Source of the DNA: a virus
Direction: 5' to 3' (one strand)
Length of the DNA: 64,000 bases
IMG/VR virus record: IMGVR_UViG_3300028536_000001
Span: 40,874-104,873 of that record
How positions within the stretch are numbered: position 1 is the first letter of the stretch; the number at the start of each line of letters is the position of its first letter. Below, piece after piece: positions 1 through 64,000 of the stretch. The notes under the pieces are model-generated. The model saw only the letters and a program-made list of their open reading frames with translations. It made no database searches and had not been told where the DNA came from. The position numbers were made by a program, and so were the translations under genes.

Positions 1-1
1 C

Positions 2-1591
2 GCTGCTAGAAATCTTAGGGATAGGGTCGAAGACCGAATCTTCACTCAGCCTCCTGAACGAATAGCTGGATTCATGACTTTCCACGCGTGGGCTTTGGCC
101 TTCCTGGAAAAAGAGAAGCACAACATCGATTCTGTCCATTTAACGGATAATTTTCTGGCTACAGAGGGCCAGCTAAACAAAATCGGCTATGAATTAGCAA
201 ATAAGTTCAATTTGAACTGGAGGTCGCTGAGATCGTACATCAGTCTTCAGAAGCGGAACAGAACCACACCGCCAGATGCGCTGGTTGCCGCCGAGAAGCG
301 CGGGGAAGGTCAAAGCGAGGCGCTGGCCTACAAACAGTACGACAAACGCCTCACAGAGGCAGGAATCCTTGATTTTGACTCCCTGATGTTGGAAGCAGTC
401 AAGGCCTTAGAGGATAACGAGGAGCTACGGGAAAAATATTCTTATTTGCACGTAATGGAAGACGAGGCCCAGGATGGGGATCGAATTCAGTATAAATTAT
501 TGCAGCTACTGACACAAAAACACGGTAACTTGTTGATTGTAGGGGATTTGAATCAGTCTTGTTACGCTTGGCGTGGGGCTGCACCTGAACTGTTTCGAGA
601 CGTTCATGAAATTTTTCCTACGATTCAGAAACTTTTTCTAGGTACGAATTACAGGTCAACTCGCTCTATAGTGAACTTTATAAAGAAGATTGCCCCAAAC
701 CGTGACGAACTTCTTGACCGCTTTAACACTCCAAATGAAGAGGGTACCGAACCTGAAATAAGGGTATACTCCACGCCGGAGCGTGAAGCCGAAGAAATTG
801 CTAAGATTGTCGCTGAAGATCCTGAACATTCTGCGGTACTAGCCAGAACTAACCTAGCACTTCGGCCAATCGAGGAAGCGTTGATAGAAAACGGTACCAA
901 ATACCACCTCCTCGGTAAATCCGGATTTTGGACTTGCCAAGAAGTGAAAAACATAGTACCGTGGTTACAGTGCTGTGTGAATTTGACAGATTCGGCAGTC
1001 ATAGCGGCAATTAGGACTCCTTTTTATCCGTCTAAGTACTTGAAACGTAAACAGTTAGCAGAAGAAACAGGATCAGCAAAAATATCAGCCTATCAATATC
1101 TTCTGACGCGACCAGAGAAGAATATACAGGATTTTGTATCTTTCTTGCGATCCTTGGTGAAATATCGATACCTTCCAGCCAAAGACGCCGTGGCTGCTAT
1201 CCTAAAGGATCTCAAAGCTGCGGAGTATTACAAAGAAGAGGAATCGGTCGAAAACGACAACAACCCTGTCGAAAACCTTAAGGAATTAGTCAAAGCGGCA
1301 GGAAAGCACGAGACCCTGCGGGATTTTTTGAACTTCATCCGGAAGGTTCAGGCCGCGTCAAAGTCTAGGAAAGGCTGTGCGGTCGCGACGGTACACCAAG
1401 CCAAGGGACGCGAGTGGTCCACGGTGGCTGTAGTGCAAATGACTGAGGGGATTTTTCCGCATAAGCGATCCACAGATTTGCAAGAGGAACGAAATTTATT
1501 TTTTGTCGCTTGCTCTAGACCCGAAAAAAGGCTTATACTGAGTTACAGCGGCCAAAAATCAAAGTTCTTGGAGGAACTAAATGAAAGTTGA
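2..1591 (+). CDS. UvrD/PcrA-family SF1 DNA helicase (5'-truncated by window edge)
   Basis: Motifs TFHAW, VMEDEAQD, VGDLNQSCYAWRGA, NYRST, TVHQAKGREW and EERNLFFVACSRP. The frame is open from base 2 (AARNLRDRVEDRIF...), so the true start lies upstream of the window. Confidence 0.93.
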   Translation, partial: AARNLRDRVEDRIFTQPPERIAGFMTFHAWALAFLEKEKHNIDSVHLTDNFLATEGQLNKIGYELANKFNLNWRSLRSYISLQKRNRTTPPDALVAAEKRGEGQSEALAYKQYDKRLTEAGILDFDSLMLEAVKALEDNEELREKYSYLHVMEDEAQDGDRIQYKLLQLLTQKHGNLLIVGDLNQSCYAWRGAAPELFRDVHEIFPTIQKLFLGTNYRSTRSIVNFIKKIAPNRDELLDRFNTPNEEGTEPEIRVYSTPEREAEEIAKIVAEDPEHSAVLARTNLALRPIEEALIENGTKYHLLGKSGFWTCQEVKNIVPWLQCCVNLTDSAVIAAIRTPFYPSKYLKRKQLAEETGSAKISAYQYLLTRPEKNIQDFVSFLRSLVKYRYLPAKDAVAAILKDLKAAEYYKEEESVENDNNPVENLKELVKAAGKHETLRDFLNFIRKVQAASKSRKGCAVATVHQAKGREWSTVAVVQMTEGIFPHKRSTDLQEERNLFFVACSRPEKRLILSYSGQKSKFLEELNES

Positions 1592-1772
1592 CGAGAGATT
1601 TCCATGTTGGAGTTATGACATCGGATCAGAATTCTTTGAAGTTTGGAGATGCTATACGTGCGGAGCAATAGTTGTAGACAGGCAAAAACACAACGAGTGG
1701 CACAATATAACAGAAGCCAAGGAGAACATATGCGATGCTCAGAGTGCGGACGGCCAGCAATCTTCAAAGTAA
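1581..1772 (+). CDS. small hypothetical protein (CxxC)
   Basis: Overlaps the helicase stop in operon fashion; WRCYTCG. Confidence 0.55.
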   Translation: MKVDERFPCWSYDIGSEFFEVWRCYTCGAIVVDRQKHNEWHNITEAKENICDAQSADGQQSSK

Positions 1773-1966
1773 AGAATTCAAAGAAGCACCTACACTGCGA
1801 TAAACGCCATGATCTGTGTTTCTTTCACATTCGCAGGTATTTCAACAAATTGCAGCAGGAAAAACTGAGGGAGGAAGTATGCTCGGCTATCTCATTGCCA
1901 GTATCGTCGTAGCAATCTGGGCTTTCTTCTTCATCGCTTTGATTCGGATGTTTACAAAAGGATAAC

Positions 1967-2245
1967 ATGCCTCATCCTCTGGTTGTTCATTGTAAAAAGT
2001 CAGAATACGACGAATACATAGGTCGTCCTTCAAAATGGGGCAATCCTTTTGTGGTTGGTGCAGATGGTACTCGCGACGAAGTTATTGAAAAGTACGAACA
2101 ATGGATTCAAACGCAGCCAGATCTGCTAGCGGACGTATATAAATTGAAAGGAAAAGTTTTAGGTTGCTGGTGTGCTCCGAAAAGATGTCACGGAGAGATA
2201 CTAGTCAAGCTAGCTAACGAGAAATATGCTTTATTTGATTTTTAG
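1967..2245 (+). CDS. DUF4326-like phage protein
   Basis: VVHCKK...YIGRPSKWGNPF...LKGKVLGCWCAPKRCHGEIL is the typical family signature. Confidence 0.85.
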   Translation: MPHPLVVHCKKSEYDEYIGRPSKWGNPFVVGADGTRDEVIEKYEQWIQTQPDLLADVYKLKGKVLGCWCAPKRCHGEILVKLANEKYALFDF

Positions 2246-2441
2246 TTCGGAATCGGATTTTACGGATACAGCCAAGTACTTTGTATCTGTGTGGCCGTCG
2301 TTGAACGATGCGATTGAAGCCATCGATCACTTGGCTGAAGAACCGTGGGGTCAATACCGATTCTGGTGGGTCACGAGCACGATGGTCGGAGACCCGTACA
2401 ATTTTACAACCAGTTTGGTGAGATCACCGGAAGGAAGATAA
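2226..2441 (+). CDS. hypothetical protein
   Basis: Tightly packed ORF in the + strand operon. Confidence 0.55.
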   Translation: MLYLIFSSESDFTDTAKYFVSVWPSLNDAIEAIDHLAEEPWGQYRFWWVTSTMVGDPYNFTTSLVRSPEGR

Positions 2442-2443
2442 AC

Positions 2444-2662
2444 ATGAGTCAAAGCGATCCACAATTTTACGAAGGCGCAAATTGGATGTTAAATGCTGTG
2501 CGGTCGAGCATAGAAAACTATCCTGACGCGGGAGGGGATATAGAGGTTATGGCCCGCATAGACGCGGTATACAACAGTGCCATCGATGATGTGCTCGATA
2601 TCTTGACCGACTCCTTCACTCTATCTGCCGTAGTTCCAAGAATCAGGGAGTTGAAGAAATGA
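2444..2662 (+). CDS. hypothetical protein (tandem paralog of next gene)
   Basis: ATG at 2444 after AGGAAG; shares IxNYPD...AYNxAI...IxELKK with the next ORF. Confidence 0.6.
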   Translation: MSQSDPQFYEGANWMLNAVRSSIENYPDAGGDIEVMARIDAVYNSAIDDVLDILTDSFTLSAVVPRIRELKK

Positions 2663-2970
2663 ACACAGTAGCTGTTCGAAAAGCAATCAAAGAGTTAAAC
2701 CATGTTCTTGAAGACTTGAACGAGTCCGACCTAGATGCGCTCAAACTGTTTAAGAAGGGCGAGGAAGCTACTCTGGAATCCATCCAAAATCAGATAGCTA
2801 ATTATCCTGATCCCCGCTGCGGTCTTCTTTGCTTCATCGAGAAATGGGTAATCGAGCGGGAGAGACTAGCGTATAACGAAGCGATTCGTGCAGTGCTCAA
2901 GGCCTTCGTTCGAGATACCGAACCAACCGTCTCTGAACTTTACACTAAAATTACGGAGTTGAGAAAATGA
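2659..2970 (+). CDS. hypothetical protein
   Basis: ATGA overlap with previous gene; IANYPD...AYNEAI...ITELRK. Confidence 0.65.
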   Translation: MNTVAVRKAIKELNHVLEDLNESDLDALKLFKKGEEATLESIQNQIANYPDPRCGLLCFIEKWVIERERLAYNEAIRAVLKAFVRDTEPTVSELYTKITELRK

Positions 2971-3131
2971 AAATTTGGAGATGGATTATGTCTCGTTTAA
3001 CTACTCCAACTTGTACAGTTATATTTCCTGGACTAGTAATTGGAAAAGGATACAGGTCAAAATGCGAAGGATATTGCGCGTATCATAATAGGTTTAAACC
3101 ATGAAAGTGCTGCTCGGAATGAGAAAATAAC

Positions 3132-4319
3132 GTGGCGATACTATATACCAGCCCCACTCGGGGATATCCAGTAACGGATCATAGTTACTCCGCAGGATCG
3201 CTCTACGATGACTGCCCTAAGAAGTACGACTATGACCGCCGTCAGGGATGGAAGGAGAAGGAGAAACGCGCCTCATCTGCCTTCGGTACCGCAGTTGAAT
3301 CGGCCATCCAGTATCACCACAACTCTGGAATGGTACTATCCGACACCATCGATGAATGGAAACGGCTGTGGGTGCTTCAGCAGGATAATAAAGAACTGGT
3401 ATACTCAGATAAAGATGGCGACTGGGAATCTATGTATAGGCAGGGCGAGCAGATGGTTCGGCTGTACATCGCTGTGTTGCCTACGTTACCTATCCAAAAT
3501 CCACAGTTTCAGTTGAACTACAAGAAGGAGTACTACCCAGATACTGAATACGCGGGATTAAAAGATACAGCCTTCCTAGATATGGAAGTGACCGCTCCTT
3601 GGAATCACCCCTTGCTACCTCCTTTAGAAGAATGTCCGGAAAATGGACAACGCAAAATCTTCATTGACATCAAAACTTCGGCAGCCTTGTATCCGGTAGA
3701 TCCCCGCATGATAAAACTGGACCCGCAGCTACGGAGATATGCGTGGACCTCCGGAATCGAGACTGCCTGCTTCCTAGTTTTGGTAAAACGAGGAATGGAG
3801 TTTGAAAAGGGCGATACGGTTACTGTCCTTGAAGCGTACAGCGAGCAACATCCGGTAGGTACTGAGTTGGTAGTTTTAGATGCCTCAAAAGAAGTCTTGA
3901 CTTTGCTGACACCAAAGATCTATGATCAGTACGACGCGGAGGCTAAAGGGCTAAAAGGAAACGTACTCAAGGAAAAGAAACAGGAATTTGCGGATCGATT
4001 TGGAATTCAGGCTGCCAAGCATGAGGTTACAAAGCAGCGACTACAATTCTTGGCCGCGATAATCTCTGAAGAAGAGCGGCACGAAGCAGGTGAACTGGCT
4101 GGAATGCAGGCTCGGAATATCTGCGATTCCAACATTCAGAATTTCTTTCCCAAGCGACCTGGAATCAAGTTTCCGAATAATCACTGCACCTTCTGTTCGC
4201 ATTTAGGATTGTGCATCGGTGATGAAAAAATGATAAAGAATAAACTAATTCAAATCGGAAACTCACGCCCATCTCGGAGTGAAGAGTCGTCTGATTCGGA
4301 TTGGCTTTTTGACTTATAA
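3132..4319 (+). CDS. PD-(D/E)XK (RecB-like) nuclease superfamily protein
   Basis: N-terminal SYSAGSLYDDCP, GTAVESAI, FIDIKTSA, QLRRYAW, C-terminal HCTFCSHLGLC (Fe-S/Zn ligands). Confidence 0.8.
   Translation: MAILYTSPTRGYPVTDHSYSAGSLYDDCPKKYDYDRRQGWKEKEKRASSAFGTAVESAIQYHHNSGMVLSDTIDEWKRLWVLQQDNKELVYSDKDGDWESMYRQGEQMVRLYIAVLPTLPIQNPQFQLNYKKEYYPDTEYAGLKDTAFLDMEVTAPWNHPLLPPLEECPENGQRKIFIDIKTSAALYPVDPRMIKLDPQLRRYAWTSGIETACFLVLVKRGMEFEKGDTVTVLEAYSEQHPVGTELVVLDASKEVLTLLTPKIYDQYDAEAKGLKGNVLKEKKQEFADRFGIQAAKHEVTKQRLQFLAAIISEEERHEAGELAGMQARNICDSNIQNFFPKRPGIKFPNNHCTFCSHLGLCIGDEKMIKNKLIQIGNSRPSRSEESSDSDWLFDL
3633..3649 (+). repeat. 17-bp dispersed motif TGTCCRGAAAAYGGACA (exact)
   Basis: TGTCCGGAAAATGGACA inside the PD-(D/E)XK gene. 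Confidence 0.85.
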
Positions 4320-4391
4320 AGAAAACTTTTCTGTCAAAATCGGGTTTATATACAATACGAAGTAAAAACAGATATACTGTATCCGAAAAAT

Positions 4392-5498
4392 ATGATTACC
4401 TATACTTATAAAATTCGTCCAACCAAAGCACAAGAAGTTAAACTTTTGGAAACACTGGACTTAACTCGTAAACTTTATAATGACGGTCTTCGAGAATTGA
4501 TTGATCATTACGAGAAAATAGGAAAATATCTTCATAGATACGATCACGATAAACTACATAATTCAAAAAGACATCCCACTCTTCAAGGATTTGTAGTAGA
4601 TGAAACATTAAATCGACTGCATAAATCTTTTGCAGATTTTTTTAGAGGCATAAGAGAAAAACGTAAAGTTGGGTTTCCTCGTTTTAAATCGCAAGATCGT
4701 TGGCATAGTTTTTCTTCTTCTTGTTCGGGCGGATTGACTTTGCGTGGAACTTTATTTTATGCGGGAAAAAAAATGGGAGGAAAAATTCGAGTTAATGTTA
4801 CTCGGCCTCTCCAAGGTAATCAAAAGATATCACGTATTCTCAAGAAACCATCAGGCTGGTATCTTCAAATCGTAACTGATTATGAAAAACCTAAACTAGA
4901 ACCAAATACTCAATCAATTGGCTTGGATTTTGGGATTAAAAATCTTGTTGCTGATAGCGAAGGAAACTTCGTAGAAAATCCACAGTTTCTAAAGCAGTCG
5001 CTAAAGAAACTTAGAATTGCACAGCGCTCCAAAGACCGTCGAAAAATAGGGTCTAATCGTCGCAAAAAAGCAACACAAGTTGTATCCAACGTTTACGAGA
5101 TAGTTCACAATCAGCGCCTCGACTATTATCATAAAGTAACTAGACGATATGTCAACGACTGTGGTCTGATCGTAATAGAAGATTTAAAACCATCGAATAT
5201 GATTAAAAACCACAACTTAGCTCGTTCAATTATGGATAGCAGTTGGGGAATGCTAAGAAATCTACTTGAAGTCAAAGCGGCAGAAGCTGGTCGTCAAGTA
5301 ATCGCAGTACCACCACATTACACATCTCAAAAATGTTCTAAGTGCGGAGAAATAGTTCAGAAATCATTAAGCGTTCGCACTCATTCTTGTCCTTGTGGTT
5401 ACATCGATGATCGAGATGTGAACGCAGCAAAGAATATCTTAGGGGCCGGGTTGGCCCTTCAGGCGTTAACGTATGGCACTAGCCAACGCGTTGCCTGA
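4392..5498 (+). CDS. tnpB: TnpB RNA-guided endonuclease (IS200/IS605 family), solo, no tnpA
   Basis: YTYKIRPT N-terminus, GFPRFKS, RuvC residues GLDFG / VIEDL / DRDVNAAKNI all intact, zinc finger TSQKCSKCG...HSCPCG. Confidence 0.95.
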   Translation: MITYTYKIRPTKAQEVKLLETLDLTRKLYNDGLRELIDHYEKIGKYLHRYDHDKLHNSKRHPTLQGFVVDETLNRLHKSFADFFRGIREKRKVGFPRFKSQDRWHSFSSSCSGGLTLRGTLFYAGKKMGGKIRVNVTRPLQGNQKISRILKKPSGWYLQIVTDYEKPKLEPNTQSIGLDFGIKNLVADSEGNFVENPQFLKQSLKKLRIAQRSKDRRKIGSNRRKKATQVVSNVYEIVHNQRLDYYHKVTRRYVNDCGLIVIEDLKPSNMIKNHNLARSIMDSSWGMLRNLLEVKAAEAGRQVIAVPPHYTSQKCSKCGEIVQKSLSVRTHSCPCGYIDDRDVNAAKNILGAGLALQALTYGTSQRVA

Positions 5499-5550
5499 GA
5501 AAGCCTGCGTAAGCAGGAGAAGAAATTAAGTAACCAATGGTTGGAGGAGT
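5400..5550 (+). ncRNA. putative TnpB omega/reRNA scaffold plus guide (boundaries approximate)
   Basis: Overlaps the tnpB 3' end: GGGCCGGGTTGGCCC hairpin, CAGGCGTTAAC...GCGTTGCCTG pairing, then CCTGC-GTAA-GCAGG terminal hairpin, as in IS605-type right ends. Confidence 0.6.
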
Positions 5551-5586
5551 TGTGAGTCTAAAAATCTATATAAAGAGTGTAAAACT

Positions 5587-5781
5587 GTGAATCAGCCCCG
5601 ATATAGTGACGCAAAACGTAAAGTACTATCTTATTTTCCTGAAGCATACGCAGAGTTCTGGGTGGATGCTTGGGACGATGGTTTCATTATATACTCTAAT
5701 TCTCTTGGCAAAATTTTAGGTAACGGACAGAATTCTTCAGATGCGTGGGAAGACGCAGCAAATAACTTGGAGGAACTATGA
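5587..5781 (+). CDS. hypothetical protein
   Basis: ORF track; starts MNQPRYS. Confidence 0.55.
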   Translation: MNQPRYSDAKRKVLSYFPEAYAEFWVDAWDDGFIIYSNSLGKILGNGQNSSDAWEDAANNLEEL

Positions 5782-6239
5782 ACTATAAAAATGGAGATGT
5801 AATTCGTTACAAACCTGACAACAATTGGTGTAAGCACGGTATTGCAGTGGTGTATCGAACCTGCAATTCTGTATTGGCGAAAGATACCTACTGGGGAATT
5901 GGAGCACACGGAGATTCTGGATGGATACACGAATCCGATATAGAGGGAAGTACTTTAATCGGCAATATTTATGAGTTCCGGGCCGATAATTACAGAAACG
6001 AAAAACATTACGCAGATACAGATAAGTTTTATATACCCATGGGTGGAGGTTCCGCTCAAATGTGGTACCGCGTAGGAGCACAACCTATCCCGTCTTTAGT
6101 TGCTGCACATTTTCAATGTCTTGTAGAAAAAGCAGAAACCGGTGTTAGAGCCGCTGAAGGTACTCTTCTTCGGAGAAAACAGGAACTTGAAGAATATTTG
6201 AAACAACACCCTGAGATTAGTCTTAAGAAAGAAATTTAA
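5778..6239 (+). CDS. hypothetical protein
   Basis: ATGA-coupled ORF, 153 aa. Confidence 0.65.
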   Translation: MNYKNGDVIRYKPDNNWCKHGIAVVYRTCNSVLAKDTYWGIGAHGDSGWIHESDIEGSTLIGNIYEFRADNYRNEKHYADTDKFYIPMGGGSAQMWYRVGAQPIPSLVAAHFQCLVEKAETGVRAAEGTLLRRKQELEEYLKQHPEISLKKEI

Positions 6240-6484
6240 TGAATCAACCTCGATATAGCGGTCCGAATCGAAGCGGTACATGCACCTGTGGCTGTTATTG
6301 GGAAGACCACCACCTCAACATGGTAATGAAACAAGAATATGTAAACGAAACCGGAGAAATTTATATTCCCGAAGAATGTTGTAAATACGGCTTTAATGAA
6401 GTAGGCGGTATGAAATATGAAAATGGAGAGTGGGTAGATCACTGCCACAGGTATAAGGATACGATGGAAGGAGAGATGAAGTAA
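6239..6484 (+). CDS. Cys-rich hypothetical protein
   Basis: Starts MNQPRYS; CTCGC...H...C motif. Confidence 0.6.
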   Translation: MNQPRYSGPNRSGTCTCGCYWEDHHLNMVMKQEYVNETGEIYIPEECCKYGFNEVGGMKYENGEWVDHCHRYKDTMEGEMK

Positions 6485-7123
6485 ATGCCACAATTAGTTT
6501 TGATAAGCGATACTCACGGGCTGCACGATCAGGTAAAGGTTCCAGAGGGTGACATCCTGATCCACGCAGGCGACTTCATGAACGGGGGTCGAGATCTGTA
6601 TGAGGTTACTAGGTTTGCACGCTGGTGGAACAGACATCCCCATCCCCATAAAATTTTAATCGGCGGCAACCACGACCGATATCTGGAGAAGGATAAGACC
6701 GAAGTACTATCTTACTTTGAGAACACGATCTATCTTGAAGATTCGGGATGCAGTCTCTTGGGGTTAAATTTTTGGGGAAGTCCTTATACCCCGGCATTCA
6801 TGCAGTGGAGTTTTATGCGCCACAGGGGAGAAGACATCAAGAAGCATTGGGATAAGATCCCAAATGATACAGATATCCTTGTAACTCATGGACCTCCTTG
6901 GGGAATTTTGGATCAAGTAGATCCATACAACAATTCCGAGTACCTTGGCTGTCAAGATTTAAGCAGAAAATACAATGAAATTTTTGAGCCTAAGCTCCAT
7001 TTATTTGGCCACATACACGGCTCTTATGGACAGTCTAAAATTGGCAATACTATCTTTGTGAACGCGTCTCAAGTAGACGAACAGTACCGCGTGGTAAACA
7101 AGCCAGTAGTAATAGAATTATGA
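6485..7123 (+). CDS. calcineurin-like metallophosphoesterase
   Basis: ISDTHG, HAGDF, GGNHD, THGPP, FGHIH motifs. Confidence 0.92.
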   Translation: MPQLVLISDTHGLHDQVKVPEGDILIHAGDFMNGGRDLYEVTRFARWWNRHPHPHKILIGGNHDRYLEKDKTEVLSYFENTIYLEDSGCSLLGLNFWGSPYTPAFMQWSFMRHRGEDIKKHWDKIPNDTDILVTHGPPWGILDQVDPYNNSEYLGCQDLSRKYNEIFEPKLHLFGHIHGSYGQSKIGNTIFVNASQVDEQYRVVNKPVVIEL

Positions 7124-7246
7124 GCGATGGTGAATTTTGTCTGTGTCCTGAGTGTCTTCAAAATCCATGTGGTTGCGAGGAAGAAGACGAACCTATTCCA
7201 AAATGGCTTGTAGGTAGAGGCGACGACGCAGTAGCGGCGTGGGGAT

Positions 7247-7486
7247 ATGGTATACCTTTGTCTGGACCAATTTAGAGGAAAAATGTCAATAAATCTTAAA
7301 GAATACCTAGAGAAAATTTCACAGGAAAACGCACCAACAGATCCTGTACCAAACGATCCGTGGGGCTTTAACGTATTCGATGCCTCTGGTGGAAACTACG
7401 ATGATGCCTTTTCTATGGGCTGCGACGAAGGTCGTATCCAGCTAGCACGTGAACTATTAAAACTTACAGGAATGGAAGAGAAATGA
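7247..7486 (+). CDS. hypothetical protein
   Basis: ORF track; true start may be a downstream ATG. Confidence 0.5.
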   Translation: MVYLCLDQFRGKMSINLKEYLEKISQENAPTDPVPNDPWGFNVFDASGGNYDDAFSMGCDEGRIQLARELLKLTGMEEK

Positions 7487-8529
7487 TGCCCGCCCGCATA
7501 GTTGACGGCAGTAGTTTGTACAAGTCTCAAAAGTTGAAGAAAGTCCCTGTCCAATTTCGGGCCGAGTACGCGAACCTTATTCCCTTAGCTGAGGCGAACG
7601 GTAGTTTTGAGTGCGAGGCAGAACTTATCTGGTCTACTGTGTATTCTTACAATCGCACAGATGTGACCCCGGAAATTGTACAGACAATTCTGGATGAGTT
7701 TGAAAAAGCAGGCATGCTGCAACGGTGGGAGGAAAAGGGTCGCCACTACGGTCACTGGACTGGGATTGAAAAACCAGGTCGGCTGCCTCCTCCTTTTCAG
7801 CGAGCAAAATATACAAATTTACCGCCTTTGCCTCCAGAGGTTGAGGGTACCCGCGATCCATCCGGAAAATGGACAACTCAACAGGTAGAAATTCCACTAG
7901 AAGAGGCTAAACACCTGTGGGGCGAAGCTATAGTCAATAATCTCAAATCCACTCTTCCCTTAGATACTCAAATTGAAAACGGGTGCAGGGAACAGTTTGG
8001 GATCGTAGAGCCGCGCAAGCAGTGGGCTAAGGAACTTAAGGAAGCGGTGAAGACTCACGGGCACGACGAACTCTTGGCTGAGTTTGAAAACTGGGTAACT
8101 TCTCAGATAGGGTTTACAGGTAAAAAACCTGTTTCTATCTTTTTGCGGAGTTTAAGTAGCGGAATCGCCGCAACTCCTGCGGTGAAAAGCCCCGCGCTTC
8201 AGGATGTGGAGACAAAAATTGCTTCAATAAGCAACTCTCAGGTGTTTTTCCACAACCAACAGCGTCCTTTATTGGCTTCTTTGGTACAACAATACGGCCA
8301 AGACGGGGTGACTACAGCCTTTGCGGAGTTCTGGAATAGCGTAGATGATTCCAGTATCAAGTTCGCAGCCAAGAATTTCATTGAACAGGCTGGAACTCGT
8401 ATCGAAGCGCGGAAAGCTAAGAAATACCAGACTGAAAAACGTGATACACTGGCTAAAGAAGCCTTAGCTGCGGCGCAAGCTGGAGTTGAAAATGATGTTG
8501 AGGAAGAATACGTGGAGGAAGAATTGTGA
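7483..8529 (+). CDS. putative replication initiator / replisome organiser
   Basis: N-terminal LIPLAEANG.F...winged-helix-like segment (ILDEFEKAGMLQRW); lies immediately upstream of the primase-helicase. Confidence 0.5.
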   Translation: MMPARIVDGSSLYKSQKLKKVPVQFRAEYANLIPLAEANGSFECEAELIWSTVYSYNRTDVTPEIVQTILDEFEKAGMLQRWEEKGRHYGHWTGIEKPGRLPPPFQRAKYTNLPPLPPEVEGTRDPSGKWTTQQVEIPLEEAKHLWGEAIVNNLKSTLPLDTQIENGCREQFGIVEPRKQWAKELKEAVKTHGHDELLAEFENWVTSQIGFTGKKPVSIFLRSLSSGIAATPAVKSPALQDVETKIASISNSQVFFHNQQRPLLASLVQQYGQDGVTTAFAEFWNSVDDSSIKFAAKNFIEQAGTRIEARKAKKYQTEKRDTLAKEALAAAQAGVENDVEEEYVEEEL

Positions 8530-8762
8530 GTATACCTTTGAGAATAACTGACAAAATATACGATTCTGTTAGAAATGCAATTTGGTCTGAAATCAGTCCT
8601 CAAGAGTTTCTCGATGAAGTACTTGGATGCTGGAAAATGGTATTAGAAGAAAAGAAACAAATAGCCGATAGAGTATTTTCTAAGAAGAAAACGTATCATG
8701 CTGGTGAAACAGTCGAAATAGATTATATAGAAAAATTCATAGAAGAGGAGCTAGGAATGTGA
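8526..8762 (+). CDS. hypothetical protein
   Basis: Coupled GTG-start ORF. Confidence 0.55.
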   Translation: MSIPLRITDKIYDSVRNAIWSEISPQEFLDEVLGCWKMVLEEKKQIADRVFSKKKTYHAGETVEIDYIEKFIEEELGM

Positions 8763-8909
8763 GCCGTATACCTCTAGGTAATAAAGTTGCGAGGATAGAT
8801 GCAATCACTTTTCACACTACATACGACTGTGAGCACACTGAAATCATCATGAAGAAGTGTGGATGTATTCCAGAAAACGCAACTATCAAGCACGATTAAG
8901 TGAGGCCCT

Positions 8910-10799
8910 TTGTCTGTCCCTGTTGAAGAACTCGAAAGCATAAAGTGTAACCCGTCGGTCCTTCGACTGTATTCCAGCAAAACCAAACTGGAGAAACGCG
9001 GGAAGGATCTTTTCGGAATATGCCCGCTGCATAGTGAAAAGTCGGGATCGTTTACTGTATCCCAAGACTCTCGTGGGTTTTGGTTGTGGCACTGCTTCGG
9101 CGGGTGCGGTGGCGGAGATATATTGTCTTTTGTCCAGAAAACGGATAAATGCACTTTCAACGAAGCAGTCAAAACGGTGCAAGATTTTCTTGGTTCCGAT
9201 CCTAAAAAATCTCACGTGGATAAAATCTTCAAGCCACTAGAAGAGAAGCCAAAGGAGTATAAAACTTTCACCTTGGCTGAATACAAAAAGCTGGAAGACG
9301 CTCTTGCGAGCAGTTCAGAGGGAATGAAGTGGCTTCAGGAACAGAGGGGAATTACCTACGAGACTGCGAAGAGATTGCATGTTGGGTTTCGGCAGGATTT
9401 GGGAAAAATAGGCGAGAAGGACCCGAAAATCCAAGAAGTTCGCAACAAGGGATGGATCGCATTTCCTTATTTCGAGGATGATAAAGTTGTTCTAATCAAG
9501 TACCGCTCTGTGATACAAAAGATTACGGCGCGTCAACCGGGTATGAAAACTACTCTGTTTGGGTTGGAGAGTATTGACCCTTTTGAACCAATTGTGGTCG
9601 TGGAGGGGGAACCGGACCGGATTATTATGGAGCAGGCCGGATTTCGATCTGTAGCCCTTCCTATGTCCGGATTCACCCTGACCCCAGAACTGAGAGATGC
9701 GCTTGAATGCGCAGACGGTATTATCCTGGCGGGTGACTGCGATCAAGGTCCCGGTATCAAGGCGATGGAACGACTAAAACAGGATTTCGGTGATAAAGCA
9801 ATTCTGGTCAAGTGGCCCGATGGCTACAAGGATGCGAACGAAACTTTCATAAGGTGCAATAAAATGGACGTAAACGCCTTTAAGGACCATTTTAATGAAC
9901 TTATCGCCCGGTCGAAAAGCCAGCCGATGCCCGGAGTTTACGGATTGGCTGACAGTATGCTATCTCACGATGAAGGAACGTTAACTGACCACCCCAATAG
10001 GCTAAAATTTCCTTGGCCATCGGTAGATAAAATGGCGATTCTAGTTCCCGGCGCGGTAGTGTTTTCAACCGCCACATCCACTGGTTGCGGAAAAACTCAG
10101 CTATGGATGAACGCAACTCTGCACGGAGCTAGAAAACACGGAGAAATCGTTCTTTCGTACCAATGCGAGCTTAGTGTAGAGGAGTATAAGAACATCGTGG
10201 CCGCTCATGTTTTAGCACGTGATCGTAACACTTTGACGGGAGCCGACTACAAAAAAACATTTGCATTGATCAAGGATTTGCGGTATTATGTTGGTAGAGA
10301 TACTACTCTGACTGATGTAAACTCAGTATTAGACTTAATAGAAGCCGCCGTCAAGAGGTTGGGGGTGACTGTTGTGGTTCTGGATCATATTCACTTTTTG
10401 ACTCGTACGGCATCAGACGAAATTAAAGCTCAGTCTCAAGCCATGCAGCGAATAAAAAATATGGCTCAGACTTATGGTTTGAAGTTCATAGTAATTGGAC
10501 AGCCGAGAAAAGCCGATTCAAAAACAAAAGGAAAATCTCTACATATTTCGGATGCTAAGGGTTCCGAAGCCGTAACTGCGGATGCAGACGCTGTGTATTT
10601 TTTACACAGAGAGGTCGTAAAAAATATCGATCCCGCAAATCCACCGATGGATGAATACGGACCGGAAACTGAGATTCATCTTAAAAAGGCTCGGTCCAAA
10701 GGAAGAGGCGCTGCGTACGCTAAACTTTATTTCCAAGGTTCTATTTCTACTTTTTTAGAATTGAGTAACCATGATGAAGAGGACATGTTCGCACAGTGA
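8910..10799 (+). CDS. primase-helicase fusion (CHC2 Zn finger + TOPRIM + DnaB-like helicase)
   Basis: CPLHSEKSGSF...HCFGGC, VVEGEPD, AGDCDQ, KDANE, Walker A ATSTGCGKT, VVLDHIH, GSEAVTADAD. Confidence 0.93.
   Translation: MSVPVEELESIKCNPSVLRLYSSKTKLEKRGKDLFGICPLHSEKSGSFTVSQDSRGFWLWHCFGGCGGGDILSFVQKTDKCTFNEAVKTVQDFLGSDPKKSHVDKIFKPLEEKPKEYKTFTLAEYKKLEDALASSSEGMKWLQEQRGITYETAKRLHVGFRQDLGKIGEKDPKIQEVRNKGWIAFPYFEDDKVVLIKYRSVIQKITARQPGMKTTLFGLESIDPFEPIVVVEGEPDRIIMEQAGFRSVALPMSGFTLTPELRDALECADGIILAGDCDQGPGIKAMERLKQDFGDKAILVKWPDGYKDANETFIRCNKMDVNAFKDHFNELIARSKSQPMPGVYGLADSMLSHDEGTLTDHPNRLKFPWPSVDKMAILVPGAVVFSTATSTGCGKTQLWMNATLHGARKHGEIVLSYQCELSVEEYKNIVAAHVLARDRNTLTGADYKKTFALIKDLRYYVGRDTTLTDVNSVLDLIEAAVKRLGVTVVVLDHIHFLTRTASDEIKAQSQAMQRIKNMAQTYGLKFIVIGQPRKADSKTKGKSLHISDAKGSEAVTADADAVYFLHREVVKNIDPANPPMDEYGPETEIHLKKARSKGRGAAYAKLYFQGSISTFLELSNHDEEDMFAQ
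9131..9147 (+). repeat. 17-bp dispersed motif (1 mismatch)
   Basis: TGTCCAGAAAACGGATA inside the primase gene. Confidence 0.8.
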
Positions 10800-11395
10800 T
10801 GATTGAAAAACAATGTACAAAATGTAAGGAATCGAAATCTCTAGAATTGTTTCCTAAATCCAGTAAGAGTAGGGATAAGAAAGCTTGGGTATGTAAGGCG
10901 TGTGCAAAAGAATATCATCGTTTACGATACGTGAATAACAAAGAACTTATAAATGAAAGAAACAAAGCATGGGCTCGAAATAACCCCGAAAAGATGGCAG
11001 CGTGTCGTAATAGCTGGAACAGCCGAAATCTCGACAGAATTAAAAGAAATTGCAAAAGATGGCAAAGTGAAAGATCTAGACCGACAAAACAGGGAATAAC
11101 TAACGAACAGCATCAAGATCTTTTAAACTATACCGAACGTAAATGCTTTATTTGCGGATACCTAGATGAAGGCGATTCGAATAGATGGGCTTTGGATCAC
11201 GATTATAAATGTCACCCGAAGAAAGGTTACTCTTGCGTAAAATGTATTCGTGGTGTACTTTGTAAGAACTGCAATACAGGTCTAGGGCATTTCAAAGATC
11301 ATGTGGAGAACTTGGAAAAAGCTATTGAATACCTAAAAGAACCACCCGCAAAGAATATGTCTTGGAGCAAGTATGGGGAGTTTCAAAATGAATAA
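10796..11395 (+). CDS. endonuclease VII-like (HNH) free-standing endonuclease
   Basis: CFICG...LDHDY...IRGVLCKNCNTGLGHFKD; N-terminal CTKC...C.AC. Confidence 0.88.
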   Translation: MMIEKQCTKCKESKSLELFPKSSKSRDKKAWVCKACAKEYHRLRYVNNKELINERNKAWARNNPEKMAACRNSWNSRNLDRIKRNCKRWQSERSRPTKQGITNEQHQDLLNYTERKCFICGYLDEGDSNRWALDHDYKCHPKKGYSCVKCIRGVLCKNCNTGLGHFKDHVENLEKAIEYLKEPPAKNMSWSKYGEFQNE

Positions 11396-11661
11396 CGCAT
11401 TCGACGTCATCACAGTTGCGGCAGAGTTCATAAAAACGTTCCTAGAAATCAGTCATCAAGAAGAACCGGAGGACATGTTTCAATGATATTTGATATCATA
11501 CTACGTCTTTTACCCGATATAATACCGAGAGGTTGCGGCTTGTTTATGGCCGTGTACGCGACCTACTTAGTGTTTCACTATCCAACGAACGGGCATGAAC
11601 TGCTGCTAGCATTATTGCTGTTTGTGCTGACAGCATTTACTTGGCCCGTGGAAATTAGACC

Positions 11662-12711
11662 ATGAATATTGTTCTACCAACTCTTAAACCGCTCATCAAA
11701 CGCGTTGCTGCGGTCAAGTCTGAGGTAATTATCCTGGATACCGAGCATGGCATACTGGCCGCTAAGGAACAGAACCTAGCCGCCTGGGTTGAGGACGAGT
11801 CCCTGAAAGATTCAGAAAAAGTGGTATACTTTTTCCCAAGCCGAAAGTTCACAACCTCCGTTAACCGCATGTCTGGAATCCTATCTGTCCAGAAAACGGA
11901 CAAGGGTTATTCTCTTGTCTCAAACAAGACCAGAATCGATTTGGAAGAAGCAAAAACCGCTTGGCGGTACGAGCCTGCTGATGCCTTGCAAATCTGCCTC
12001 AACACGGCAATTTTACAAGAGCTGATCAAGTTCGTCCAAATTGCTCCAGATTCCAAGCAAACGGGGTTGACATATTCTGGGATGGTCTCTTTGGTCGGCA
12101 CGGAAGATCCGCTCGGGGGGTCAATCGAAGCAATCGCAACGGATGGTAAACGTATCGCAAGTTTATCGATTCCTGCGGATGTGCAACAATCCTTTTCGGT
12201 GCTGTTACCTTCGTCACTAATTCCAATAATTCCCACACTTTCTGATGAAAAAACCTTGCTTTTTGACGACTCTCGTGTTAGTATTATTAAGAGTGGTAAA
12301 TTTACTGCGCGTGCGAACAAATTTACGGATAAATTTCCAGATGCAAAACGTTTGTTTCCAACAGGTTGTGATTTTATTGCAAGAGTGGATGCAGGAGAAT
12401 TCCGCGAAGCGCTTGGCCGCTTAGAAGCTGTAATGAACGAGGAAACCAGGGCAGTCAAGTTGACGTGGGCGCAGAATCTTGAACTTCGTACCGGAAACCA
12501 GAGTACGCACGGAAAAGATGAAATTGCGTACCAGACCCTGCGGGGAAGAGGAAACGAGTTAGCGTTTACTGCCATCTTTGACTGGAAATTCCTGAACGAT
12601 TTCTTTGAACGAGTAGAAGGACAAGTAACCTGTAGTTACTCGGTAGGTAAAAATTTCATAGTACTTCAGAGTAAAGAGAAGAAATATTTGTTAGCGAGGA
12701 TGGAAAAGTAG
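11662..12711 (+). CDS. DNA sliding clamp (DNA polymerase III beta subunit-like)
   Basis: 349 aa, three-domain clamp length; IATDGKRIA, DKFPDAKRLFP, FDWKFLNDF. Confidence 0.8.
   Translation: MNIVLPTLKPLIKRVAAVKSEVIILDTEHGILAAKEQNLAAWVEDESLKDSEKVVYFFPSRKFTTSVNRMSGILSVQKTDKGYSLVSNKTRIDLEEAKTAWRYEPADALQICLNTAILQELIKFVQIAPDSKQTGLTYSGMVSLVGTEDPLGGSIEAIATDGKRIASLSIPADVQQSFSVLLPSSLIPIIPTLSDEKTLLFDDSRVSIIKSGKFTARANKFTDKFPDAKRLFPTGCDFIARVDAGEFREALGRLEAVMNEETRAVKLTWAQNLELRTGNQSTHGKDEIAYQTLRGRGNELAFTAIFDWKFLNDFFERVEGQVTCSYSVGKNFIVLQSKEKKYLLARMEK
11886..11902 (+). repeat. 17-bp dispersed motif (exact)
   Basis: TGTCCAGAAAACGGACA inside the clamp gene. Confidence 0.85.
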
Positions 12712-13211
12712 TGGCGAATTTGTTCTTCATAAGTGACACCCACTTCGGGCACGCTAACATCCTAAACTTTCTGAAGCTGGACGGCACCAAACTACGAGAT
12801 TTCTCTTCCGTAGAAGAGATGGACGAACATATAATTGATCGATGGAACTCAGTGGTTCGCCCGCAAGATCACTGTTATCACCTTGGTGACGTAGCCATGA
12901 AACGAAGAGATATAGGTACTGTTTCCCGCTGTAATGGACATAAAAGATTGGTCAGAGGAAATCACGATGTGTACAAGACCAAAGACTATCTTTCCTGTTT
13001 TGATGAGATTTACGGAATTCGCGTGCTCGATAATATAATTTTTACACACATTCCGATTCATCCAGAAAATATGGGACGGTTTAAAGCAAACGCCCACGGA
13101 CACATACACGCAAATCCTTCTCCAGAAGGGAACTACATAAATCTCAGCGTCGAAGCTATAGATTATACACCAATTGCGTTAGAAGATTTGAAAAAGAGGA
13201 TGGAAAAATAA
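12711..13211 (+). CDS. metallophosphoesterase
   Basis: ISDTHFGH, HLGDV, RGNHD, THIP, HGHIH. Confidence 0.92.
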   Translation: MANLFFISDTHFGHANILNFLKLDGTKLRDFSSVEEMDEHIIDRWNSVVRPQDHCYHLGDVAMKRRDIGTVSRCNGHKRLVRGNHDVYKTKDYLSCFDEIYGIRVLDNIIFTHIPIHPENMGRFKANAHGHIHANPSPEGNYINLSVEAIDYTPIALEDLKKRMEK

Positions 13212-13571
13212 TGGAATTAAATGATCTTAAGGCGATAATGGCGGCAACTCTCTTATCTGGATCAGTTAAATTGGAAGCAAATCGTACTTTGCGTGGACCT
13301 ACCGAGATAGAAATACAAACGGCTGTTCGTCACGCTGAAAGTATATGGGAAGAAGTTTTAAGACAGGAAAGCAAATGATTTATTTCTTGGCTGCGTGGTG
13401 GTTGAGTGGGATAGTAAGTGTGATAATGATGCAAAGGCAGCCACCATACAGGGATATTACTGTGTTTGATTTGTTTTGGGCTGTGTCTATAGGACTTTTA
13501 ATAGGTATATTCGGATTTATAATACTCCTGCCAGATACATTCTGGACAACTACCGTGATAAGGAAGAAAAA

Positions 13572-14213
13572 GTGACTGAACTAACAGTAGAAGAACTACT
13601 CGAAGCGCAGAGTCTCAAAGATGAGATTGACCAGATTGCGGAGGGTATCGCAACCGGCGAACGGGATCTCAACACCAGTTGGGTTAAGCTGGGGTCTCGT
13701 GTCCACAAGGTGCGATCAAAGAAGTACTGGAAGACCTACGGAGCGCACAGTTTTGGCGCGTATGTACTTAGCTTGGAGCCAAAGATTCAGAAAAAGCGGT
13801 CGCAAGTATACGTCTGTGTGGGTGTGATCGAAACTCTCGGTTCGCAACTGAGTGACGAGCAACTTGAAGAGATGGGTATTACACGGGCTTCGGTGCTCAA
13901 AAAGTACGTTCAAAGTTCAGGAAAGATAGTTCCCCAAATTCTGATCGATGCTGCTCTCGACCGAACTAAAGATATTGATCAGTTTCGAGCGGATGTCTCC
14001 AGTGAGCTACACGAAGTTCCGCAGGAAAAGGGTTCATGGTGGGAGTTAGGTGGGTTCTTCGTGACCCCCGAAGAGAAAATTCTAATTGAAGATACTATTG
14101 AAATGACCAGACAGGTAGACCCGGTTATTCCGCACGATATTCCAGAACATGAGCAGAACAAATTGACATTTTTGCGTTTGTGCATGGAATTTAGATCTAC
14201 ATACGGAGGGTAA
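13572..14213 (+). CDS. hypothetical, possibly DNA-binding protein
   Basis: GTG at 13572 overlapping the upstream stop; helical N-terminus (WVKLGSRVHKVR...YW..YG..SF..YV). Confidence 0.55.
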   Translation: MTELTVEELLEAQSLKDEIDQIAEGIATGERDLNTSWVKLGSRVHKVRSKKYWKTYGAHSFGAYVLSLEPKIQKKRSQVYVCVGVIETLGSQLSDEQLEEMGITRASVLKKYVQSSGKIVPQILIDAALDRTKDIDQFRADVSSELHEVPQEKGSWWELGGFFVTPEEKILIEDTIEMTRQVDPVIPHDIPEHEQNKLTFLRLCMEFRSTYGG

Positions 14214-14214
14214 T

Positions 14215-14655
14215 ATGAAATATTTTCTCGCTGTGTTTCTCCTGACCTCAACTCTTGGCTGCGGAAACCAACCCGATGTTGTCAAAGTACAAGTTGAAAC
14301 TAAAATCCAAGGGTTTGATTTTCCGCATATTTTGTTCATTCGCGGTCATCGCTGGGTGGTTATCCTCGATGAAACAAATTACATGGATAACCATCACATA
14401 TTTGGTGAGACGAACTGCAAGGACGAGGAGATTCTCGTAAAAAGCGGACTAACTGTTGCAAACCAAAGAGATACACTATTCCATGAGATCCTGCACGCAG
14501 GAACCTGCACCGAAAGCAAAGATGGCGATGTGAATAATCTCTACTGGAACTCCTCTACCCCAGAAAAACATGAAGGAATTTATAGGCTGTCACAGTATCT
14601 GACGGAACTGTTTTATGAAAACCCTGAGTTAGTTAAATATTTGGCGGGACAATAA
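14215..14655 (+). CDS. putative lipoprotein with HExxH zinc-metallopeptidase motif
   Basis: MKYFLAVFLLTSTLG-C lipobox-like N-terminus; TLFHEILHA. Confidence 0.6.
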   Translation: MKYFLAVFLLTSTLGCGNQPDVVKVQVETKIQGFDFPHILFIRGHRWVVILDETNYMDNHHIFGETNCKDEEILVKSGLTVANQRDTLFHEILHAGTCTESKDGDVNNLYWNSSTPEKHEGIYRLSQYLTELFYENPELVKYLAGQ

Positions 14656-14841
14656 ATATGCCGTGTTCAGATAATCAAGATTGGGGCGAGCCAGTTCAGA
14701 TGAAGGCAGCACTAGACTACGCCACGAGGGTTGCGTGTGAACTGGGAGCGATAGTGGTGCTATGCAATCTTTGGGAAGATCTATCCGAAGATGCTAAAAA
14801 CTGGTTGAAACATCACGAACAAATGGATAAGCAGAGGCGTA

Positions 14842-15183
14842 GTGGCTAAACAGCTCGTCTTTGTGGAAATCCGCGAGTCCAAGATATACCGCATCCTCCG
14901 GACAAACGCGGATGCTTGGCGGTTACCTTCTGAGACAGTGCAACAGTGGCCTAGAGCAGAGGCAGTCAAGACTATACGGCAGCAGGTTTTTGAGCGGTCT
15001 AAGGGTGAATGCGAGGACTGCGGTAAACGGATTACCTGGGACAACGGGGAGTTGAACGAGATTGTTCCAAAAAGCTCTGGAGGAGAAGTTAGTATGGAAA
15101 ATTGTAACTTTATTTGTCATGCGTGCCATCAAGGGCGGGCTGATTCTTATCATGGAGATCGTAGATGGGGAGGAAGACAATGA
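14842..15183 (+). CDS. small HNH-like endonuclease
   Basis: CEDCG...EIVPKSSGG...ENCNFICHACH; first His of the motif is not canonical. Confidence 0.7.
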   Translation: MAKQLVFVEIRESKIYRILRTNADAWRLPSETVQQWPRAEAVKTIRQQVFERSKGECEDCGKRITWDNGELNEIVPKSSGGEVSMENCNFICHACHQGRADSYHGDRRWGGRQ

Positions 15184-15363
15184 ACTCAGAAGAAAATATG
15201 TTTAAACTACGGTTATTTTTGAGTCTTTTCGGCAGATTATTTTTTCATTTATGTGCAGCTTTTTGTTTTGGAACGTGGATGCACAGCGCGTGGGCAGGAT
15301 TGTTCATGTTCAGTATCTTAGAATTTTTATCTCAAATATTTTCAAATAGACAGGAATAACACA

Positions 15364-15672
15364 ATGAAATCAGAAGATCGCAACATACGGGAACTAATCA
15401 ACGACTGTCCAGCACTACAGACTCTTTTAGAAGTGGTAGATTCGGTATGTTCTATAAAAATTACTAAAAGATCCTACGACGGTACAGGAAACGATACTTT
15501 GCTGAAAAATAAAACTTTTTGGATTGTAGAGACTTACGATGATGTATCGGACCTTCGTCTGACCTGCGCTCATCGTGAAACTTTAGAAGAAGCGGTTGCT
15601 GTCACGCTTTCTGAAAAACGCGTACGGGCACCTAGAACAATTACCACGGTGTGGACTTCAAAAACATACTGA
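15364..15672 (+). CDS. hypothetical protein
   Basis: ORF track; in operon. Confidence 0.55.
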   Translation: MKSEDRNIRELINDCPALQTLLEVVDSVCSIKITKRSYDGTGNDTLLKNKTFWIVETYDDVSDLRLTCAHRETLEEAVAVTLSEKRVRAPRTITTVWTSKTY

Positions 15673-15694
15673 GTATTCAGTAAACTAGGGCCAA

Positions 15695-16153
15695 ATGAAT
15701 CTTTTAAAATGGGAACCACAGATAAAAAAAGCAGTTAACATTTACGGTCGCAAAATATTTGGCTCGGACAAGCAGGATCTCACCCAAAACTGTTATGTGG
15801 CGATCCTTCGGGCGTCAGATAGAATTACTCAGGTGGAGCAGAACAGGGGAGAGGATGCAGCCAAGGGGTATGTATTTGTGATGTGCCGGAACGAGTTGTT
15901 GAGTTCTCAGCGTCCTCTGCGAAATGTTCATTTGGTACCATTTTTTGATACGGGCACCGCAGCGAAACAGCCGAATGAAAAATTACGCGATGCGGTAGAA
16001 TGTTTGAAACCCGAAGAACAAGAACTGCTATACGATGTTTATTATCAAGGATATAGCGTAAGTCAGCTAGCAAAAGCCGCAAACGTACCGATTGGCCGCT
16101 TACAGTATCATAAACAAAGAATTTTAAAGGAATTGAAGAAACTATGCCAGTAA
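15695..16153 (+). CDS. sigma-70/ECF-like transcription factor
   Basis: Region-2-like DLTQNCYVAIL and region-4 HTH LKPEEQELL...GYSVSQLAKAANVPIGRL. Confidence 0.75.
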   Translation: MNLLKWEPQIKKAVNIYGRKIFGSDKQDLTQNCYVAILRASDRITQVEQNRGEDAAKGYVFVMCRNELLSSQRPLRNVHLVPFFDTGTAAKQPNEKLRDAVECLKPEEQELLYDVYYQGYSVSQLAKAANVPIGRLQYHKQRILKELKKLCQ

Positions 16154-16506
16154 CACTTGACGAAAAAATTACAGTAGAATACAATGGTGAAAGATTCACA
16201 GGATCTTTGGTTGAAGTTGCACAGACCATTACAATTGTTTGTGAAAATACAAACTGTCAGAGGGGTGGATTTGACTCCGAGTCTCAGAGACGGACGATAA
16301 AGTCAGTTACTTTAGACCCCCAAAACCCTGACAGCGTACCGGATGATGCTTGGGAAGTGCTCTACATCGTGAGCTACGATAACACGAAGCGGTCCTTCTG
16401 CTCGAAGGGCTGTCTCCAGAGTTTTCTCCAAGCCTACAGGCCGTTAAAGTCTCCGCGACCGAGTAATGTTGTCCAGTTTCCGGACGGCGAAGGGATAGTA
16501 GAATAA
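16144..16506 (+). CDS. hypothetical Zn-binding protein
   Basis: CENTNC...FCSKGCL. Confidence 0.6.
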   Translation: MPVTLDEKITVEYNGERFTGSLVEVAQTITIVCENTNCQRGGFDSESQRRTIKSVTLDPQNPDSVPDDAWEVLYIVSYDNTKRSFCSKGCLQSFLQAYRPLKSPRPSNVVQFPDGEGIVE

Positions 16507-16718
16507 TGCAAAAACTTACCCGAGAACAGGCAGCAATAATCGCAGCTTATACGGGATACATGGCTGGTCCCTTCGATGATTTCCATAAGTACATTGAAGA
16601 AAAACTGGGACGGCCTGTTTGGACCCACGAAATAGCCAATCCCGAGGTCAATAAATCCATAAAAGATGCTGCAATGCCAGATTTTATGTCACTGTGCGCA
16701 GATGGAGTAGTAGAATAA
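16506..16718 (+). CDS. hypothetical protein
   Basis: TAATG-coupled ORF. Confidence 0.6.
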   Translation: MQKLTREQAAIIAAYTGYMAGPFDDFHKYIEEKLGRPVWTHEIANPEVNKSIKDAAMPDFMSLCADGVVE

Positions 16719-17275
16719 TGAATTTCGAAACATTCCAAAAATCCGTAAACGCTCTCAAAGCTTGGCGCTTGGCCGCAGATCAACCTTCCCATCATTTTCC
16801 AGATTCCCGAGACCCTGAGTTCCATAAACATCTGGTAGAGCAGGCAGTCACGAGCCAGGATTATGAAATCTCCATTGTTTGTCTGTGTTGCTGGAGAGAA
16901 AATCGAGAGGATTTATACGCCGGTGAGATGGCTATTGCTCATGTAATTAACAACCGGGCGAAACGGGGATGGAACCACGGAAATCAATATATGAACGTGA
17001 CCGCGAAGAACCAATTTTCTTCAATGGTAATTCCCGGAGATCTCCAACTGGATAAGTATCCGCTTGAAAATGATGTTGAGTTCGGAAAGTTGCTTGAGAA
17101 TATCGACGATCTTTATAGAGGCGAATTGATAGACCGTACAGACGGAGCGGTGTACTATGCCAATCTGAAGTATATCCAACCCGGAGGTTGGTTTGCCCGA
17201 AACATAATTTCTAATTCTGCTAAGTTTCCGAGACTAGCTGTGATTGGACGCACAACGTACTTTGGAGAGAAATAA
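16718..17275 (+). CDS. cell wall hydrolase (SleB/Hydrolase_2-like), probable endolysin
   Basis: WRENR...AIAHVINNR...KNQFS...DRTDGAVYY...IGRTTYF. Confidence 0.8.
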   Translation: MNFETFQKSVNALKAWRLAADQPSHHFPDSRDPEFHKHLVEQAVTSQDYEISIVCLCCWRENREDLYAGEMAIAHVINNRAKRGWNHGNQYMNVTAKNQFSSMVIPGDLQLDKYPLENDVEFGKLLENIDDLYRGELIDRTDGAVYYANLKYIQPGGWFARNIISNSAKFPRLAVIGRTTYFGEK

Positions 17276-17276
17276 T

Positions 17277-17555
17277 ATGGGAACCGGACGATCCTACGTC
17301 GAATCTAATGCTAGTCAACATCAAAGTACTGATCAATTGAATATAACATCTCACGGTTGCAGTACAAAAATTTTTGCAAACGGAAAAACTGTATTTCATA
17401 GATTTAATTTTTCAAGTTCGGATATTCCAATAATCCGAAGCTACGAAGACGGAATAAAAGTTGGATGTACGTTCATTACCAACGAAGCCGTTGAACTTAT
17501 CTACAATCTTCACAAATCGTTTTTAGACGGTACCAATTCCAAAACACATCAATAG
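17277..17555 (+). CDS. hypothetical protein
   Basis: ATG at 17277 right after the lysin stop. Confidence 0.55.
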   Translation: MGTGRSYVESNASQHQSTDQLNITSHGCSTKIFANGKTVFHRFNFSSSDIPIIRSYEDGIKVGCTFITNEAVELIYNLHKSFLDGTNSKTHQ

Positions 17556-17575
17556 TCCCTTTTCTGGATAGCCAA

Positions 17576-18010
17576 ATGCCAAAGAAATTTGATAAGAACC
17601 GCAGAAACAGAGACCTACTCAAAAAATACGGTATAACCGAGCAGGAATATGAGCAGATGCTGGAACGACAAGGCGGTGTCTGCAAGATTTGTGGTAGGCC
17701 TCCTACCGGCAGAGCCTTACACGTAGAGCACGACCACAGACTTGTACACGCCAAGATTCGGACCCGAAAAACAGAAAAAGGATGGTGGGCTCAGACCGTA
17801 GACCCACGCTATCCTAAACTGAATGTTGAGTTTGTTCTGCGAACCAAATCGGAAGCTATTAAAGCCGTCAAGCACGTGCTGCTTCGTTTCTCGATACGTT
17901 CGCTTAGTTGCTGGGCCTGTAACAGTATGTTAAAATGGGGTCACGATGATCCAAAAATTCTAATAAAGGCGGCTGAACTACTCCATGAGCACAACTCCAA
18001 ATTCAACTGA
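17576..18010 (+). CDS. endonuclease VII-like protein
   Basis: KKYGITEQEYEQMLERQGGVCKICG...LHVEHDH...IRSLSCWACN. Confidence 0.88.
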   Translation: MPKKFDKNRRNRDLLKKYGITEQEYEQMLERQGGVCKICGRPPTGRALHVEHDHRLVHAKIRTRKTEKGWWAQTVDPRYPKLNVEFVLRTKSEAIKAVKHVLLRFSIRSLSCWACNSMLKWGHDDPKILIKAAELLHEHNSKFN

Positions 18011-18224
18011 AACAGAAACCAGCGAAGTTATCACTCAACAAAATTACGACGAGTTGTGGAACGAAGCTGAGAAAATTCGTATACAACGAGACGACGCAGA
18101 ACGGGTGTTGTACGCATTATACATGACTCGTGCTCTTATGTCAGAAGGAAGGGATTGTCTCGCGGTGGATGAGTACGTTGCTCCTGCAAAAGTTCTACTG
18201 CGGAAAAGAGGAAGAATCGAATGA
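17985..18224 (+). CDS. hypothetical protein
   Basis: ORF track. Confidence 0.5.
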   Translation: MSTTPNSTETETSEVITQQNYDELWNEAEKIRIQRDDAERVLYALYMTRALMSEGRDCLAVDEYVAPAKVLLRKRGRIE

Positions 18225-18961
18225 GCACAACTCCAAGTACTCCTAACATAATTATCGAATCTCCAGCGCAAGCTGTTAGCTGGTTAAAACAACATGAACG
18301 TATAATTTTAGTCGTTCTGGGTTTGGCTGTTGCGCTTTGGCTAGGCAATAAGTGGCTGAACTACTCGTCCAAAAACGACGATGCGAAGTTAACTGCTGCG
18401 CAACAAGTTTTGACCACGCAACAACAGCAAAACCAGCAATTGGCTCAGAAGATTGATACAGAAACCCAACAGTACGTATCTCTGTCCACCCAGTTGGCCG
18501 CTCAAAACCAACAATTACTCGCAGTCATTGCCCAGCGTAACCAAGCTACCACAGTTCAGCAGCAAAAAGATCAGGTTCTGCCTTTAAGTGATCTAGGCGC
18601 TCGCTGGCACCTGCTCGTCCCTCAAGGAACCGTATCCAACACCCCATCCGGACTGTTGGCCGACGAATCCGCCTCCCGAGCCACTGTCTCTCAACTAGAA
18701 GAAGTCCCCACCTTACAGCAGAATTTCGCGGACGATGAAAAAATCATCCAGTCAAAGAATCAACAACTGGACTCTTCAACTAGTCTCAACTCAGACTACA
18801 AGAAGCAGGTGGACGGTTTGAACCTTCAATTGACAGATGCAGATAGAGTGTGCAACGATAAAATCAAGAGCGTGACCGCAAAAGGTCGTAAGTCAAAACT
18901 GAAGTGGTTTCTTACTGGACTTGGTATCGGGGCCGGGTTGGTAGCGAAAGCAGTACTATGA
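18221..18961 (+). CDS. membrane-anchored coiled-coil protein (spanin-like candidate)
   Basis: N-terminal TM IILVVLGLAVALWLG, Q-rich coiled coil, hydrophobic C-terminus; near the lysin. Confidence 0.5.
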   Translation: MSTTPSTPNIIIESPAQAVSWLKQHERIILVVLGLAVALWLGNKWLNYSSKNDDAKLTAAQQVLTTQQQQNQQLAQKIDTETQQYVSLSTQLAAQNQQLLAVIAQRNQATTVQQQKDQVLPLSDLGARWHLLVPQGTVSNTPSGLLADESASRATVSQLEEVPTLQQNFADDEKIIQSKNQQLDSSTSLNSDYKKQVDGLNLQLTDADRVCNDKIKSVTAKGRKSKLKWFLTGLGIGAGLVAKAVL

Positions 18962-19302
18962 ATATACGGGACAGGAAAGGTGGTCGGTAGTGGCTACATA
19001 TCATAAGATTTTGGTTGAATTGCGGGACGAAGATGACGGCTGTTTCGAGGAAATATCGAAAATGGTAGAGGTCGCTCTACTACACAACTTGACAGACAGC
19101 AGTATAGAGTTTACTCTGACTGAGTACGAGGAGGAAGTATGAAAAAGTTCATACACGGGGTTTTAATCGGATACAGCGCAGCCACACTGGTTATATATGG
19201 GTTCGGAACGCATCATTTTGGAGACATCATTGCTGGCGTGTTTCTGGTCGGAAGCTGGTTATACCTCGACTTTACGACAACCTTCACAGACAAGGATTCA
19301 AA

Positions 19303-19587
19303 ATGACCCATTTTCTCCTTGCTTTGAGCATGCTTATTTCCGCAAAAGATTATAAAGCAAATACCGTTCCACCAACAATAGTCACGGAATTCAAGGACGG
19401 CGGAGCTTATGTAGTTGGCTTGGATGGTAAAATCCGAACCTGCCTGCCGATAGAATACAGCCTTCTAGTTCGAATCGAGAGAACCAAGGGTCAGGACCTT
19501 AATTTCTACTACGCGGTTCCAGGAGTACGGCTATTTCCTGACAAAGATACGCACTATACAGTCCTGTGCGTTTTGGTGAAACCATGA
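19303..19587 (+). CDS. hypothetical protein with signal-like N-terminus
   Basis: MTHFLLALSMLISA. Confidence 0.5.
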   Translation: MTHFLLALSMLISAKDYKANTVPPTIVTEFKDGGAYVVGLDGKIRTCLPIEYSLLVRIERTKGQDLNFYYAVPGVRLFPDKDTHYTVLCVLVKP

Positions 19588-20864
19588 CAAATAAAAAAAT
19601 TTCCACCGAGTTACAAGAAAAAATCCGGGAAGCAAAACGACTAGATCCTTCACTGTCCAGCAGAAAACTGGGAGAACGATTTGGTGTTCACAACACTACC
19701 GTGCTTAAGACTCTTGGGGAAAAAAGTCCAGAAAATGGACAGATTCTGACAGAGCAGTCAGAAGTTTCTGGAAATGACTGGACTATTTCTCTTCCGAAAA
19801 CGCGGATTCACACGCTGGAAGAGTTATTGGAATACTGTAAGGTAGATTTGTTGGTCTGGGAGGCAGAACGTTTCGTTTGTAACAAGTATGAGATGGGAGC
19901 TAAGAACGAAAAGGGAGATTTGGTTGTTGAGCCTTTGTTCCAAGTTAAAGCGTTTCTGAAGAAGAAGGTTCACGTAGCGAACGCTATCAAGGAGATCGAA
20001 GCACTTAAGGAAAAAGCAAAGAACTATTCTCCAGAACCTCCTCCAGTTCTTAAACCTAAGACCTCTTCTTACATGTTAGAGCTTGCGCTCGTTGATCATC
20101 ATTTCGGGAAACTTGGTTGGCAACCAGAAACTGGTAGCAAAAGTTATGATATAAAGGTCGCGGAAAAGATTTATTGGGAAGCATTTAACACTCTTATTGA
20201 TCGCACAAAGACTTTCACTTTTGATGAAATAGTCATGGTTATCGGAAATGATTTATTTCAGAGTGACACTGCTGAAGGAACTACGACTAAAGGAACTCCA
20301 GTTTCTACCGACGGACGGTACCACAAAGTATTTACTCTAGTACGCGATACCATGATTAAATCTATCGAAGCTCTTCGTCCTTTGGCTAGAAAAATCAAGG
20401 TTGTGATGGTAAGTGGTAATCATGATTCTCTGTCCGTATTTTCTTTAGGCTCTAGTCTGGAGATGTTCTTCTTTCGATACGATGATGTGGAAATAGATAA
20501 CAGTCCTCGAATGAGAAAGTACTACCAGTACGGTAGTAATATGCTACTGTGGACTCACGGTCACAAGACAAAACTGTCAAATTTGCCTATTTTGATGGCC
20601 ACAGAACAGCCAAAAATGTTCGGGGCTACCAAGTATAGAGAAGCCCACACTGGTCATAAGCACACAAGTCAATCTGAGTTGATCATACTAAAGGATGGAG
20701 ATGAGAACCACGGTGTCCGAGTACGTATTCTGCCTGCCTTGTGCGGAGTGGATGACTACCACGCAGATCATGGTTTTGTTGGGAACCTGCGATCAAGTGA
20801 AGCGTTCGTGTGGGAGAAGTCGTCCGGTATCGTAACTATCGCCATGTACACTGATCCGGATTAA
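19584..20864 (+). CDS. HTH + calcineurin-like phosphoesterase-fold protein
   Basis: N-terminal HTH (SSRKLGERFGVHNTTV); VDHHFG, IGNDLF, SGNHD, THGH, HTGHKH. Confidence 0.8.
   Translation: MTNKKISTELQEKIREAKRLDPSLSSRKLGERFGVHNTTVLKTLGEKSPENGQILTEQSEVSGNDWTISLPKTRIHTLEELLEYCKVDLLVWEAERFVCNKYEMGAKNEKGDLVVEPLFQVKAFLKKKVHVANAIKEIEALKEKAKNYSPEPPPVLKPKTSSYMLELALVDHHFGKLGWQPETGSKSYDIKVAEKIYWEAFNTLIDRTKTFTFDEIVMVIGNDLFQSDTAEGTTTKGTPVSTDGRYHKVFTLVRDTMIKSIEALRPLARKIKVVMVSGNHDSLSVFSLGSSLEMFFFRYDDVEIDNSPRMRKYYQYGSNMLLWTHGHKTKLSNLPILMATEQPKMFGATKYREAHTGHKHTSQSELIILKDGDENHGVRVRILPALCGVDDYHADHGFVGNLRSSEAFVWEKSSGIVTIAMYTDPD
19725..19741 (+). repeat. 17-bp dispersed motif (1 mismatch)
   Basis: AGTCCAGAAAATGGACA. 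Confidence 0.8.
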
Positions 20865-20869
20865 TAGTC

Positions 20870-21631
20870 ATGTCTAAAGAAAAACAAACACATTGCTTAC
20901 GAGGACACGAAAGAACTCCTGAAAATACAACCAAGAGTCACGGTTGTAGAATATGTGCTAACGAAAGCAATAGAAGACACAGAGCGAACAACCCAGAGAG
21001 GTTTAACAGATCCTATCAAAAACATGCTGAGAAAATGTTGGAATGGAACTTACATAATATAGATTCTCTACCCAAAGAAATAGTTTGTTCAAAATGCAAT
21101 AATCTTCTATCTCGTGATTGTTTTACGCCTAATCTAAGAAAGAAGAGAGGCGCTGCGGCTTGGTGTAAGAGTTGTATAACTGCTAAAAGTAAAGCTATCA
21201 AAAAGAGAAACCAAGACGCCGGGTTCTGTAGATGCGGAAATCCACCTAAAGAAAGTTTTAAGCAGTGTGTCGAGTGCATTCAAGCAGAAAGAGTTAAACG
21301 AATACACGAAAGAAATTTGATTTTAGATGCGTACGGTAGAAAATGTCAGTGTCCAGGATGTGATATAGATATTCCTGAATTTTTAACCATCGATCATATA
21401 TTTGACGATGGAGCACAGCATAGACGAGAACTATCTACTACCGGAAATGATCGATCTTGCGTAGGAGCAACATTTTATAGGTGGCTTATACGAAACAATT
21501 TTCCTAAAGATAGATTTCAATTATTGTGCATGAATTGTAATTTTGCTAAAGCTAAGGGCGGATGTCCTCATACAAGAAATAAGGAGAAATATGATTACTA
21601 TAGGAGTGACCGGTCGTTGCAGATCTGGTAA
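20870..21631 (+). CDS. HNH endonuclease
   Basis: HCLRGHE N-terminal domain; YGRKCQCPGC...LTIDHIFDDG...QLLCMNCN. Confidence 0.88.
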   Translation: MSKEKQTHCLRGHERTPENTTKSHGCRICANESNRRHRANNPERFNRSYQKHAEKMLEWNLHNIDSLPKEIVCSKCNNLLSRDCFTPNLRKKRGAAAWCKSCITAKSKAIKKRNQDAGFCRCGNPPKESFKQCVECIQAERVKRIHERNLILDAYGRKCQCPGCDIDIPEFLTIDHIFDDGAQHRRELSTTGNDRSCVGATFYRWLIRNNFPKDRFQLLCMNCNFAKAKGGCPHTRNKEKYDYYRSDRSLQIW

Positions 21632-22151
21632 ATCGACGGTAGCGAAATCTGTCGTAAAAGAAGCAAACAAAAAAGGACTGACTGCGGAAATATTTGAACT
21701 GAGCGCGTACGTATTGAAGGATGCTATCAGCCAAGGTTTAATTCCTATTGGAAAATCCAGGGAGGATCTTACTCCAAAAGAAGTTGAGCAGCTTGTGGTT
21801 GTGGGTACTCAGCGCCGAGAGGAACATCCCGACTACTGGATCAGGATGATGAAGAGAGACGTTCGGGAGAGAAAGGCTGATGTCGCGATTATACCAAACG
21901 TACGATATCTCAACGAAGCACAAGCAGTCAGGGATTTGGGTGGAAATATAGTTCGCGTCCAAGCTTACGTGGCCGATAACGTCGAGTGGGTATCGCGGGA
22001 TCGCGACCCCAATCATTCTTCCGAGATAGAGAACTACCAAATCCAAGCTGACTACTTTTTGGTGACACGCCGAGGTCAATCATACCTTCTTGGCCGTCAA
22101 GCGGCCACGTTGTTTAACTACCTTATAGATGGAGCGGATCATGCAAACTAA
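21591..22151 (+). CDS. deoxynucleoside monophosphate kinase-like P-loop protein
   Basis: IGVTGRCRSGKST, DYWI, IPNVRYLNE, H.SE. Confidence 0.8.
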   Translation: MITIGVTGRCRSGKSTVAKSVVKEANKKGLTAEIFELSAYVLKDAISQGLIPIGKSREDLTPKEVEQLVVVGTQRREEHPDYWIRMMKRDVRERKADVAIIPNVRYLNEAQAVRDLGGNIVRVQAYVADNVEWVSRDRDPNHSSEIENYQIQADYFLVTRRGQSYLLGRQAATLFNYLIDGADHAN

Positions 22152-22389
22152 TGAACTATTGCTTGAATCTGGTATCACAAAAGACGACCCTGATTATTGG
22201 AAACATTTTAATCTATGTCACGCATCTTTGTCGCCTTTAGGTATAAGAAATGGTTTAGATCCGCGTATTAAAAAAGTAATGACCGAAAAAGGTTTAGGAA
22301 ATATGACAGAGAATGGAAGAAAACACCTTATCGCCTCCTTCGCGTCTATTTTGGATCGTTTACAGGAGGTGGAATTAAATGCCAATTAG
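22141..22389 (+). CDS. hypothetical protein
   Basis: Overlapping coupled ORF. Confidence 0.5.
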   Translation: MQTNELLLESGITKDDPDYWKHFNLCHASLSPLGIRNGLDPRIKKVMTEKGLGNMTENGRKHLIASFASILDRLQEVELNAN

Positions 22390-22969
22390 CGAAGAAGGTC
22401 TTCACCATCCAAAGCCATTTATATTCTCCCACTCGGGGCAAAAGATAGGTCCCGGGTACCAAGCACCCAGTGTTGAGGACATCGCCGTATCTCTTGGCCG
22501 CATCTGTAGGTTTGCTGGGCACGGATTGAAGTTTTGGAGCGTGTTGTTGCATTCTTTTGTCGTTCAAGATCTCGTATGTGAAGAAGCCAAAGGGATCGCG
22601 ATACTACATGATGCCTCAGAAACGGTTTTTTCGGACATCCCTACCCCGTTTAAGGAAGATAAGACTCGACTAATGGAAGCCGATCTTCTAAATACTATAT
22701 TCAGAGAGCATTTGTCAAACAAGCACTACAAGTCTTATCATCTAAATCCTGATATATGGAAAATGGTTAAAATCGCGGATACTGAAGCTTTTCTCGGAGA
22801 AGTAGGTGTAATTGGTACAAAGGCGTTACGAAGTTTGTACCCCGAGCGGTCAGTAAAAGCGGAAAAGCTGGTTCGAAAATATCTGAAGAAATATAGTGTA
22901 CTGGATACAGTTAGCAATGAAGGTATAGCTGTTATAGATTTTATTCGCCGTGTAAAGGATTATCAATGA
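22379..22969 (+). CDS. HD-domain 5'-deoxynucleotidase-like (YfbR-like)
   Basis: DIAVSLGRICRFAGH...SVLLHS...LHDASE...DIPTP...KIAD. Confidence 0.85.
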   Translation: MPISEEGLHHPKPFIFSHSGQKIGPGYQAPSVEDIAVSLGRICRFAGHGLKFWSVLLHSFVVQDLVCEEAKGIAILHDASETVFSDIPTPFKEDKTRLMEADLLNTIFREHLSNKHYKSYHLNPDIWKMVKIADTEAFLGEVGVIGTKALRSLYPERSVKAEKLVRKYLKKYSVLDTVSNEGIAVIDFIRRVKDYQ

Positions 22970-23163
22970 AAAAATTTACACCATCGGCTCCTCAATGTTC
23001 TTTTTGCAAAAAGACTATATACGGTACTTTGGAGGCTGCTCGCGCCAGCGTTGAACACATTAAGCAAACTGTGGGTCTGTACAAACCTTATTTACGCGCT
23101 ATGCTATCAGCCTATCCTTGTCCGCGTAGCAAAGTTTATCATATAGGACACAAACGATTTTGA
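22966..23163 (+). CDS. small Zn-binding hypothetical protein
   Basis: CSFCKK...YPCP...YHIGH. Confidence 0.6.
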   Translation: MKKFTPSAPQCSFCKKTIYGTLEAARASVEHIKQTVGLYKPYLRAMLSAYPCPRSKVYHIGHKRF

Positions 23164-23167
23164 TAAC

Positions 23168-23184
23168 CGTCCGTTTTCTGGACA
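23168..23184 (-). repeat. 17-bp dispersed motif (1 mismatch)
   Basis: Reverse complement TGTCCAGAAAACGGACG, intergenic, just before the terminator. Confidence 0.8.
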
Positions 23185-23188
23185 AATA

Positions 23189-23212
23189 AAAACCCCTCAA
23201 TTGAGGGGTTTT
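23189..23212. terminator. intrinsic (possibly bidirectional) terminator
   Basis: Perfect inverted repeat AAAACCCCTCAATTGAGGGGTTTT after the last gene of the + operon. Confidence 0.85.
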
Positions 23213-23270
23213 GTCGTATATACTTGTTGTTGAGTAATGACGTTAGGAGAATAAAAGGTGAAGATTTTTG

Positions 23271-23299
23271 TTGACTTTTCTCTAAAAATTTGATATAAT
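23271..23299 (+). promoter_or_regulatory. sigma70-type promoter for downstream HNH
   Basis: TTGACT-17 bp-TATAAT. Confidence 0.75.
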
Positions 23300-23426
23300 A
23301 TAGTTATATTTCAGTGACTTAGAGGTTTGTATTAAACTACAGTGGTGTAAGAAGTGTGAACAATGGAAGTCGCCTGACGAGTTTAAATCGATTCGAAAAG
23401 GTACGCATTGTTGCGCTTGTAATGAA

Positions 23427-24002
23427 TTGTATTCAAAACTAAGAACTAAAGCATGGCGAGAAAACAATAAAGAATTCGTTGCTGCTAGGTCAAAAAGACG
23501 ACGTGAATTATTTCCCGAAAAAATTAATGCTTGGATGAAAGCTTGGCGAGAAAGAAACGCTGAACATATTAAAGAATATTCTAAACAGTACTACCGAGAT
23601 AACGTAGAGCAAGTGCTTCCTAAAAGAAGAAAATGGCATCGTGATAACAACGAGCGTTCTCGACAGAATAATAAAAACTGGAAATCCGCTAATCCAGATA
23701 AAGTTAAAATGTACGATCATTTAAAAAGAGCACGTAAAAACGGTGCGCCAGGATTTTGTAATCCAGAGCAATGGGAAGCAAGATTTAACTATCATGGTCG
23801 AAAATGTAGATATTGCTGCTGTAAACTAGATGATAGTACGGTTCAAGTAGAGCACATGATTCCACTACGTCATGGAGGAACGAATTGGCCCTCGAATCTA
23901 GTTCCCTCGTGTAGGTTCTGTAACACAAGTAAGAAAGATAAGACCTATAAACAGTTTATACGTTATATAAAAGAAAACCCTGACTTATTCGGTCAGGGTT
24001 AA
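23427..24002 (+). CDS. HNH endonuclease (frame open upstream to about 23304)
   Basis: CRYC...VEHMIPLRHGGTNWPSNLVPSCRFCN; upstream in-frame CKKC...C..C lacks an ATG/GTG/TTG. Confidence 0.88.
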   Translation: MYSKLRTKAWRENNKEFVAARSKRRRELFPEKINAWMKAWRERNAEHIKEYSKQYYRDNVEQVLPKRRKWHRDNNERSRQNNKNWKSANPDKVKMYDHLKRARKNGAPGFCNPEQWEARFNYHGRKCRYCCCKLDDSTVQVEHMIPLRHGGTNWPSNLVPSCRFCNTSKKDKTYKQFIRYIKENPDLFGQG

Positions 24003-24006
24003 TAAT

Positions 24007-27000
24007 TTATGGTTGTTCGTTTTGTTGCCATAGAAGTCTCACTCGTCGAAACGTAGGATCTGAAAGACGCTCTTCTGGCGTCATTTCTTTGTACGCCTTA
24101 GCCATGTAGTTATTTTTCTTCTTTATAAGAGTCTTAGCCAAAGCTGATTTTTCTGACGGTGTAGCAGCATCCCACACTTGAAGAGCAGATGGCATATCTA
24201 ATCTGGATACGTGTGAAACCATTCGTGCAGTCTGCGGGTCCATCCCCGCCGTCAATTTTATGTTAGTAAGTATTTTCTTGTGTTCGGATTCAGTAAGTGG
24301 ACCAAAATCTTTGGCATCGTTAAGCTGCGCAAGAGTTAGATTGCCTGCCCGAATATCGTCTTCGAATTTAGATATAGCTTGGGATCTACGTAATTTCTCT
24401 GGATTCAGTGGTAGACCTGATTCTGATTTTTCCGATGCAATGTTGGACGCTAGTTTTTCGGCTTCTGTTCTGTAGGGAGTAACTGTGATACCACTGGCTT
24501 TAAGAACTTGTCCAACGTTTCCTACGCTTGAGGTGTCTCCAGAAGCTATCTGTCCCAGTGCCTGAAAAGGAAGAGGAACCATATTACGACCTATGTCTAC
24601 AGCAAGATCGCCCGGTTGTAGTTTACGTCCGAAATTATCTCGTCCAGTGGCTACTTCTTCTGCGATTCTGGCAAAAGGACTCATACGTCCTTTCAGAAAC
24701 CCTACAGGGTCGGATGCCATATGAAGAACGTCTGTTGGGAGGGTACGAACTGAATAAATATTCTCTTTGCCATCTTTATCTTTTACGGCAAAACCGAACG
24801 GTGCTTCTAAGTGCATATCGCCGGTGTTAACTAAATTTGCGACTCGTGCGACGCCCCACAAACCAAATGCCATTTTTGCGGCTTGTTCTCTAGTAAAATT
24901 TCTACCACCCAATCCACCACGCATCATAGATGCGGCTGCCCTGGCTTCCGACTCGACCCAATCTGGGGCTAATGCTAACAAGTGAAACCAATCCTGCGTA
25001 GCTGTCGCACGGCCCATTGCACGCCAGTTCTGGCCGCCAAACGCATTATTGACGTGCTCTGCTGTAGCCTTACCAACGGCGTCTCTAGTCCAGTCGGGAT
25101 GCGCTTTCTGGTATTTGTCGAACATCATTTCAGCCGCTTGCGCCTTCATGGAGGGGATATAGCGGTTGAATAGGAAATCCTGATACCAATCCAGCGCCTT
25201 ACCTATGACTGGAATCTTGGATAGAATAGCACTGTGTGACGCTACGCCTGCGGAGTGCTCTTGGATTGCATTGCGGTCAGGGGCAATTGTCAATCCGTTT
25301 TCAACTGTCGTTTTCAAGTCTGGACGAGCATTTAGTTCACCGATTGGATGAATCTTAAGCGGGTTCACACCCATCATAACTGCGCGTAGAGCCTCCTGCT
25401 GCAAGTGGAATGGCGAGAAACTGAGCAGCACTTTCTTGGCTGCGCCTCCGCCCTTGAGAATTGGTCCTGTTATCTTTCCTATTCCTTTGTTCTCTTTTAG
25501 ATATGATTTTTCCAACCCGAGACGATTAATCATGTAGTCGGCTATTTCTGGATGGAACTTGATATCCGACCGGGAAATTACGTTGGTTCCGTCGTCTGTC
25601 TTAGCCAGCCAGTTCCATCCACTCAGAGATTTATCCCGAGGAGTAACATAGTCCTGCGGATGCCATGCGTATGTAGATTTTACATACTTAGCGTTTAGGT
25701 CACCCAAAGCAGAGGCTGGAGCAGTGCCATTTTTCACGTTCTTGAGTGTCTGTATGTCCTTACGCAGCACATCATTCCCCTCCGCGTCGTACTGAGGGGT
25801 TTGGCCCGTGGCTTTATTTTCAAACTTGTTGATGAACTGATCAATATTATCAGGACGAATTGAAGAAGTTGTAGAAACAATGTCTCCGCGTTGCAGGAAT
25901 CTGTCTAATTCTCCTGACTGCCTCATTTGGTCAATCAAGTGATCAGCAATGTGAATGTTGCGAACACGGTTTGGGTTGATCATCAGGGATGGATCTGACC
26001 CATCGGCGTTCTGGACAACGTGACCTTCTCCAGACAACACAGTCAAGGGTCTACCGTCCGATCCACGCACGTTATGATCGCGCAGGAAGTCGATTAGCTG
26101 GCGGTTTGCCGCAGCCTTTTGGATAGAGCCTAGATCGTGCCCAATAATAGCTACAGGATCGTCTGTAACCAATTGGCGGCCACGTAGCAGTCCTTCTGCG
26201 TAGGTATCCCACACACGTTTGCGGGCTTGGGTCACATTTGTATCAAACATGCCAGTGCGAGCCTGCTGGATCAGACGGTTTCCGATGTCAGAATCTTCGC
26301 CCCACACGTGGTGAATGTGGTTCTCGATTTTGTCGTGGATCAAACCATTTGTAGAGGCTTCGTTCCAATTTTGATCGTCACGGTCACGAAGTTTTTGGTA
26401 GATTTCCTGTTCTTTGTCAGTTAGCCCTTTAGCAACGTCATGATAGGCGTTTATGAATTTTGAGACGTAGGTTCGTTGTTTGTCGTTGAGTTTTGCGTTG
26501 TGGACGAGTTCGACGAGATTTTCTGGGAGGCCAGGATGCTGGCTTTTTTGGAACGGTGCAAGTCCTCTAGTCGTCCCTTGAGGTACTGATCGACCTGCTC
26601 CTTGGTTAATATTTGCATGACCTATATCCTTGAGTGCCTGTTGCACGTTTGAATGCTCGGAAGGAAGAGATTTCAGAGCATCTTTATTATATAATGAAAA
26701 GTATTTTTTAGCTAGATCTTTAATTTCTGCTTTAGATAAATCTCCGTATTCTTTTAAATCTTCTCCACCTTCGGAAAGATGGGTACCTATCTCCTCGAAT
26801 AGTTCACCTGGGTGATAACCTAAATTTAATAAAAACTTTACCGCTTTGTGGACCACAGGATCTGGACTGTTTACAAAACCGTTGACTACCTTATCGGGTA
26901 ATTTATTTTGATCTAACCAAGTATGTGTAGCTTCGTGATTATAGGTGTTCTGAACATTTGATCGATCTTGCATCAAAACGAACGAATCTCCTGGGTTATT

Positions 27001-28758
27001 TCCCATTTGTCGCAGAGAAGAAATCGCCCAATCATACCCTTGTCTTTGTTCTTTTGGTAAAGAATCAGCCTGTTTTTGGATTTCTAAGGTAATCTGGTTA
27101 AGTTCACGTCTGTTTATGTTGGTCCCTAACCAACTATCGGGACGAACACCATCAGTTTTCTCCAGAGCACGATTAATTATTTCAGAAGCAAATGGATTCA
27201 AAACCACAGATGGAGGATGGTTTTCCGTGGCAGGAAACGTCTTGAAAGCCGCTTCTTTGCTAAGACCCGAAGGGTCAACACTATAGTTTCCCGACTTATC
27301 TTTTGTATACAGTACCGCTGCCTTATCCGAATAGTTACTCCATTTATCAGCTAAATCTTGACTTCCTCCTGTTTTGATAATATCGTTCGGACTAATATCT
27401 TCTAAAGGCTTATCTATTTTCAGACCAAGAACTTGCTGTTCTGCATCCGCAAATTCTCCAGGTTTAAAATCTTCGGGACCGCCAAGTTTTCTTTCTGGCT
27501 GATCAATTGCATCGGCCAAAGCATTGCCGGTTTGCCTCGCTAACTCAGGATCATTTCCTGTATCCATCGCGACCAAGAGTTTACGTGCGCTTGCATCTGC
27601 GATATCTCTGTCCGCTTTTGATTCAAAAACTTTACTAAAGCCGAGTTTCTGATCCATTTCCTCGCGGGTGGCGTTTTCCCAATTCTGGGAAGTCAAATTC
27701 GCGGCTTGGTGTGCTCCCTCGCGCTGCCCAAACGCTTCATTCAATTTCTGGTTTTCACCGGACGGTCTCAAGCGCTCTCGTTCATTGATCGACCCGCCTG
27801 CAAGTTCCCCGGCAGAGTGCATCGCGTGAGAAACACCTAACAGTCCAAGTGTTCCGCCAACTCCACCTTCTACCATATATTCTGCCGCGTCATCGTAGCG
27901 ACCTTCCTTGAGCAGATCAAAAACTTTAGGAACAGTCTGGACGGCTTGGTGTATCTGCTGTCCGGTAAATCCGGTGTCCATCAAGAACTGCGTACCCTTG
28001 GCTAGTTTCTGAGCTTTGACTGCATCCATTCCAAGATTACGGAAGACAGAAGATACACCACGGGTTACTAAATTTCCACCAGTAACATCGGCTTCTTTCA
28101 GCCCAGAATCATAGAGCAAATTCTGAAGGGAACGAAATTCATTGTACTTCATTCCAGTTGCTTCAACTGCACCAGAAACAGACTGGCCTGTAGTTTTGAA
28201 TGCCTTAGTAGCTGCTTCAGCGGCCTTACCAAACTGCGCAACCTTTTCAGCGGCTCCTGCTGCATCTAATCCCTCGGCACCAGCCATCAAAGTACTTTTC
28301 AGCACGTTAGCGCCAGCCGATTCCAGGAATCCAGCGGTACCTAGAGTACCTACAGTCAAGAGCAGAGATAGAGGTGAAGTGAATCCCGACAAAACTTTCT
28401 CGGCACCGCGTTCCAGCCCACCAGCGCCGGGACGAGATTCTGGAATTCCGAATAAACTCTCCGTCAAGGGCTGATTAGCCAGCCGCCAGCTCTTGGCCAA
28501 CAATCCTTCATTTGGATCAGGCTCGTTGTCCGTTTTCTGGACAGACTGACCGCCGAAGGCCGCAAACGGGTCTGATGAATCTTGTGGGGCTTGAGTAGGT
28601 TGAGGAGAGGATGGAGACTCCGAAGAAAGCGCAGTACCGCCGAAGGCCGCAAACGGGTCTGATTGAGGGGGAGGAATATTTGTAGGACTTGAATTTGCCT
28701 GAGTTGGCGAAGATATAGCCGATCCGCCATACGCCGCAAATGGATCATCTTGTGGCAT
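24007..28758 (-). CDS. large internal virion (ejection) protein / polyvalent protein
   Basis: 1583 aa, last gene of the virion operon; N-terminal DPFAAFGG repeats; NHEATH (HExxH). Confidence 0.7.
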   Translation of the reverse strand: MPQDDPFAAYGGSAISSPTQANSSPTNIPPPQSDPFAAFGGTALSSESPSSPQPTQAPQDSSDPFAAFGGQSVQKTDNEPDPNEGLLAKSWRLANQPLTESLFGIPESRPGAGGLERGAEKVLSGFTSPLSLLLTVGTLGTAGFLESAGANVLKSTLMAGAEGLDAAGAAEKVAQFGKAAEAATKAFKTTGQSVSGAVEATGMKYNEFRSLQNLLYDSGLKEADVTGGNLVTRGVSSVFRNLGMDAVKAQKLAKGTQFLMDTGFTGQQIHQAVQTVPKVFDLLKEGRYDDAAEYMVEGGVGGTLGLLGVSHAMHSAGELAGGSINERERLRPSGENQKLNEAFGQREGAHQAANLTSQNWENATREEMDQKLGFSKVFESKADRDIADASARKLLVAMDTGNDPELARQTGNALADAIDQPERKLGGPEDFKPGEFADAEQQVLGLKIDKPLEDISPNDIIKTGGSQDLADKWSNYSDKAAVLYTKDKSGNYSVDPSGLSKEAAFKTFPATENHPPSVVLNPFASEIINRALEKTDGVRPDSWLGTNINRRELNQITLEIQKQADSLPKEQRQGYDWAISSLRQMGNNPGDSFVLMQDRSNVQNTYNHEATHTWLDQNKLPDKVVNGFVNSPDPVVHKAVKFLLNLGYHPGELFEEIGTHLSEGGEDLKEYGDLSKAEIKDLAKKYFSLYNKDALKSLPSEHSNVQQALKDIGHANINQGAGRSVPQGTTRGLAPFQKSQHPGLPENLVELVHNAKLNDKQRTYVSKFINAYHDVAKGLTDKEQEIYQKLRDRDDQNWNEASTNGLIHDKIENHIHHVWGEDSDIGNRLIQQARTGMFDTNVTQARKRVWDTYAEGLLRGRQLVTDDPVAIIGHDLGSIQKAAANRQLIDFLRDHNVRGSDGRPLTVLSGEGHVVQNADGSDPSLMINPNRVRNIHIADHLIDQMRQSGELDRFLQRGDIVSTTSSIRPDNIDQFINKFENKATGQTPQYDAEGNDVLRKDIQTLKNVKNGTAPASALGDLNAKYVKSTYAWHPQDYVTPRDKSLSGWNWLAKTDDGTNVISRSDIKFHPEIADYMINRLGLEKSYLKENKGIGKITGPILKGGGAAKKVLLSFSPFHLQQEALRAVMMGVNPLKIHPIGELNARPDLKTTVENGLTIAPDRNAIQEHSAGVASHSAILSKIPVIGKALDWYQDFLFNRYIPSMKAQAAEMMFDKYQKAHPDWTRDAVGKATAEHVNNAFGGQNWRAMGRATATQDWFHLLALAPDWVESEARAAASMMRGGLGGRNFTREQAAKMAFGLWGVARVANLVNTGDMHLEAPFGFAVKDKDGKENIYSVRTLPTDVLHMASDPVGFLKGRMSPFARIAEEVATGRDNFGRKLQPGDLAVDIGRNMVPLPFQALGQIASGDTSSVGNVGQVLKASGITVTPYRTEAEKLASNIASEKSESGLPLNPEKLRRSQAISKFEDDIRAGNLTLAQLNDAKDFGPLTESEHKKILTNIKLTAGMDPQTARMVSHVSRLDMPSALQVWDAATPSEKSALAKTLIKKKNNYMAKAYKEMTPEERLSDPTFRRVRLLWQQNEQP
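28527..28543 (-). repeat. 17-bp dispersed motif (exact)
   Basis: Reverse complement TGTCCAGAAAACGGACA. Confidence 0.85.
28549..28748 (-). repeat. three copies of DPFAA(F/Y)GG at exact 87-bp (29-aa) period
   Basis: 28-bp identical ACCGCCGAAGGCCGCAAACGGGTCTGAT at 28549 and 28636; a diverged third copy near 28724. Confidence 0.9.
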
Positions 28759-28765
28759 GTTTTAA

Positions 28766-30373
28766 TTAACCAGGAATTATAGGTTCGCCTTCACTTGTAG
28801 TTCCACCGGATTGTTGACCTTCTTGAATAATTTGTTGGGCAGTCGGTTTAGGCTGTTGTGCCTTCGCTCCGGGATTTGCTTTAATAAAGTCATCAAGTTT
28901 AGATTGAGGAATACGGCCTGTTTTACCGTTCGACAGTGTAACGACTACTTGAGGTTCATTTGGGTTTGGTGCGACACCGGCTTGAGTAGGAGGAGCAAAA
29001 ATAGAAGCGGTTATGCGGCCAATATTACTGATTTGACCTAGATATTCTTTGGCTAAATCTGTTTCCCCTGCCGCAATCGCGTTCTTGGCTGCTTCGTTAT
29101 ACTGTTGAAGAAGTTTAGGTGCCGATTCACTGATAATCAGACGAGAAGATGGCTTAATTTTAGTTATATCTCCCGTTGTGTTTAGTTCCTGCATTGCCGA
29201 GTTAAACTGTTCGTCTTTCTTTTTACCAAGAGCCGCTTCTGAGATTTCGGCGTGCGTTTTCGCCGCATCTGCATAGGCTTTTGCTGCGTCTGCCGCTCTT
29301 AACTGGACTTGGGATTTTACATCCGCGATATCGGCAGTTAGTTTCTGTTTCGATAGGTTACGTGATATAAGTTCTTCGTTGCGCTGGGTTAGGGCCGCAA
29401 ACTGAGTACCATCGATATCTTTACCTACTTTGAGGTTGTTGAAAAGTTCTGGATGATACTTGTCCATGCCGTTCTTTTTCCAATCATCCAACAAGTTCTT
29501 AGTTACTGTAAACTGTTTTTTACTGGGGTCTTCTGATTTCGGAAAAGCAGACATTATTGATTCATAGCTGACGGTACCATCTGGATGCGTAATAGGTTTT
29601 GTATCAGTAGCTACCCAGTCTAGATCGGTACTTGAACCTTTTCTATTAGCTACGAAATCAGGAACTTCTGATTCGGGAATCTCTGTGATAGGTTTAATAC
29701 CCGCATTCAGATATACGTTAGCTTTTACTTTTCCAGCATTAGCAACCTCTTGGTGGTAACCAAAATCAGATCCCCTTAGCTCTTGTTGTAGTTTCAAAGT
29801 CTGCAAATTGCTATTAGCCATTTGAGCTTTAAACATAACTTGTTGATTCTGAAAATTCTGAACTTGCCGTCCTTCTTCGCTTTGTTCGCGTTGATTTTTC
29901 TGCGCAGTCAACTCGTTCTGATATTCCTGCTGTGCCCTCTGGACACGTTCCTGGTCCAATTGCTTGTCACGGTCAATGACCGCAGTTCCGCCCTTCATTG
30001 CAGATGCCAGACCAGATCCTGCTGTGCGGGTGTTAGCGTTATCCGCTCCTGCTGCTCCACCTACTAAGGCGGCAGCCACGATGTTCTTGAAGAACTGCCC
30101 TGGAGTGTTCTGGGATTGCGTAGCTATCGTTCGCCCGGTAGTAGGATCGACCTGGTACTGAGTGTTCTGCCCAGATAGCACTTTAAAGGCACGGCCTATC
30201 ATCGAATCGTGTGCGGCGGTTGCCTGTTCTGGAGTTGGTTGCACGGGTTGAGGTTGAGCGTTCTGTTGCACCACAGGTGCTTGCTGCATCGGCTGCGGAG
30301 GAAGGGTAGCCTGTGCCTGCGGTTGATCCGGATCGGGTAGTTGGCCGTTAGGCGTTGCCATCGGATTGTCCAT
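28766..30373 (-). CDS. probable internal virion/ejection protein
   Basis: Q/P-rich N-terminus, GG/AA-rich hydrophobic patch, coiled coils; position upstream of the large ejection protein. Confidence 0.6.
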   Translation of the reverse strand: MDNPMATPNGQLPDPDQPQAQATLPPQPMQQAPVVQQNAQPQPVQPTPEQATAAHDSMIGRAFKVLSGQNTQYQVDPTTGRTIATQSQNTPGQFFKNIVAAALVGGAAGADNANTRTAGSGLASAMKGGTAVIDRDKQLDQERVQRAQQEYQNELTAQKNQREQSEEGRQVQNFQNQQVMFKAQMANSNLQTLKLQQELRGSDFGYHQEVANAGKVKANVYLNAGIKPITEIPESEVPDFVANRKGSSTDLDWVATDTKPITHPDGTVSYESIMSAFPKSEDPSKKQFTVTKNLLDDWKKNGMDKYHPELFNNLKVGKDIDGTQFAALTQRNEELISRNLSKQKLTADIADVKSQVQLRAADAAKAYADAAKTHAEISEAALGKKKDEQFNSAMQELNTTGDITKIKPSSRLIISESAPKLLQQYNEAAKNAIAAGETDLAKEYLGQISNIGRITASIFAPPTQAGVAPNPNEPQVVVTLSNGKTGRIPQSKLDDFIKANPGAKAQQPKPTAQQIIQEGQQSGGTTSEGEPIIPG

Positions 30374-30779
30374 TTTTTACCTCCTCTATAAAGTACGAAA
30401 GTCTAGTATCGCGAGTAATTGAATCATCCTGAAGGGCGTAGCGTAAAAATTTCACTACTATATCCACGTCGTGTAAATCTTTTATACCGTAGACACCTAG
30501 AAGATTACGGATACCATCTGTAGGTTTCAAACCCGCTCTACTCTGGCCGCGTACTTTCAGTTCCATGTCATACACAGAAGCTTTGTAGCCAGAAAGTAGC
30601 GACGGAAATACACGGCGGCCCTCGGGGTCGAGTACGTGTTTGCCGGGTTTGGCGAAGGATTTAATTAGCAGGGGAGAGCGAATCTGGTAGGCTAGGGAGC
30701 TGGGCACGTGTATATGATGTAGGGATCCTATCGAGTCAACCAGCGCCTCGATCTTAAGTTCTTTACTTTTCATTGTCAT
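30348..30779 (-). CDS. virion-module hypothetical protein
   Basis: ORF track, coupled to neighbours. Confidence 0.6.
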   Translation of the reverse strand: MTMKSKELKIEALVDSIGSLHHIHVPSSLAYQIRSPLLIKSFAKPGKHVLDPEGRRVFPSLLSGYKASVYDMELKVRGQSRAGLKPTDGIRNLLGVYGIKDLHDVDIVVKFLRYALQDDSITRDTRLSYFIEEVKNGQSDGNA

Positions 30780-30797
30780 TTTCTATTTCTCAGAAAT

Positions 30798-31598
30798 TTA
30801 TCCACCGTAGAAGCTACCGCCCCACGCTGGATTTGCGGAGGTGGCCCCGCTTTTATTAACTGCGCCGAAAGCCGAGCTTATTCCAGGTACGGTAATATTC
30901 GCTAACGTAGGAACTACGCCGCCAAGGATTCCGCCCACTACATTCCAAGGGCTGGATGCGTTGTTCATCGTTTGAACTTGCTGAGCGGTATTTGCTGCGG
31001 TAGATCCTGCGGTATTTGCTGCGGAGGCGTAGGCTGTAGGATTCTCCAGGGAAGCAACTCCAGTCAAACCGCTGACTGCATTGTTAAAATTCTGGCGTCC
31101 AGCTTCATAACCAGCGGTCTTGATTCCGAGCAGTTGACTAGAGGTTTGTTGCGCGGCACTCTGTGCGATTCCAGCTTGAGTTTGCGCAGCGGCACTGGAA
31201 GGAAGTACTGCGTTTCCTCCCCCGACTGCGGATGCAGCCTGACCTGCGGCTTGTGCGGCATTTCTATACTGCGTGGCGGTTCCTGTAGTGGCTTGCGTGT
31301 TTAGCGCGTTGGTTTCCGAAGGAGAATATCCGTATTGGTTCACCCCACCTTGAAGAATTGGAGTCAAGGCAGAAGTAAGCGAACTGATGATATTTTGCTG
31401 ACCAGAAAATGCAGTCCCAAAATCCTTCTGAAGAGTGTTCATGAAGTCTTGTTGAGATTGGGATATATCTGTTAACTGGGAACCTGCGCCCTTGCAGTAG
31501 GCTATGTTGCCTGTCCATTTTCTGGACAAGTCTTCGATCAGGATATAGCAGCCAAGACGGTCGTTCCAATTGTATACAACTTTAGTACTAATCTTCAT
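30798..31598 (-). CDS. probable small ejection (pilot) protein
   Basis: MKISTKVVY...YCKG processing-like N-terminus; A/G/Q-rich; C-terminal GGILGG. Confidence 0.6.
   Translation of the reverse strand: MKISTKVVYNWNDRLGCYILIEDLSRKWTGNIAYCKGAGSQLTDISQSQQDFMNTLQKDFGTAFSGQQNIISSLTSALTPILQGGVNQYGYSPSETNALNTQATTGTATQYRNAAQAAGQAASAVGGGNAVLPSSAAAQTQAGIAQSAAQQTSSQLLGIKTAGYEAGRQNFNNAVSGLTGVASLENPTAYASAANTAGSTAANTAQQVQTMNNASSPWNVVGGILGGVVPTLANITVPGISSAFGAVNKSGATSANPAWGGSFYGG
31512..31528 (-). repeat. 17-bp dispersed motif (exact)
   Basis: Reverse complement TGTCCAGAAAATGGACA. Confidence 0.85.
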
Positions 31599-32031
31599 GT
31601 TTACTCAAGTCCGACATGCGTAACCGATATATCGGCATATCAAGTTTTTCAAATAAAGTATTCTCGGCGAATCGGTTTGTGTCCTCATTTGAGCCGAGAA
31701 AATACATTTCTCCCGTTCCCTTCATGTAGCCGATTGTCACGCAGGCTTGTATCAATTCTTTCAGTGCAGAAGCTATTTCAACGCTGGTTGAATCGGGACG
31801 AACTGCTAAAGACTCCAGCATCATAGGCTCTATAAACATTGGCTGCTGCACAGGCAAATAGGCCAACGGACCCTTAGTATCAAATGCGCACAAAGTAAAG
31901 CTGTCCAGGTACTGTCCTGCTTCGGGGTCGAATGCGTTACCCTGGTTGGCAACGGACCACTTGATAAAATCAGGTACATCTTCCGCTGTCGCGGGGCGTA
32001 CAAAAATTGGTTGGCGATTTCTTTTAGACAT
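31588..32031 (-). CDS. GNAT-fold-like virion assembly protein
   Basis: VRPATAEDVP N-terminus typical of acetyltransferase-fold proteins preceding ejection genes. Confidence 0.5.
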   Translation of the reverse strand: MSKRNRQPIFVRPATAEDVPDFIKWSVANQGNAFDPEAGQYLDSFTLCAFDTKGPLAYLPVQQPMFIEPMMLESLAVRPDSTSVEIASALKELIQACVTIGYMKGTGEMYFLGSNEDTNRFAENTLFEKLDMPIYRLRMSDLSKHED

Positions 32032-32306
32032 TATTTCTTTGTGGCGATAATAAGTAGGTCTTGACGAAGACCTGAGATGGCATCAGTCATCTGATCGAAA
32101 CCACTTGGTATGGCTTCATTCAATTTTTCAAGTTCAGCTTGAAGGTGCGGAATATGATTTGTAGCTAAGAGCTGAACGGTAGTCTCTGTATTTTCCAGAC
32201 GCTTTTTAAAGTCGAAGAATCGGCCTGATATTTTCCAGGTAAGCACGATAAGGGAAGGCCAGCCGAATAACTGGATGTGGTCAGAGACCCATACTAAAAA
32301 ATTCAT
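32031..32306 (-). CDS. single-TM coiled-coil protein
   Basis: LFGWPSLIVLTW then heptad region. Confidence 0.55.
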   Translation of the reverse strand: MNFLVWVSDHIQLFGWPSLIVLTWKISGRFFDFKKRLENTETTVQLLATNHIPHLQAELEKLNEAIPSGFDQMTDAISGLRQDLLIIATKK

Positions 32307-32343
32307 GTGTTGACAACTTATGAGAGATGAGCAAAGTCAGGCG

Positions 32344-32688
32344 CTACGGGTTTGTACTTGTCAGCGTGCCGAGGTCTACGGGACTGGTTGCGGAGATAAT
32401 CCAATACTGCGGAGAAGCCCACACCTTAAGTCCTTTGTTGTTATAGGCTTCTACTGTGTAGTAACTAGAAGCAGGAGAGAGGTTGGAATTAGCCCACAGA
32501 TATTGCGTTCCGGCTACGTTTCCATTGTTATCGAGAAAAATTTTAGTGCGGATTCCAGCAGTTATCTGTGCGTACGGAGAAACCGCGTAGGTAGAATCAT
32601 GAGATAGCGTGCAGACCAGCCAACCCTGACTAAGCGGGTGACCTTCATTATCTTGGAAAATTCCGTTTGTAATCTGTGTAAGGGGCAT
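32344..32688 (-). CDS. tail fibre-associated beta-sandwich protein
   Basis: FQDNEGHPLS.G...LDNNGNV...LW.N..LSP..SYYTV. Confidence 0.6.
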   Translation of the reverse strand: MPLTQITNGIFQDNEGHPLSQGWLVCTLSHDSTYAVSPYAQITAGIRTKIFLDNNGNVAGTQYLWANSNLSPASSYYTVEAYNNKGLKVWASPQYWIISATSPVDLGTLTSTNP

Positions 32689-32689
32689 A

Positions 32690-33400
32690 TTATATATTGT
32701 AAAGAGGTAATTTGTACGCTGTCCCGTTAATGCTTAGTTGAAGGAATGCTGCTGGGTTAGCGGGAAGAGTTTGTGCTCCCGCAGTTGCTGTGGTTGCTGT
32801 AGTTGCTGCGGTCAAAATAATATCGGTAACGGTCTGGTTCGCTGTAAATACATTTGCTACGTTGTCGTACGCGATGTTTGCAGTATCACTTAATTCAGTT
32901 GAGGCCAAAGTACGAAAAGTAGGTGCTGCGGGACTGCCTGTAGTCGGTCCTGCGAAAACTGTATGAACCGTTTCGTTTGCTTTGGTAACTGTAAAAGTTC
33001 CGTTAGTTGTAATCGGAGACCCAGTTACTGTAAACTCGGATGGCATCGTAAGTGCGACTGATGTTACCGTTCCCGTTCCAACAGGTAAGTCAGCGGTGAC
33101 AAGTGCTCTAAAGGTAGGAGTAACTGCTGCGCCTGTAGTCGGTCCCGCGAATATTGTGTTGGCTGACTGGGTTGCCAAGCTTAAAGCTAAAGTGCCTGAA
33201 GTTGTTATAGGTGATCCAGCAACCGTAAAGATTGATGGTGCGGTCAGGGCAACACTGGTGACTGCGGTCTGGAATGTAGCGTCTTCTCTTAGAAAATGCG
33301 TAGTTCCCGCCGAGGCACCAGGGTCAGGAACATCGCCAGACGCGTGATTCGGTCCAGATGCACCCATTTGCGTGTTTGCATTAACTACTTTGATTGCCAT
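32690..33400 (-). CDS. tail fibre-like protein with two internal repeats
   Basis: Duplicated VTSVALTxPSxFTVxGSPITTxGT...FAGPTTG...PTFR. Confidence 0.65.
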   Translation of the reverse strand: MAIKVVNANTQMGASGPNHASGDVPDPGASAGTTHFLREDATFQTAVTSVALTAPSIFTVAGSPITTSGTLALSLATQSANTIFAGPTTGAAVTPTFRALVTADLPVGTGTVTSVALTMPSEFTVTGSPITTNGTFTVTKANETVHTVFAGPTTGSPAAPTFRTLASTELSDTANIAYDNVANVFTANQTVTDIILTAATTATTATAGAQTLPANPAAFLQLSINGTAYKLPLYNI

Positions 33401-33602
33401 AGATTTCTATCGCTGGTTTTGGAGAAGCGTTATCCGGTTTAACCCAAACCCATTCGTATCCTTCCCCGATAGGCTGTATTACACCAAAGTCGTCTAATTT
33501 ACTATGTAAAGCATCATCAATGTATGAATCATTTATTTTTGATTCATTATACTTAGCACACAGAAGTTTTCCTCTTCCGTGATTTCTCCAGCGTAAAGCC
33601 AC

Positions 33603-34415
33603 TTAAAACACCACGCTTACTAACTGACCTGTTGGCGGTGCAACAGAAAAGTCCATTTTCCAGACACCTGAATATAGATTGAGAGTATAGTCGGCCAAAG
33701 GAGATACAAAAGATCGATTCACGTATACATCTACATACAAACTTGTTGGAGTTCCGCCTGTCAATAGAAATTGGGTAGTAGCTGAATTTGATATCGGGGT
33801 AACATTGTAGTTTTCCCGAGTTAAGAAGACAGTGTTGTCGTACACAGCAAAAACTACAGAATTTACTCCAGGAGCAACTACAAAAATAACATGCCATACT
33901 CCCGCTATATAGTTCAGCGCGTAATCAATAGTAGGAATCTGATACACACCATCTATGTAAACATCTATATAAGCCGCTTGAGGAACGCGAGTAGGAAAAC
34001 TAAAAGTAGTTGCAACACCAGTTGCAGGGTTTGGAGTTAGGTAAAACATTGACCTAGCATCATTGACCGCATACACAACCCATATTGCCTGTCCGGTTAA
34101 CGGAGGAGTTACAAAAGTAATTACCGTACCAGATACGGTATAATGTATGTTGGGTTGTTGAAGAATTCCCGCTACGTATACATCTACATAAAGGGGTAGA
34201 GGTTGTAGCGGGTTTACAACTGTAAACTGCGCAGCAACTCCGTTGGCCGCAGGTGAAACCGCATAGCAGTTTCGGTTGCCTGTGGAGGATGTTACTGCTG
34301 AAGCTATAGTAAGCGATCCACCTAATGTAACAGTTCCGCCGCCAGTAAGTCCGTCTCCAGTATTGATAGTAATTCCGCTGTTTGACGAAATTGGATTGGG
34401 AAATAGCTGGGGCAT
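33603..34415 (-). CDS. virion protein with three YxDVY(V/I)xG...DY repeats
   Basis: Three homologous units visible in the translation. Confidence 0.65.
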   Translation of the reverse strand: MPQLFPNPISSNSGITINTGDGLTGGGTVTLGGSLTIASAVTSSTGNRNCYAVSPAANGVAAQFTVVNPLQPLPLYVDVYVAGILQQPNIHYTVSGTVITFVTPPLTGQAIWVVYAVNDARSMFYLTPNPATGVATTFSFPTRVPQAAYIDVYIDGVYQIPTIDYALNYIAGVWHVIFVVAPGVNSVVFAVYDNTVFLTRENYNVTPISNSATTQFLLTGGTPTSLYVDVYVNRSFVSPLADYTLNLYSGVWKMDFSVAPPTGQLVSVVF

Positions 34416-35114
34416 TTAAAGTTCCATACTTACAAAAGTTATCGATACTTGAATCGGATTAGAAGTAGAAACCGGATTACTTACGACCGCGTATACATTG
34501 GTTGTAGCTGGTTCATCAGCGTTGAATCCGATTGCCATTGGTGAAGAGAACCACTGGTATTCAGATGGAATCTGAAGCAGCCAATCACCTACAATTCCAT
34601 TTGGGTTTCCTAAAGCTATTGGAACCGAAACCGGACGACCCGCATCTGCGTTGGCGGCGGCTTGGTTCGTATATAGTCTTATTCTGGCCGCCGCGTTTAC
34701 TGATACGCTTATCACGCCGTAGGTTCTCGCCATGATGAGGGTAGTTTGATAAATGCCGCCAGGATTCAAGGTAGGAGTAGTAATCGATGAAGTAAAAACT
34801 CTACCTAAAGCAGAAGTAGGGGTTGTTCCTCCTCCGCCAGAAGTTCCTCCCGACGAACTACTGCTTCCCTGTACAATGGTCGTCGTGGAGGTGTTGCCTG
34901 TAGTTAAGGAACCATACGGCAGGGCGGCGCTGATAACCTGTGCTCGAAACTGAGGAACAGCGCCCTTGTTATAGAACTGTCTCAGGTTGTCTACCGGACC
35001 CAAACCTACAGGAGGAATAGGGCAGCGTAGTACTGGACTCTTTTTATCCTGATAGCTTTGTGAATCTTCTTGATTAATTAGAGGCATGGCTACTCCGAAG
35101 AAAAACCGCCCCAA
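34416..35114 (-). CDS. putative tail structural protein
   Basis: S/T/G-rich linker plus beta-rich C-terminal domain. Confidence 0.55.
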   Translation of the reverse strand: MGRFFFGVAMPLINQEDSQSYQDKKSPVLRCPIPPVGLGPVDNLRQFYNKGAVPQFRAQVISAALPYGSLTTGNTSTTTIVQGSSSSSGGTSGGGGTTPTSALGRVFTSSITTPTLNPGGIYQTTLIMARTYGVISVSVNAAARIRLYTNQAAANADAGRPVSVPIALGNPNGIVGDWLLQIPSEYQWFSSPMAIGFNADEPATTNVYAVVSNPVSTSNPIQVSITFVSMEL

Positions 35115-38100
35115 AGGGTAGAGCTAAGCAATTCATTCTGAACGGCTTCTGCTTCCCACTGCACCTTAATCTGAAGATGACGGCACAACGCAGGTTCGTC
35201 AGTCTGTGAGAAATAGAACCTCTGCGCATACAGAGAAGTACTATTGCGGTCAAGTTGTGTGGGGTCTACTACCCAGCGATTAAGCGGATCAAACACGCCT
35301 TCAATTTCGTCGCGAAGAATTCCGAGGGTTAGCGGTTTTCCTGTGCGGATAGAATCGGTAGTGATAAACCCTAGCTGCGCGAGTTGACCAGGTTGGGCCA
35401 GCACGATGGAGCCGATGGTGAAGAAAGCGGGATAGATCGATCCGTTATCACTAAATACGCTTAGGTTGCGGTAGAGAATAGGACCGGTGCCGGAAGGACC
35501 TACTAATAGACGATGCACGCCGGGAACAGTCTCCACTGACAGCACGGTTTTGCAGCCAGCGGCAATCGTAGCTTTAGGGCACCACGTTTCTCCGCTCTCA
35601 GGGCTTGGGGTTGGAATCATCCTAAACCAAGAACCAACTCCATCGGCTACGTAGATAGCTTTGTCTCTCGAACCGGAGACGTGCCAGGTTAGGTACGCGG
35701 AGGAAGGAGACCAAGGGGCTTGTTCAAACTGATCACCGATTGGAAAACCGATTTCAGCCACACCAGAGGACGGTTCCAAGGAGACAATCTGGCTGTCAGA
35801 GGTAAAGAAGTATATAACACTTCCATTGATACTAAGTGCATTATACGACAAAAGACCTATTCCTGTCAAGTAGGGGACAGGAGTTAAAGGACTTGATGAG
35901 GTTCCAGACCCGTAAATCAGGTATATATCAGATACTGTAAATACCAGCAATCCAAAGCTGACCGGTACCAAACACTTAACCAACGACGGGAAAATAGCAT
36001 AGTTGGCCGGAGAAAACCCGTTTATACCATTTCCAACTGGGGTGTCTGGACCCGTGCTCCAATAAACCGTATTTCCTACGCTGCCAAAGATACGGCTTAA
36101 GTGGTAGGTTAAGTTGATGATTCCTTTAGGCGGAAGAGCATTTTCCTGGTTCGCGGGAGCTTGGATGAAGGTATTTAACTCCTGATCAGGAGTGTTATCT
36201 GTATAGCCGTTGGCTTCGTACTCAGAAAGCAGAACCGTATACTGAGTGTTTCCGTCTCCGGGGATCAGATAATAAGTTGCTCCGCCATCCTGCGTGCGGA
36301 AAATTGCAACATAGTCTACCTGTGGGTCAATAACTGTCGGCAAACCACCTGATATATGAACACCAGTTCCAGCAAAGAAGTTTCCTGTGGAAACCGAGAC
36401 TGGACCCACGTCCGATACTGTATTATCCAGAGTGTTGACTAGAGCAATGTAATATTTCCATCCACCATTGAAGGTAGAGATGGTGTTCGCAGGAGCGGAG
36501 GAAGCAGGACCTTGGTTAATCCAAGTTAGATTGGGGTTATCTAGGGTCAGAGCGTTGATCGTAGTAGCGAAAGTAGGAATGGTTGTTCCCGATACGCCGG
36601 TACGGTACGGTGCTTCTTTGTTTGAGTTCGGATCTACGATGCTGGTTGTTGTTGTGTAGTTCGTAGCCGCATGCCAAACAAAGTCTGACGCTGGACCCAC
36701 ATTCCACCAAGTCAAGTTTCCCGAAGATTCAGTTACCGAAGGATAGGATGGAGCAAAGGATGTTGTCCAAGCGGGCCAAATAGGTTGAGTTGATCCGCTC
36801 TCCGCAGGCTCTGGTACGATATTATTAGTGTTGCAGGTCATCTGGAAAGTCTGACCGCTGTGAAACCAATAATCGTAGTTTATCTCTACTGGGTAAGTTC
36901 CTGCTGTCGGGAAATAAATAACTGCGGTATCAGTATTTGAACCAGATACGTTATTTGCAGTCAGGATAGGATATCCCAAAACGAAAGTCTGAGTTTGTCC
37001 AAAGGAGTTGTTATTCGGACCAGAAATCAGTGTTGGGGTATTACCTGATGATACCGATGCAAAAGCAGTTGGACTGGTTTCTGCGATTGGACCATAGTCT
37101 GCGTGGCCGATGGTCGCGGTAAACTGATTTCCACTGATGGATGTTACGGTAACACTTAACGTATTCAGGAATGTAGCATTTGTCAGTCCCGAAAAAGTAA
37201 CGCTAACTCCAACATTCAGAATGTTTGTTAGAGTTTCATTTGATGTTATCGTAAGTACATTTGATGTGATTTGAACATCGGTAACTAATACATTTAGTAC
37301 GCCCGCTCCAATGCCCCAGAACATACCGTCTTGGTGAACGATGGTGAAGGTGTACTGACCTGCCGCTGGGATTACAAATCCAGTTTGAAGAGAAAGCTGA
37401 TAATCAGATGGAAACCCAGGAAAAGGTACTGTTGATCCTGTGATTTCTCCTGCGCCATTTAGAGTGGCCCACGCTACTGGCCGCTGATCTCCGATAGTAG
37501 GAGGATTGAACAACAGACTGTTTCCAGTAGCGGATGCTAAAGCTGAACCTACTGAAGTAGGATAAACATTTGTTACCGCTCCGACTGGACCTGTATGCGG
37601 AGAAGCCCATAGGTAAGCCTGAACTGCGCTCGAAAGTTGAACTCCTGTGAAATTCTGTAACTCAAATAGACAAGGGGTTCCAGAAGCAGCTTCTACAAGA
37701 AAATGACCTGGAGTATACGCGGTATGAGCGTTCCAACTCAAGGATGCAGAAGTCTGGACCATTGTCCAAGTTACAGTGTTATCTGGAGTGGTGTTTCCTA
37801 CGCTGGTTGCCCACGTCGGGGTAACAGTACCACTTTTGCCGCCAGTGGTAAGCTTCTGAAGATTGCCGTTGGCATCAACTATGACTTGAGGTAGCGAATA
37901 CCAAGTATTTGGCTGCCAAGCTAATGCCGCTCCAGATACGACCAAATCCGGAGCAGAAGTCGGAGGAGCGATCCCCCAGTTTTCAATCTCAACTCCGCGA
38001 TTTCTCCACTGCGCGGTTCCGTCATTTGTGGTGCCAAGTAAAGTAGTATTCCAGGTCGGTTGGACTGGTCCTGTTACCGGAGTTCCGCCGACTAGAACAG

Positions 38101-38920
38101 TTGCTGTTCCTGTATCAGGGCTTGAATAGGTACCCGCGTACGTAAAAGCAGCAGTAAATTGATTTGTAGAAATCGTCAGTACTGTGATCGGAGTTACGTT
38201 TGGATCAAGATTGTTCAGGAACGTGGCGTTTGTCAGTCCTGAAAATACAATTTCGTTTCCTACTTGAATTGTCGCGGGCAGGTTCGCCGAGGATGTAACA
38301 GTAAGAACATTCCCTGTGATCGAAATATTGGTTACAGGAAAAATCGTATTGATAAGTTGCTGAATATTTCCGTTTGGATCAAGAATAAATGTATTCAGGT
38401 TGTACGGGATTAAATCGTATGCAGTATTTGGCTGCCAAGTGAGTAGTGTATTTAACCACTTCTTCTGATCGACGCCGTTCCCAAAGTACAGTGAGTTAGC
38501 CACACTCTGCATGTAGGTCTGACCAGCCCCTGCGGATTTTGTCCACACAATGGACTGCGTGCTAGGACCCGTGCCATCATATAGAGCGTTGGCTTGGTCC
38601 ACCATTACTTTTATTTGTTCTACGTTCTGGTTGAAGAGACGGAACTCGTAAAAGTAGTCAGGCGAAGTCCATGTGGCTGAGTTATAAATCGATAAACCAG
38701 GACGGCGGGCTATAGTTAGACGGGTAGTTATCTCGACGTTTAGACCGTCGATGAGAGTGTCTAATCTGTTGCCGAAGTATAGACTTTCTTGGCGGCTACC
38801 TGCACCTCGCAAAATATTGCGATTGGTGTAAAGGCCCGAAAAAAAATATTCACACCAGAGAGGAGCAAAGCGAGTTGGTTTAGGAGCCTGCGCTCCGTGC
38901 ATCGACAGGGTATTAGGCAT
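35090..38920 (-). CDS. tail tube/nozzle (packaged-DNA stabilisation, P22 gp10-like) protein with large inserted modules
   Basis: N- and C-terminal nozzle-like segments (FFSGLYTNR...RRPG; IGDQF; RHLQIKVQW) flanking repeated W.P.T.Y / G.SG...P.W modules. Confidence 0.6.
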   Translation of the reverse strand: MPNTLSMHGAQAPKPTRFAPLWCEYFFSGLYTNRNILRGAGSRQESLYFGNRLDTLIDGLNVEITTRLTIARRPGLSIYNSATWTSPDYFYEFRLFNQNVEQIKVMVDQANALYDGTGPSTQSIVWTKSAGAGQTYMQSVANSLYFGNGVDQKKWLNTLLTWQPNTAYDLIPYNLNTFILDPNGNIQQLINTIFPVTNISITGNVLTVTSSANLPATIQVGNEIVFSGLTNATFLNNLDPNVTPITVLTISTNQFTAAFTYAGTYSSPDTGTATVLVGGTPVTGPVQPTWNTTLLGTTNDGTAQWRNRGVEIENWGIAPPTSAPDLVVSGAALAWQPNTWYSLPQVIVDANGNLQKLTTGGKSGTVTPTWATSVGNTTPDNTVTWTMVQTSASLSWNAHTAYTPGHFLVEAASGTPCLFELQNFTGVQLSSAVQAYLWASPHTGPVGAVTNVYPTSVGSALASATGNSLLFNPPTIGDQRPVAWATLNGAGEITGSTVPFPGFPSDYQLSLQTGFVIPAAGQYTFTIVHQDGMFWGIGAGVLNVLVTDVQITSNVLTITSNETLTNILNVGVSVTFSGLTNATFLNTLSVTVTSISGNQFTATIGHADYGPIAETSPTAFASVSSGNTPTLISGPNNNSFGQTQTFVLGYPILTANNVSGSNTDTAVIYFPTAGTYPVEINYDYWFHSGQTFQMTCNTNNIVPEPAESGSTQPIWPAWTTSFAPSYPSVTESSGNLTWWNVGPASDFVWHAATNYTTTTSIVDPNSNKEAPYRTGVSGTTIPTFATTINALTLDNPNLTWINQGPASSAPANTISTFNGGWKYYIALVNTLDNTVSDVGPVSVSTGNFFAGTGVHISGGLPTVIDPQVDYVAIFRTQDGGATYYLIPGDGNTQYTVLLSEYEANGYTDNTPDQELNTFIQAPANQENALPPKGIINLTYHLSRIFGSVGNTVYWSTGPDTPVGNGINGFSPANYAIFPSLVKCLVPVSFGLLVFTVSDIYLIYGSGTSSSPLTPVPYLTGIGLLSYNALSINGSVIYFFTSDSQIVSLEPSSGVAEIGFPIGDQFEQAPWSPSSAYLTWHVSGSRDKAIYVADGVGSWFRMIPTPSPESGETWCPKATIAAGCKTVLSVETVPGVHRLLVGPSGTGPILYRNLSVFSDNGSIYPAFFTIGSIVLAQPGQLAQLGFITTDSIRTGKPLTLGILRDEIEGVFDPLNRWVVDPTQLDRNSTSLYAQRFYFSQTDEPALCRHLQIKVQWEAEAVQNELLSSTLWGGFSSE

Positions 38921-38926
38921 TTAAAC

Positions 38927-39784
38927 TTAGCAGATGATGTTACTTTCTATTTTCCATATACGACGTTTAACGGTTCCAAGACTAACATCAAAATATTTAG
39001 ATATGTCGCTAAACGAAAAATTTTTGGCACGCAAAGAAACTATTTCTTCATCAGATATTTCTTTTTCAAACCATTTAGACTTATCAGAACGATTTCCTGG
39101 AATCTTTGTTTTCAGTACTATCCCGCTTCTGAGAAGTCTATGCTTTATAGAATCTACAGATGTTTTATAATCCCGCGACAGCATAGATAAGTTGTAACCA
39201 TTAAGATATTTATGAATTATCTCTTCAGTTGGAAGATTTTGTATCTTTAATGGAGATCTTTTTATAAGAACATTTTCATGCGTAAGTCTAGTTTTGATGA
39301 GTGTGAGACTGCGTTCAAACATCTTTGCAATTTCAGCCATATTGAATCCATGCTTGTACAGATCAATAATTTGACTGTTGTTTATGCTGTGGTCGTACGA
39401 CCAATGCTTACTCTTACCGCACTTTTCACCCATTTTCTTTCTGAGTTCCGGAGGTACAGAATTAACCAGTCTAGTGTTGTAGCCGATATCTTCATTCATG
39501 GTGTCAAACAGATAGATGTAATATTTTTCTACCGCATCTAAATGTTCTTGACTGTGGGTAACCGCGAGTACTTCTTGGATAAAATCGTCTTTTCCATACT
39601 TCAGTATGGCTCTCTGTAAGTGACCATACTTATCAAAAGGCGCTCGGTACACATGCTTACTCCAGCGCAAATGAAGAGAGTGGATCGTCTGTCCGATGTA
39701 AATTTTCTTAGTTGTTTTGTTAGTAATCGCGTAAACTATACCATATCCATGATAGTTTCTACGCTGTTTTTCACTTGTTCTCAT
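38927..39784 (-). CDS. GIY-YIG free-standing endonuclease
   Basis: GIVYAITNKTTKKIYIGQT...RWSKH...E..YI...GYN; AT-rich. Confidence 0.9.
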   Translation of the reverse strand: MRTSEKQRRNYHGYGIVYAITNKTTKKIYIGQTIHSLHLRWSKHVYRAPFDKYGHLQRAILKYGKDDFIQEVLAVTHSQEHLDAVEKYYIYLFDTMNEDIGYNTRLVNSVPPELRKKMGEKCGKSKHWSYDHSINNSQIIDLYKHGFNMAEIAKMFERSLTLIKTRLTHENVLIKRSPLKIQNLPTEEIIHKYLNGYNLSMLSRDYKTSVDSIKHRLLRSGIVLKTKIPGNRSDKSKWFEKEISDEEIVSLRAKNFSFSDISKYFDVSLGTVKRRIWKIESNIIC

Positions 39785-39790
39785 GTTCTA

Positions 39791-39819
39791 ATTATACCAC
39801 ATTAGTTAACATAAGTCAA
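39791..39819 (-). promoter_or_regulatory. sigma70-type promoter, likely leaderless transcript
   Basis: TTGACT-17-TATAAT, only 6 nt before the GIY-YIG ATG. Confidence 0.75.
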
Positions 39820-39830
39820 TGAAAATAATA

Positions 39831-40919
39831 CTACAAACCCGCATAACCAGTTCCATACGGCCATCCGGGTCCTATACTAACACCCCAGTTGGCGCTAACT
39901 CCTCCACCTGTAAGTCCCGTTGACGGATACAGTGTGAAGCCTTCTTGTTCTCGGTCCGCTGCTTTCAAAGCAGTCATAATTTGTTCTTCCCATTTAGCGT
40001 ATTGGGTAGTTGCTTTAGGAGAACCTACGTGGTCATAACACATCGCTAAAAATCCACTACGGAATAAGTACGCGTACTCATCTGGAATCGGATCTATAGT
40101 CTGTTGGATGGTGACAAAAAGAGATGCTTTGCGTTGATACACGGGCCACATTAACCATGCTAGCCCTGACAGCGGTGGTAGCGGGTTTAAGCGTATAGTG
40201 TATCCATTAGAAGGTGCAACGGTCCAAGTTACGGTTCCATCGAGAACTGTAGCGCCTGCGGGAGATTCTGGAGGTAACACAGGTTGAACTGTTCCAGTAG
40301 TGCCGTAGGGTGCTGTTGGGGGCAAATTTATAGGACCGTTTACAAATCCAGGACTTTCTAAGTTCAGATTCAGTACAGTAGAATCGATGTACAGTATGTT
40401 ACCATTCGTATCTACGAATGATTGAATTGGAGACTTAGGAGTCATCGACTGACCATAACCACACAAAAACGCAGTATTTGGAGTCCATACGCCGAAGGTA
40501 GCAAGGTAGTTCTGTACAAAACAAATATTAAAAGGGTTAGCCTGAATTGAGGTAAGATTTATGTCCCTAAGAACTTCAAGAGCATACATCGGCTTTGGAG
40601 CTAGGTTACCGTTATTCGTAGAGTTGTTTATATCTATCATGCGGCAAGATTCTAACCAACTAATATCAGTTACCTGCGTTGGGTAATCCTGCTGAAGTGC
40701 TACAGTCATAAAGGGTGGAATATACGCACGATTCCATTTCCAATCCATACCCTGTGCCAGAATCTTCTGCATAACATCGTTCGCGAAGGTAATCGCAGGT
40801 TCCTGGCTGAAACCACTGGTCCCGAGCACAGGTACACACTCAGGGAAGGTGCGAGCCCAGTTGACTATTTGCTGGAGGGTAACTGACGATCTGGGGGGAA
40901 CTAGAGGAAAGACTGGCAT
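39831..40919 (-). CDS. head-tail adaptor-like protein (paralog of 46841-47569)
   Basis: WKWNR, WLES, RLNPLP...YQRKA, PIPDEYAYLF. Confidence 0.6.
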   Translation of the reverse strand: MPVFPLVPPRSSVTLQQIVNWARTFPECVPVLGTSGFSQEPAITFANDVMQKILAQGMDWKWNRAYIPPFMTVALQQDYPTQVTDISWLESCRMIDINNSTNNGNLAPKPMYALEVLRDINLTSIQANPFNICFVQNYLATFGVWTPNTAFLCGYGQSMTPKSPIQSFVDTNGNILYIDSTVLNLNLESPGFVNGPINLPPTAPYGTTGTVQPVLPPESPAGATVLDGTVTWTVAPSNGYTIRLNPLPPLSGLAWLMWPVYQRKASLFVTIQQTIDPIPDEYAYLFRSGFLAMCYDHVGSPKATTQYAKWEEQIMTALKAADREQEGFTLYPSTGLTGGGVSANWGVSIGPGWPYGTGYAGL

Positions 40920-40928
40920 TCTATAAAC

Positions 40929-43235
40929 CTAATAAATTCTGTAGTCAATAGTACTATTATCCGAAGTATTAAGCGCCCCTGTAGTAGTCAAGGAGTTAAA
41001 CACGACACTAACACCACTATTTATAGTACCGAGAGATAAAATACCTGGTGTACCACTCATACTATGATAATTATAAGAATAGCGTGCTTGAGAAAAAGCA
41101 TGAACTGTATTAAGAGTAAAAGTTCCGTTTACTAACGTTATAGTGCCGATCTCACCGAGCGAAGGTCCAGTAGTTACTGTGACACTCCAATTATTAGAGC
41201 CTGTAGTTGTAAAGATAGCGCCATAGCCAGGATGAAGAAGAAAACCGTTAGCCGGTCCACTAGGAGCCACGAACGGGATATCACTTCCGCCAGGATTATT
41301 GGAATTATTAATTGTAATTTGTTTACCTGCTATACATCCTGACGGCAAAGTAAGTATAATAGTATTACCTGCGTTAACAGTTTGATTGTTACACGTTAAA
41401 GTAACGCTAGTAGAAACGGAAGCATAATTTAACAAAGTAAAATCAAGAGAGCAGGTACCGCCCGCCAAGCAAACAACTGGATTTACTGTAGCGTTCTGGA
41501 TAGTAGTACCTTGTGATGAAGGTAATACAATTGGTATTTGTGCAGTAGGACTTAAAAAAGCATTAGCCATTTCATGTTGACCTAATACACTCAAGTGGAT
41601 AGCGTTATTTACTCCTCCATATTCAGGAAAAGTACCATGCACCCAATTCCAATTTTCAATATAATTTACAGGAAAACCCGCAGCTTGGTCCGCAGACACA
41701 GCGGTACGAATATCGGCAGAAAGTGCTGCTACTCCTCCTCGAATAAGGTTATCAAGTTGTAAAGGTACATCACTCACCCATACTCTAGGAGTATTTGTTT
41801 GATAATTTGTTTGATACCAAGATGGACCTAAACCAGAACCAAGAATCGTTACTTTAGCCGCATTTGTTGTTACTATATGAAAATGATATGTAGTTCCTAT
41901 TGGAAGAGATACACTATAACCAGGAAACATAATACTTGTTATGGCGTAAGTGAAATTATTAATAGGACTGTACAATGTAACTGCATTTTGAGGGGCACTA
42001 GAACCGACTCCACTGGTAATAAGAGCACTATCACTATTCCGAATGAGTTGATAAGAAAAAGCTCCCGTGCAAGAACTGCATATCTGATACCACAATACTA
42101 TTGATTCTGCGCCCAAAGGCATTGTAAATGAAGGTAAATCAAGAATAGCTCCGTTAGTGGAAGCTGTCGCTCCTAACATAGTCGTGTAAGTATTATCAGT
42201 AGTCCATCCTGCTCCTAGTGTACCTGCACCGGCAGCTTGTTTATTTGAAGAAGCAACAGACCCCCATTCGTCCATTGCTTGGTACATACGAATAAAAACA
42301 GGTTCATATGTAGATGTTGTTGGTGCTTGGTTAAAAAAATGCGAAGCGTCATTAGATCCGATTAAAATTGTGTTCAGCGCTGTAGAACCTGTATCTTCAT
42401 TCCAAGTATTGATAAATTTATTTTGAGCTTCAACTAGTGCAGTTCCACCGGCACCGTAATTAGTTGTTGCAGAAGTTACACCAAGCTGTTGAGATATATA
42501 ATCTACATAGCAGGTACCAAGATGTGTAACATTGTTGCAAAGTACACCTACAGCATGATCTCCCTCCGTATTTGAATCGCCGTAAGCCTTGTAAGAAGTC
42601 CACGAATAATTAACAATATTATTTGACAAAGCGGAAGTAGTGACTGAAGGTGCTATAGCAGGAGGAAAACCAAAATCACTTGCACCTGTAACTGGATTAA
42701 ATACAACAGCATTATTTTGAGCACCTACAACTCCAGTAAATACTCCTCCTTGATTAGTCTGAACAGAACCAGAAGGTGAACCCGGAGTGCTGCTTCCTCC
42801 TCCGTTAAAAGTGCACGTAGTGGCGACACAAGACACGCCAGACCCAGTAAAAACAAAAACTCCTTGAACTCCATTTATGCTGGTAAAACTGGAGTTTGTA
42901 CTACTGATAAGAGTAATAGGAAAGGTGTAGCATTGACTTAACGGTGCGCATACTTGTTCTATGTACTGACCTGGAGAAGCATAGTAGGAATAGTTTCCGT
43001 TTATATCGGCAAAAAATGGTTCTGGAAGAGCGACAGTCAGTGCTTCGTCGGAATATACAGTTACGGGACTGGTGCATTGTAGTTGTGCGTTGAAGGTACA
43101 AACCGTAATTTGAGCGTTTGGTACAAGCTTCGCATAACTGGAAGAATTTTGTATAGCAACAGAAATTCGCTGCTGGTTTTGACCAAACAGAAAAGGAGAC
43201 AGCATAAATAAAGCAACTAAGAGAAGTTTTTTCAT
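40929..43235 (-). CDS. tail spike-like protein with SGNH/GDSL esterase domain
   Basis: YGDSNT, NYGAGG, IGSND, NAIHLS; signal-peptide-like N-terminus. Confidence 0.75.
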   Translation of the reverse strand: MKKLLLVALFMLSPFLFGQNQQRISVAIQNSSSYAKLVPNAQITVCTFNAQLQCTSPVTVYSDEALTVALPEPFFADINGNYSYYASPGQYIEQVCAPLSQCYTFPITLISSTNSSFTSINGVQGVFVFTGSGVSCVATTCTFNGGGSSTPGSPSGSVQTNQGGVFTGVVGAQNNAVVFNPVTGASDFGFPPAIAPSVTTSALSNNIVNYSWTSYKAYGDSNTEGDHAVGVLCNNVTHLGTCYVDYISQQLGVTSATTNYGAGGTALVEAQNKFINTWNEDTGSTALNTILIGSNDASHFFNQAPTTSTYEPVFIRMYQAMDEWGSVASSNKQAAGAGTLGAGWTTDNTYTTMLGATASTNGAILDLPSFTMPLGAESIVLWYQICSSCTGAFSYQLIRNSDSALITSGVGSSAPQNAVTLYSPINNFTYAITSIMFPGYSVSLPIGTTYHFHIVTTNAAKVTILGSGLGPSWYQTNYQTNTPRVWVSDVPLQLDNLIRGGVAALSADIRTAVSADQAAGFPVNYIENWNWVHGTFPEYGGVNNAIHLSVLGQHEMANAFLSPTAQIPIVLPSSQGTTIQNATVNPVVCLAGGTCSLDFTLLNYASVSTSVTLTCNNQTVNAGNTIILTLPSGCIAGKQITINNSNNPGGSDIPFVAPSGPANGFLLHPGYGAIFTTTGSNNWSVTVTTGPSLGEIGTITLVNGTFTLNTVHAFSQARYSYNYHSMSGTPGILSLGTINSGVSVVFNSLTTTGALNTSDNSTIDYRIY

Positions 43236-43238
43236 TAT

Positions 43239-46200
43239 TTAAAAAGCGGTCCAAGTACCTGCGATACACCGATATGTAGTATTTGCGGTGGTAGTTCCTG
43301 CGGTATTGCTATAAAAACTACCGTTTACTGCACACGAACCGGATGGCGTGGTAGCTCCAAAAGTCCAAGTAGGCCCCGAAGTTCCCAAAGTAATACCTTT
43401 CACAAAGTAGTGCATCTGCTCGGATATATTTGCTCCTGGTTCCCATATTTCTGCTTGAACCAAATTGCCCGATCCCAGAGGATCTTGTACCATCATGGAC
43501 TGAGCGGCTGAAACAACTCCCCCAACCGGTGTTCCTAGCTGGGTGCAGATCAGGCCGCCAGCGTAAATGAATCCGGAGGCGTCTGGTCCTTGCCCTGCCG
43601 CAGAGTATGGACGGAACATATAGGCTCCGCAATAGGCTCCGATAGAAAGTTGTCCTGGAGTTCCTTGTGTGCCTGTGGCTGCGCGAGTAGACCACTCTGG
43701 ACCATAGGGTAGAGAGGTAAGCGTTCCGTACAGGGTCGTGTATTTCTTTTGCATCGTCTGAACATCCACTGAAGCAGCCATGATGCCGCCCGGATCGAGA
43801 TACGGTGCTATACCGTTTTCGTAAATGTTGTTGTTCTGGGTAAACGGATAGTTTCCAGTCAGAGCAGACTCATAGAGAACTGCCGAAGTGATACTTGCAT
43901 CGGTCGTCGAGAATGTATTGTTGTGGATGTCAATCGATTGCAGGACTTGTGGAATGAACGAGTATGGATGCAGATCAATCGCAGCGTGTATGCCCTGGAT
44001 TGGGTTGATGTTCGTGAACTGCACATTGTCCACAGTGACGTGATCACAGTTGGTGATAATCATTCTGACACCAACCATGTGGCCGTGACTTATTCCAATA
44101 TCGGTGCAGGTAGCTGGCTGACTGGCTGCTCCTACTTCCAGCAACTGATCGAAGCCAGATATGTCCTGCGGAGTCACTCCCGGTGCGGTAGCGGTAGGAT
44201 CGAACTCGAAGTTGCTCAGTTGATTGTGCTGCGGCATGACAGTAGTCACACCTACGATGTCAAATCCGATGAATCCGAATTGAGGACCATTTGCGCCCTT
44301 GATAATGATCTGGTCCGCATCGCAGCTTATACAGTCAGCCATATCGATGCCGCCAGCCGTAGCGCGTGGCGTCTCTCCCCAATATGGACGGCCAAGCAGC
44401 GTCATGCGAGATAGGTGACAGTTCACGCAACGGCCTGTCGCGAAAGAGTCTGAATAGTCTGAAATTAGGCCGTCTGAGACAAAGACATTTGTGGTCGGGT
44501 TGAGGATGATCTGCTGTTGCGGTATGCCGCTTGCTCCAGAGCCTGTTCCTGCGGTCAAGGCTACAGTAGGTGCTGGGTCTCCTGCCACATAGTAGCCGGT
44601 GCCCTTATCGATCATGTTTGTACCGATCCACACACCGTTACCGATTCCGACTGAGCAGGTAGCAGGTGGAATCGTGGCTGAGCCTCCACCACCCATTGTG
44701 CAGGTTGGTGCAGTATATCCAGATGTCACATTTGTGAATTGAATCGTCTTTACGTAGAACGTTACGACTCCCGTCAACAGCGGGGCAGTTACCTGCGTGC
44801 CGGAAGTCAGATTAAGCTGAAAAGCGGTCTGCGACGAGAAATACCCATCGCCGCCTACCAATGTCCCCGTTTGGCACCCTGAAATAGCGCTTCCAGTGAA
44901 TTGAGCTGGGCAAGTTCCGCCCGTACCGCCTACTTGTGTTAGGGCAAGCGTGTCTGTGTTAGCGTAGTTCTCGCCAGCATTCTTGACGCTACATCCTGCT
45001 CCAACACCGCCCGGCCCGACCGTAAGTACCACAAAGGCTCCGGTTCCTGTGGCTGAGACAGGAGTTCCTGTTACGTATCCAGAGACATAATTAGTTCCAC
45101 CGGTAAATGAGCAGGAAACGAGGCCGCCGCCAGCGTAGGTTGCGATAAGGATTCCACCCGTTCCTGGTTCGTTGTTCCAAATCAGGGTTCCGGCAGGTGA
45201 TCCAGAAAATACACCACCGTTCTGCACAGTAACCGAGGTGATTTGACCAGAGATGGTTGCAGATGCGGTTGTATTTTTGCCTGTAGAATCTGTAATCTTT
45301 ACCCAGGGCGGACCCGTAAAGTCGTGCGCCGTAGTCAGCAAGGTCAGATTGTTAGGCACTCCATTCGCGATGATGGGTGTTCCTGTGGCCTGTATGCCGC
45401 CTGCGTGAGGCGCAGAGAAAGCTAGGACCGCCGAGCCGTTGGTAGGGTATAAAGATCCACCATTGGCAATTGAGGTACCACCAATACCGTTGGCGAATAC
45501 GCCACCCTCATCAATTGACCCGGCCTCGCATCCAAAATTCGGATTGATTGTGTCGCAGTGTTCTACTTTGAAATGGTGGATCCAGAGATTGTTGACCGAT
45601 CTGAAATCGAATGGCCTGCTCATACCATTCTCAAAGGTCACATTCCACATGCGAATATCGCCTGTAGACGCTCCCGTAGGGTCACTTTTTACTTCGGCGT
45701 AGAAACAAGTCAGCTCAGGGCAGTTTTGTCCCGCACGGTTGCCGTCGAAGTAGATATCATGAATATTGATGTACTTCGATGGCTGACGCAGATACATCAG
45801 CGTTTGAATGTTTGTGCCCGTCCCGCGAAAGAAGTTGCAGGGCTGGCCATTCACTCCACCGAATATATTGAAATTGTTTGCCTGAACGTCGATAACGCCA
45901 GCAACCTGGCCTTGGTCCTGCCCAGTGAAGTTGAATGTCGTTCCCGAGCAGTCGATAGTTACATTGTCCTGGGTGATCTTGACCTGCGTGGTCCAGTTTC
46001 CAGTGAGTCCCTGTGTCTTAACTACCTGCCCCGGACCAGCCGCAGCGATAGCGTTGATTACCTGCTGGCCCTGATCTGAGCCCGGCTCTAGGAATGCCCA
46101 TACGCTGCCATTTACACCCGGAGAACTCAGACTATGAGTAGAGGGATTTATAGTGATCGACGCGTCGGAAATCAATCCACCCGTGGAACTGTAGGCTTGA

Positions 46201-46592
46201 ATAGAGTAAAGAGGAGGATTAGGAGATGCTCCGCCGCCCCCACCAGATCCTCCCGAAATCAAAGTAAGGGGACGAGTGTAGCATTGGTTTGCAGTTATGC
46301 AGATTTGCTCAATGTACGTGCCTGCGGGAGCAAAATAGTCGTAGTTTCCGTTTCCATCCGCTAAAAACGGATAAGTGATCGGGGATGTAAGTGCCTGATC
46401 TGAATAAATCGGCACGGGAACAGAGCACTGAAACTGGGCATTGTAGTTACAAAGAGTAATCTGGGCGTGCGGGATTAACTTTGCGTAAGAAGATACATTC
46501 TGTATTGCAGTACCTTCCCTCTGCTGATTCTGTTGTGCCAGAGCCAGACAAGGGAAAAGCAGTAGAAGTAGTACCTTAGCGAACTTGGTCAT
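43239..46592 (-). CDS. tail spike-like beta-helix (pectate-lyase-like) depolymerase
   Basis: ATG at 46592; parallel beta-helix character (IYFDGN...), G-rich insert; N-terminal domain shared with the downstream gene. Confidence 0.7.
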   Translation of the reverse strand: MTKFAKVLLLLLFPCLALAQQNQQREGTAIQNVSSYAKLIPHAQITLCNYNAQFQCSVPVPIYSDQALTSPITYPFLADGNGNYDYFAPAGTYIEQICITANQCYTRPLTLISGGSGGGGGASPNPPLYSIQAYSSTGGLISDASITINPSTHSLSSPGVNGSVWAFLEPGSDQGQQVINAIAAAGPGQVVKTQGLTGNWTTQVKITQDNVTIDCSGTTFNFTGQDQGQVAGVIDVQANNFNIFGGVNGQPCNFFRGTGTNIQTLMYLRQPSKYINIHDIYFDGNRAGQNCPELTCFYAEVKSDPTGASTGDIRMWNVTFENGMSRPFDFRSVNNLWIHHFKVEHCDTINPNFGCEAGSIDEGGVFANGIGGTSIANGGSLYPTNGSAVLAFSAPHAGGIQATGTPIIANGVPNNLTLLTTAHDFTGPPWVKITDSTGKNTTASATISGQITSVTVQNGGVFSGSPAGTLIWNNEPGTGGILIATYAGGGLVSCSFTGGTNYVSGYVTGTPVSATGTGAFVVLTVGPGGVGAGCSVKNAGENYANTDTLALTQVGGTGGTCPAQFTGSAISGCQTGTLVGGDGYFSSQTAFQLNLTSGTQVTAPLLTGVVTFYVKTIQFTNVTSGYTAPTCTMGGGGSATIPPATCSVGIGNGVWIGTNMIDKGTGYYVAGDPAPTVALTAGTGSGASGIPQQQIILNPTTNVFVSDGLISDYSDSFATGRCVNCHLSRMTLLGRPYWGETPRATAGGIDMADCISCDADQIIIKGANGPQFGFIGFDIVGVTTVMPQHNQLSNFEFDPTATAPGVTPQDISGFDQLLEVGAASQPATCTDIGISHGHMVGVRMIITNCDHVTVDNVQFTNINPIQGIHAAIDLHPYSFIPQVLQSIDIHNNTFSTTDASITSAVLYESALTGNYPFTQNNNIYENGIAPYLDPGGIMAASVDVQTMQKKYTTLYGTLTSLPYGPEWSTRAATGTQGTPGQLSIGAYCGAYMFRPYSAAGQGPDASGFIYAGGLICTQLGTPVGGVVSAAQSMMVQDPLGSGNLVQAEIWEPGANISEQMHYFVKGITLGTSGPTWTFGATTPSGSCAVNGSFYSNTAGTTTANTTYRCIAGTWTAF

Positions 46593-46839
46593 TCTTATCA
46601 CTGAAACTAGCCACTGCATCGTGGGCTTTGTTGGTTACGTAGAAGGCAGTCATGACAGAAAGTTGTGTCAAGAGGGTTGCGTTATCTACAAAGTGGTGGC
46701 CATTGTGGAAGAAAAACAGCGCGTCCATTACCAGAAAGTACAGAACTATCAACAGGCTTACTGCCCGTCCAAAACTGATGGCTGCGTTGGCCCCTAAAGC
46801 CTGTTCCAATAGCCACTTAATCCAAAGTATAAATTTCAT
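46576..46839 (-). CDS. holin-like two-TM protein
   Basis: Two hydrophobic segments; ISFGR motif. Confidence 0.5.
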   Translation of the reverse strand: MKFILWIKWLLEQALGANAAISFGRAVSLLIVLYFLVMDALFFFHNGHHFVDNATLLTQLSVMTAFYVTNKAHDAVASFSDKNDQVR

Positions 46840-46840
46840 G

Positions 46841-47569
46841 TTACGATCCTGCGCGAGCAGATCGCGCTATCTGGGCAGTGCCCATAGTATTCTGTTGCTC
46901 TGCTTGTGTAATCATTTGATGGGAGAGGAAAATATTCTTCTCGGTTTCAGTCAATCCATCATTGGCTGCGGTTACCTGCCGCAAAAACATTTGAAAGGCG
47001 AACGCATACTTCTCTTCGTCGATATACTCGTAAGCCAGAGCCTTCATTCCCTGCGTATAAATATAGGACATATAATCTGGAAGGGGATACCAAGTCTCAG
47101 TCAAGGAATCAAACTTAGGCGCGGCCTTTTGATATATGATATTCAGTATGTAGGCTTGATCTGGTGCGGGAAAGAGGCGGAATGTAATATTTCCGTTGTC
47201 GTCGTCCAGGTTGGCGGTAATACGGGTAGGTTGGTTAACTAACTGGTCTCCAGCAACCACCATTTCGACTTCCAGTTCAATCGACTGGCCGGGCTGACCA
47301 TTTACGATAGGAAAGTTCAACCATGCTTTTTCAATCCAACCAAAATCGGGAAGTTTTACTTTGTAATCAGCTACTCCGATTGTACATGTGACTGGAGACA
47401 CGTATGCCCGGTTCCATCTCCACGCGAACGGGGGAGCCAGAATGAACTGTCTCACCCAATCAGCAGAGAGGAATGCCGGGTCACCGTCGTTAACAAGAGT
47501 TAGAGGGGCGTTCCTGATGAAGCGCTGAACATATTTTACAGTGCGCTCCAATGTAATGGTCGATGCCAC
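46841..47569 (-). CDS. head-tail adaptor (P22 gp4-like) protein
   Basis: FAWRWNR, WIEKA, RLFPAPDQAY...YQKAAP, PLPDYMSYIY. Confidence 0.6.
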   Translation of the reverse strand: MASTITLERTVKYVQRFIRNAPLTLVNDGDPAFLSADWVRQFILAPPFAWRWNRAYVSPVTCTIGVADYKVKLPDFGWIEKAWLNFPIVNGQPGQSIELEVEMVVAGDQLVNQPTRITANLDDDNGNITFRLFPAPDQAYILNIIYQKAAPKFDSLTETWYPLPDYMSYIYTQGMKALAYEYIDEEKYAFAFQMFLRQVTAANDGLTETEKNIFLSHQMITQAEQQNTMGTAQIARSARAGS

Positions 47570-47576
47570 TTAGAAC

Positions 47577-48146
47577 CTAGCTGGCTGAAAAGTGCAGCCG
47601 TTCGATAATCTTCTTCCGTTCCTCTTCAGAAAAACGGGCGGTCATGGCTTTAATAGGATCAAGGAAGGCTCTTTGTCCCGCCTGTGAGGGGACATTTGAT
47701 CCCTTCATCGCGAAAAATCTCTGATCGTCAGGATTCAAGCTGCTGATAACCCTCTGACAGAAGGAGCAAACTCCGATAGTCTCGCCTGTGTCGGACCTGT
47801 GAATCCAGAACGCAGAAGCGCTACCTGGTTCCTGGCCGCCAAGTCCCTTGACGTGTAGGCAAGAATCCTGCGCCCACTTGCGATTGCGGTCAATAGCTGC
47901 TTGCTGTTGACGCTCGCTCTGGCGCATGACCTCTTTGTTGAGTTCCTGGCCGGGATCTACGTAGGGTTTGCGGGTCTCGATAAGCGCGGAAATAAGTTCT
48001 GAGAACTTAGAATCCGAGTCTTTCTGTTGCTCTTTTGTAGCTTCAGAGATTAGAGACTGGAGTTGTTCGAGAGTTAGAGAGATTTGCTGATCTTCAGCAA
48101 TGGTTGGTTCCTGTGTTTTTGCCATGTTGTCTTTCTCCTGCGCCAA
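47577..48146 (-). CDS. virion-module hypothetical protein
   Basis: CLH...CSFC motif. Confidence 0.6.
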   Translation of the reverse strand: MAQEKDNMAKTQEPTIAEDQQISLTLEQLQSLISEATKEQQKDSDSKFSELISALIETRKPYVDPGQELNKEVMRQSERQQQAAIDRNRKWAQDSCLHVKGLGGQEPGSASAFWIHRSDTGETIGVCSFCQRVISSLNPDDQRFFAMKGSNVPSQAGQRAFLDPIKAMTARFSEEERKKIIERLHFSAS

Positions 48147-48167
48147 TCGGACGCGACGGATGTATTT

Positions 48168-48184
48168 TGTCCATTTTCTGGACA
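48168..48184 (-). repeat. 17-bp dispersed motif (exact)
   Basis: Reverse complement TGTCCAGAAAATGGACA, intergenic. Confidence 0.85.
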
Positions 48185-48185
48185 G

Positions 48186-48725
48186 TTATTTCTTTAATGA
48201 GTTTAGTATGTTGTCTATCGTGCTATCAGTGTTTCTGGGTCCAGTTTCGAGAGATACTCCCAAGCAGTTAAAAACTCGTAGAACTATTCCAAGTTCCGCT
48301 CTGTTGTGACCTCTCTCGAACTCACAAATCCATTTTCGACTAGCACCAACTGACTGCGCCAGTTGAGATTGAGTTAAACCTTTTTGTAGTCGAAAGAATC
48401 TAGCTGCGGCTCCGACATCTTCAGAGGTTTTGATTTTAATTTTATTATCGTCAAGTTTCGGTCTATTTGCTAAAATAGAATCTATGAATTGACAAAGTTC
48501 AGCGTCCGCCTCAAACCACTCCCCGCGTATTCTTTTGGACAAGAATTTATCGTGCAGCGAGCCTTCCGTGTGTCCAGACTTACCCTCGTCGATGAATCCC
48601 AACAAGGATAGATTATCCGGAGAACTCGTACATAGAGCTTTTAGACGGGTTTCTGGCTCTCCAGAAGTTCGACCAATCTTAATTAGATTAGTTGTAGCGG
48701 ATTTTATGAAATAGATATAAGACAT
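48186..48725 (-). CDS. GIY-YIG (T5orf172/MUG113-like) domain fused to XRE HTH
   Basis: YIYFIK...IKIGRT...E..LH..F...RIRGEWF plus RLQKGLTQSQLAQSVGASRKWICEFERG. Confidence 0.85.
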   Translation of the reverse strand: MSYIYFIKSATTNLIKIGRTSGEPETRLKALCTSSPDNLSLLGFIDEGKSGHTEGSLHDKFLSKRIRGEWFEADAELCQFIDSILANRPKLDDNKIKIKTSEDVGAAARFFRLQKGLTQSQLAQSVGASRKWICEFERGHNRAELGIVLRVFNCLGVSLETGPRNTDSTIDNILNSLKK

Positions 48726-48726
48726 A

Positions 48727-48954
48727 TTAAAAATTGTGAGCGATAAAATAGTCTGACCAAAATCCTGTGTAAAAAGGATTGGTATATAACTGGGCTTGTC
48801 GCCACGTATAATCGGGTTGGGTTTTTCTTATTTCTATAAAACGTACAGCCCCTAATAACCAAGCTGAAAATATTAGATGCCAAGTACCTTCTCGATAGTC
48901 AGAATCTAGAGATTCCTTTATCATCCAATACAGAAAAATAAGTGTTAAGTTCAT
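48727..48954 (-). CDS. small membrane protein
   Basis: Hydrophobic segments. Confidence 0.45.
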   Translation of the reverse strand: MNLTLIFLYWMIKESLDSDYREGTWHLIFSAWLLGAVRFIEIRKTQPDYTWRQAQLYTNPFYTGFWSDYFIAHNF

Positions 48955-49613
48955 TTCTTATTTCTGTGGTTGAAAAGCCGAGTCCGGTAAACTTGACTGG
49001 CTAGATTTTCTGCTGGGCTGCCAAAGACATCGTTGGCTTGTTTCTCAGTTATCATGTCTGAAAGTAGACACCTGAGTAACGGAGTCCGCCAGCCGCGTAA
49101 CTTCTCTTTGATGGGACAATCACGATCATCAAATTCATGGAGTGAGAATTCGGGCAGCGTGCCTTGCGGCACGTACCAGAGATACCGCATCCCAGATTCC
49201 TCGCGGGAGTCGCGGATATACACCGAGAAGTCGCCCGCCACATTTCCTGACAGCCAGTGGAGTCCGGGTATCAGAGTCTTGAGTTTATTCAGGAAGGAAA
49301 GAGAGTCCATAACGCGCCCAATGCGGCCAATGTCGCACTTCATGGAGTCGATCCACGGCGGACGTTGGCGCTTGAGCGCTTCTGAATTGTAGTTCTGTTC
49401 CCGAAGACGGGCAGTGTTTTCGTCTATGGATAGCCAAGGAGTAGACTCGCAGAAGTTACAACGTTCTGCTCGGCCATCCCGATTGGTATGATCTGCTTTG
49501 AAGTGCTTAAGCGTAAGGATACGCTGACAACAGCAGCACTCTCGTCCGTTGAGAGTTTCGCTCTCAAGGATATCGCGGTCAATTTGATACTGTGGGTCGT
49601 TTATGTCGTGCAT
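48951..49613 (-). CDS. hypothetical protein with Zn finger
   Basis: ECCCCQR...RCNFC. Confidence 0.6.
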   Translation of the reverse strand: MHDINDPQYQIDRDILESETLNGRECCCCQRILTLKHFKADHTNRDGRAERCNFCESTPWLSIDENTARLREQNYNSEALKRQRPPWIDSMKCDIGRIGRVMDSLSFLNKLKTLIPGLHWLSGNVAGDFSVYIRDSREESGMRYLWYVPQGTLPEFSLHEFDDRDCPIKEKLRGWRTPLLRCLLSDMITEKQANDVFGSPAENLASQVYRTRLFNHRNKK

Positions 49614-49641
49614 TTATCTGGGCACACTTTATGAGGAAAGA

Positions 49642-50148
49642 TTAAACAAACTGCATTTTGCAGTGAGTAATAACAATCGCATCTGTGGTATTTTGATCGG
49701 GAAAACCAGCAATTATGACGAATTGGAGGCTACTTTGGTTTGTAACGCCAGATATAGGATTAGATGCAGTTGAGGTATTTATGTTTTGAGTTTGTGAACT
49801 CCACATAAAATCTACTTCGAATACAAAACCATTGGTACTTTTACTGCCTAAACTTCCATTTACAGTAGTCCAATCAGTACCTTGGGCTACAGAAATATTT
49901 CCTCCGGCCCCAATAAAGTATCCAGATATCAATAGTTTAACGGTTTTTCCGTCAACATCAATAGTTGAGGGTATAGAAAGAATAGCGTTTCCACCCGAAG
50001 TTGATTGAACAATCTGACCGGAACGAACAGTTGGCTCGCTATTATAAGTAACAGCTAATTGACTTGTGAAATCGGCTATTTGATTGGTGTCTGGAACTGC
50101 TGAGGCTAAAACTTCAAGGGCGTTTGTGATATCAGTACAGGAAGGCAA
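49642..50148 (-). CDS. putative virion structural protein
   Basis: Beta-rich; C-terminal half resembles the next gene. Confidence 0.55.
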   Translation of the reverse strand: MPSCTDITNALEVLASAVPDTNQIADFTSQLAVTYNSEPTVRSGQIVQSTSGGNAILSIPSTIDVDGKTVKLLISGYFIGAGGNISVAQGTDWTTVNGSLGSKSTNGFVFEVDFMWSSQTQNINTSTASNPISGVTNQSSLQFVIIAGFPDQNTTDAIVITHCKMQFV

Positions 50149-50219
50149 TTTGTCTCCGAGAGGGTTAAAACAACGTGGGTGAAGTTGTGAGCGCCCGTAA
50201 AGAGCGCTCGTGGTTAAGA

Positions 50220-50882
50220 CTATTCTTGGCTAATCGAAAATTCAGAAACCGTAACTGTTCCCACGCTGGCTGCTCCGGCGTTAACCGAGAGCACGAACGA
50301 TAAAGCTGCGGGAGTTGTTGCAGCCACTGCGTTAGTTAAAAAAGTAAGAGCAGCAGGTGCTGCGTTGCCTGACTGTCCAGTGTAGTAACCAGACACGGCT
50401 GCGGTCACTGAATCCCAGCGAATATAGGTATCAAAAATAAAGTTTCCGGTAGACGCAGCGGTCAACGAAAGGGTGGATAATCTATTACCCAAAGTTCCTA
50501 CTATCGCTCCTGAAGTTCCAAGATACAGAATAACAGGATTAGCAGCACCTGCGCTGGTTGCGTACGTTCCTGATACTCGAACTCTAAAAGGACGACCAAG
50601 GTCAAAAGATGAGGAGTTAAAATAAGGAGCTTCTGTGCCTGCGTCACCGGTAGACACAAGTGTGCCACCAAATTGAGCTAGATTAGCTTGATTGCCGTTA
50701 GGTCCAAGCGATTGCGCAGATCCAAGGACGGCGGTTTGAAGAGGTATAGCAAGAACAGCAGCAGTTGTGCCAGTATCCGTATTGACCAATATTGCAGATT
50801 CTGTTAAGGCGGTAAGAGTAAGAGCAGCTATCTGGTTCCGTTTGGTTCCGTTAATGTAGCCGACTATGGTATTTGCATTCAT
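50220..50882 (-). CDS. putative capsid decoration/structural protein
   Basis: A/T/G-rich beta-sandwich character. Confidence 0.55.
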   Translation of the reverse strand: MNANTIVGYINGTKRNQIAALTLTALTESAILVNTDTGTTAAVLAIPLQTAVLGSAQSLGPNGNQANLAQFGGTLVSTGDAGTEAPYFNSSSFDLGRPFRVRVSGTYATSAGAANPVILYLGTSGAIVGTLGNRLSTLSLTAASTGNFIFDTYIRWDSVTAAVSGYYTGQSGNAAPAALTFLTNAVAATTPAALSFVLSVNAGAASVGTVTVSEFSISQE

Positions 50883-50928
50883 TTGAGATTATTCTCGAAA
50901 AGTAATATGTTGTGAAAAGCTTTGCTCG

Positions 50929-51153
50929 CTATACGCCGAGCGGAAAATCGTAGTCATCATCCACTGGACAGTGGTCTTTGATGAAGAAGTTTAGAATTTT
51001 AACAAGAATCTTGCCCCATCGTTTTCCCTGCTTTGCGGACCAAGTTGCGTGGCGGGAAATTGTTTCATTGAGTTCTCCGCCAAGGATTAACACGTTAAGG
51101 AACATGTCAAAGGATAGGAAAACTCTGCGAAGGTAAGAAGGAGTCTGGGGCAC
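50929..51153 (-). CDS. small hypothetical protein
   Basis: DMFLNV...G.LNETIS.H...DHC motif common in phage genomes. Confidence 0.6.
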   Translation of the reverse strand: MPQTPSYLRRVFLSFDMFLNVLILGGELNETISRHATWSAKQGKRWGKILVKILNFFIKDHCPVDDDYDFPLGV

Positions 51154-51162
51154 AGAACGCTC

Positions 51163-51795
51163 CTATGAGATAGTATCGGCTCGGCCAAGCTCTTCAGCGG
51201 AAACTTCGAAAGGGCGATATACTGCCTGCATTCCCAGTTTCCCGTTTGATATATAGATGGCTGCAACTCCACCCGGTTTAACAAGACAGGCGGTGTGGGA
51301 ACCTAGTATCAGATTCGAAGCTTCATGAACCACACTGGAGTGCGCGACCAAAACACCGGGAAGGGCAGAATCATCTGCTATCTCAATCGCTTCTCGGACG
51401 GCAGGTTGAATGCGTCCTCTGAACTCTGAGAGGGATTCTCCATCGGGAATTTTCTCGTCTGGATTATCTAGATACTGCTGAAGCTCTTTAATATTTTCTG
51501 GAGTACGTTGCTGGCCTGAAAACTTTCCTACATTAAGGGCGCGTAGAACTGAAGTCGTTTCTAAGGGAACAGCGTGACTGCCCTTTAAAATATTGGCTGT
51601 CTGCGTAGCTCTTTGCCTGTCAGAGGATACGATAAAGGAAATCGGTTCGTCTTTGAAAAACTCAGCCAACTGATGTGCGTCCCTGATTCCTTCTGAGGAT
51701 AGAGGTACGTCCTTATTACCTCTGAACGCGTTTTTTTGGTTCAAGACGGTGGTTCCATGTCTGGCGAGGTAGAGGAGAATTATGGCGTTAGACAT
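51163..51795 (-). CDS. histidine phosphatase (phosphoglycerate mutase-like) family protein
   Basis: YLARHGTT, SSDRQRATQTA, GESL, LVAHSS. Confidence 0.92.
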   Translation of the reverse strand: MSNAIILLYLARHGTTVLNQKNAFRGNKDVPLSSEGIRDAHQLAEFFKDEPISFIVSSDRQRATQTANILKGSHAVPLETTSVLRALNVGKFSGQQRTPENIKELQQYLDNPDEKIPDGESLSEFRGRIQPAVREAIEIADDSALPGVLVAHSSVVHEASNLILGSHTACLVKPGGVAAIYISNGKLGMQAVYRPFEVSAEELGRADTIS

Positions 51796-52130
51796 TAAAA
51801 ATCTTTCGTGGTAAACCCAGCAAACAGAGAAGGCTGATCTTTGTTGGATTCGTTCGCTTTGGTTAGCGGACCTTCGATTGCGGTCTCGACCACATCCTCT
51901 ACTTCACTCTTGGCTGTGCGGTCTGCTAGTACTTCACGCAGTAAATCAGAAATCTCGCTGCGATTCGCTTCGGGAAATTTGTGATCCAGCATGATTTCGA
52001 CAGCGGCTTTGCGCCACCGCCACTCTGCGTTCTCGTTTTTGGCTAGGTCTAAAAGGATGCCGCCAGGAAGATGGTCGAACTGCTCTTTGCGTTGTTCGTA
52101 AAAAAGGTCTGGGTTCAGGGTAGGTTTCAC
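51795..52130 (-). CDS. hypothetical protein
   Basis: Coupled ORF. Confidence 0.6.
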   Translation of the reverse strand: MKPTLNPDLFYEQRKEQFDHLPGGILLDLAKNENAEWRWRKAAVEIMLDHKFPEANRSEISDLLREVLADRTAKSEVEDVVETAIEGPLTKANESNKDQPSLFAGFTTKDF

Positions 52131-52140
52131 TGGTATTTTC

Positions 52141-52383
52141 TTAGAAAGGGTATTTGTCGTTCGGACGATGAATTAACCGCCCCTCAACAGGGAAATTTAT
52201 TTCTTCTGGAGATAGATTTTTACTGTAAGAATCGGATTGCGGCCAGTTCTTCGTCTTGACCAAAGCAAAGGACACGGATATTTCTTCAAGAGGACTTGTG
52301 ATCGTGTATTTATCTACTCTGGATAAACCAGGAATAGTTGAATCGCAGTCTTCGTCTACTATATAAAGTGTCTTTTTACGCAT
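52141..52383 (-). CDS. hypothetical protein
   Basis: ORF track. Confidence 0.5.
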   Translation of the reverse strand: MRKKTLYIVDEDCDSTIPGLSRVDKYTITSPLEEISVSFALVKTKNWPQSDSYSKNLSPEEINFPVEGRLIHRPNDKYPF

Positions 52384-52384
52384 A

Positions 52385-52771
52385 TTAACTCGCTAACACG
52401 TACTCAACAGGAGTATTGACCGCTGATGCAGTCAAGGATAAGGCTACTATACCGTTAGCGGTATCGGTTTCTGAGAACAGGAGAGCTGCGCCGGGCGAAA
52501 GAGTCAACACCGCCGCAGAGAATCCATTTTTTGGGGTCCAGGTTACTGATACGGTATTACCGGCTACAGTAGAAAGATTTTTGATGTAAACAAACTGAGA
52601 TGACCCATTCGGCAGGGTTATGGTAGCAGGGGAAGTGCCGATGTTCAGGCTCTGCGCAAACGAAGACACCGTGGCTGCGTAGCCCAGCACCAACTGCTTG
52701 AGAAAGGTGGTATCTCCCGCGAGGTTATCGGTGAGTTGGAGATTGCCGCTAATGGATGCTGTTACTGGCAT
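52385..52771 (-). CDS. putative structural protein
   Basis: Beta-sandwich-like, FVYIKNL. Confidence 0.6.
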   Translation of the reverse strand: MPVTASISGNLQLTDNLAGDTTFLKQLVLGYAATVSSFAQSLNIGTSPATITLPNGSSQFVYIKNLSTVAGNTVSVTWTPKNGFSAAVLTLSPGAALLFSETDTANGIVALSLTASAVNTPVEYVLAS

Positions 52772-53112
52772 GAATTGGGATCTACTTCTTTAAGTTTTCG
52801 GTACAACCAAACATCGACAACGGATAATAGGCCGTTATAGTTCGCTGGACGTTCCGCTTTCCAAGCGTCGTACAATTCTTGACCAACAATTCCATTCTTT
52901 ACGTGCTGTTCGGTCAAGGTGTAATTGAGATAGCGGCTTCTTCGGTTTGCTCGTTGCATCCCGTCACTAAATTCCGCGCCACATGGACAAGAATACATAA
53001 TTACGTAAGATGGATCGGCAGTGGACGGTCCTCGGTAAAACCTAAGTGAAACTGTGTTACAAGCGGGGCACAGGTATCTGATAGAATCTATATCTTGATT
53101 GTGTTCGTTCAT
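52762..53112 (-). CDS. hypothetical Zn-ribbon protein
   Basis: CPACN...CPCG. Confidence 0.55.
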   Translation of the reverse strand: MNEHNQDIDSIRYLCPACNTVSLRFYRGPSTADPSYVIMYSCPCGAEFSDGMQRANRRSRYLNYTLTEQHVKNGIVGQELYDAWKAERPANYNGLLSVVDVWLYRKLKEVDPNSCQ

Positions 53113-53261
53113 ACCGGGTATCCAGTCGGATCTGGTTCTGGGTCGTGGCGCTTGACGTACACTTTATAATCTTTGAAGGTTTCCTTTAGTTGCTCTTCAA
53201 ACTTGGCTGATTGTTCATCCGTCATATCGCCGTAACTGATTTCAATCTCGGGTAGATCCAT
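53109..53261 (-). CDS. 50-aa hypothetical protein (below ORF-track cutoff)
   Basis: AGAGGG SD, MDLPEIEISYG...GYPV*, stop overlaps the next ATG. Confidence 0.55.
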   Translation of the reverse strand: MDLPEIEISYGDMTDEQSAKFEEQLKETFKDYKVYVKRHDPEPDPTGYPV

Positions 53262-53279
53262 TGTCCCTCTTTAAAATAT

Positions 53280-53465
53280 GCCGGGTAGGTTTGAATGTCC
53301 TTGTGCGAGGTCTTGTTCTGGTTTGCCCCGGTAATCAGGCGGTCATGGGTGTTAGGCTATGGGCCTTCGTCCATTTTCCGGACAGAATACCGAACCGCGA
53401 ACAATCTCACTCTTTAATTCGGGCAAGAACCTTGGAGTTTGAATCGCGTAGGAAACCGACCCGGC
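53280..53465 (-). ncRNA. candidate 186-nt structured RNA
   Basis: 12/13-bp closing helix GCCGGGUCGGUUU / AAACCUACCCGGC plus nested helices, in a 227-bp intergenic gap. Confidence 0.5.
53368..53384 (-). repeat. 17-bp dispersed motif (1 mismatch)
   Basis: Reverse complement TGTCCGGAAAATGGACG, inside the candidate ncRNA. Confidence 0.8.
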
Positions 53466-53488
53466 TGGTGCCGCAAACGCGGCTAACT

Positions 53489-53680
53489 TTAAATTTTAGG
53501 GCTAATCCCTAGTTCTTCTTCAGAAACTTTGTGGATAAAAATATCCAAGACATCATCTTGTTTCGTTGCAATCGCCTTTATCATGTTCATAAATTGCAAA
53601 GGGTGAATCGGAGTGTATTTTTCAGGAGCAGAAATAGTTTGAAGGAAATTTACACCAAGAACAGTTGTTGCTTCTATCAC
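53489..53680 (-). CDS. hypothetical protein
   Basis: ORF track. Confidence 0.5.
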   Translation of the reverse strand: MIEATTVLGVNFLQTISAPEKYTPIHPLQFMNMIKAIATKQDDVLDIFIHKVSEEELGISPKI

Positions 53681-53910
53681 AGGCTCTCCTTTAGATACAG
53701 CGGAAACATTGAAGCTAAAATCTTAAAATCGCGGTCATTCTGGGCGGCTACCTTGTTGTACCATCCGTTCGCGAGAGCGTCACTGTCATGCGGGTATTCC
53801 TTGGATGCGATAGTTTTCATCTGGCCGCGTAGAGAAAGGTTGTATAACATAAGATCATTGTAGCACAGGTTGAGCGGAATTGCAAATCTTAGATTCCATC
53901 CAATCAGCAA
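53677..53910 (-). CDS. hypothetical protein (true start probably internal)
   Basis: ORF track; overlaps the HNH 3' end. Confidence 0.4.
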   Translation of the reverse strand: MLIGWNLRFAIPLNLCYNDLMLYNLSLRGQMKTIASKEYPHDSDALANGWYNKVAAQNDRDFKILASMFPLYLKESL

Positions 53911-54406
53911 TTTTTCTGTGTTCCTCGGCTGTACCGTTGTTCTTTATGCGGTTAGCTCGATAGGACATAACTACAACATTATCCTTGAAATACCCCAATT
54001 CAGGTCGAATTCTATCTATACTAGGTGAACCGTCTCTATTGCTATCAACACTTCTGGGCTGAAGTTTTATCCCCAAAATTGGACAATATTCAGGGATTAT
54101 AATATCTTCTTCTTTAAGATCAAAAGGAACATTAAACCTTTTCGCTCTCTGTTTAGCAGCATAAACTAAATGCCGTTCTAAATACTTGATGTAGCGGGCT
54201 TGTTGCTGAGAGATCATTTTCTCTCGATTGTTCTGGTACCGTTCAGCCCACCGCTGTTTTGTACGATCCATATTCTTCGCCCGATTAGCCCTGACCTTTT
54301 TAACATCACAAGGTTTACAAAGAGAACGAAGACCGTCTTTCTGGCCCTTATCTTTACTAAAGCACTCAAGCAGCTTTTCTTCACGACATATTCTACAGAT
54401 TTTCAT
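53855..54406 (-). CDS. HNH endonuclease
   Basis: ATG at 54406 with GAGG SD; CPILG...SPSIDRI.P..GY..DNV.VMS..AN..KN. Confidence 0.88.
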   Translation of the reverse strand: MKICRICREEKLLECFSKDKGQKDGLRSLCKPCDVKKVRANRAKNMDRTKQRWAERYQNNREKMISQQQARYIKYLERHLVYAAKQRAKRFNVPFDLKEEDIIIPEYCPILGIKLQPRSVDSNRDGSPSIDRIRPELGYFKDNVVVMSYRANRIKNNGTAEEHRKIADWMESKICNSAQPVLQ

Positions 54407-54493
54407 ATTTTCCTCAAGTTGCAGTAGCGGACGCACTTGAGGGAACGCCCGCCGCCGCATTTAATTGCACCTGATGATCAATCAGATAATTCT

Positions 54494-54522
54494 ATTATAC
54501 TCCGAATCAAGAGTTTTGTCAA
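54494..54522 (-). promoter_or_regulatory. perfect sigma70 consensus promoter
   Basis: TTGACA-17-TATAAT between the capsid stop and the HNH gene. Confidence 0.85.
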
Positions 54523-54564
54523 GCACTATTTTAGCTGCTTGAATCAGTTAAACCAGCACTTTAA

Positions 54565-57500
54565 CTAGCTGCTGGAAGTCTCTGATTGCAATCGTCTTAT
54601 AGTCATTGTTGAACCGGGCATCGTTGTTACTCACCTTGCGGCGGGATAGATCATTTCTGTCTATCTCTGTATGTCGCCATACAGTCCGGACTATCGCACA
54701 ACCGCTTGACTGCGGTTTCTTCTCGTTTAGTCTCTTCAGCCGAAATTATCTTGCTGTTTGTTGTCTCCCAAAGGAGAGGTTCAATTTGATTAGAGAAGAT
54801 TTATACTGCGCCAAGGTTAACGCAGTGACGTAGTGAACTTAACATTATAAGCGCACCAACCCGTTTGTTTTCAGCAACTTAGCATCTCTGCTAGTTGGCG
54901 CTCACAATCGCTCGTGAGATGAGACTGTATCTTAGCTTTCGCTTCTATCATGTCAGTCGTTACGGTGCCTTGCGGTTACCTCGGGATTGTCCACTAGGGA
55001 GTTTCCCCGATATAGATAGATTTAAAATCGGCAGTTTGACGTACCGATCTGTCTTGCTGGATCAGAAACACTACCCTGTTGAGGAGCTTCCTGAATACAT
55101 TGGATTATTGCGTCTTTGACGACTCTACATGTTTCCAAGTAGTTTGGACTATATCTTCATCCCAGTAGGATGGCATCGTGTAGTCTCTACGGCTCCCAGT
55201 TAGGTTGCCTCGGGGTTACCCTCGCGGGCCTTCACCGATATAGATGTATTTTCAGTTAGCATTGCTGCTAAAAGTGCCTAGTTTCCAGAGCAATTTGTAG
55301 TTTCTTTCCAGATATTGTTTAAGTACTTTTAAGTACATTCTCATAGTTTCTTATGAGGTCGGACTATGTCTTCACTTTCGTGTCTAGCGTATAGTCTCTA
55401 AGGATTCCCTTGCGGGTCTTTCCTCGGCGTTACCTTTACAGGCGTTCACCGATATAGCTAAATTAAGTGGCAAAAGTCTTTACCACTTTCCGGATTTCTT
55501 CCAAGAAAAACGGCGAACAACGCGTCATCTCCGTAGAGATAAGTATTATCAGGTTTGTTTTAGGCCGCCAAGCTCACGCGTGGGGCTCTCACTTCATCTC
55601 TGAAGTGCTCAGGCTCTATCTTCACTACATGGCTTCCTTTAGAAGTAGTCGTAGTGTCTTGCGTATTAGTCGTTACAGAACGCCCTTTTTTGTTTAACTC
55701 CATCATTTTAAGTCTATAGGGTGCTCTTTTCGCAGGATCGTTCACGTTGAAAAGAGATTGATAATCCAACATCAATTGTAACTGCTCACACTTAATTTTC
55801 ATGTAAGGTTTCACGGCTTGTAAGAAATCGTGAATATCTTGTTTCCGACTGAGAGACCAGAGATAGCAATCTTTGTTCTTTTTGTCTGGAACGATGCGCA
55901 GTTGAAGATTTCCACCAAATTTGGCATACAACCAATCGGTTAGAATTCTGTTGGTATTACCTACTATGACTTTACAACCGTACGTATAGCAAACTACACC
56001 TTTACGGTTTTTGTTCTTGACGCGGTATATGCTTATACATCCTTCGCAATCCATTGCTGAGGCTGCGTAAGCTGCGTCGTGCGGAGATAAAATATACAAG
56101 GGCTTTCCTCGGTATTGTGAGTTATAATATAATACATTATAACACATATCCACCGATTTAGCAAGATTTCGTACCAAATTTTTTAGTACGTGTTTCCACC
56201 AATAGTAACAGTAGGAGCAGTGGAGGTCTGCTTGAATGTCGCACCACCAAAGGTGATAACGTCGTCGTTTGAAAGCGGTGCAAGCAGCTTCTCGCGAGTG
56301 TCGTCGCCACGTTTGAGGATGTCGGTCAAGCCGTTCCAGGACTGATCGTTCAACACGTCTCTCACTACGTTAGGATGAATAATCCCTCCGTACTGACCGT
56401 TAGGATACAACGGACGTGCGTTTACTGATACTAGGGACTGAACAGCCGAGCGAATGTTGTTCGCGGTCAAGTAAGTGCCGTTTGCAAGCTGGATGTTTAC
56501 GCTTGAATCGACGCCCGTTGCGGTGTCAGAGGTGTACTGAACAAGAGTGTTCAGGGTTAGGGCCAAACGATAGTTTAGCTCTGTTGCCAGGTTGTTTAGA
56601 AGACCTGGTTCGTCAATTGCAACATCACAATTATGTTTTGGATCTTCAGTATCACTACTGAAATCAACTTACATTCACATGTAAGATCGGACTCTATCTT
56701 CACCGTAAAGGTGTCCAGCGTATTAGCCTCTGGGGTTCCCTTTCGGGTTACCTGCTTCTAATCTTGCTGCCAAGAGTTTGAAGCATTTGGCTGGATTTAA
56801 TGGCACCAGATTTAGTTTAGTGCCAAGTCAGATGCGTTGATATAATCGCTGTACTGACCCACGGTCGCGTTAATTTTGGTTGACGATTCGGAAATAGGTG
56901 ATCCTACTGTACCTTCCAGTTATGTTAACTAATCATCGCTGAATAGCTCGGACTATATCACCATCCCGAAGGATGTGTATCGTGTAGTCTCTAAGGATTC
57001 CCTTGCGGGTCTTTCCTCGGGATTGTCCTCTAGGGAGTTTCCCCGATATAGATACATTTTCGATTAGCATTACTGCTAAAAGCGCCAAAAGTTTAGCGGC
57101 CTGATTTGTGTTAGCAGGCAGAAGAGCGTAGGAGTAGAACTGGATGTTATTTCCAGAGTGCATTGGAAGCGGCCACTGTTTAGCCATTCCGAGGACATAT
57201 TCTTATGGGTCACGTTTGACCGCGCTGCATATTACTATGCAGATGAGACTATATCATTTGATATCGGCGTGTAGTCGTTACGGATTCCCTTGCGGGTCTT
57301 TCCTCGGGATTGTCCTCTAGGGAGTTTCCCCGATATAGCCAATTTTATTCACCACCTCAATGATGGTGTGTTCGCTTTCAAGTTAGGGCTGTGTGTTTAG
57401 GCTGCGTGAACAGCGCACTCGTAATCACTTACGAGAACAGACTCTATCTTCAAATTGCGTAGTATACTAGACAAATTAGAGAAAATGCTTCTCTTTGACT

Positions 57501-58415
57501 CGTATATTAGACATTTTGTCTTACGTTATGGTCGTTTCGGTGCAAACTCTTAATGACTGTAGCATGTCGTTCACTTCTTTCTTTTTCTCCACCAAATAGG
57601 GGATGATAGAAAGAAGAAACCGTTCGGAATTGGTTTCCATATCTTCGCTGTGGGGTGTGATTTTATCTGTTATTCCCGTTGCGTCAATTATCCCAGCTTG
57701 ATAGGCTGCGATCTCTCGTCTGGTCTTCATAGTCTGTGAAGATTCTGTAAACTCGTCCATTTTCTGGATAACGTACTTTGCGTCATCCTTTTTCTCGAAC
57801 AAAAAGGGGTAGAGTTCCTTTAATAAAGAGGGAAGTGCTTTCTCACCGGTCAGTTTCCAGTAGTAGATCTTCTTCTCGTCGTCAGGTACTCGGATGAATA
57901 CGCCGCCAAAATGAAGTACTAGGAACTTGCAGACTTTACGTGTTGTATTTCCTGTATGAACGGAATACTGAATTTTGTGAATTACACCGTCATCTTGACC
58001 GATGAAACCACCTGTGTCCAACATTCCCGATAAATAGGCTAACTTAGACGTTCGTGTCATTTATGAGTTTGTTACCTCCGTCTTGTCTCTTCCATTGTAT
58101 ACCAAAGAGAGATTAACGGATATGGTAAGATTTTAAAGCAACCATTGTTAAAAAATTGCTTTTCTTTCGTCGTTTTGTTTAAGCTATCAACGTTCCCGTT
58201 GATGCGTGCTCGCGATCACTCGCGAGATCAGACTGTATCTTAGACTGTTGTCTCTGTACGTTTCAGTCGTTAAGGAGCCAATTCGGTTTCCTTGGGATTG
58301 TCCACTAGGGAGTTTCCCCAATTTAGTACAGTTACCTACCAGAAAGTTAGTAGGTTGCAAGCAGGTTGGGTAGTTGACCCGAAGATACCTGTATGCTAGA
58401 TGGGGTATAAGCCAT
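54565..58415 (-). CDS. major capsid protein (N4-gp56-like), 11 exons, 329 aa after splicing
   Basis: Exons (5'->3' on - strand): 58415-58349, 58170-58155, 57388-57363, 57195-57095, 56916-56819, 56627-56185, 55549-55482, 55308-55289, 55097-55043, 54861-54820, 54618-54565 = 990 nt, in frame with no internal stop. Lies directly after the scaffold gene; contains GQY.DY, IIHP...D and DP..Q.G.W motifs. Confidence 0.9.
54619..54819 (-). ncRNA. group I intron 10 (201 nt)
   Basis: P1 ACUGCGU/GCGCAGU, P10 AACC/GGUU, P3 UCUUCUC/GAGAAGA, P7 GAGACUA/UAGUCC, terminal G. Confidence 0.88.
54862..55042 (-). ncRNA. group I intron 9 (181 nt)
   Basis: P1 AUCGGU/GCCGAU, P3 UCUAUC/GAUAGA, P7 ACGACUG/CAGUCU, terminal G. 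Confidence 0.9.
55098..55288 (-). ncRNA. group I intron 8 (191 nt)
   Basis: P1 UGCU/GGCA, P3 CAUC/GAUG, R GUAGAGACUACAC, S GAAGAUAUAGUCC, terminal G. Confidence 0.9.
55309..55481 (-). ncRNA. group I intron 7 (173 nt)
   Basis: P1 AGUGGU/GCCACU, P10 CUUUU/GAAAG, P3 UUAGC/GCUAG, P7 GAGACUA/UAGUCC, terminal G. Confidence 0.9.
55560..56099 (-). CDS. intron-encoded single-motif LAGLIDADG homing endonuclease
   Basis: AAYAASAMDCEGCISI motif; probable TTG start at 56099 after GAGG SD; the 3' end overlaps intron P7/P8/P9. Confidence 0.85.
   Translation of the reverse strand: MYILSPHDAAYAASAMDCEGCISIYRVKNKNRKGVVCYTYGCKVIVGNTNRILTDWLYAKFGGNLQLRIVPDKKNKDCYLWSLSRKQDIHDFLQAVKPYMKIKCEQLQLMLDYQSLFNVNDPAKRAPYRLKMMELNKKGRSVTTNTQDTTTTSKGSHVVKIEPEHFRDEVRAPRVSLAA
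56136..56164 (-). promoter_or_regulatory. sigma70-type promoter inside intron 6
   Basis: TTGCTA-17-TATAAT upstream of the LAGLIDADG start. Confidence 0.65.
56628..56818 (-). ncRNA. group I intron 5 (191 nt)
   Basis: P1 GGCACU/GGUGCC, P3 UCCAGC/GCUGGA, R GAGGCUAAUAC, S AAGAUAGAGUCC, terminal G. Confidence 0.88.
56917..57094 (-). ncRNA. group I intron 4 (178 nt)
   Basis: P1 CGCU/GGCG, P10 ACUUUU/GAAGGU, P3 GUAUC/GAUAC, P7 GAGACUA/UAGUCC, P8 CAUCC-UUCG-GGAUG, terminal G. Confidence 0.9.
57196..57362 (-). ncRNA. group I intron 3 (167 nt)
   Basis: P1 CACCAU/GUGGUG, P3 UUGGC/GCCGA, P7 ACGACUA/UAGUCU, terminal G. Confidence 0.9.
57389..58154 (-). ncRNA. group I intron 2 (766 nt, ORF-containing)
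   Basis: P1 AAAGCAAU/GUUGCUUU, P3 UCUUAC/GUAAGA, S element GAAGAUAGAGUCU (P7 imperfect), terminal G. Confidence 0.8.
57521..58060 (-). CDS. intron-encoded LAGLIDADG-like protein (likely degenerate nuclease)
   Basis: LAYLSGMLDTGG and IAAYQAGIIDATG helices; lies between P6 and P7 of intron 2. Confidence 0.75.
   Translation of the reverse strand: MTRTSKLAYLSGMLDTGGFIGQDDGVIHKIQYSVHTGNTTRKVCKFLVLHFGGVFIRVPDDEKKIYYWKLTGEKALPSLLKELYPFLFEKKDDAKYVIQKMDEFTESSQTMKTRREIAAYQAGIIDATGITDKITPHSEDMETNSERFLLSIIPYLVEKKKEVNDMLQSLRVCTETTIT
58171..58348 (-). ncRNA. group I intron 1 (178 nt)
   Basis: P1 ACCUACU/GGUAGGU (U.G), P10 CUUUC/GAAAG, P3 UGUAC/GUACA, P7 ACGACUG/CAGUCU, terminal G. Confidence 0.9.
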
Positions 58416-58447
58416 TTGTTTTATTGGTGTTACATTCGTCTGTGGCG

Positions 58448-59599
58448 CTAACGTCCGTTTTTCTGACGATTTAGTCTATAGGTTCTCATTGCCGATTCGA
58501 CTACATCGTCGGACCAATTGTTAACGTCTTCGTCTGGGAGCGCCTGTTCTGGAGAGGCAAGGGCTGGTCCGCCCGTAACTCGTATTCCAAAGTTGGCCGC
58601 TCGCGTTCTGCCTGCTGGCTGCTGATTATCGACAGGAGGTACAGCAGGTGCCGGTACAGGCTCCGAAGTTGGAGTCGGTACAGGCGGTTGTGGTTCCGGT
58701 ACAGGCTTTACAGTCTGGCGCGGAGCCGGTGGTTGAGGCGCGACTTCCAGCAATTCGCTGGCAAGTAAGTCGTCTTTCGCCTGTTCTAGGTGTTCAACTG
58801 TCCATACGCCCCGTTCGAGCAGGTCTATGGTAAGTTGATCCATATCTTCGTCTGGCTGAATAGCTCTTCCGAGACTTTTCTTTACCAGATACCGAACTAC
58901 TGTGTAAAAATTACGCTGTGTTGGGTAGTAGTCGGGATTTTGCTGAACGAAAGCATTGGCCGCTGCGCTGATATCAGCGAGCTGGTGCGTCAGGGTGACT
59001 TCGTTCAATTTCTGTGCGACTTCCTGTGGGGAAAGTCCGAATCTCTTCTCGTAGTAGTAGTCTTGCGCGGCCACGGGGTTGGATTCAAAAAGTGTTTTGT
59101 ACTCCCATGCTTCGTCGGCAGTCAGGTCGTGGACGACTACTTTCTTAGGCGCGTTAGCCTTGATTGGAACCGAAGTTGCGCTTCCCTCTCCCAGTTTCAC
59201 CTTGCGGTCAAGTTCTCGGACCCGTTTGGTGGCGTTGCCTTTTCCAAGCGCTAGGCGGGTAAGCAGTTCGTCCTTTGTCTTACCGTAAAATCTCTCAGGC
59301 TGCGTGCCCGGAATGTGTGTGTCTACTTCGGCGTACCACTGACCCTTACGTTTGTCAATAGTTACGGTAACGCCGTTTTCATCCGTTATAGTACTTGGCT
59401 GCGGTTCGGGTTCTGGAGCAGGTGTTGGTTCTGGAACCGCCGCTACCGGTTCTGGTACAAGGTCGGAAACCGGTTCTGGAGCAGGCTCGACAAAACCTTC
59501 TTCTTGAGCAATGCGAGGAAGTTCCTCGAAATATGTGTTTGAGTTATCTGCTAGCCGGAAATCTTCATCCAACCAAGGATCAATTGTAGGTGTTGCCAT
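58448..59599 (-). CDS. capsid scaffolding protein
   Basis: Acidic P/E-rich low-complexity protein between portal and capsid; helical core. Confidence 0.7.
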   Translation of the reverse strand: MATPTIDPWLDEDFRLADNSNTYFEELPRIAQEEGFVEPAPEPVSDLVPEPVAAVPEPTPAPEPEPQPSTITDENGVTVTIDKRKGQWYAEVDTHIPGTQPERFYGKTKDELLTRLALGKGNATKRVRELDRKVKLGEGSATSVPIKANAPKKVVVHDLTADEAWEYKTLFESNPVAAQDYYYEKRFGLSPQEVAQKLNEVTLTHQLADISAAANAFVQQNPDYYPTQRNFYTVVRYLVKKSLGRAIQPDEDMDQLTIDLLERGVWTVEHLEQAKDDLLASELLEVAPQPPAPRQTVKPVPEPQPPVPTPTSEPVPAPAVPPVDNQQPAGRTRAANFGIRVTGGPALASPEQALPDEDVNNWSDDVVESAMRTYRLNRQKNGR

Positions 59600-59674
59600 A
59601 TGAAATCATTCTCCTGCACCAATCGGGTGCAACGGGGTATGGTGTATAAAAATTACATAGTAATTTCTACACGA

Positions 59675-59691
59675 TGTCCAGAAAATGGACA
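59675..59691 (+). repeat. 17-bp dispersed motif (exact)
   Basis: TGTCCAGAAAATGGACA, intergenic, upstream of the scaffold/capsid genes. Confidence 0.85.
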
Positions 59692-59692
59692 G

Positions 59693-60037
59693 TTACTGCT
59701 GTTTCAACCGAGCCAGAATTTCTGGCGGTTGCTTTGAGGATTCGATAGCACTCAGTACTTCATACTTGAGGTTATCGAGTGTTTTATTGACTGCATACGC
59801 AGTAGCATGTGCGGCCAGTACTAAATCTTTATCGCCGGGATTGATGTCTAGCAATTCTTGAGTGGCGTTTAGCTTATGGGATTCAAAAGCGCTCAACAAA
59901 ACTTCCCAGCCGGGCATGATAACTAATTGTTGGAGTGCTCTGCCGTTATAAAATTGCTGGATCGACGTACGCTCTTCTTCAGTTAAAGGAGCAGAATTAA
60001 ATTCCAAAGTGTGTACTAGTTCGTCTGGTGTGAACAT
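59693..60037 (-). CDS. hypothetical protein (post-portal)
   Basis: PGWEVL motif common in small genes following portals. Confidence 0.65.
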   Translation of the reverse strand: MFTPDELVHTLEFNSAPLTEEERTSIQQFYNGRALQQLVIMPGWEVLLSAFESHKLNATQELLDINPGDKDLVLAAHATAYAVNKTLDNLKYEVLSAIESSKQPPEILARLKQQ

Positions 60038-60045
60038 ATAGTTAT

Positions 60046-60074
60046 ATTATACCACAAGTCTTAGCTATTGTCCA
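60046..60074 (-). promoter_or_regulatory. sigma70-type promoter, near-leaderless
   Basis: TGGACA-17-TATAAT, 8 nt before ATG 60037. Confidence 0.6.
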
Positions 60075-62143
60075 CCAAAACCAGCGTTTCCAGGTTCTCC
60101 GGTTATGGCTTCCGTCGATCCAGAAGTTTCGATTGCGTGCCTAATGATGTCGCGCCCAGCTCTCGCGTAATTTTCTTGGTCCAATTCAGCGGCTTTGGAC
60201 TGTTCTTTCTGAATTTGCGCTTGTTGCTGCGCTTGAATCTTTTGCTGATTCAAAGCGGCTGGACTATTCTGCTGTGCTCTTTGTACTTCCTGCTCCGACA
60301 TAGGAACCACTACAGAGTAGTATTCATCAGACATTTCGGCGGCTTCGAAGAAGAGGTGCAAGAACTCGTCTACATCCAATTTCTTTTGCTGTGCTTCTAA
60401 CTGCTGAAGCACAAACTGATTGGTCATGAAATTCGTTAGTACTGGTAGCGCCTGAGCCAAGTTACGTCTGACTGACATCTTTGCGCCAGCCAAGATACTG
60501 AACTTAACAACAGCGTTCAATAACTCAATGATATCGCCTTTGTTCTTGAAATACGCGCTCTGAAGTTCTTCGTTCAGAATCCGTTTAATTTCCTTTACCG
60601 GAAGTAGACCGCGATTCATTTCATGAACGTTGTATAGAAACGGCGTGATAACCTGATCGGCTAGCCTATCTACAAAATCTGCTGGTCTGTTACCTGCTCC
60701 TGCGCCGAGCAAGTTCGCTCCCGCGGCGGTGCGAGCTAGGTTGGAGTGCCCGGATGATCCGGCTATTCCTTGCGAGGACATTTCGTTTACACCAGAAATT
60801 TGTCCTACGCGAGATTCAGATAATCCTAAGTGCTGGAAGGCTTCTGGAATACTCGGGGTGCGATTCAAAGGCTGGATGTCGTCCTTATTTTCGACATCGA
60901 TCATGCGGCCAGGTGCAATACGGATACTCTGGGTTGGGATCGACTTCCCGCGTACTCGTGTAAACACACCCTGAAGATTCAGGGCCATGTTATCGAGCGA
61001 TGTATTTGTTACACCTTGCTGCAAGCGCTGTTCTGCACCGAGCAGCTTTCCGAGACCCATACCCCAAAAAGCTTCTGGTACGTCCACAAAATTTACCGAG
61101 AAGAAAGGAATTACCCCGTATGGATTATCTCCGTTACAGATAACAAGTTTCTTTTGTAGAACTACGTAGCATTTCTCGTTATCCCAGCGTTCCAAAACTT
61201 CAAGCGGTTCGTTGAAGGGGTCGATGGTCGCGTCTTCCCAGCGAGGTTCTGCGCGAAAATCCCATAGCGGGTTCTTAGCGGTCAGTTCCTGTGGGGCTGG
61301 ATCTGCCAATTCCCTTGGCGGCATGAATAGTTGCAGTAGTTCAGCCTTAGAAGGGATCTTCCAACCGGGTTGATCCTTCATCTTGACAAGATCATCGTAG
61401 GTCATATATATGCGGTGAATAACAAACTTCGCTTCGCGTATATCTGGAACATCTAGGGTTGAATCTACGAGAACGTGTCGTGGGCTTGTAATGTGATCAA
61501 AAAACGGACGCTCTACGTTGATTTCAATATCGCGTGAAACGATATCTTCGTCGTCCGGTTCAATATCAATATCCGGAGCGCCGGGAACTCCGGATGGGAT
61601 AGATACGTTCGATCCAGATCGTTCCCAAATCGTACGTTTCTTTTTGTAAGATTCCCAGCCCCATTTCCAAATCGCAGTACCGTACAACGCGGCGCTTGCT
61701 ATTCCCCAACGAAGAGTTCGTTTGAACTTGATATCTTCGAGTTGGAAACCAAGTATCTCACCAACTGCCCTAGAGGCGTCTGCGGTGGTTCCAGGTTTTG
61801 CCTGAACTATAAAGGGAGGATTCTCATAGAACAAACCATTTACAATTTGGGGAGTAACCGCAGTCACGGTGGTGGCTACGGTGTAGAAAGGAATGTTAGC
61901 ACGAGGTACAGAAGTCCCTTCCCAACAAATCGTACTGGCTGGTGACACAAATAAGGTCGCTGACTGCGCCCAACCAGTGATCCAAGCTTTGGTAGAAGAG
62001 AAATTTTCAGCCTTAATGGAATCCTGAATGACAATTTTTAATACCACATCATCGTCAAAAGATCCAGTAACCCTAGCATGCTCTGCTTGAGCAGGAGTGA
62101 TAGGAAGTTGCGGTGATGATGCGGGCTGATCTAAGAGAGCCAA
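60065..62143 (-). CDS. portal protein
   Basis: 692 aa after the terminase; YGTAIWKWGW, PEAFWGMG, QISGVN, Q-rich barrel C-terminus. Confidence 0.88.
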   Translation of the reverse strand: MALLDQPASSPQLPITPAQAEHARVTGSFDDDVVLKIVIQDSIKAENFSSTKAWITGWAQSATLFVSPASTICWEGTSVPRANIPFYTVATTVTAVTPQIVNGLFYENPPFIVQAKPGTTADASRAVGEILGFQLEDIKFKRTLRWGIASAALYGTAIWKWGWESYKKKRTIWERSGSNVSIPSGVPGAPDIDIEPDDEDIVSRDIEINVERPFFDHITSPRHVLVDSTLDVPDIREAKFVIHRIYMTYDDLVKMKDQPGWKIPSKAELLQLFMPPRELADPAPQELTAKNPLWDFRAEPRWEDATIDPFNEPLEVLERWDNEKCYVVLQKKLVICNGDNPYGVIPFFSVNFVDVPEAFWGMGLGKLLGAEQRLQQGVTNTSLDNMALNLQGVFTRVRGKSIPTQSIRIAPGRMIDVENKDDIQPLNRTPSIPEAFQHLGLSESRVGQISGVNEMSSQGIAGSSGHSNLARTAAGANLLGAGAGNRPADFVDRLADQVITPFLYNVHEMNRGLLPVKEIKRILNEELQSAYFKNKGDIIELLNAVVKFSILAGAKMSVRRNLAQALPVLTNFMTNQFVLQQLEAQQKKLDVDEFLHLFFEAAEMSDEYYSVVVPMSEQEVQRAQQNSPAALNQQKIQAQQQAQIQKEQSKAAELDQENYARAGRDIIRHAIETSGSTEAITGEPGNAGFGGQ

Positions 62144-62146
62144 GAA

Positions 62147-62935
62147 TTATCCTATGTTATCTGATTTACTCATGTTTTCACTGAACCACAAAGGTTGCAT
62201 ATTACCCCAGTGGCAGGCGAGTAAGACGTGCTGTCTGTTTGTTAGATCAAAAGCCTTCATAGGCATGATATGATCTATAGTCCATTTATCTAAACCATGA
62301 CCATAGTTTCCCCAAGTCATTCCGGGTTTAAATTTTGATTCAAGATACCGTTTAAATTCAACTACTGTACAGCCAAGGTCCCTGACCGCTGAACCGCCTT
62401 TAAATCCACGTTGAATAGCACTTCTTAAACGGCGACGAAGATTATCGGTTAATTTTAACTGGATATTTTCTTTGCGACGTTCGTTAGCCTTGGCGCTGAG
62501 AATTTCTCGATATTCAGTGCGATATATCTTATTAACTACAAGCAGTTCTTCTCTATTTTTCTCGTAATACTTTTTAGAGAAACCTTTTTCTCTTGCGTAA
62601 TTGCTCCTGCAATTTTTACACTTACTGTCGTAGCCTGACTTTATGTGACGATTACGAACAAATTTCTCAAAAAGAAGTTCTTGACGACATTTTGTGCAGA
62701 CCTTCGTCGTTCTTAACTTTTCCTCTTGTTCACGTACCGCACGCGCGGCTGCTTTTCTAATCCGCTTTCTTTGGCTATTGTAGGCAATGATCGCGACTCT
62801 ATTTTTAAGATAGTATTCTCTGTGACAATCTCGACAGTTCGCGCTGTACCCGTTTTGTCGACTTCTGTTGGTGTAAAACATACTAACAGATAGGTCCCGT
62901 TTACAGTGCGAACAGTGTAGTGATTTTTCTTCCAT
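62147..62935 (-). CDS. HNH-type free-standing endonuclease
   Basis: Two CxxC...C..C modules; LGCT...WGNYG...WTIDHIMP...NMQPLW..N.SK. Confidence 0.85.
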   Translation of the reverse strand: MEEKSLHCSHCKRDLSVSMFYTNRSRQNGYSANCRDCHREYYLKNRVAIIAYNSQRKRIRKAAARAVREQEEKLRTTKVCTKCRQELLFEKFVRNRHIKSGYDSKCKNCRSNYAREKGFSKKYYEKNREELLVVNKIYRTEYREILSAKANERRKENIQLKLTDNLRRRLRSAIQRGFKGGSAVRDLGCTVVEFKRYLESKFKPGMTWGNYGHGLDKWTIDHIMPMKAFDLTNRQHVLLACHWGNMQPLWFSENMSKSDNIG

Positions 62936-62944
62936 GATAGTTAT

Positions 62945-62973
62945 ATTATATCACAAAACAAAAGACTTGTCAA
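62945..62973 (-). promoter_or_regulatory. perfect sigma70 consensus promoter
   Basis: TTGACA-17-TATAAT, 9 nt before the HNH ATG. Confidence 0.85.
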
Positions 62974-63034
62974 CAAAATACAGTAGAAAATTACTATAAA
63001 TGTAGTAACTTCCTACCATATTTTTGAAGAACGG

Positions 63035-63379
63035 TTATGCTTTGCCGGTATTTGCGCAGCTGTGTTGTCCGTCTTTAAAATCAACCCAGTTGTCGTTGGA
63101 CACGCTAGTACCCTGCTGTGGATTCTGCGAACTCTTGAAGTTCTTAGCTACTGCCGCAGAGCGGTCATTGGATGGTGTGCCTGCACCGGAAGAACCTTTG
63201 CCCGCGTCTTCTGCGTGGCGAGGTGCGAACTGGTTTTCACTTTGATCCCAAAGTGCTGGCTCGCTCTTGTCGTTCTGCTCGGAAGGTGCGGGACCGAAGT
63301 CGGAAGGCTTTGCGTTGCGTGGATATAGCTGATTCTCGGAAAGGGAAACTAAATCCCCAAAAGATTTGTCGTTTTTCAT
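63035..63379 (-). CDS. low-complexity hypothetical protein
   Basis: Hydrophilic 114-aa ORF after the terminase. Confidence 0.6.
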   Translation of the reverse strand: MKNDKSFGDLVSLSENQLYPRNAKPSDFGPAPSEQNDKSEPALWDQSENQFAPRHAEDAGKGSSGAGTPSNDRSAAVAKNFKSSQNPQQGTSVSNDNWVDFKDGQHSCANTGKA

Positions 63380-63401
63380 AGTGTACCTGTATAAATTTTT
63401 G

Positions 63402-64000
63402 TTAACCTATCAAGCCGCCGCCCAAAATGTTATCAAGGCCGGGAGCGTACGTTTGAGACAAAATGTCCTCAGAAATTTTTGGTTCATCGAAAACGTGAGT
63501 AAATACTCCACCTTGTCCGGGTCTGCCCCACGGATCACAGTTTTCTTCAAATATTAAATTGTATGCAGCTCGTTCTTTCGTCCAGCCTGTCCAACTTGGA
63601 ATTCCCTGTTCGATAACCTTCATCGACATTCTAGGGGCATATCTCGGCTGGTAGGATAGTGCATCAGGAATATCATTTTTCGTCTGCCTAGTACCTTGGC
63701 AGCGAATAAACTCGTCGTAGACTATCTGGCGAAACGGAATATGGTACGCAAACTTGAACAAGCCGTATTCCATCAACGGTTGGAGGGCGGCCATGCGAAT
63801 GCGTTTCGCGTCGTTCTGTGTATCCGGTTTGATCCAATCGATTTTGGTGCAAACTTGAATCACATACGGATCGTTTGTCTTCAGCGCCTCTGCTTCAATC
63901 GTTGGGCCAAGCAGGTTAGATCCACCCGCATCTTCAATTCCAATTACGTACGGATGGTGCTTGCGGGCAAACTCTACAATCGCCTTTGCCTGCGCTAAAG
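63402..64000 (-). CDS. terL: terminase large subunit, C-terminal nuclease domain (runs off window)
   Basis: Frame open to the window end (...IGIEDAGG...AKRIRMAALQP...KNDIPDALSY); position upstream of the portal. Confidence 0.8.
   Translation of the reverse strand, partial: LAQAKAIVEFARKHHPYVIGIEDAGGSNLLGPTIEAEALKTNDPYVIQVCTKIDWIKPDTQNDAKRIRMAALQPLMEYGLFKFAYHIPFRQIVYDEFIRCQGTRQTKNDIPDALSYQPRYAPRMSMKVIEQGIPSWTGWTKERAAYNLIFEENCDPWGRPGQGGVFTHVFDEPKISEDILSQTYAPGLDNILGGGLIG

Follow-up and report, generated by a model that had tools for sequence, protein, structure and literature searches.

A dispersed near-palindromic DNA site conserved in a family of uncultured phages, and its putative reading by a phage protein

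What is the function of a short, nearly palindromic sequence that recurs throughout a viral genome, both between genes and inside genes that are unrelated to each other? The question is raised by the 17-mer TGTCCRGAAAAYGGACA, found in a stretch of 64,000 nt (the window) from the 106.5-kb genome of an uncultured phage, here called G000. The six exact and four one-mismatch copies that had been listed in an earlier note on this DNA were all located at their given positions. The weaker copies listed there proved to carry two mismatches (7859, 16470 and 33650) or three (17554), while two copies had been missed, one at 57754 with two mismatches and one at 38540 whose arms are exact but whose spacer is odd. 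That the copies do not arise by chance was borne out by a background model of dinucleotide shuffles, which predicts 0.00 exact copies in the window, where 6 are seen, and 0.04 copies with at most two mismatches, where 14 are seen. The whole genome has 12 exact copies, and 20 with at most one mismatch.

The same motif was found in four relatives, G001–G004 (G001 is 72% complete). Roughly one in four G000 genes has a counterpart in the relatives, with a mean protein identity of 38–41%, and their GC content ranges from 39.5 to 50.7%. The family-wide form is a 15-bp core, GTCC-RNWWAAT-GGAC, of which TGTCCRGAAAAYGGACA is the local form in G000. It consists of two short inverted arms and a directional, A-rich 7-bp spacer, and its right half, AATGGAC, is stricter than its left. 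GTCC-N7-GGAC is the top 11-mer in each of the five genomes, with 21 copies in G000 and 45, 60, 57 and 53 in G001 to G004, respectively; a check for the motif in related genomes, proposed earlier, yielded 45–60 copies in each of four relatives at ∼40% protein identity. The arm spacing is strictly seven, as other spacer lengths gave 0–6 copies per genome, and 68 one-mismatch near-sites were seen where ∼1 was expected. Throughout this family of ∼105–110-kb uncultured phages there is one site per 2–5 kb, in and between genes.

Several sites in the window are read as codons. The exact site at 3633–3649 (+ strand) lies in sense orientation within a PD-(D/E)XK exonuclease gene and codes for CPENGQ; a closer relative, L269, has a site at the same position. 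SPENGQ is encoded by the one-mismatch site at 19725–19741 (+) in an Mre11-like exonuclease gene. The peptide VQKTD arises three times: from the one-mismatch site at 9131–9147 (+) in the zinc-ribbon codons of the primase gene, from the exact site at 11886–11902 (+) within the sliding-clamp gene, whose position is kept in L269, and from the exact site at 28527–28543 (–) close to the 5′ end of a gene for a 1583-aa virion/ejection-type protein. For the last of these, sites of G003 and G004 fell at about the same column in a first codon alignment, although in a gap-rich region whose register was not reproduced on re-alignment. The exact site at 31512–31528 (–) in a 266-aa gene codes for SRKWT, and a two-mismatch site with an ATCC arm at 7859–7875 (+), within a winged-helix replication-initiator-like gene, codes for SGKWT. 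The recurrence of these peptides in unrelated genes, including PENGQ in both the nuclease and the phosphoesterase, had been pointed out before and is real. Further two-mismatch sites lie at 16470–16486 (–), antisense in a 120-aa ORF, at 33650–33666 (–) in a 270-aa gene and at 57754–57770 (–) within a capsid-region ORF, described in earlier notes as an intron-borne LAGLIDADG ORF. The weak copy at 38540–38556 (+), with exact arms GTCC..GGAC around the atypical spacer ACACAAT, is antisense in a 1276-aa gene.

Four other sites are found between genes. The one-mismatch site at 23168–23184 (–) is close to the junction of two gene arms. The exact site at 48168–48184 (–) follows a GIY-YIG/T5orf172-HTH gene at 1 nt from its stop and precedes the start of a conserved 189-aa gene by 21 nt; the G002 ortholog of the latter has a site at its start. 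At 53368–53384 (–) a one-mismatch site lies in a non-coding stretch of ∼250 bp, and the predicted minimum-energy fold of this region does not form the site into a hairpin. The exact site at 59675–59691 (+) is antisense to the genes on both sides.

The near-palindrome is kept by selection acting on the DNA itself. In all five genomes the primase site falls on the same codon column, and no window of the gene is better conserved: 12–13 of the site's 15 nt are invariant, compared to a gene mean of 3.3. In G004 the primase carries a K to I change at the site that matches this genome's own spacer, and the exonuclease peptides likewise follow the spacer of each genome (IQKMD, VHKMD and VRIMD). The genes for the clamp loader, the 266-aa protein and PolA likewise reach their highest conservation at the site window; for the 266-aa gene it takes first place among 876 windows of 15 nt (G000, G002 and G004), while the G003 copy is 5 columns off (column 76 instead of 71). 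Selection on DNA had been proposed in the earlier note, and both the shared primase codons and the genome-specific spacer variant that overrides the amino acid support it.

The placement of the sites along the genomes is more even than chance would give. The coefficient of variation of the spacing is 0.45–0.81, where ∼0.97 is expected (combined z of –4.1), and this holds with the intergenic and intragenic classes kept fixed. About half of the copies are in short intergenic gaps, where many abut a Shine-Dalgarno sequence or hold a stop and a start codon (TAATG), so a translation-level role is conceivable at those copies. Adjacency to promoters is rare: of the 154 extended –10-like matches that the five genomes contain, 4 are immediately preceded by a site, and three copies, in G003 and G004, precede a TGGTATAAT promoter by 6 nt. 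Ordinary TTGACA-17-TGnTATAAT promoters are present separately from the sites. Mosaic or synteny boundaries are not enriched for sites.

The occurrence of the sites is independent of orientation. Across the five genomes the ratio of sense to antisense copies is 73:38 inside genes and 73:37 between them, a bias of ∼2:1 that is about what the A>T skew gives, and inside the genes of G002 it is 14:16. The earlier count of GAAAA on the sense strand in eight of ten strong copies is correct. The spacer is, however, inverted at orthologous sites in the 266-aa gene, in a 245-aa gene and upstream of a 92-aa gene; in the first of these the inversion is seen in G002, G003 and G004, with SIFWT and SIIWT encoded in G002 and G004. 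In addition, the version in lineage L261/L266/L268, GTAC-GGAAAAC-GGA, is not a palindrome. The loose bias, the flips and this sister version argue against transcriptional roadblocks, promoters and RNA hairpins, and the best reading is that the site acts as double-stranded DNA.

We therefore consider it probable that the copies are an array of sites at which a protein binds double-stranded DNA. The phage-wide set of protein-binding sites proposed in the earlier note is hereby retained as the best reading, together with its claims of conservation and of selection on DNA; its analogy to stoperators is not, and a true ParB/ParA system is not supported. We suggest that the 15-bp sites would serve as a docking array for a conserved, sequence-specific protein encoded by the phage. 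Once docked, the protein may act chromosome-wide and not on single promoters, by marking, coating or organising the DNA or by nicking it at intervals. Taken as a whole, this combination of a site array with a conserved phage protein is the explanation that we favor by a modest degree of belief. Nicking as the outcome of the putative binding seems unlikely.

The leading candidate for the reader is an all-helical 213-aa protein encoded at 13572–14213 (+ strand; the ORF is open from 13476), which had been listed among the possible binders and is kept in every relative. Orthologs were found in all five genomes and at 16 further loci. In its AlphaFold2 model (pLDDT 84) the best fold matches are the DNA-binding domains of Spo0J, ParB and KorB, which came out on top both in Foldseek and in an aligner not leaning on Foldseek; the values (Z of 7.9, 6.9 and 6.0, thus below 8, and Foldseek E of 0.09–1) are middling for a helical protein. 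Matches in the AlphaFold database include the N-terminal domains of DUF222-HNH nucleases. At the sequence level the protein matched no Pfam family and no DNA-binding family. The other binders proposed earlier, an XRE-type gene at 48186, the sigma-like gene at 15695 and the ORF at 19303–19587 (given as an HTH at 19584), have zero or one ortholog in the relatives.

The 213-aa gene has a syntenic partner at 14842–15183 (+), encoding a 113-aa HNH-type zinc-finger nuclease-like protein (Pfam HNH, E 1.8e-5). A homolog of it lies 40–620 nt downstream of the 213-aa gene at 15 of 16 loci, but the pair sits in a generally syntenic replication module, which makes adjacency alone weak evidence. The two are naturally fused in P0110 (hhalign 99.4%), the sole such fusion and one that could be a gene-calling artefact, and in P0132 the 213-aa family is fused to an FtsK-gamma DNA-reading domain. 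The general-base position of the HNH motif, canonically the first His, is occupied by Asn in G000 and roughly half the homologs, so nuclease activity may not be the conserved function. Two contigs with distant members of the 213-aa family show no array, but their 7–8 kb are too little for a verdict, and Tunturi_3, the nearest cultured phage, has neither a 213-aa homolog nor such an array. We tentatively, and at less than even odds, name the 213-aa protein as the reader on the strength of its modelled, weakly ParB/KorB-like fold and its conservation, and propose that it would read the sites together with the HNH-type protein. A symmetric dimer alone leaves the conserved directional spacer unexplained.

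An alternative of slim probability is that the sites are core sites of a tyrosine recombinase, in a shufflon-like multi-site system or for programmed crossovers between co-infecting relatives, with two inverted recombinase-binding arms flanking a 7-bp asymmetric crossover spacer. Lambda-type core sites and the sfx sites of R64 have inverted arms, an AT-rich asymmetric 7-bp spacer and one stricter arm, an architecture that our sites resemble. A Phage_integrase-family gene with readable catalytic R, HxxR and Y motifs is present in G000 (36573–37559 of the genome, outside the window), G002, G003 and G004; a variant site lies inside that of G000 and another overlaps the stop codon of that of G002. 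Spacers are also fairly uniform within and different between genomes, as a homology requirement would give. However, the conserved arms span just 4–6 bp, identity between the G000 enzyme and that of G002, which represents the G002–G004 type, is only 22% (E 0.004) despite the common motif, and no integrase-family gene was found in the 72% complete G001. With dozens of compatible sites pointing either way, deletions and inversions of the genome should moreover result, and the lack of enrichment at mosaic or synteny boundaries speaks against this reading as well.

The integrase-family genes make a temperate lifestyle possible, and a prophage repressor bound to oriented sites could then block transcription elongation across the genome in the manner of stoperators. 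The many scattered copies, of which half occupy short intergenic gaps, and the modest sense bias would fit, yet we regard this as quite improbable since orientation is untied from transcription (the G002 ratio and the inverted spacers above), sites rarely precede promoters and no conserved repressor was identified.

Still less probable is an RNA hairpin with a 5–6-bp stem and a GAAAA-type loop, similar to boxB of lambda, acting as a translational operator, processing site or anti-termination site. The 17-mer folds at –5 to –7 kcal/mol, intergenic copies fall after the stop codon and ahead of the Shine-Dalgarno sequence, 8–16 nt from the start, some holding the TAATG overlap, and covarying flanks lengthen the stem to 8–9 bp in the intergenic copies of G001. 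In the other four genomes the flanks show no complementarity, and near-sites show no wobble-tolerant pattern. A third of the copies are antisense, the loop is inverted at orthologous sites, copies deep in genes are conserved and the motif of a sister lineage is not palindromic. Invariant arms with a variable loop are also the reverse of typical RNA-protein recognition.

We find it very improbable that the copies are selfish or recombinogenic repeats, either REP/MITE-like hairpins mobilised by a transposase or gene-shuffling cassettes of the PeSL kind. This would account for their scatter and enrichment between genes, the longer repeated intercistronic cassette of G001, the promoter-proximal copies of G003 and G004 and a TnpB gene at 4392–5498, and repeats do mark deletions in Cluster O phages (PMC4351075). 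No Y1 transposase was found, though, blastp gave no match to TnpB in the other four genomes, most copies come without a promoter or terminator, mosaic boundaries are not enriched and in-frame copies keep orthologous core-gene positions in genomes that are ∼60% diverged. Finally, it is barely credible that the motif is a promoter read by a sigma factor or RNA polymerase of the phage, in spite of the sense bias, of a spacer resembling a –10 hexamer (GAAAAT, TAAAAT, GATAAT) and of a small Sigma70_r4 protein at 15695–16153. A third of the copies are antisense, and a transcript cannot start where copies lie 0–3 nt from a Shine-Dalgarno sequence or contain the start codon. Among the relatives only G003 has an ortholog of the sigma-like gene, and ordinary promoters occur separately.

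Among known systems, PeSL cassettes of T4-type phages are likewise repeated intergenic stem-loops, sometimes beside a strong sigma70 promoter as in the G001 cassettes and three G003/G004 copies. They are confined to hyperplastic regions, combine a terminator with a promoter and drive shuffling (PMC2839356, PMC4122927), whereas the majority of the present copies have no promoter, many lie in core genes and mosaic boundaries are not enriched. In T5/BF23, phiKMV-like phages and phage tf, localised nick sites likewise follow a short, strand-defined consensus that is repeated along the genome and conserved in relatives; they number 4–14, all on one strand, and their function is still unknown (PMC3517423). 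By analogy a nickase would fit the HNH-type partner, but there are 21–60 sites here, on both strands, and the catalytic His is not conserved. Cluster A stoperators, too, are short sites present by the dozen across a phage genome, often in narrow intergenic gaps, and a single phage protein reads them. Those bound by L5 gp71-type repressors are fully asymmetric 13-mers recognised by a monomer, and L5-type stoperators show a striking correlation of orientation with transcription and fail when reversed (PMC9283540), unlike the dyad arms and loose, flipping orientation seen here.

ParB-parS, Noc-NBS and KorB-OB resemble the array as palindromes of 13–16 bp scattered over a replicon, read by one HTH protein that acts on the whole of it, and the predicted fold of the candidate reader best matches those DNA-binding domains. 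The arms of the motif in the sister lineage L254–256, TGTTCAC-N3-GTGAACA, also resemble the parS half-site, TGTTNCAC. The systems differ in that sequence-level homology is missing and that the spacer is directional and the partner HNH-type here. Neither a ParB N-terminal (CTPase) domain nor a ParA-type ATPase was found in the genomes tested, which argues against a true ParB/ParA partition system.

The 17-bp dyad repeat TGTTCGG-NNN-CCGAACA of Cluster O mycobacteriophages, with more than 30 copies per genome, was proposed by its authors to be the site of a dimeric protein of unknown function (PMC4351075). In both repeats the inverted arms are invariant and enclose an asymmetric, A/T-rich center, copies lie between genes, near 5′ ends and deep in genes with few near promoters, orientation is independent of transcription and positions are common to relatives (PMC4351075). 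The phages and sequences are unrelated, and the arms are 4–5 bp with a spacer of 7 here but 7 bp with a spacer of 3 in Cluster O. No link of the repeat to insertions or deletions was found here, and the present sites are set apart by a far deeper conservation (∼40% protein identity), a lineage-specific spacer imposed on codons and a quantified even spacing.

All six exact copies of the 17-mer TGTCCRGAAAAYGGACA that the earlier note had reported were found at their positions in the window, with 0.00 expected in dinucleotide-preserving shuffles. When up to two mismatches were allowed, the window held 14 copies, compared with 0.04 in shuffles of the same kind. Among the weaker copies that had been listed, the one at 17554 is very weak, and a copy with two mismatches at 57754 had been overlooked. 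The complete phage genome (G000) is a 106,512 bp IMG/VR virus in which a 77-bp overlap between the ends indicates a circular assembly. The window covers bases 40874–104873 of this genome. The genome contains 12 exact copies, and 20 copies with at most one mismatch. In Logan, this phage is present in run SRR7975446 and a closer relative in SRR29078244.

A scan of IMG/VR with the exact pattern gave matches concentrated in a few contigs of ~105–110 kb, four of which were retrieved complete (G001–G004). About one quarter of the genes are common to G000 and these relatives, with a mean amino-acid identity of 38–41%, and the GC content ranges from 39.5 to 50.7%. The same element heads the over-represented 11-mers in G000 and in each of the four relatives, confirming that the motif is conserved in related genomes. 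Its common core, GTCC-N7-GGAC, is present in 21, 45, 60, 57 and 53 copies in G000–G004, respectively. Arm invariance is built into this search pattern and the contrast lies in the other spacings, which yielded 0–6 copies; a spacer length of 7 is thus strict. The spacer is directional, R-N-A/T-A/T-A-A-T (RNWWAAT), and takes a lineage-specific form: RGAAAAT in G000, GGAAAAT and GGTAAAT in G001, AGAAAAT in G002, ATAAAAT, GAAAAAT and the palindromic ATTWAAT in G003, and GAATAAT in G004. Constant arms combined with a spacer that drifts by lineage are the pattern expected of a protein reading duplex DNA. Near-sites with one mismatch number 68 against ~1 expected, and their mismatches fall mostly on the outermost arm bases and preferentially in the left arm (46 vs 22). 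TCC-N7-GGA is therefore the strict core, and AATGGAC the stronger half.

Megablast with 20 kb of G000 gave no match among cultured phages. A scan of the core in 185,579 bacterial and archaeal genomes (596 Gb) returned almost exclusively isolated single matches, as chance predicts, together with two 8-kb stretches containing two matches each, and provided neither a prophage nor a host clue. Other repeated motifs were seen in passing. Throughout G002 (L110–L115), CCGCTGGTGGCCGAG is over-represented at ~20 copies and includes the E. coli Chi octamer GCTGGTGG, and ACAGGTTCGCGCCG occurs 10–12 times in G003. In IMGVR_UViG_3300012922_000007 (L253), the degenerate pattern CGAGG[TA][CT]A has 39 copies within 20 kb, distributed over both strands, most commonly as CGAGGTCA (19 copies), and adjoins a degenerate GTCCGGA-N3/4-TGGAC version of the motif.

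Recurring peptides encoded by copies within genes had been taken as a sign that selection acts on the DNA. The peptides are borne out (VQKTD three times, PENGQ twice, and SRKWT/SGKWT), and codon alignments uphold the argument. The primase-helicase site, which falls in the zinc-ribbon peptide V-Q-K-M-D, lies at the same column in all five genomes with 13 of 15 nucleotides invariant, compared with a gene mean of 3.3. The G004 gene has AAA changed to ATA (Lys to Ile), matching the T at the fourth position of its genome-wide spacer, and the G000 gene has ATG changed to ACG (Met to Thr), G000 being tolerant of C at the last spacer position. Likewise, the exonuclease genes of the three genomes with a shared site encode IQKMD, VHKMD and VRIMD, each according to its own spacer preference. 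Orthologous sites were found in the primase, clamp-loader, exonuclease, PolA and 266-aa genes, and in three of them (clamp loader, 266-aa and PolA) no window is more conserved in nucleotides than that of the site. In a closer relative (~65–70% nucleotide identity) the exonuclease and clamp sites are at unchanged positions. We conclude that the site array is strongly selected at the DNA level throughout the family.

About half of the copies are non-coding, in genomes where non-coding DNA by our own gene calls amounts to 14–21%. Intergenic copies are squeezed into the gap that separates the preceding stop codon from the next Shine-Dalgarno sequence, and spacers that contain TAA may place both the stop codon and the following ATG within the site (TAATG). 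We read this wedging as a consequence of genome compaction; the intergenic sites may have a local effect on translation. In each of the five genomes the sites are spaced more evenly than random placement gives (CV 0.45–0.81 vs ~0.97; P = 0.0002 for G000), and with the intergenic and intragenic classes kept constant the combined z is -4.1. No replication- or packaging-like polarity pattern was seen along the genome. Across the five genomes, extended -10-like sequences (TGnTAnAAT) were matched 154 times, and in only four cases does a site lie just upstream; strong sigma70 promoters (TTGACA-17-TGnTATAAT) are present apart from the motif sites.

Very strong promoters of the sigma70 type were observed in the window at ~23255–23299, 39765–39810, 60020–60060 and 62920–62960, and also in G004 (L125–L130), where TGTGGTATAATG (~14 copies) is part of the promoter set. 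Host RNA polymerase evidently serves many genes of these phages. On the minus strand of G000, at genome positions 628–831 and 952–1230 (L122), a gene for a very basic protein of 50–67 aa adjoins a 92-aa gene, and neither has a Pfam family. The basic protein is unusually conserved (62–71% identity in three relatives), and in four genomes a motif copy, in both orientations, precedes the ribosome-binding site of the 92-aa gene.

Some further features were also noted. Four group I introns (Rfam, above gathering score) lie in the capsid-gene region at 55125–57372 (-) and fit, at least in part, a separate earlier proposal of a multi-intron capsid gene. A solo TnpB (OrfB_IS605/Cas12f-like) gene occupies a low-GC patch at 4392–5498 (+) and has no blastp match in the four relatives. 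Free-standing homing-endonuclease-like genes are located at 10796–11395, 17576–18010, 20870–21631, 48186–48725 and 62147–62935; they include at least three of the Endonuclease VII type as well as HNH/EndoVII and GIY-YIG-HTH types, and for most of them the relatives gave no ortholog or, at best, weak partial matches. On the ENA contig carrying P0002, which belongs to a closer relative, gene calling divides the primase-helicase into two ORFs, the first a Zn-ribbon of 143 aa and the second Toprim+DnaB of 466 aa. They part just downstream of the zinc ribbon, which may reflect an intron or a true split.

As judged from the sequences, the best explanation for the array is that its sites dock a conserved phage protein, which would act on the whole chromosome. 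Candidate readers were drawn from the list of core non-structural genes, and the leading but unproven candidate is a ParB-fold-like protein with an HNH partner. The gene of this 213-aa protein (13572–14213) adjoins the clamp gene and has orthologs in all five genomes and at 16 further viral loci. Its family comprises 535 cluster representatives, nearly all stand-alone and 210–250 aa long. Sequence searches of Pfam, PHROGs and PDB gave no match to the protein, nor did the 535 representatives match any of the Pfam families scanned. The AlphaFold model (pLDDT 84) is almost wholly helical with one short beta-hairpin. Its top fold matches by Foldseek are the DNA-binding domains of Spo0J, ParB and KorB (E 0.09–1), and an all-against-all aligner agrees (Z 7.9, 6.9 and 6.0, respectively); such scores are middling for a helical protein and are suggestive. 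The match to the ParB DNA-binding domain is restricted to the first ~140 residues of the model, and matches in the AlphaFold DB include N-terminal domains of DUF222-HNH nucleases.

The HNH-type gene (14842–15183; Pfam HNH) is located 40–620 nt downstream of the 213-aa gene at 15 of 16 loci. In P0110, a member of the 213-aa family, the two types of protein are naturally fused (hhalign probability 99.4%); in P0132, also a member, the fusion partner is an FtsK-gamma DNA-reading domain. Asn takes the place of the canonical first His of the HNH motif in G000 and about half of the homologs, which makes conserved nuclease activity doubtful. Sister lineages with diverged orthologs of the 213-aa protein have other genome-wide motifs, e.g., TGTTCAC-N3-GTGAACA, the arms of which resemble the parS half-site. 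Neither the 213-aa protein nor any such array is present in Tunturiibacter phage Tunturi_3, the cultured phage closest by portal (31% identity), an observation useful only as co-absence. This portal match is the sole pointer to a host, which may belong to the Acidobacteriota. Distant family members are found on contigs of 7–8 kb, too little sequence for the presence of an array to be judged.

The other binders proposed in the earlier note did not hold up: the GIY-YIG-HTH gene at 48186, the sigma-r4-like gene at 15695 and the HTH at 19584 (ORF 19303–19587) were all discarded for want of orthologs in the relatives. A winged-helix initiator-like protein (7483–8529) was also set aside, as its N-terminal domain lacks conservation among the genomes.

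A more specific version of the docking-site reading, which we consider improbable, is that the motif is a self-marking tag for a two-part enzyme, of a kind not described before, that nicks or marks DNA. The ParB-fold-like reader and the HNH-type module would be split in most phages and fused in some, and along the phage DNA they would leave a strand-specific nick or a protein mark at intervals of 2–5 kb. If so, the outcome would be localised nicking as in T5, or a distinction between self and non-self for phage DNA, with the reader identified, and the motif would co-evolve with its reader lineage by lineage.

With its inverted arms and 7-bp asymmetric spacer, the site resembles in architecture the core site of a tyrosine recombinase, and integrase-family genes of this kind are present in four of the five genomes. 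The motif arms are very short, only 4–6 bp, and the G000 enzyme (Phage_integrase + SAM_5; genome 36573–37559, L123:16573–17559, outside the window) has only 22% identity to that of G002. A variant GTCC-N7-GGAC copy was seen inside the G000 recombinase gene. G002, G003 and G004 have a different recombinase near PolA, orthologous among the three.

The earlier note had also likened the sites to parS. A ParB/KorB/Noc-type system with a ParB N-domain and a ParA partner found no support: the N-terminal (CTP-binding) domain of ParB, PF02195, had no match in G000–G004 with control genomes positive, and the ParA/SopA-type ATPase, PF01656, had none in G000.

Nor was the stoperator reading supported. Stoperators of Cluster A mycobacteriophages are strictly orientation-dependent (PMC9283540), whereas the orientation here is loose, with flips. 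In the five genomes the ratio of sense to antisense copies is 73:38 within genes and 73:37 between genes, ~2:1 overall, and within the genes of G002 there is no sense bias (14:16). In these genomes the sense strand is itself 1.1–2.4-fold richer in A-rich heptamers. Orthologous sites carry the spacer in opposite orientations in the 266-aa gene (SRKWT in G000 vs SIFWT and SIIWT), in the 245-aa gene (G003 vs G004) and upstream of the conserved 92-aa gene. The integrase-family genes of four genomes would be compatible with a temperate lifestyle; no conserved immunity repressor was identified across the five genomes.

The loose orientation, the spacer inversions and the strict spacer length point to duplex DNA rather than a hairpin or RNA as the recognised form, and so do several further tests. 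Transitions that keep G-U pairing on the A-rich strand are not favoured in near-sites (13 vs 25). Flanks that extend the palindrome occur only in intergenic copies of G001, and in the remaining four genomes the flanks are no more complementary than expected, or less so. In the sister lineage L261/L266/L268 the motif is the non-palindromic GTAC-GGAAAAC-GGA(N), which makes hairpin formation impossible. An RNA hairpin of the lambda nut/boxB type was rejected since one third of the copies are antisense, the loop varies and inverts, and the 21–60 copies are mostly far from promoters. The non-coding stretch 53280–53465 (-) folds better than shuffles (z -2.67); in its predicted minimum-energy fold the motif copy is not an apical hairpin. 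REP/REPIN-RAYT elements are not a match, as the Y1 (RAYT/TnpA) transposase PF01797 is absent from G000 and half of the copies are in genes, in frame and at orthologous positions.

Confirmation of the docking-site reader would add a new family, with 535 cluster representatives, to the sequence-specific DNA-binding proteins, and would reveal a new means by which phage chromosomes are organised or marked. One core motif is common to at least five lineages with ~40% protein identity, which allows an unusually deep comparison. This leverage comes from a lineage-specific spacer that overrides protein sequence, sister lineages that have switched motifs and a candidate reader pair that can be cloned, which makes an old puzzle directly testable by experiment.

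Among described systems, PeSLs are promoter-terminator cassettes that drive shuffling (PMC2839356), whereas the motif sites show no enrichment at mosaic boundaries between genomes. In T5, phiKMV and tf the nick sites are on one strand only (PMC3517423), whereas the motif is in both orientations in every genome. The known feature that comes nearest is the 17-bp dyad repeat of Cluster O mycobacteriophages, with 34 copies, invariant arms and an A/T-rich centre, which lies between and inside genes in an orientation independent of transcription (PMC4351075). Its function, like that of the nick sites, was left unexplained (PMC4351075, PMC3517423). The motif array is real and a fresh case of this known yet unexplained kind of feature. 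Like the Cluster O repeat, it has more than 20 copies per genome (21–60), inverted arms, an A/T-rich spacer, inter- and intragenic copies, an orientation not bound to transcription and positions common to relatives, and by description it belongs with the dispersed dyad repeats of the Cluster O type.

Follow-up and report, generated by a model that had tools for sequence, protein, structure and literature searches.

Structure of the capsid locus

A major capsid gene interrupted ten times lies on the minus strand of the window (the whole 64,000-nt stretch of DNA analysed, to which all coordinates refer), which is part of a complete 106.5-kb soil phage genome with terminal repeats. Introns account for 2861 of the 3851 nt of the gene (74.3%), and excision of the ten segments in silico left a single 990-nt frame encoding 329 aa, to which each exon contributes once and in the correct order.

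54565..58415, minus strand: capsid gene, ten introns and 11 exons
58349..58415, minus strand: exon 1, 67 nt; ATG at 58415; residues 1-22 plus 1 nt
58155..58170, minus strand: exon 2, 16-nt micro-exon
57363..57388, minus strand: exon 3, 26-nt micro-exon
57095..57195, minus strand: exon 4, 101 nt
56819..56916, minus strand: exon 5, 98 nt
56185..56627, minus strand: exon 6, 443 nt; residues about 103-250; spine helix and A-domain
55482..55549, minus strand: exon 7, 68 nt
55289..55308, minus strand: exon 8, 20-nt micro-exon
55043..55097, minus strand: exon 9, 55 nt
54820..54861, minus strand: exon 10, 42 nt
54565..54618, minus strand: exon 11, 54 nt, TAG stop included

The three micro-exons span only 16-26 nt. 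The first-pass annotation had read the region as a major capsid gene with ten group I introns, and this proved correct to the nucleotide: the coordinates that it gave for the ten segments are exact, and both the 990-nt frame and the quoted 329-aa sequence were reproduced. The frame was said to be joined across three intron phases, and we found phases of 1, 2, 1, 0, 2, 1, 0, 2, 0 and 0 for introns 1 to 10. Stops near the 5′ splice site, previously ascribed to several introns, occur in nine of the ten, where the first in-frame stop falls 0-35 nt past that site; the exception is intron 4, with its first in-frame stop 160 nt into the intron.

Identity of the spliced product

The spliced product aligned without gaps, over residues 1-329 and at 84% identity, to an uninterrupted ORF on a related viral contig (L002:5692-6678), a comparison that had been proposed as a check and that confirms all junctions. 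It also aligned end to end, at 39%, with the major head protein of Tunturiibacter phage Tunturi_3, and it matched the phrog_1357 major head protein (E 4e-14); exon 6 matches both of these, the Tunturi_3 protein by tblastn. There are more than 230 full-length homologs of about 328 aa, several of them annotated as N4-gp56 family major capsid protein. The search for an HK97 fold, likewise suggested beforehand, was done on the intron-less homolog. Its AlphaFold model (pLDDT 83) gave the phage N4 capsid as the top Foldseek match (9e99_B, E 4.5e-15), with dozens of HK97 capsids ranking below it. The product is an N4-gp56-type major capsid protein with a predicted HK97 fold, the fold being judged from this model of the homolog. 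No second capsid gene was found in the 106.5-kb genome. The capsid exons are under purifying selection, with a pN/pS of 0.19 against L002 and a dN/dS of 0.05 against a short related contig, L007.

Ribozyme signatures of the ten introns

Nine regions matched by Rfam RF00028, which the first-pass annotation had named as a test, together cover all ten introns; four are above the gathering score, one of them merging introns 4 and 5, and five are sub-threshold (E 3e-10 to 0.03). A custom clade-specific covariance model (R1) agreed, detecting all ten, including introns 2 and 6, which were outside its training set (E about 2e-5). An R1 search of the 106.5-kb genome gave no intron of this family outside the capsid gene. 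Eight introns are compact (167-201 nt) and the other two carry endonuclease ORFs.

58171..58348, minus strand: intron 1, 178 nt, ORF-less; RF00028 40.3 bits, E 3e-10; R1 116 bits (training member); P1 of 7 bp with U:G, P10 of 5 bp
57389..58154, minus strand: intron 2, 766 nt; RF00028 29 bits, E 1.6e-4; R1 34.8 bits, E 2.7e-5 (untrained); long P8
57196..57362, minus strand: intron 3, 167 nt, ORF-less, smallest of the ten; RF00028 50.7 bits, over gathering score; no P2, and no P8 (deleted in the R1 alignment)
56917..57094, minus strand: intron 4, 178 nt, ORF-less, with P2; RF00028 63.5 bits (merged with intron 5); R1 128.6 bits
56628..56818, minus strand: intron 5, 191 nt, ORF-less; RF00028 match merged with intron 4 (3′ part); R1 109 bits
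55550..56184, minus strand: intron 6, 635 nt, with ORF; RF00028 22.1 bits, E 0.019; R1 35.4 bits, E 2e-5 (untrained)
55309..55481, minus strand: intron 7, 173 nt, ORF-less; RF00028 50.1 bits, over gathering score; R1 115.7 bits
55098..55288, minus strand: intron 8, 191 nt, ORF-less, with P2; RF00028 58.4 bits; R1 104.8 bits
54862..55042, minus strand: intron 9, 181 nt, ORF-less; RF00028 32 bits, E 2e-5; R1 117.3 bits
54619..54819, minus strand: intron 10, 201 nt, ORF-less; RF00028 21.3 bits, E 0.03; R1 68.4 bits; P1 of 7 bp, most diverged of the short introns

Introns 3 and 4 have a 57-nt exact block in common. The core of intron 2 is split, with P3-P6 at about 58136-58065 and P7-P9 at about 57531-57417 in an alignment of both halves; read from the sequence, its P7 has a C/A mismatch, and P3 of intron 6 is CUUGC/GCAAG.

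In all ten cases the 5′ exon ends in U, the intron ends in G, and U(-1) can be paired with a G of the internal guide; the exon-side P1 has 4-8 bp (weakest in introns 4 and 8, at 4 bp each). U(-1), omega-G, P7 and J8/7 are retained throughout. The U:G pair in P1, the terminal G and the P7 element claimed earlier for every segment are therefore all present; covariation, claimed for P3, was borne out there and extends to P4, P8 and P9. The core structure has 86% of its cells paired, compared with 31-41% in slid controls, and contains 18 compensatory pairs. Exon/guide duplexes averaged -7.85 kcal/mol for cognate and -2.96 kcal/mol for non-cognate combinations (Mann-Whitney p 1.7e-6), every guide pairing most strongly with its own exon; P10 is modestly cognate-specific (p 0.01). 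As far as sequence evidence reaches, a chance origin of these signatures is excluded, and the ten segments interrupting the single major capsid gene are genuine group I introns. Some nevertheless look marginal as predicted ribozymes, namely intron 3 (P8), introns 4 and 8 (P1) and intron 2 (P7).

Endonuclease genes

57521..58060, minus strand: intron 2 ORF, 179 aa, in the P6 loop region; I-CreI-like LAGLIDADG homing endonuclease
55560..56177, minus strand: intron 6 ORF, 205 aa, spanning the P5/P6 region and the 3′ half of the core; I-CreI-like LAGLIDADG homing endonuclease
53855..54460, minus strand: free-standing endonuclease gene, HNH/EndoVII-like, 201 aa; phrog_3322 E 5e-34, phrog_1035 E 4e-31

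The two intron ORFs are 29% identical (E 3e-6) and both match phrog_5046 (E 2e-10 for intron 2, 4e-17 for intron 6). Matches in the PDB were to I-CreI derivatives for intron 2 (E 0.007-1) and to the I-CreI family for intron 6 (E 9e-5 to 0.1); the latter ORF also matched Pfam LAGLIDADG_1 (E 0.12) and Atlas LAGLIDADG clusters (score 0.92-0.93, TM 0.63), and its start is probably the ATG of residue 11. The free-standing gene adjoins the capsid gene directly downstream, with a perfect TTGACA-17-TATAAT promoter-like match ahead of it at 54522-54494. Its product may help the introns to move.

Introns in related capsid genes

Among 80 relatives, 34 complete capsid genes (about half) are intron-less, and the remaining relatives have 1-6 introns each, at about 20 sites. 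All 96 R1 matches in the relatives lie inside capsid genes and on the gene strand. With about half of the relatives intron-less and the rest at one to six, capsid genes of this family are a hotspot for introns, of which the present genome is the extreme. At sites common to relatives the introns are too diverged for clear orthology, and the insertion sites showed no enrichment at conserved residues (p 0.43). The only hint of co-conversion comes from L007, a possibly chimeric contig, where synonymous divergence is seen around sites 1-3.

Comparison with known systems

Ten introns were described in the first-pass annotation as far beyond known cases. The number stands as the largest load in one phage gene that we found in the literature, but the background offered with it was dated, since capsid-gene group I introns have been published. 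Outside phages, fungal mitochondrial cox1 and cob have ten or more group I introns per protein gene, many with LAGLIDADG ORFs, in a presence/absence mosaic among relatives. Those introns are much larger and organellar, with protein maturases and nuclear splicing factors, whereas the present case is a virus of bacteria, with translation coupled to transcription.

The crAss-like Delta/Zeta phages also have group I introns in core genes, the major capsid gene among them, together with LAGLIDADG ORFs; one Zeta-group capsid gene is split into five fragments, and a genome can hold up to 14 introns (Yutin et al. 2021, PMC7886860). However, those introns are spread over many genes and recognised mainly through endonuclease domains, whereas here all ten interrupt one 990-nt coding sequence, with none of the family elsewhere in the genome, eight have no ORF, and the virus belongs to an N4-gp56-type capsid lineage from soil. 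The Jug (jumbo gut) phages likewise have many small group I introns in essential genes (about 18.5 per genome, averaging about 206 nt), with free-standing and intron-borne endonucleases nearby, terL split into 2-3 fragments, and splicing backed by metatranscriptome reads (PMC12880540). Their genomes are 360-402 kb, compared with 106.5 kb here, where the ten fall in one gene, at one per 99 coding nt.

Cluster J mycobacteriophages are reported to have group I introns in the capsid gene (PMC3706429), and orf142 of Staphylococcus phage Twort has three (Landthaler & Shub 1999, cited in PMC11878797). Exon skipping between neighbouring ribozymes is a known risk in Twort, which resembles our case in having several mutually related introns in one structural/late-region gene, but with three introns rather than ten; the present short introns are much smaller (167-201 nt), most lack P2, and exons go down to 16 nt. 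Bastillevirinae and T4-type phages (T4 td/nrdB/sunY) have the same ribozyme class and homing-endonuclease association, with up to three introns per gene; theirs lie chiefly in genes for DNA polymerase, terminase and nucleotide metabolism, average about 800 nt and usually have an ORF (PMC11878797).

Origin and consequences of the array

We consider it highly probable that the ten introns are self-splicing and form one paralogous family, which most likely accumulated stepwise as selfish mobile elements in a hotspot gene family. The lack of any intron in about half of the close relatives speaks for passengers that the phage can do without. Spread among co-infecting relatives is inferred to occur by endonuclease-driven homing with co-conversion, for which the two LAGLIDADG endonucleases, and perhaps the adjacent free-standing enzyme, would serve; occasional jumps to new sites would need guide retargeting.

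The array might instead act as both shield and weapon, destroying the target sites of capsid-directed homing endonucleases that circulate in related phages while its own LAGLIDADG enzymes and the free-standing endonuclease next door cut the intron-less capsid genes of co-infecting relatives; in that case selection would favour the array rather than just tolerate it. Interference between co-infecting phages through intron endonucleases has been reported, and the two LAGLIDADG genes, the adjoining endonuclease gene with its promoter-like site, and the highly polymorphic presence/absence at about 20 sites in relatives from similar soil habitats would all fit. Eight of the ten introns have no endonuclease, however, the cleavage specificity of the enzymes is not known and co-conversion tracts have not been demonstrated, and we regard this possibility as doubtful.

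Much less can be said for a regulatory device, the 'timer or metabolic gate' of the first-pass annotation, in which ten GTP/Mg-dependent splicing events would delay or gate capsid synthesis by cell state. It would account for the confinement of the family to one late, highly expressed gene, the sole capsid gene, and early stops would make capsid impossible without splicing, but any bacterial intron within a translated gene would be equally expected to have them. We found no supporting evidence: the absence of introns from 34 complete capsid genes among the 80 close relatives and the variable counts (1-6) and sites in the others mean that intron number and positions are not conserved, unlike those of a tuned regulator, and homing endonucleases in two introns are a hallmark of selfish spread.

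It is still harder to credit that at least one intron no longer splices, leaving a dead capsid gene in a defective phage. The missing P8 of intron 3, the short P1 of introns 4 and 8 and the low RF00028 scores of introns 2, 6 and 10 could be taken as decay, but the spliced frame is fully open, without indels relative to the intron-less homolog, its exons are under strong purifying selection, the genome is complete with its terminal repeats and has no other capsid gene, and the catalytic signatures from U(-1) to J8/7 are kept in all ten. Least credible is a contig merging intron-bearing alleles of co-occurring strains, with no real genome having all ten: stretches as long as 57 nt that the intron cores share exactly, Logan unitigs that break inside the repeated cores of introns 3, 4, 7 and 9, and the rearranged or chimeric look of L007 would allow it, but single unitigs (from the same sample as the assembly) link introns 1-2-3, 3-4, 4-5-6-7, 7-8-9 and 9-10 at an even depth of 15.6-21, the source run has no intron-less joint, every exon is present once and in order, and the P3 strands upstream and downstream of the repeated blocks in introns 3, 4, 7 and 9 are complementary, so the intron halves are correctly matched.

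Expression would depend on splicing, which is inferred without RNA data. A single pre-mRNA of about 3.85 kb would cover the whole gene. In it, a site-specific internal guide (P1 with U:G) would let each intron recognise the 5′ exon that belongs to it; the intron would then fold its conserved P3-P9 core with a P3/P7 pseudoknot and be excised by two guanosine-dependent transesterifications, and the 11 exons would be joined into a 990-nt mRNA for the 329-aa capsid protein. Presumably the early in-frame stops release ribosomes ahead of the ribozyme. Because the only capsid gene of this phage holds the ten introns, production of its shell requires the removal of all ten from RNA.

Removal of ten segments restores the capsid reading frame

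Across the capsid gene (58415-54565, minus strand), the ORF list holds fragments only. When ten segments (i1 to i10 in gene order) are removed, 11 exons of 67, 16, 26, 101, 98, 443, 68, 20, 55, 42 and 54 nt are joined into one open frame of 990 nt, exactly reproducing the 329-aa product quoted in the first-pass annotation. The segments make up 2861 of the 3851 nt of the gene (74.3%), and three neighbouring pairs are only 16-26 nt of exon apart. Exon 6, the largest, matches by itself both phrog_1357, a major-head-protein family, and a protein of the Tunturiibacter phage Tunturi_3 that is annotated as its major head protein. The ten introns explain all of the insertions, each with a core of its own, and no core-less 'mini-intron' has to be assumed.

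A search of viral contigs found an uninterrupted capsid gene on a related contig, L002 (IMGVR_UViG_3300005614_000040). The spliced product aligns to its protein over residues 1-329 with 84% identity and zero gaps, and all ten junctions therefore lie within continuous conserved sequence. Alignment to an intron-less homolog had been set beforehand as a possible refutation of the proposed structure, which survived it: as expected for group I introns, excision restores a conserved coding sequence at all ten junctions. An end-to-end alignment was also obtained with the Tunturi_3 protein (39%). The exons are under purifying selection, with a pN/pS of 0.19 against L002 (synonymous sites saturated) and a dN/dS of about 0.05 against L007, a second related contig.

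On the minus strand at 58416-58447, there is no Shine-Dalgarno-like sequence before the capsid ATG, the upstream sequence being CACCAATAAAACAA-ATG, which would fit a host making weak or no use of Shine-Dalgarno sequences. Judged from homologs alone (the Tunturiibacter phage protein and a hit in a Sulfotelmatobacter MAG), an Acidobacteriota host is suggested.

The spliced product is predicted to be an HK97-fold capsid protein

There are >230 full-length homologs of ~328 aa, several of which carry the JGI label 'N4-gp56 family major capsid protein'. The NCBIfam model TIGR04387 scored 42.8 bits (E 4e-11), under its cut-off of 60, and covered the N-terminal half only; this indicates a distant relative of the N4-gp56 family and not an equivalog. 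Pfam returned no significant family for the capsid homolog. A profile of the capsid family found nothing meaningful among PDB sequences, and a fold search was therefore needed.

Folding was carried out on P0001, the 84%-identical protein of the intron-less L002 gene, and not on the spliced sequence itself. A first model from a shallow alignment (pLDDT 55) was discarded in favour of a deeper alignment with 75 diverse homologs taken from an exhaustive profile search, which gave a pLDDT of 83.3 and a pTM of 0.77. With this model, the top Foldseek match in the PDB was the phage N4 capsid (9e99_B; E 4.5e-15, probability 1.00, TM 0.65), with dozens of HK97-fold capsids ranking behind it. The HK97 fold (defined by spine helix, A-domain, P-domain and E-loop), the absence of which would have counted against the first-pass annotation, is supported for the homolog by these matches.

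The gene occupies the capsid position of a head module (portal, scaffold, capsid), and the gene order is the same in Tunturi_3.

Features of the head module
60065-62143: SU10-type portal (E 1e-22)
58448-59599: scaffold-like ORF, 383 aa, proline-rich, directly upstream of the capsid gene
54565-58415, minus strand: capsid gene, 11 exons and ten group I introns

The IMG/VR record is a complete 106.5-kb genome with terminal repeats. No second capsid gene was found in these 106.5 kb, every match to the homolog being to exons of the same gene.

The ten segments have group I intron cores

The Rfam group I intron model, RF00028, gave nine matches that between them cover all ten introns. Four exceed the gathering score and cover five introns, one of these matches merging i4 and i5; the sub-threshold matches are to i1 (40.3 bits), i9 (32), i2 (29), i6 (22) and i10 (21), with E from 3e-10 to 0.03.

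An alignment of whole introns by MAFFT was rejected because P1/P2 and the 3' tails were misaligned; the core alone was therefore used, realigned with a covariance model. On the alignment of the eight short cores, we drew a structure that runs from P3 to P9 and contains the P3/P7 pseudoknot. In this structure 86% of core cells are paired, versus 31-41% when the partners are slid. Compensatory changes occur in 18 core pairs, mostly in P3, P4, P8 and P9, and none of 500 shuffles reached the observed values. P3 thus covaries as first described, and so do the other three helices. R1, a clade-specific covariance model of the core trained on the eight short introns only, also finds the ORF-bearing i2 and i6 that were left out of training, at 34.8 and 35.4 bits (both with E about 2e-5), and aligns all ten introns. 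On these results the conserved catalytic core (P3-P9 with the P3/P7 pseudoknot and J8/7) is supported, the exception being i3, which is without P8. Across the whole 106.5-kb genome, R1 has no further match outside the ten capsid introns.

The splice sites were also as first described: a U ends all ten 5' exons, a G (omega-G) ends all ten introns, and every intron allows a P1 with a U(-1):G pair. The exon side of P1 is 4-8 bp, with only 4 bp in i4 and i8. Guide duplexes average -7.85 kcal/mol with their own 5' exon versus -2.96 kcal/mol with the other nine, and the cognate exon ranks first for eight of the ten guides (Mann-Whitney p 1.7e-6). A P10 of 4-6 bp with the 3' exon is available in most introns and is stronger for cognate than for non-cognate exons (p 0.01), which is modest support. 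In nine of the ten introns, an in-frame stop falls 0-35 nt past the 5' splice site, confirming the early stops that had been reported. Splicing, including guanosine-dependent self-splicing activity, is inferred from these features, without RNA data: the sequencing runs listed were all DNA runs from soil metagenomes.

The introns form a mosaic family, with cores 50-78% identical and exact blocks common to i3/i4 (57 nt), i4/i7 (36 nt) and i1/i9 (26 nt). A P2 hairpin is found only in i4 and i8, being absent from i3 and five other short introns; P5abc and P7.1/7.2, as read from the R1 alignment, are absent. The smallest intron, i3 (57196-57362, minus strand; 167 nt), is without both P8 and P2, its P3' being followed after ~5 nt by J8/7. 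Most introns have a similar A-rich tail ahead of the terminal G. The cores of i2 and i6 are split, with P3-P6 upstream of an ORF and the 3' half downstream, which places the ORFs in the P6 loop region.

Endonuclease genes within and beside the array

Endonuclease-related features
57521-58060, minus strand: ORF within i2, 179 aa
55560-56177, minus strand: ORF within i6, 205 aa
54494-54522, minus strand: TTGACA-17-TATAAT, a perfect sigma-70-like promoter match, between the capsid stop and the endonuclease gene
53855-54460, minus strand: free-standing HNH/EndoVII-like endonuclease, directly downstream of the capsid gene

Going by database matches alone, the two intron ORFs resemble LAGLIDADG endonucleases of the I-CreI type. 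The i6 ORF matches the I-CreI family in the PDB (E 9e-5 to 0.1), LAGLIDADG_1 in Pfam below the cut-off (E 0.12) and LAGLIDADG clusters in the Atlas (0.92-0.93, TM 0.63). The i2 ORF is homologous to it and has weaker PDB matches to the same family (E 0.007-1). Pfam gave no significant family for either. Both ORFs are members of phrog_5046, and since both look like LAGLIDADG proteins, the PHROG label 'HNH endonuclease' is probably a misnomer. The free-standing endonuclease gene could encode a homing nuclease that is expressed independently, beside the intron array.

The array is not an evident assembly artefact

Because the intron cores repeat, independently built unitigs from the DNA runs were compared with the capsid region as a check. 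Unitigs of the source sample tile the region at an even depth of 15.6-21, and breaks fall only inside i3, i4, i7 and i9, within their repeated cores. The links i1-i2-i3, i3-i4, i4-i5-i6-i7, i7-i8-i9 and i9-i10 are each made by single unitigs; no intron-less joint was present among the source-sample unitigs. In i3, i4, i7 and i9 the P3 strands flank the repeated block and are complementary, so the two halves have been matched correctly. As the unitigs come from the assembly's own sample, this is a check of consistency and not independent proof.

One contig was considered as a near-identical second witness and rejected. L007 (IMGVR_UViG_3300015241_000256, 3415-5974) has near-identical exons. Its CDS nt 1-164 are intron-less and synonymously diverged, and next comes a copy, at 97% identity, of the i2 body, exon 3 and i3, fused to the 3' half of i4; CDS nt 165-210 are absent. 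The contig was set aside because it looks like a rearranged allele or else a chimera assembled over the repeated cores.

Separately, a low-depth contig from another soil study (run X2) joins an i1-like 3' end (58173) to exon 6 (56614), near the i5 site. This hints at a relative with an i1-like intron at another position.

Introns vary in number and position among relatives

We surveyed 80 related capsid loci from IMG/VR. Thirty-four complete capsid genes are uninterrupted and the remainder have 1-6 introns; the most intron-rich relatives found are L095 (3270-6348), with six R1 matches, and L090 (1232-4098), with five. All 96 R1 matches lie inside capsid genes and on the gene strand, and none was found in the 5-kb flanks of these loci.

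Insertions occur at roughly 20 positions among the 80 loci. Sites of the present gene that are reused in relatives lie near residues 22, 28, 36, 250, 273-280, 298 and 312 (L095 shares those near 36, 277, 297 and 312), while relatives use others at about 41, 55, 76, 91, 187-200, 236, 266 and 304-307 that are unoccupied here. By blastn, introns at shared sites have only short core matches to the ten, although those at site 312 hint at a resemblance to i10. There was no enrichment of insertions at conserved residues (mean information 1.88 versus 1.86, p 0.43).

Public clusters contain dozens of 57-230-aa 'proteins' that are exon fragments of this capsid family and whose start or end coincides with an intron site (residues about 39-41, 55, 89-94, 102, 186, 250, 277 and 298). 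Gene callers routinely shatter the capsid genes of this family, and marker-gene surveys of soil viromes will therefore miss or miscount these phages.

Origin and possible roles of the array

In the mechanism that we propose, the gene would be transcribed as one long pre-mRNA from which each of the ten ribozymes would excise itself. The best explanation of the array is that selfish mobile introns accumulated step by step in a gene that is a hotspot for them. They would have spread when phages co-infect a cell, driven by homing endonucleases and co-conversion, and would now and then have jumped to new sites. The intron-less half of the clade speaks for dispensability of the introns, and the endonucleases and the site polymorphism for their mobility.

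A competitive role, in which the introns confer site immunity and the phage attacks intron-less rivals, is possible but unshown. We regard as improbable a more elaborate reading that combines a capsid-endonuclease arms race with cooperative or ordered splicing by the ten ribozymes. Under that reading, the introns would not be mere independent passengers: each would make one target site immune, the phage would turn its own nucleases on rivals that lack introns, and capsid output would depend on cooperative or ordered ribozyme action. The stripped-down introns (i3, which has no P8, the introns of 167-181 nt that lack P2 and the neighbours across 16-26-nt exons) would be aided by, or swap exons with, adjacent ribozymes. 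If it were true, a bacterial virus would here have a natural splicing system made up of multiple ribozymes. The suggestion in the first-pass annotation that ten splicing events act as a timer or gate on virion assembly drew no support from anything testable here.

Phage genes with group I introns are a classic finding, and recent work has described phages rich in introns. Twort orf142 has three introns, and up to three per gene occur in Bastillevirinae (PMC11878797). One crAss-like Zeta MCP is broken into five fragments, and as many as 14 introns occur per genome (PMC7886860). Jug phages carry about 18.5 small introns each in genomes of 360-402 kb, with splicing confirmed from RNA (PMC12880540). 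Going by its title, PMC3706429 describes splicing of a capsid intron in Cluster J mycobacteriophages. Ten introns in one gene still goes well beyond the published cases that we found, which have 3-4 per gene. Given these parallels, the array does not represent a new class of element; it is an extreme case of a phenomenon already known and, it appears, widespread.

What sets it apart is density: ten ribozymes in a 990-nt CDS, one per 99 nt, with exons down to 16 nt, in the sole capsid gene. This raises the questions of how ten adjacent and partly identical ribozymes fold and splice correctly with ribosomes trailing the polymerase, and how exon skipping is avoided. It also bears on the minimum size of a natural group I ribozyme, the introns here measuring 167-201 nt, with P2 missing from most and P8 from one. 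The capsid genes of the clade, otherwise similar, have ~20 insertion sites and hold 0-10 introns each. This makes the clade a natural data set on how introns are gained, are lost and change site, and on competition between soil phages driven by endonucleases.

Follow-up and report, generated by a model that had tools for sequence, protein, structure and literature searches.

To our knowledge, the smallest group I intron that self-splices is that of Azoarcus, and in the literature we found no intron stated to be the "smallest" or "shortest" of group I. There is demand for small self-splicing introns, both as scaffolds in folding studies and for making circular RNA with permuted introns. The engineered mini ribozymes, obtained by deletion in the laboratory, are less active or need more Mg2+. 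Among phages, Twort orf142 has three introns. The Azoarcus sp. BH72 pre-tRNA-Ile intron, of subgroup IC3, is 205 nt long (PMC3895272); contacts made by GNRA tetraloops stabilise it, and its long-range contacts number only two (PMC4201826). The subgroup traditionally tied to phages is IA2 (PMC11878797), and intron-disrupted genes have been reported from jumbo phages (10.1101/2020.12.14.422802). Here, we describe a soil-type phage whose major capsid gene lies in 11 pieces, split by ten group I introns, eight of them without an ORF. The window is the whole 64,000-nt stretch of viral DNA analysed, in which no tRNAs were found; the IMG/VR record to which it belongs is a complete genome of 106.5 kb that has terminal repeats.

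Results

Exons were mapped by tblastn with the intronless homologues P0001, P0003 and P0014, and each junction was placed such that the exon ends in U and the intron in G (Table 1). Because an intronless homologue is available, the intron boundaries are fixed to the nucleotide. Removal of the ten introns leaves a coding sequence of 990 nt for a 329-aa capsid protein, and this product (residues 1-329) aligns with P0001, likewise 329 aa, from end to end at 83.9% identity with 0 gaps. The homologues carry the JGI name N4-gp56 family major capsid protein, and the major head protein of a Tunturiibacter phage is a 44.7% match. In all ten introns, a U precedes the 5' splice site, forming the U(-1):G pair of a 4-8-bp P1, the last nucleotide is G, and a P10 candidate of 3-6 bp is present.

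Table 1. Features of the capsid locus; helix lengths are in base pairs, with loop sequences in brackets
Feature	Coordinates	Strand	Description	Helices
Major capsid protein gene (N4-gp56 family)	54565-58415	minus	11 exons and 10 group I introns; tblastn and junction placement	
Capsid exons, first six	58415-58349, 58170-58155, 57388-57363, 57195-57095, 56916-56819, 56627-56185	minus		
Capsid exons, last five	55549-55482, 55308-55289, 55097-55043, 54861-54820, 54618-54565	minus		
I1	58348-58171	minus	178 nt, no ORF, no P2; Rfam 40.3 bits, E 1.2e-7	P1 7, P3 6, P4 6, P5 3, P6 2 + P6a 3, P7 5, P8 4, P9 7 (GUGA), P9.1 7 (GGAA)
I2	57389-58154	minus	766 nt, group I; Rfam match on 3' part, 29.1 bits	
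I3	57362-57196	minus	167 nt, smallest; no ORF, no P2; Rfam 50.7 bits	P1 6, P3 6, P4 6, P5 3, P6 2 + P6a 3 (GCAA), P7 5, P9 7 (GUAA), P9.1 5
I4	57094-56917	minus	178 nt, no ORF; Rfam 56.1 bits (scanned alone)	P1 4+2, P2 5 (GUAA), P3 6, P4 6, P5 3, P6 2 + P6a 3 (GCAA), P7 5, P8 5 (UUCG), P9 7 with 1 mismatch (GCGA), no P9.1
I5	56818-56628	minus	191 nt, no ORF, no P2; Rfam 50.4 bits (scanned alone)	P1 7, P3 6, P4 6 (UGCUUC/GAAGCA, fully covaried), P5 5, P6 2 + P6a 3 (GAAA), P7 4-5, P8 4, P9 7 (GUGA), P9.1 6 (GUGA)
I6	55550-56184	minus	635 nt, group I; Rfam match on 3' part, 22.1 bits	
I7	55481-55309	minus	173 nt, no ORF, no P2; Rfam 50.1 bits	P1 7+3, P3 6, P4 6, P5 4 (GUAA), P6 2 + P6a 3 (GCAA), P7 5, P8 3 (GAAA), P9 6 (GAAA), P9.1 5
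I8	55288-55098	minus	191 nt, no ORF; Rfam 58.4 bits	P1 4, P2 5 (GCAA), P3 4, P4 6 (1 mismatch), P5 4 (GCGA), P6 3 + P6a 3, P7 5, P8 5, P9 7 with 1 mismatch (GAAA), P9.1 4
I9	55042-54862	minus	181 nt, no ORF, no P2; Rfam 32.0 bits, E 3.6e-5	P1 8, P3 6, P4 6, P5 3, P6 2 + P6a 2 (GCAA), P7 5 (GACUG/CAGUC), P8 3 (GAAA), P9 7 (GCGA), P9.1 4+4 bulged (GAGA)
I10	54819-54619	minus	201 nt, no ORF, no P2; most diverged copy; Rfam 21.3 bits, E 0.055	P1 7, P3 7, P4 3 (weak), P5 5, P6 4, P7 5, P8 6, P9 7 (GCGA), P9.1 6+2 (GAAA), P9.2 4 (GCAA)
Free-standing endonuclease gene (endonuclease VII / HNH type)	53858-54424	minus	phrog_3322 E 4e-34, phrog_1035 E 5e-31	

Two of the introns bear ORFs. That of I2 (179 aa, 58060-57521) has a LAGLIDADG-like motif, a match to phrog_5046 (E 2e-10) and weak similarity to I-CreI, while that of I6 (about 190-200 aa) belongs to the same family (phrog_5046, E 3e-17); a Pfam search of these two ORFs gave no match. 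The free-standing endonuclease gene adjoins the capsid gene, directly downstream. None of the other eight introns contains an ORF, as the earlier note had held, or an endonuclease gene, and the eight lengths and the overall span (54619-58348) that it gave are exact to the base.

We used hand-set helix coordinates; motif-anchored automatic finding misplaced P7 or P3 in four introns. The hand folds contain P1, P3-P7 and P9 in every small intron, with 37-49 bp and 0-2 mismatches each, and the P3-P9 core is complete in all but one. The exception is I3, where P3' and the conserved J8/7 (AUGAUA) are just 5 nt (AUCAA) apart, leaving P8 no room; the Rfam alignment places 2 nt where P8 would be. Apart from this helix, the P3-P8 and P4-P6 domains, the P3/P7 pseudoknot and compensatory changes of a group I core are all found. 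The copies covary strongly: in a plain MAFFT alignment, 87% of core cells are paired versus 71% in shuffles, and 17 of 31 core pairs are altered on both sides; these values were reached by none of 500 shuffles, a test that overstates independence because the covarying copies are related paralogues within one gene. Slid controls gave 32-42% paired. The related contig L015, which shows the same P8-less form as I3, was left out of this comparison as an orthologue; it resembles an assembly chimera across repeated intron cores. A copy of I1 that is 98% identical occurs in another contig or strain (L016), and its few changes fall either within loops or at the end of a helix. Minimum free energy (MFE) folding recovers P3-P6, P9 and P9.1 of I7 (z-score -3.2), and the z-score of I3 is weak, at only -1.7.

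The gathering score of RF00028 is 50 bits; five of the eight (I3, I4, I5, I7 and I8) attain it, and I1, I9 and I10 fall below it (E 1e-7 to 0.06). Rfam skips the P4-P6 domain of I10; against our own covariance model, R1, this intron scores 65.8 bits, which is not an independent value as I10 is among the building sequences. Membership in RF00028 is borne out by model score, the U:G 5' site, the terminal G and excisions that restore the frame. The earlier note had supposed a P3-P7/P4-P6 core and had suggested covariance modelling as a check; hand folds and covariation support that core, with I3 lacking P8. As to subgroup, the introns do not fit IA2, as P7.1/P7.2 are absent and J7/3 is 3-4 nt in all eight, or IC3, given the capsid gene host and the absence of P2 in six. 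We thus observe boundaries, helices, covariation and restoration of the reading frame for the eight segments, and their sequences identify them as genuine group I introns, paralogues that form a single diverged family.

The eight are small because parts outside the core are missing or trimmed. P2 is absent in I1, I3, I5, I7, I9 and I10, and in I4 and I8 it is a 5-bp helix with a GNRA loop; these two also have a P1 of only 4 bp. There is no P5abc-type extension, and the remaining helices are short: 3-5 bp for P5, 2-4 bp for P6 with 2-3 bp for P6a, and 0-6 bp for P8. The small P5 and P6 hairpins described in the earlier note, including the CCC-GCAA-GGG P6a of I3, I4 and I7, and the placement of P3' right after P7 are thereby confirmed, while its list of introns with a reduced P2 was correct for I1, I3, I7 and I9 and incomplete, omitting I5 and I10. 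Every small intron retains either P2 or P9.1, and every L9 is a GNRA tetraloop; the P9.1 loop is GNRA in I1, I5, I9 and I10 and not in I3, I7 and I8. The classic partner of a GNRA L9 is P5, and we compared 81 members of the intron family for L9-P5 tetraloop/receptor covariation, a set that proved too heterogeneous.

The compact family is widespread, recurring in the capsid genes of related viral contigs, one of which has at least eight copies. A search of viral contigs for P8-less introns returned 14 contigs with alignments too poor to call P3 and P8. Among 50,697 phage records, blastn with I4 found no close relative, only partial matches of 29-37% coverage in phiKZ-like and other phages. Comparably small introns do occur elsewhere. 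In Staphylococcus phage MarsHill, whole-model RF00028 matches measure 151-196 nt, and in Bacillus phage AR9 two measure 160 and 194 nt, all of these being match spans, not mapped intron boundaries. The MarsHill matches at 252187-252353 and 252372-252554 lie 18 nt apart, which bounds one of them to at most about 185 nt, and in AR9 the matches come in runs of four and six, in stretches of about 1.3-3 kb.

Discussion

We consider it likely that the eight ORF-less introns are removed from the pre-mRNA in the usual group I manner. In the first step, an external guanosine would attack after the U of the P1 U:G pair. The 5' exon released in this way, still bound to the internal guide sequence, would then attack behind the terminal G, where P10 would align the 3' exon. 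GNRA tetraloops probably hold the fold, L9 in all eight together with L2 (I4 and I8) or a P9.1 hairpin. We infer catalysis, autonomy and tertiary contacts for these introns; the usual helix set with GNRA loops in seven of the eight fits RNAs that fold by themselves, and help from protein or from RNA in trans would be most plausible for I3, which has no space for P8. It is rather unlikely, in our view, that I3 works without P2 and P8, whether by self-splicing with an incomplete P3-P8 domain or by being completed in cis or in trans by a paralogous neighbour. If it does self-splice without both helices, it would be among the most reduced natural group I ribozymes.

The introns could also be real group I introns of which some or all need protein, supplied by the LAGLIDADG-type proteins of I2 and I6 acting as maturases, by an RNA chaperone of the host or by the ribosome during translation, a reading that we find rather unlikely. 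It supposes that so trimmed a periphery, with P2 gone from six introns, P5 and P8 tiny and P8 lost from I3, would not hold the core alone, and two LAGLIDADG-like ORFs lie within the same capsid gene. In favour of such dependence, some LAGLIDADG proteins, I-AniI and the bI3 maturase among them, help group I introns to splice. Most large ribozymes, moreover, use protein cofactors (PMC2813881). Known maturases, however, act on their own intron and not on eight others, and related contigs carry small introns of the family that have no obvious ORF-bearing intron nearby. The GNRA loops at L9 throughout, and at L2 or P9.1/P9.2 in six (not in I3 and I7), also argue against a need for protein. L9, L2 and P9.1/P9.2 are positions used for RNA-only stabilisation.

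It is improbable, in our estimation, that I3 at least is not autonomous and obtains the missing part of its P3-P8 domain, or an entire active site, from a paralogous neighbour. The lack of P8 speaks for this reading, and I4 lies 101 nt downstream and has a 57-nt identical run in common with I3, yet we found no specific I3-I4 pairing, the P3, P4-P6, P7, J8/7 and P9 of I3 are all intact, I3 scores above the gathering threshold, and no natural group I intron that splices in cis is established to be complemented in trans by its neighbour. A relative's capsid gene provides a hint of borrowing, a 51-nt insert (L011:3084-3134) that has guides for P1, including U:G, and for P10 and ends in G. This insert has no core at all and therefore must be removed by something else; as a putative mini-intron, it would have to borrow a ribozyme. 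The least probable reading by far is that the segments are non-functional, in a decayed pseudogene or a contig mis-assembled from repeated intron copies. Although the short related contig L015 does resemble such a mis-assembly across intron repeats, the present record is a complete genome with terminal repeats, and the ten excisions are both necessary and sufficient for a gap-free, full-length capsid protein. A covariance search with R1 places the intron family only inside the capsid gene and in this way gives no sign of a second, intact capsid gene. Ordinary group I splicing is the reading that we prefer.

With eight diverse compact group I cores in one transcript, one of them without P8, this locus offers a natural test set for minimal periphery. 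The earlier note had put the eight forward as candidate minimal natural ribozymes, equal to or smaller than the Azoarcus intron. They are genuine and all below 205 nt, but they are not uniquely minimal: a record for the smallest natural group I intron is ruled out by the MarsHill matches, and because introns of comparable or smaller size exist in other phages, we regard them as a good new example. In annotation, gene callers fragment this essential capsid gene, and Rfam merges two adjacent introns into one false match and ends 12-48 nt short of the 3' splice sites. Since multi-intron capsid genes recur in related contigs, the intron load of uncultivated phages is probably underestimated.

When compared to the Azoarcus intron, the capsid introns are similarly compact and ORF-less, with few peripheral elements and a GNRA L9, and their lengths are 4-38 nt below that of Azoarcus. 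The insertion site in Azoarcus is the anticodon loop of a tRNA, whereas the capsid introns interrupt a protein-coding phage gene, and the Azoarcus P2 loop docks on P8, while six of the capsid introns lack P2 and one lacks P8. In the R and S elements of the core, the capsid introns follow the GACUA...AAGAUAUAGUC pattern, from which Azoarcus probably differs. Self-splicing is proven for Azoarcus, while splicing of the capsid introns is predicted from sequence. Like the IA2 introns of T4 td, nrdB and sunY, Twort orf142 and SPO1, the capsid introns reside in an essential phage gene, where such introns are often linked to homing endonucleases. Unlike those, which carry P7.1/P7.2 between P7 and P3' and span about 250-1000 nt, they have only the short J7/3 at this position, and ten introns per coding sequence of this length is a much higher density. 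The jumbo phages (Staphylococcus MarsHill, Madawaska and Machias; Bacillus AR9) resemble our phage in having many introns per gene and back-to-back small matches, but they infect another host phylum, the introns are in polymerase rather than capsid genes, and the sequence family is not detectably the same. Finally, the sunY miniribozymes and Tetrahymena deletion variants reach a similar size (about 180 nt) through removal of peripheral helices; those were made in the laboratory, whereas the capsid introns are natural and lie in an essential gene.

Exon mapping and intron boundaries

The source record, 106,512 bp with direct terminal repeats, was judged complete, and no tRNA genes were found in the window. 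The major capsid gene lies between an SU10-type portal gene and an endonuclease gene. Its largest exon matches ~115 full-length proteins (281-337 aa), many of which carry the label N4-gp56 family major capsid protein, and also the major head protein of the acidobacterial soil phage Tunturi_3 (Tunturiibacter phage). With three intronless homologues as tblastn queries, we resolve 11 colinear exon pieces. The spliced product is a 329-aa protein, of which residues 1-329 align to P0001, an intronless homologue of 329 aa, with 83.9% identity and 0 gaps. Three conditions governed the placement of each junction: a U as the last base of the upstream exon, a G as the last base of the intron, and agreement of the joined codon with the homologue. 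Because the alignment is gap-free, the predicted boundaries of all ten introns (I1-I10, numbered 5' to 3') are set to the nucleotide by sequence comparison, not by folding alone. An earlier note had listed eight ORF-less introns (I1, I3-I5, and I7-I10, hereafter the small introns), and its lengths and coordinates are matched exactly by the homologue-mapped exons and the junction rule. Some exons are very short (16, 20, and 26 nt for exons 2, 8, and 3), and exon 2 is almost wholly occupied, with nt 3-7 taken by P10 of I1 and nt 9-16 by P1 of I2.

Features of the major capsid gene and its surroundings
Feature	Position	Strand	Description
Major capsid gene		-	between SU10-type portal gene and endonuclease gene
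I1	58348-58171	-	178 nt
Exon 2	58170-58155	-	16 nt
I2	58154-57389	-	766 nt, with ORF
Exon 3	57388-57363	-	26 nt
I3	57362-57196	-	167 nt
I4	57094-56917	-	178 nt
I5	56818-56628	-	191 nt
I6	56184-55550	-	635 nt, with ORF
I7	55481-55309	-	173 nt
Exon 8	55308-55289	-	20 nt
I8	55288-55098	-	191 nt
I9	55042-54862	-	181 nt
I10	54819-54619	-	201 nt
Endonuclease gene	53858-54424	-	free-standing, endonuclease VII/HNH-type; directly downstream of capsid gene

Each of the ten introns has a minus-strand match to the Rfam model RF00028. The curated cut-off of the model is reached by five of the eight small introns, the others being I1 (E 1e-7), I9 (E 4e-5), and I10 (E 0.06). For all small introns, the match extends only to where P9 ends and misses the final 12-48 nt of the intron. 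The best match in the window (56668-57104, minus strand, 63.5 bits) was rejected because it falsely joins I4 (5' half) to I5 (3' half), treating exon 5 as part of a supposed P9 insertion; as single introns, I4 and I5 score 56.1 and 50.4 bits.

Fold of the small introns

In each of the ten introns, the final exon base U pairs with G within a P1 of 4-8 bp, and there is a candidate P10 of 3-6 bp. When folded by hand, every small intron forms P3, P4, P5, P6/P6a, P7, and P9, and all except I3 form P8 (3-6 bp). These folds comprise 37-49 base pairs with 0-2 mismatches, such that 44-49% of the bases are paired per intron. P5 is 3-5 bp long, P6 is 2-4 bp and is followed by a P6a of 2-3 bp with a loop that is often GCAA or GAAA, and P9, of 6-7 bp, is always capped by a GNRA loop. 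J7/3 consists of 3-4 nt in all eight, which agrees with the earlier observation that P3' directly follows P7; P7.1/P7.2 are therefore absent throughout.

The peripheral hairpins are more variable. P2 had been described as absent or tiny in introns 1, 3, 7, and 9; it is indeed absent there, but the absence covers six introns, adding I5 and I10, and in these six, 2-6 A-rich bases link P1 to P3. Only I4 and I8 have a P2, of 5 bp with a GNRA loop. A P9.1 hairpin 3' of P9 is found in all small introns but I4 (with a GNRA loop in I1, I5, I9, and I10), and I10 additionally has P9.2. No small intron thus lacks both P2 and P9.1, and the two look like alternative routes to a second stabilizing hairpin.

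The most interesting single intron is I3, which is without both P2 and P8. Just five bases (AUCAA) separate P3' from the conserved J8/7 (AUGAUA), and a 3-bp P8 is possible solely at the expense of J8/7. The RF00028 alignment of I3 deletes P8 too, and the same P8-less form recurs in another viral contig, L015. In ViennaRNA, the z-score of I3 (-1.7) is weaker than that of I7 (-3.2), for which P3-P6, P9, and P9.1 are recovered from the intron alone.

Covariation and kinship among the copies

The eight small-intron cores were aligned with MAFFT in the usual way, and the hand structure was scored on the result. In this covariation check, the fold is supported: 87% of cells are paired versus 71% in column shuffles, both sides have changed in 17 of 31 pairs, and the observed values are reached by 0 of 500 shuffles. 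As the copies are paralogues, the shuffle control overstates their independence; the stronger covariation evidence is the number of pair types together with a control in which the 3' partners are slid by 1-3 columns, where pairing is only 32-42%. Covariation is free in P3, P4, P8, and P9. In the hand folds, I1 and I9 have G-C in place of A-U as the fifth P7 pair; their rows are misaligned there in the MAFFT alignment, so that no P7 double change enters the count.

Core identity between the copies is 43-76%. I3 (57338-57282, minus strand) and I4 (57051-56995, minus strand) have in common an identical run of 57 nt from the last P3 base through most of P4-P6, while they differ in guide sequence and in P3, P8, and P9. 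Such a pattern points to a recent copying or gene-conversion event between introns of one gene.

Nuclease genes and relatives in other viral contigs

Three nuclease genes lie within 4.6 kb: the ORFs of I2 and I6, which belong to one family (phrog_5046), bear LAGLIDADG-like motifs, and weakly resemble I-CreI, and the free-standing endonuclease gene, whose product may be a partner of the ORF-less introns in collaborative homing.

When the 106.5-kb genome was scanned with R1, a covariance model derived from the eight cores, no member of the family turned up outside the capsid gene. With R1 and tblastn, we observe the same intron family in other capsid genes (L011/L012, L013, L014, L016, L027, L030, L040, L041, and L065), including four matches in L011/L012 and at least eight in L065. 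L016 is a 98% identical strain. In L065 (2034-5426), the same-family capsid gene has an intron of ~191 nt at the I1 site. The compact P4-P6 domain pattern matches 49 viral contigs, among them L024 (1173-5070; GC 31-42%), which contains ten R1 matches in 4 kb; in both L024 and L065, a stretch of ~4 kb holds 9-10 matches to the compact intron model. Close relatives differ in which sites are occupied, a pattern expected of mobile introns. Since the relatives' ORF-less capsid introns are roughly 190-235 nt long, the phage studied here is at the small end of the family.

Two contigs have unusual arrangements. In L015 (1627-4186; IMGVR_UViG_3300015241_000256), a short contig from a close relative, capsid residues 1-55 are intronless and are followed by sequence like the 3' part of I2, then exon 3, the whole of I3, and I4 from mid-P5, with exon 4 missing. 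This arrangement probably reflects chimeric assembly over the repeated intron cores, with recombination as the alternative. In L011 (3084-3134; identical in L012), a 51-nt insert lies between the ...SMT and KQK... codons of the capsid gene. It is preceded by U, ends in G, and contains in-frame stops. Its GGUCAUUG pairs with CAAUGACU of the 5' exon, with U:G at the junction, and its GUGGUU pairs with AACCAC of the 3' exon. The insert contains no catalytic core and looks like a mini-intron that must borrow a ribozyme.

Comparison with known group I introns

At the level of sequence, the eight small introns form a new family. They are not IC3, the subgroup of the Azoarcus intron, because the host gene differs and P2 is missing in most, nor are they IA2, with which phage introns have classically been associated (PMC11878797), because P7.1/P7.2 are absent. 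Weak literature searches found no natural group I intron smaller than that of Azoarcus named or biochemically tested. A record as the smallest natural group I introns was rejected for the eight: RF00028 gives whole-model matches of 151-196 nt in the published genome of Staphylococcus phage MarsHill, where two matches are just 18 nt apart and the first intron is thus at most ~185 nt, and matches of 160 and 194 nt in AR9, with runs of four and six within stretches of ~1.3-3 kb. The intron-disrupted genes of such phages have been described, with no comment on intron size (10.1101/2020.12.14.422802). The Azoarcus intron is 205 nt long (PMC3895272), and its long-range contacts number just two (PMC4201826). 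All eight small introns are shorter, as the earlier note had held in calling them equal to or smaller than it, and "candidate minimal ribozymes" remains a fair description of them, but not one that carries a record. The eight are best read as real, very compact group I introns, structurally complete except for the P8 of I3.
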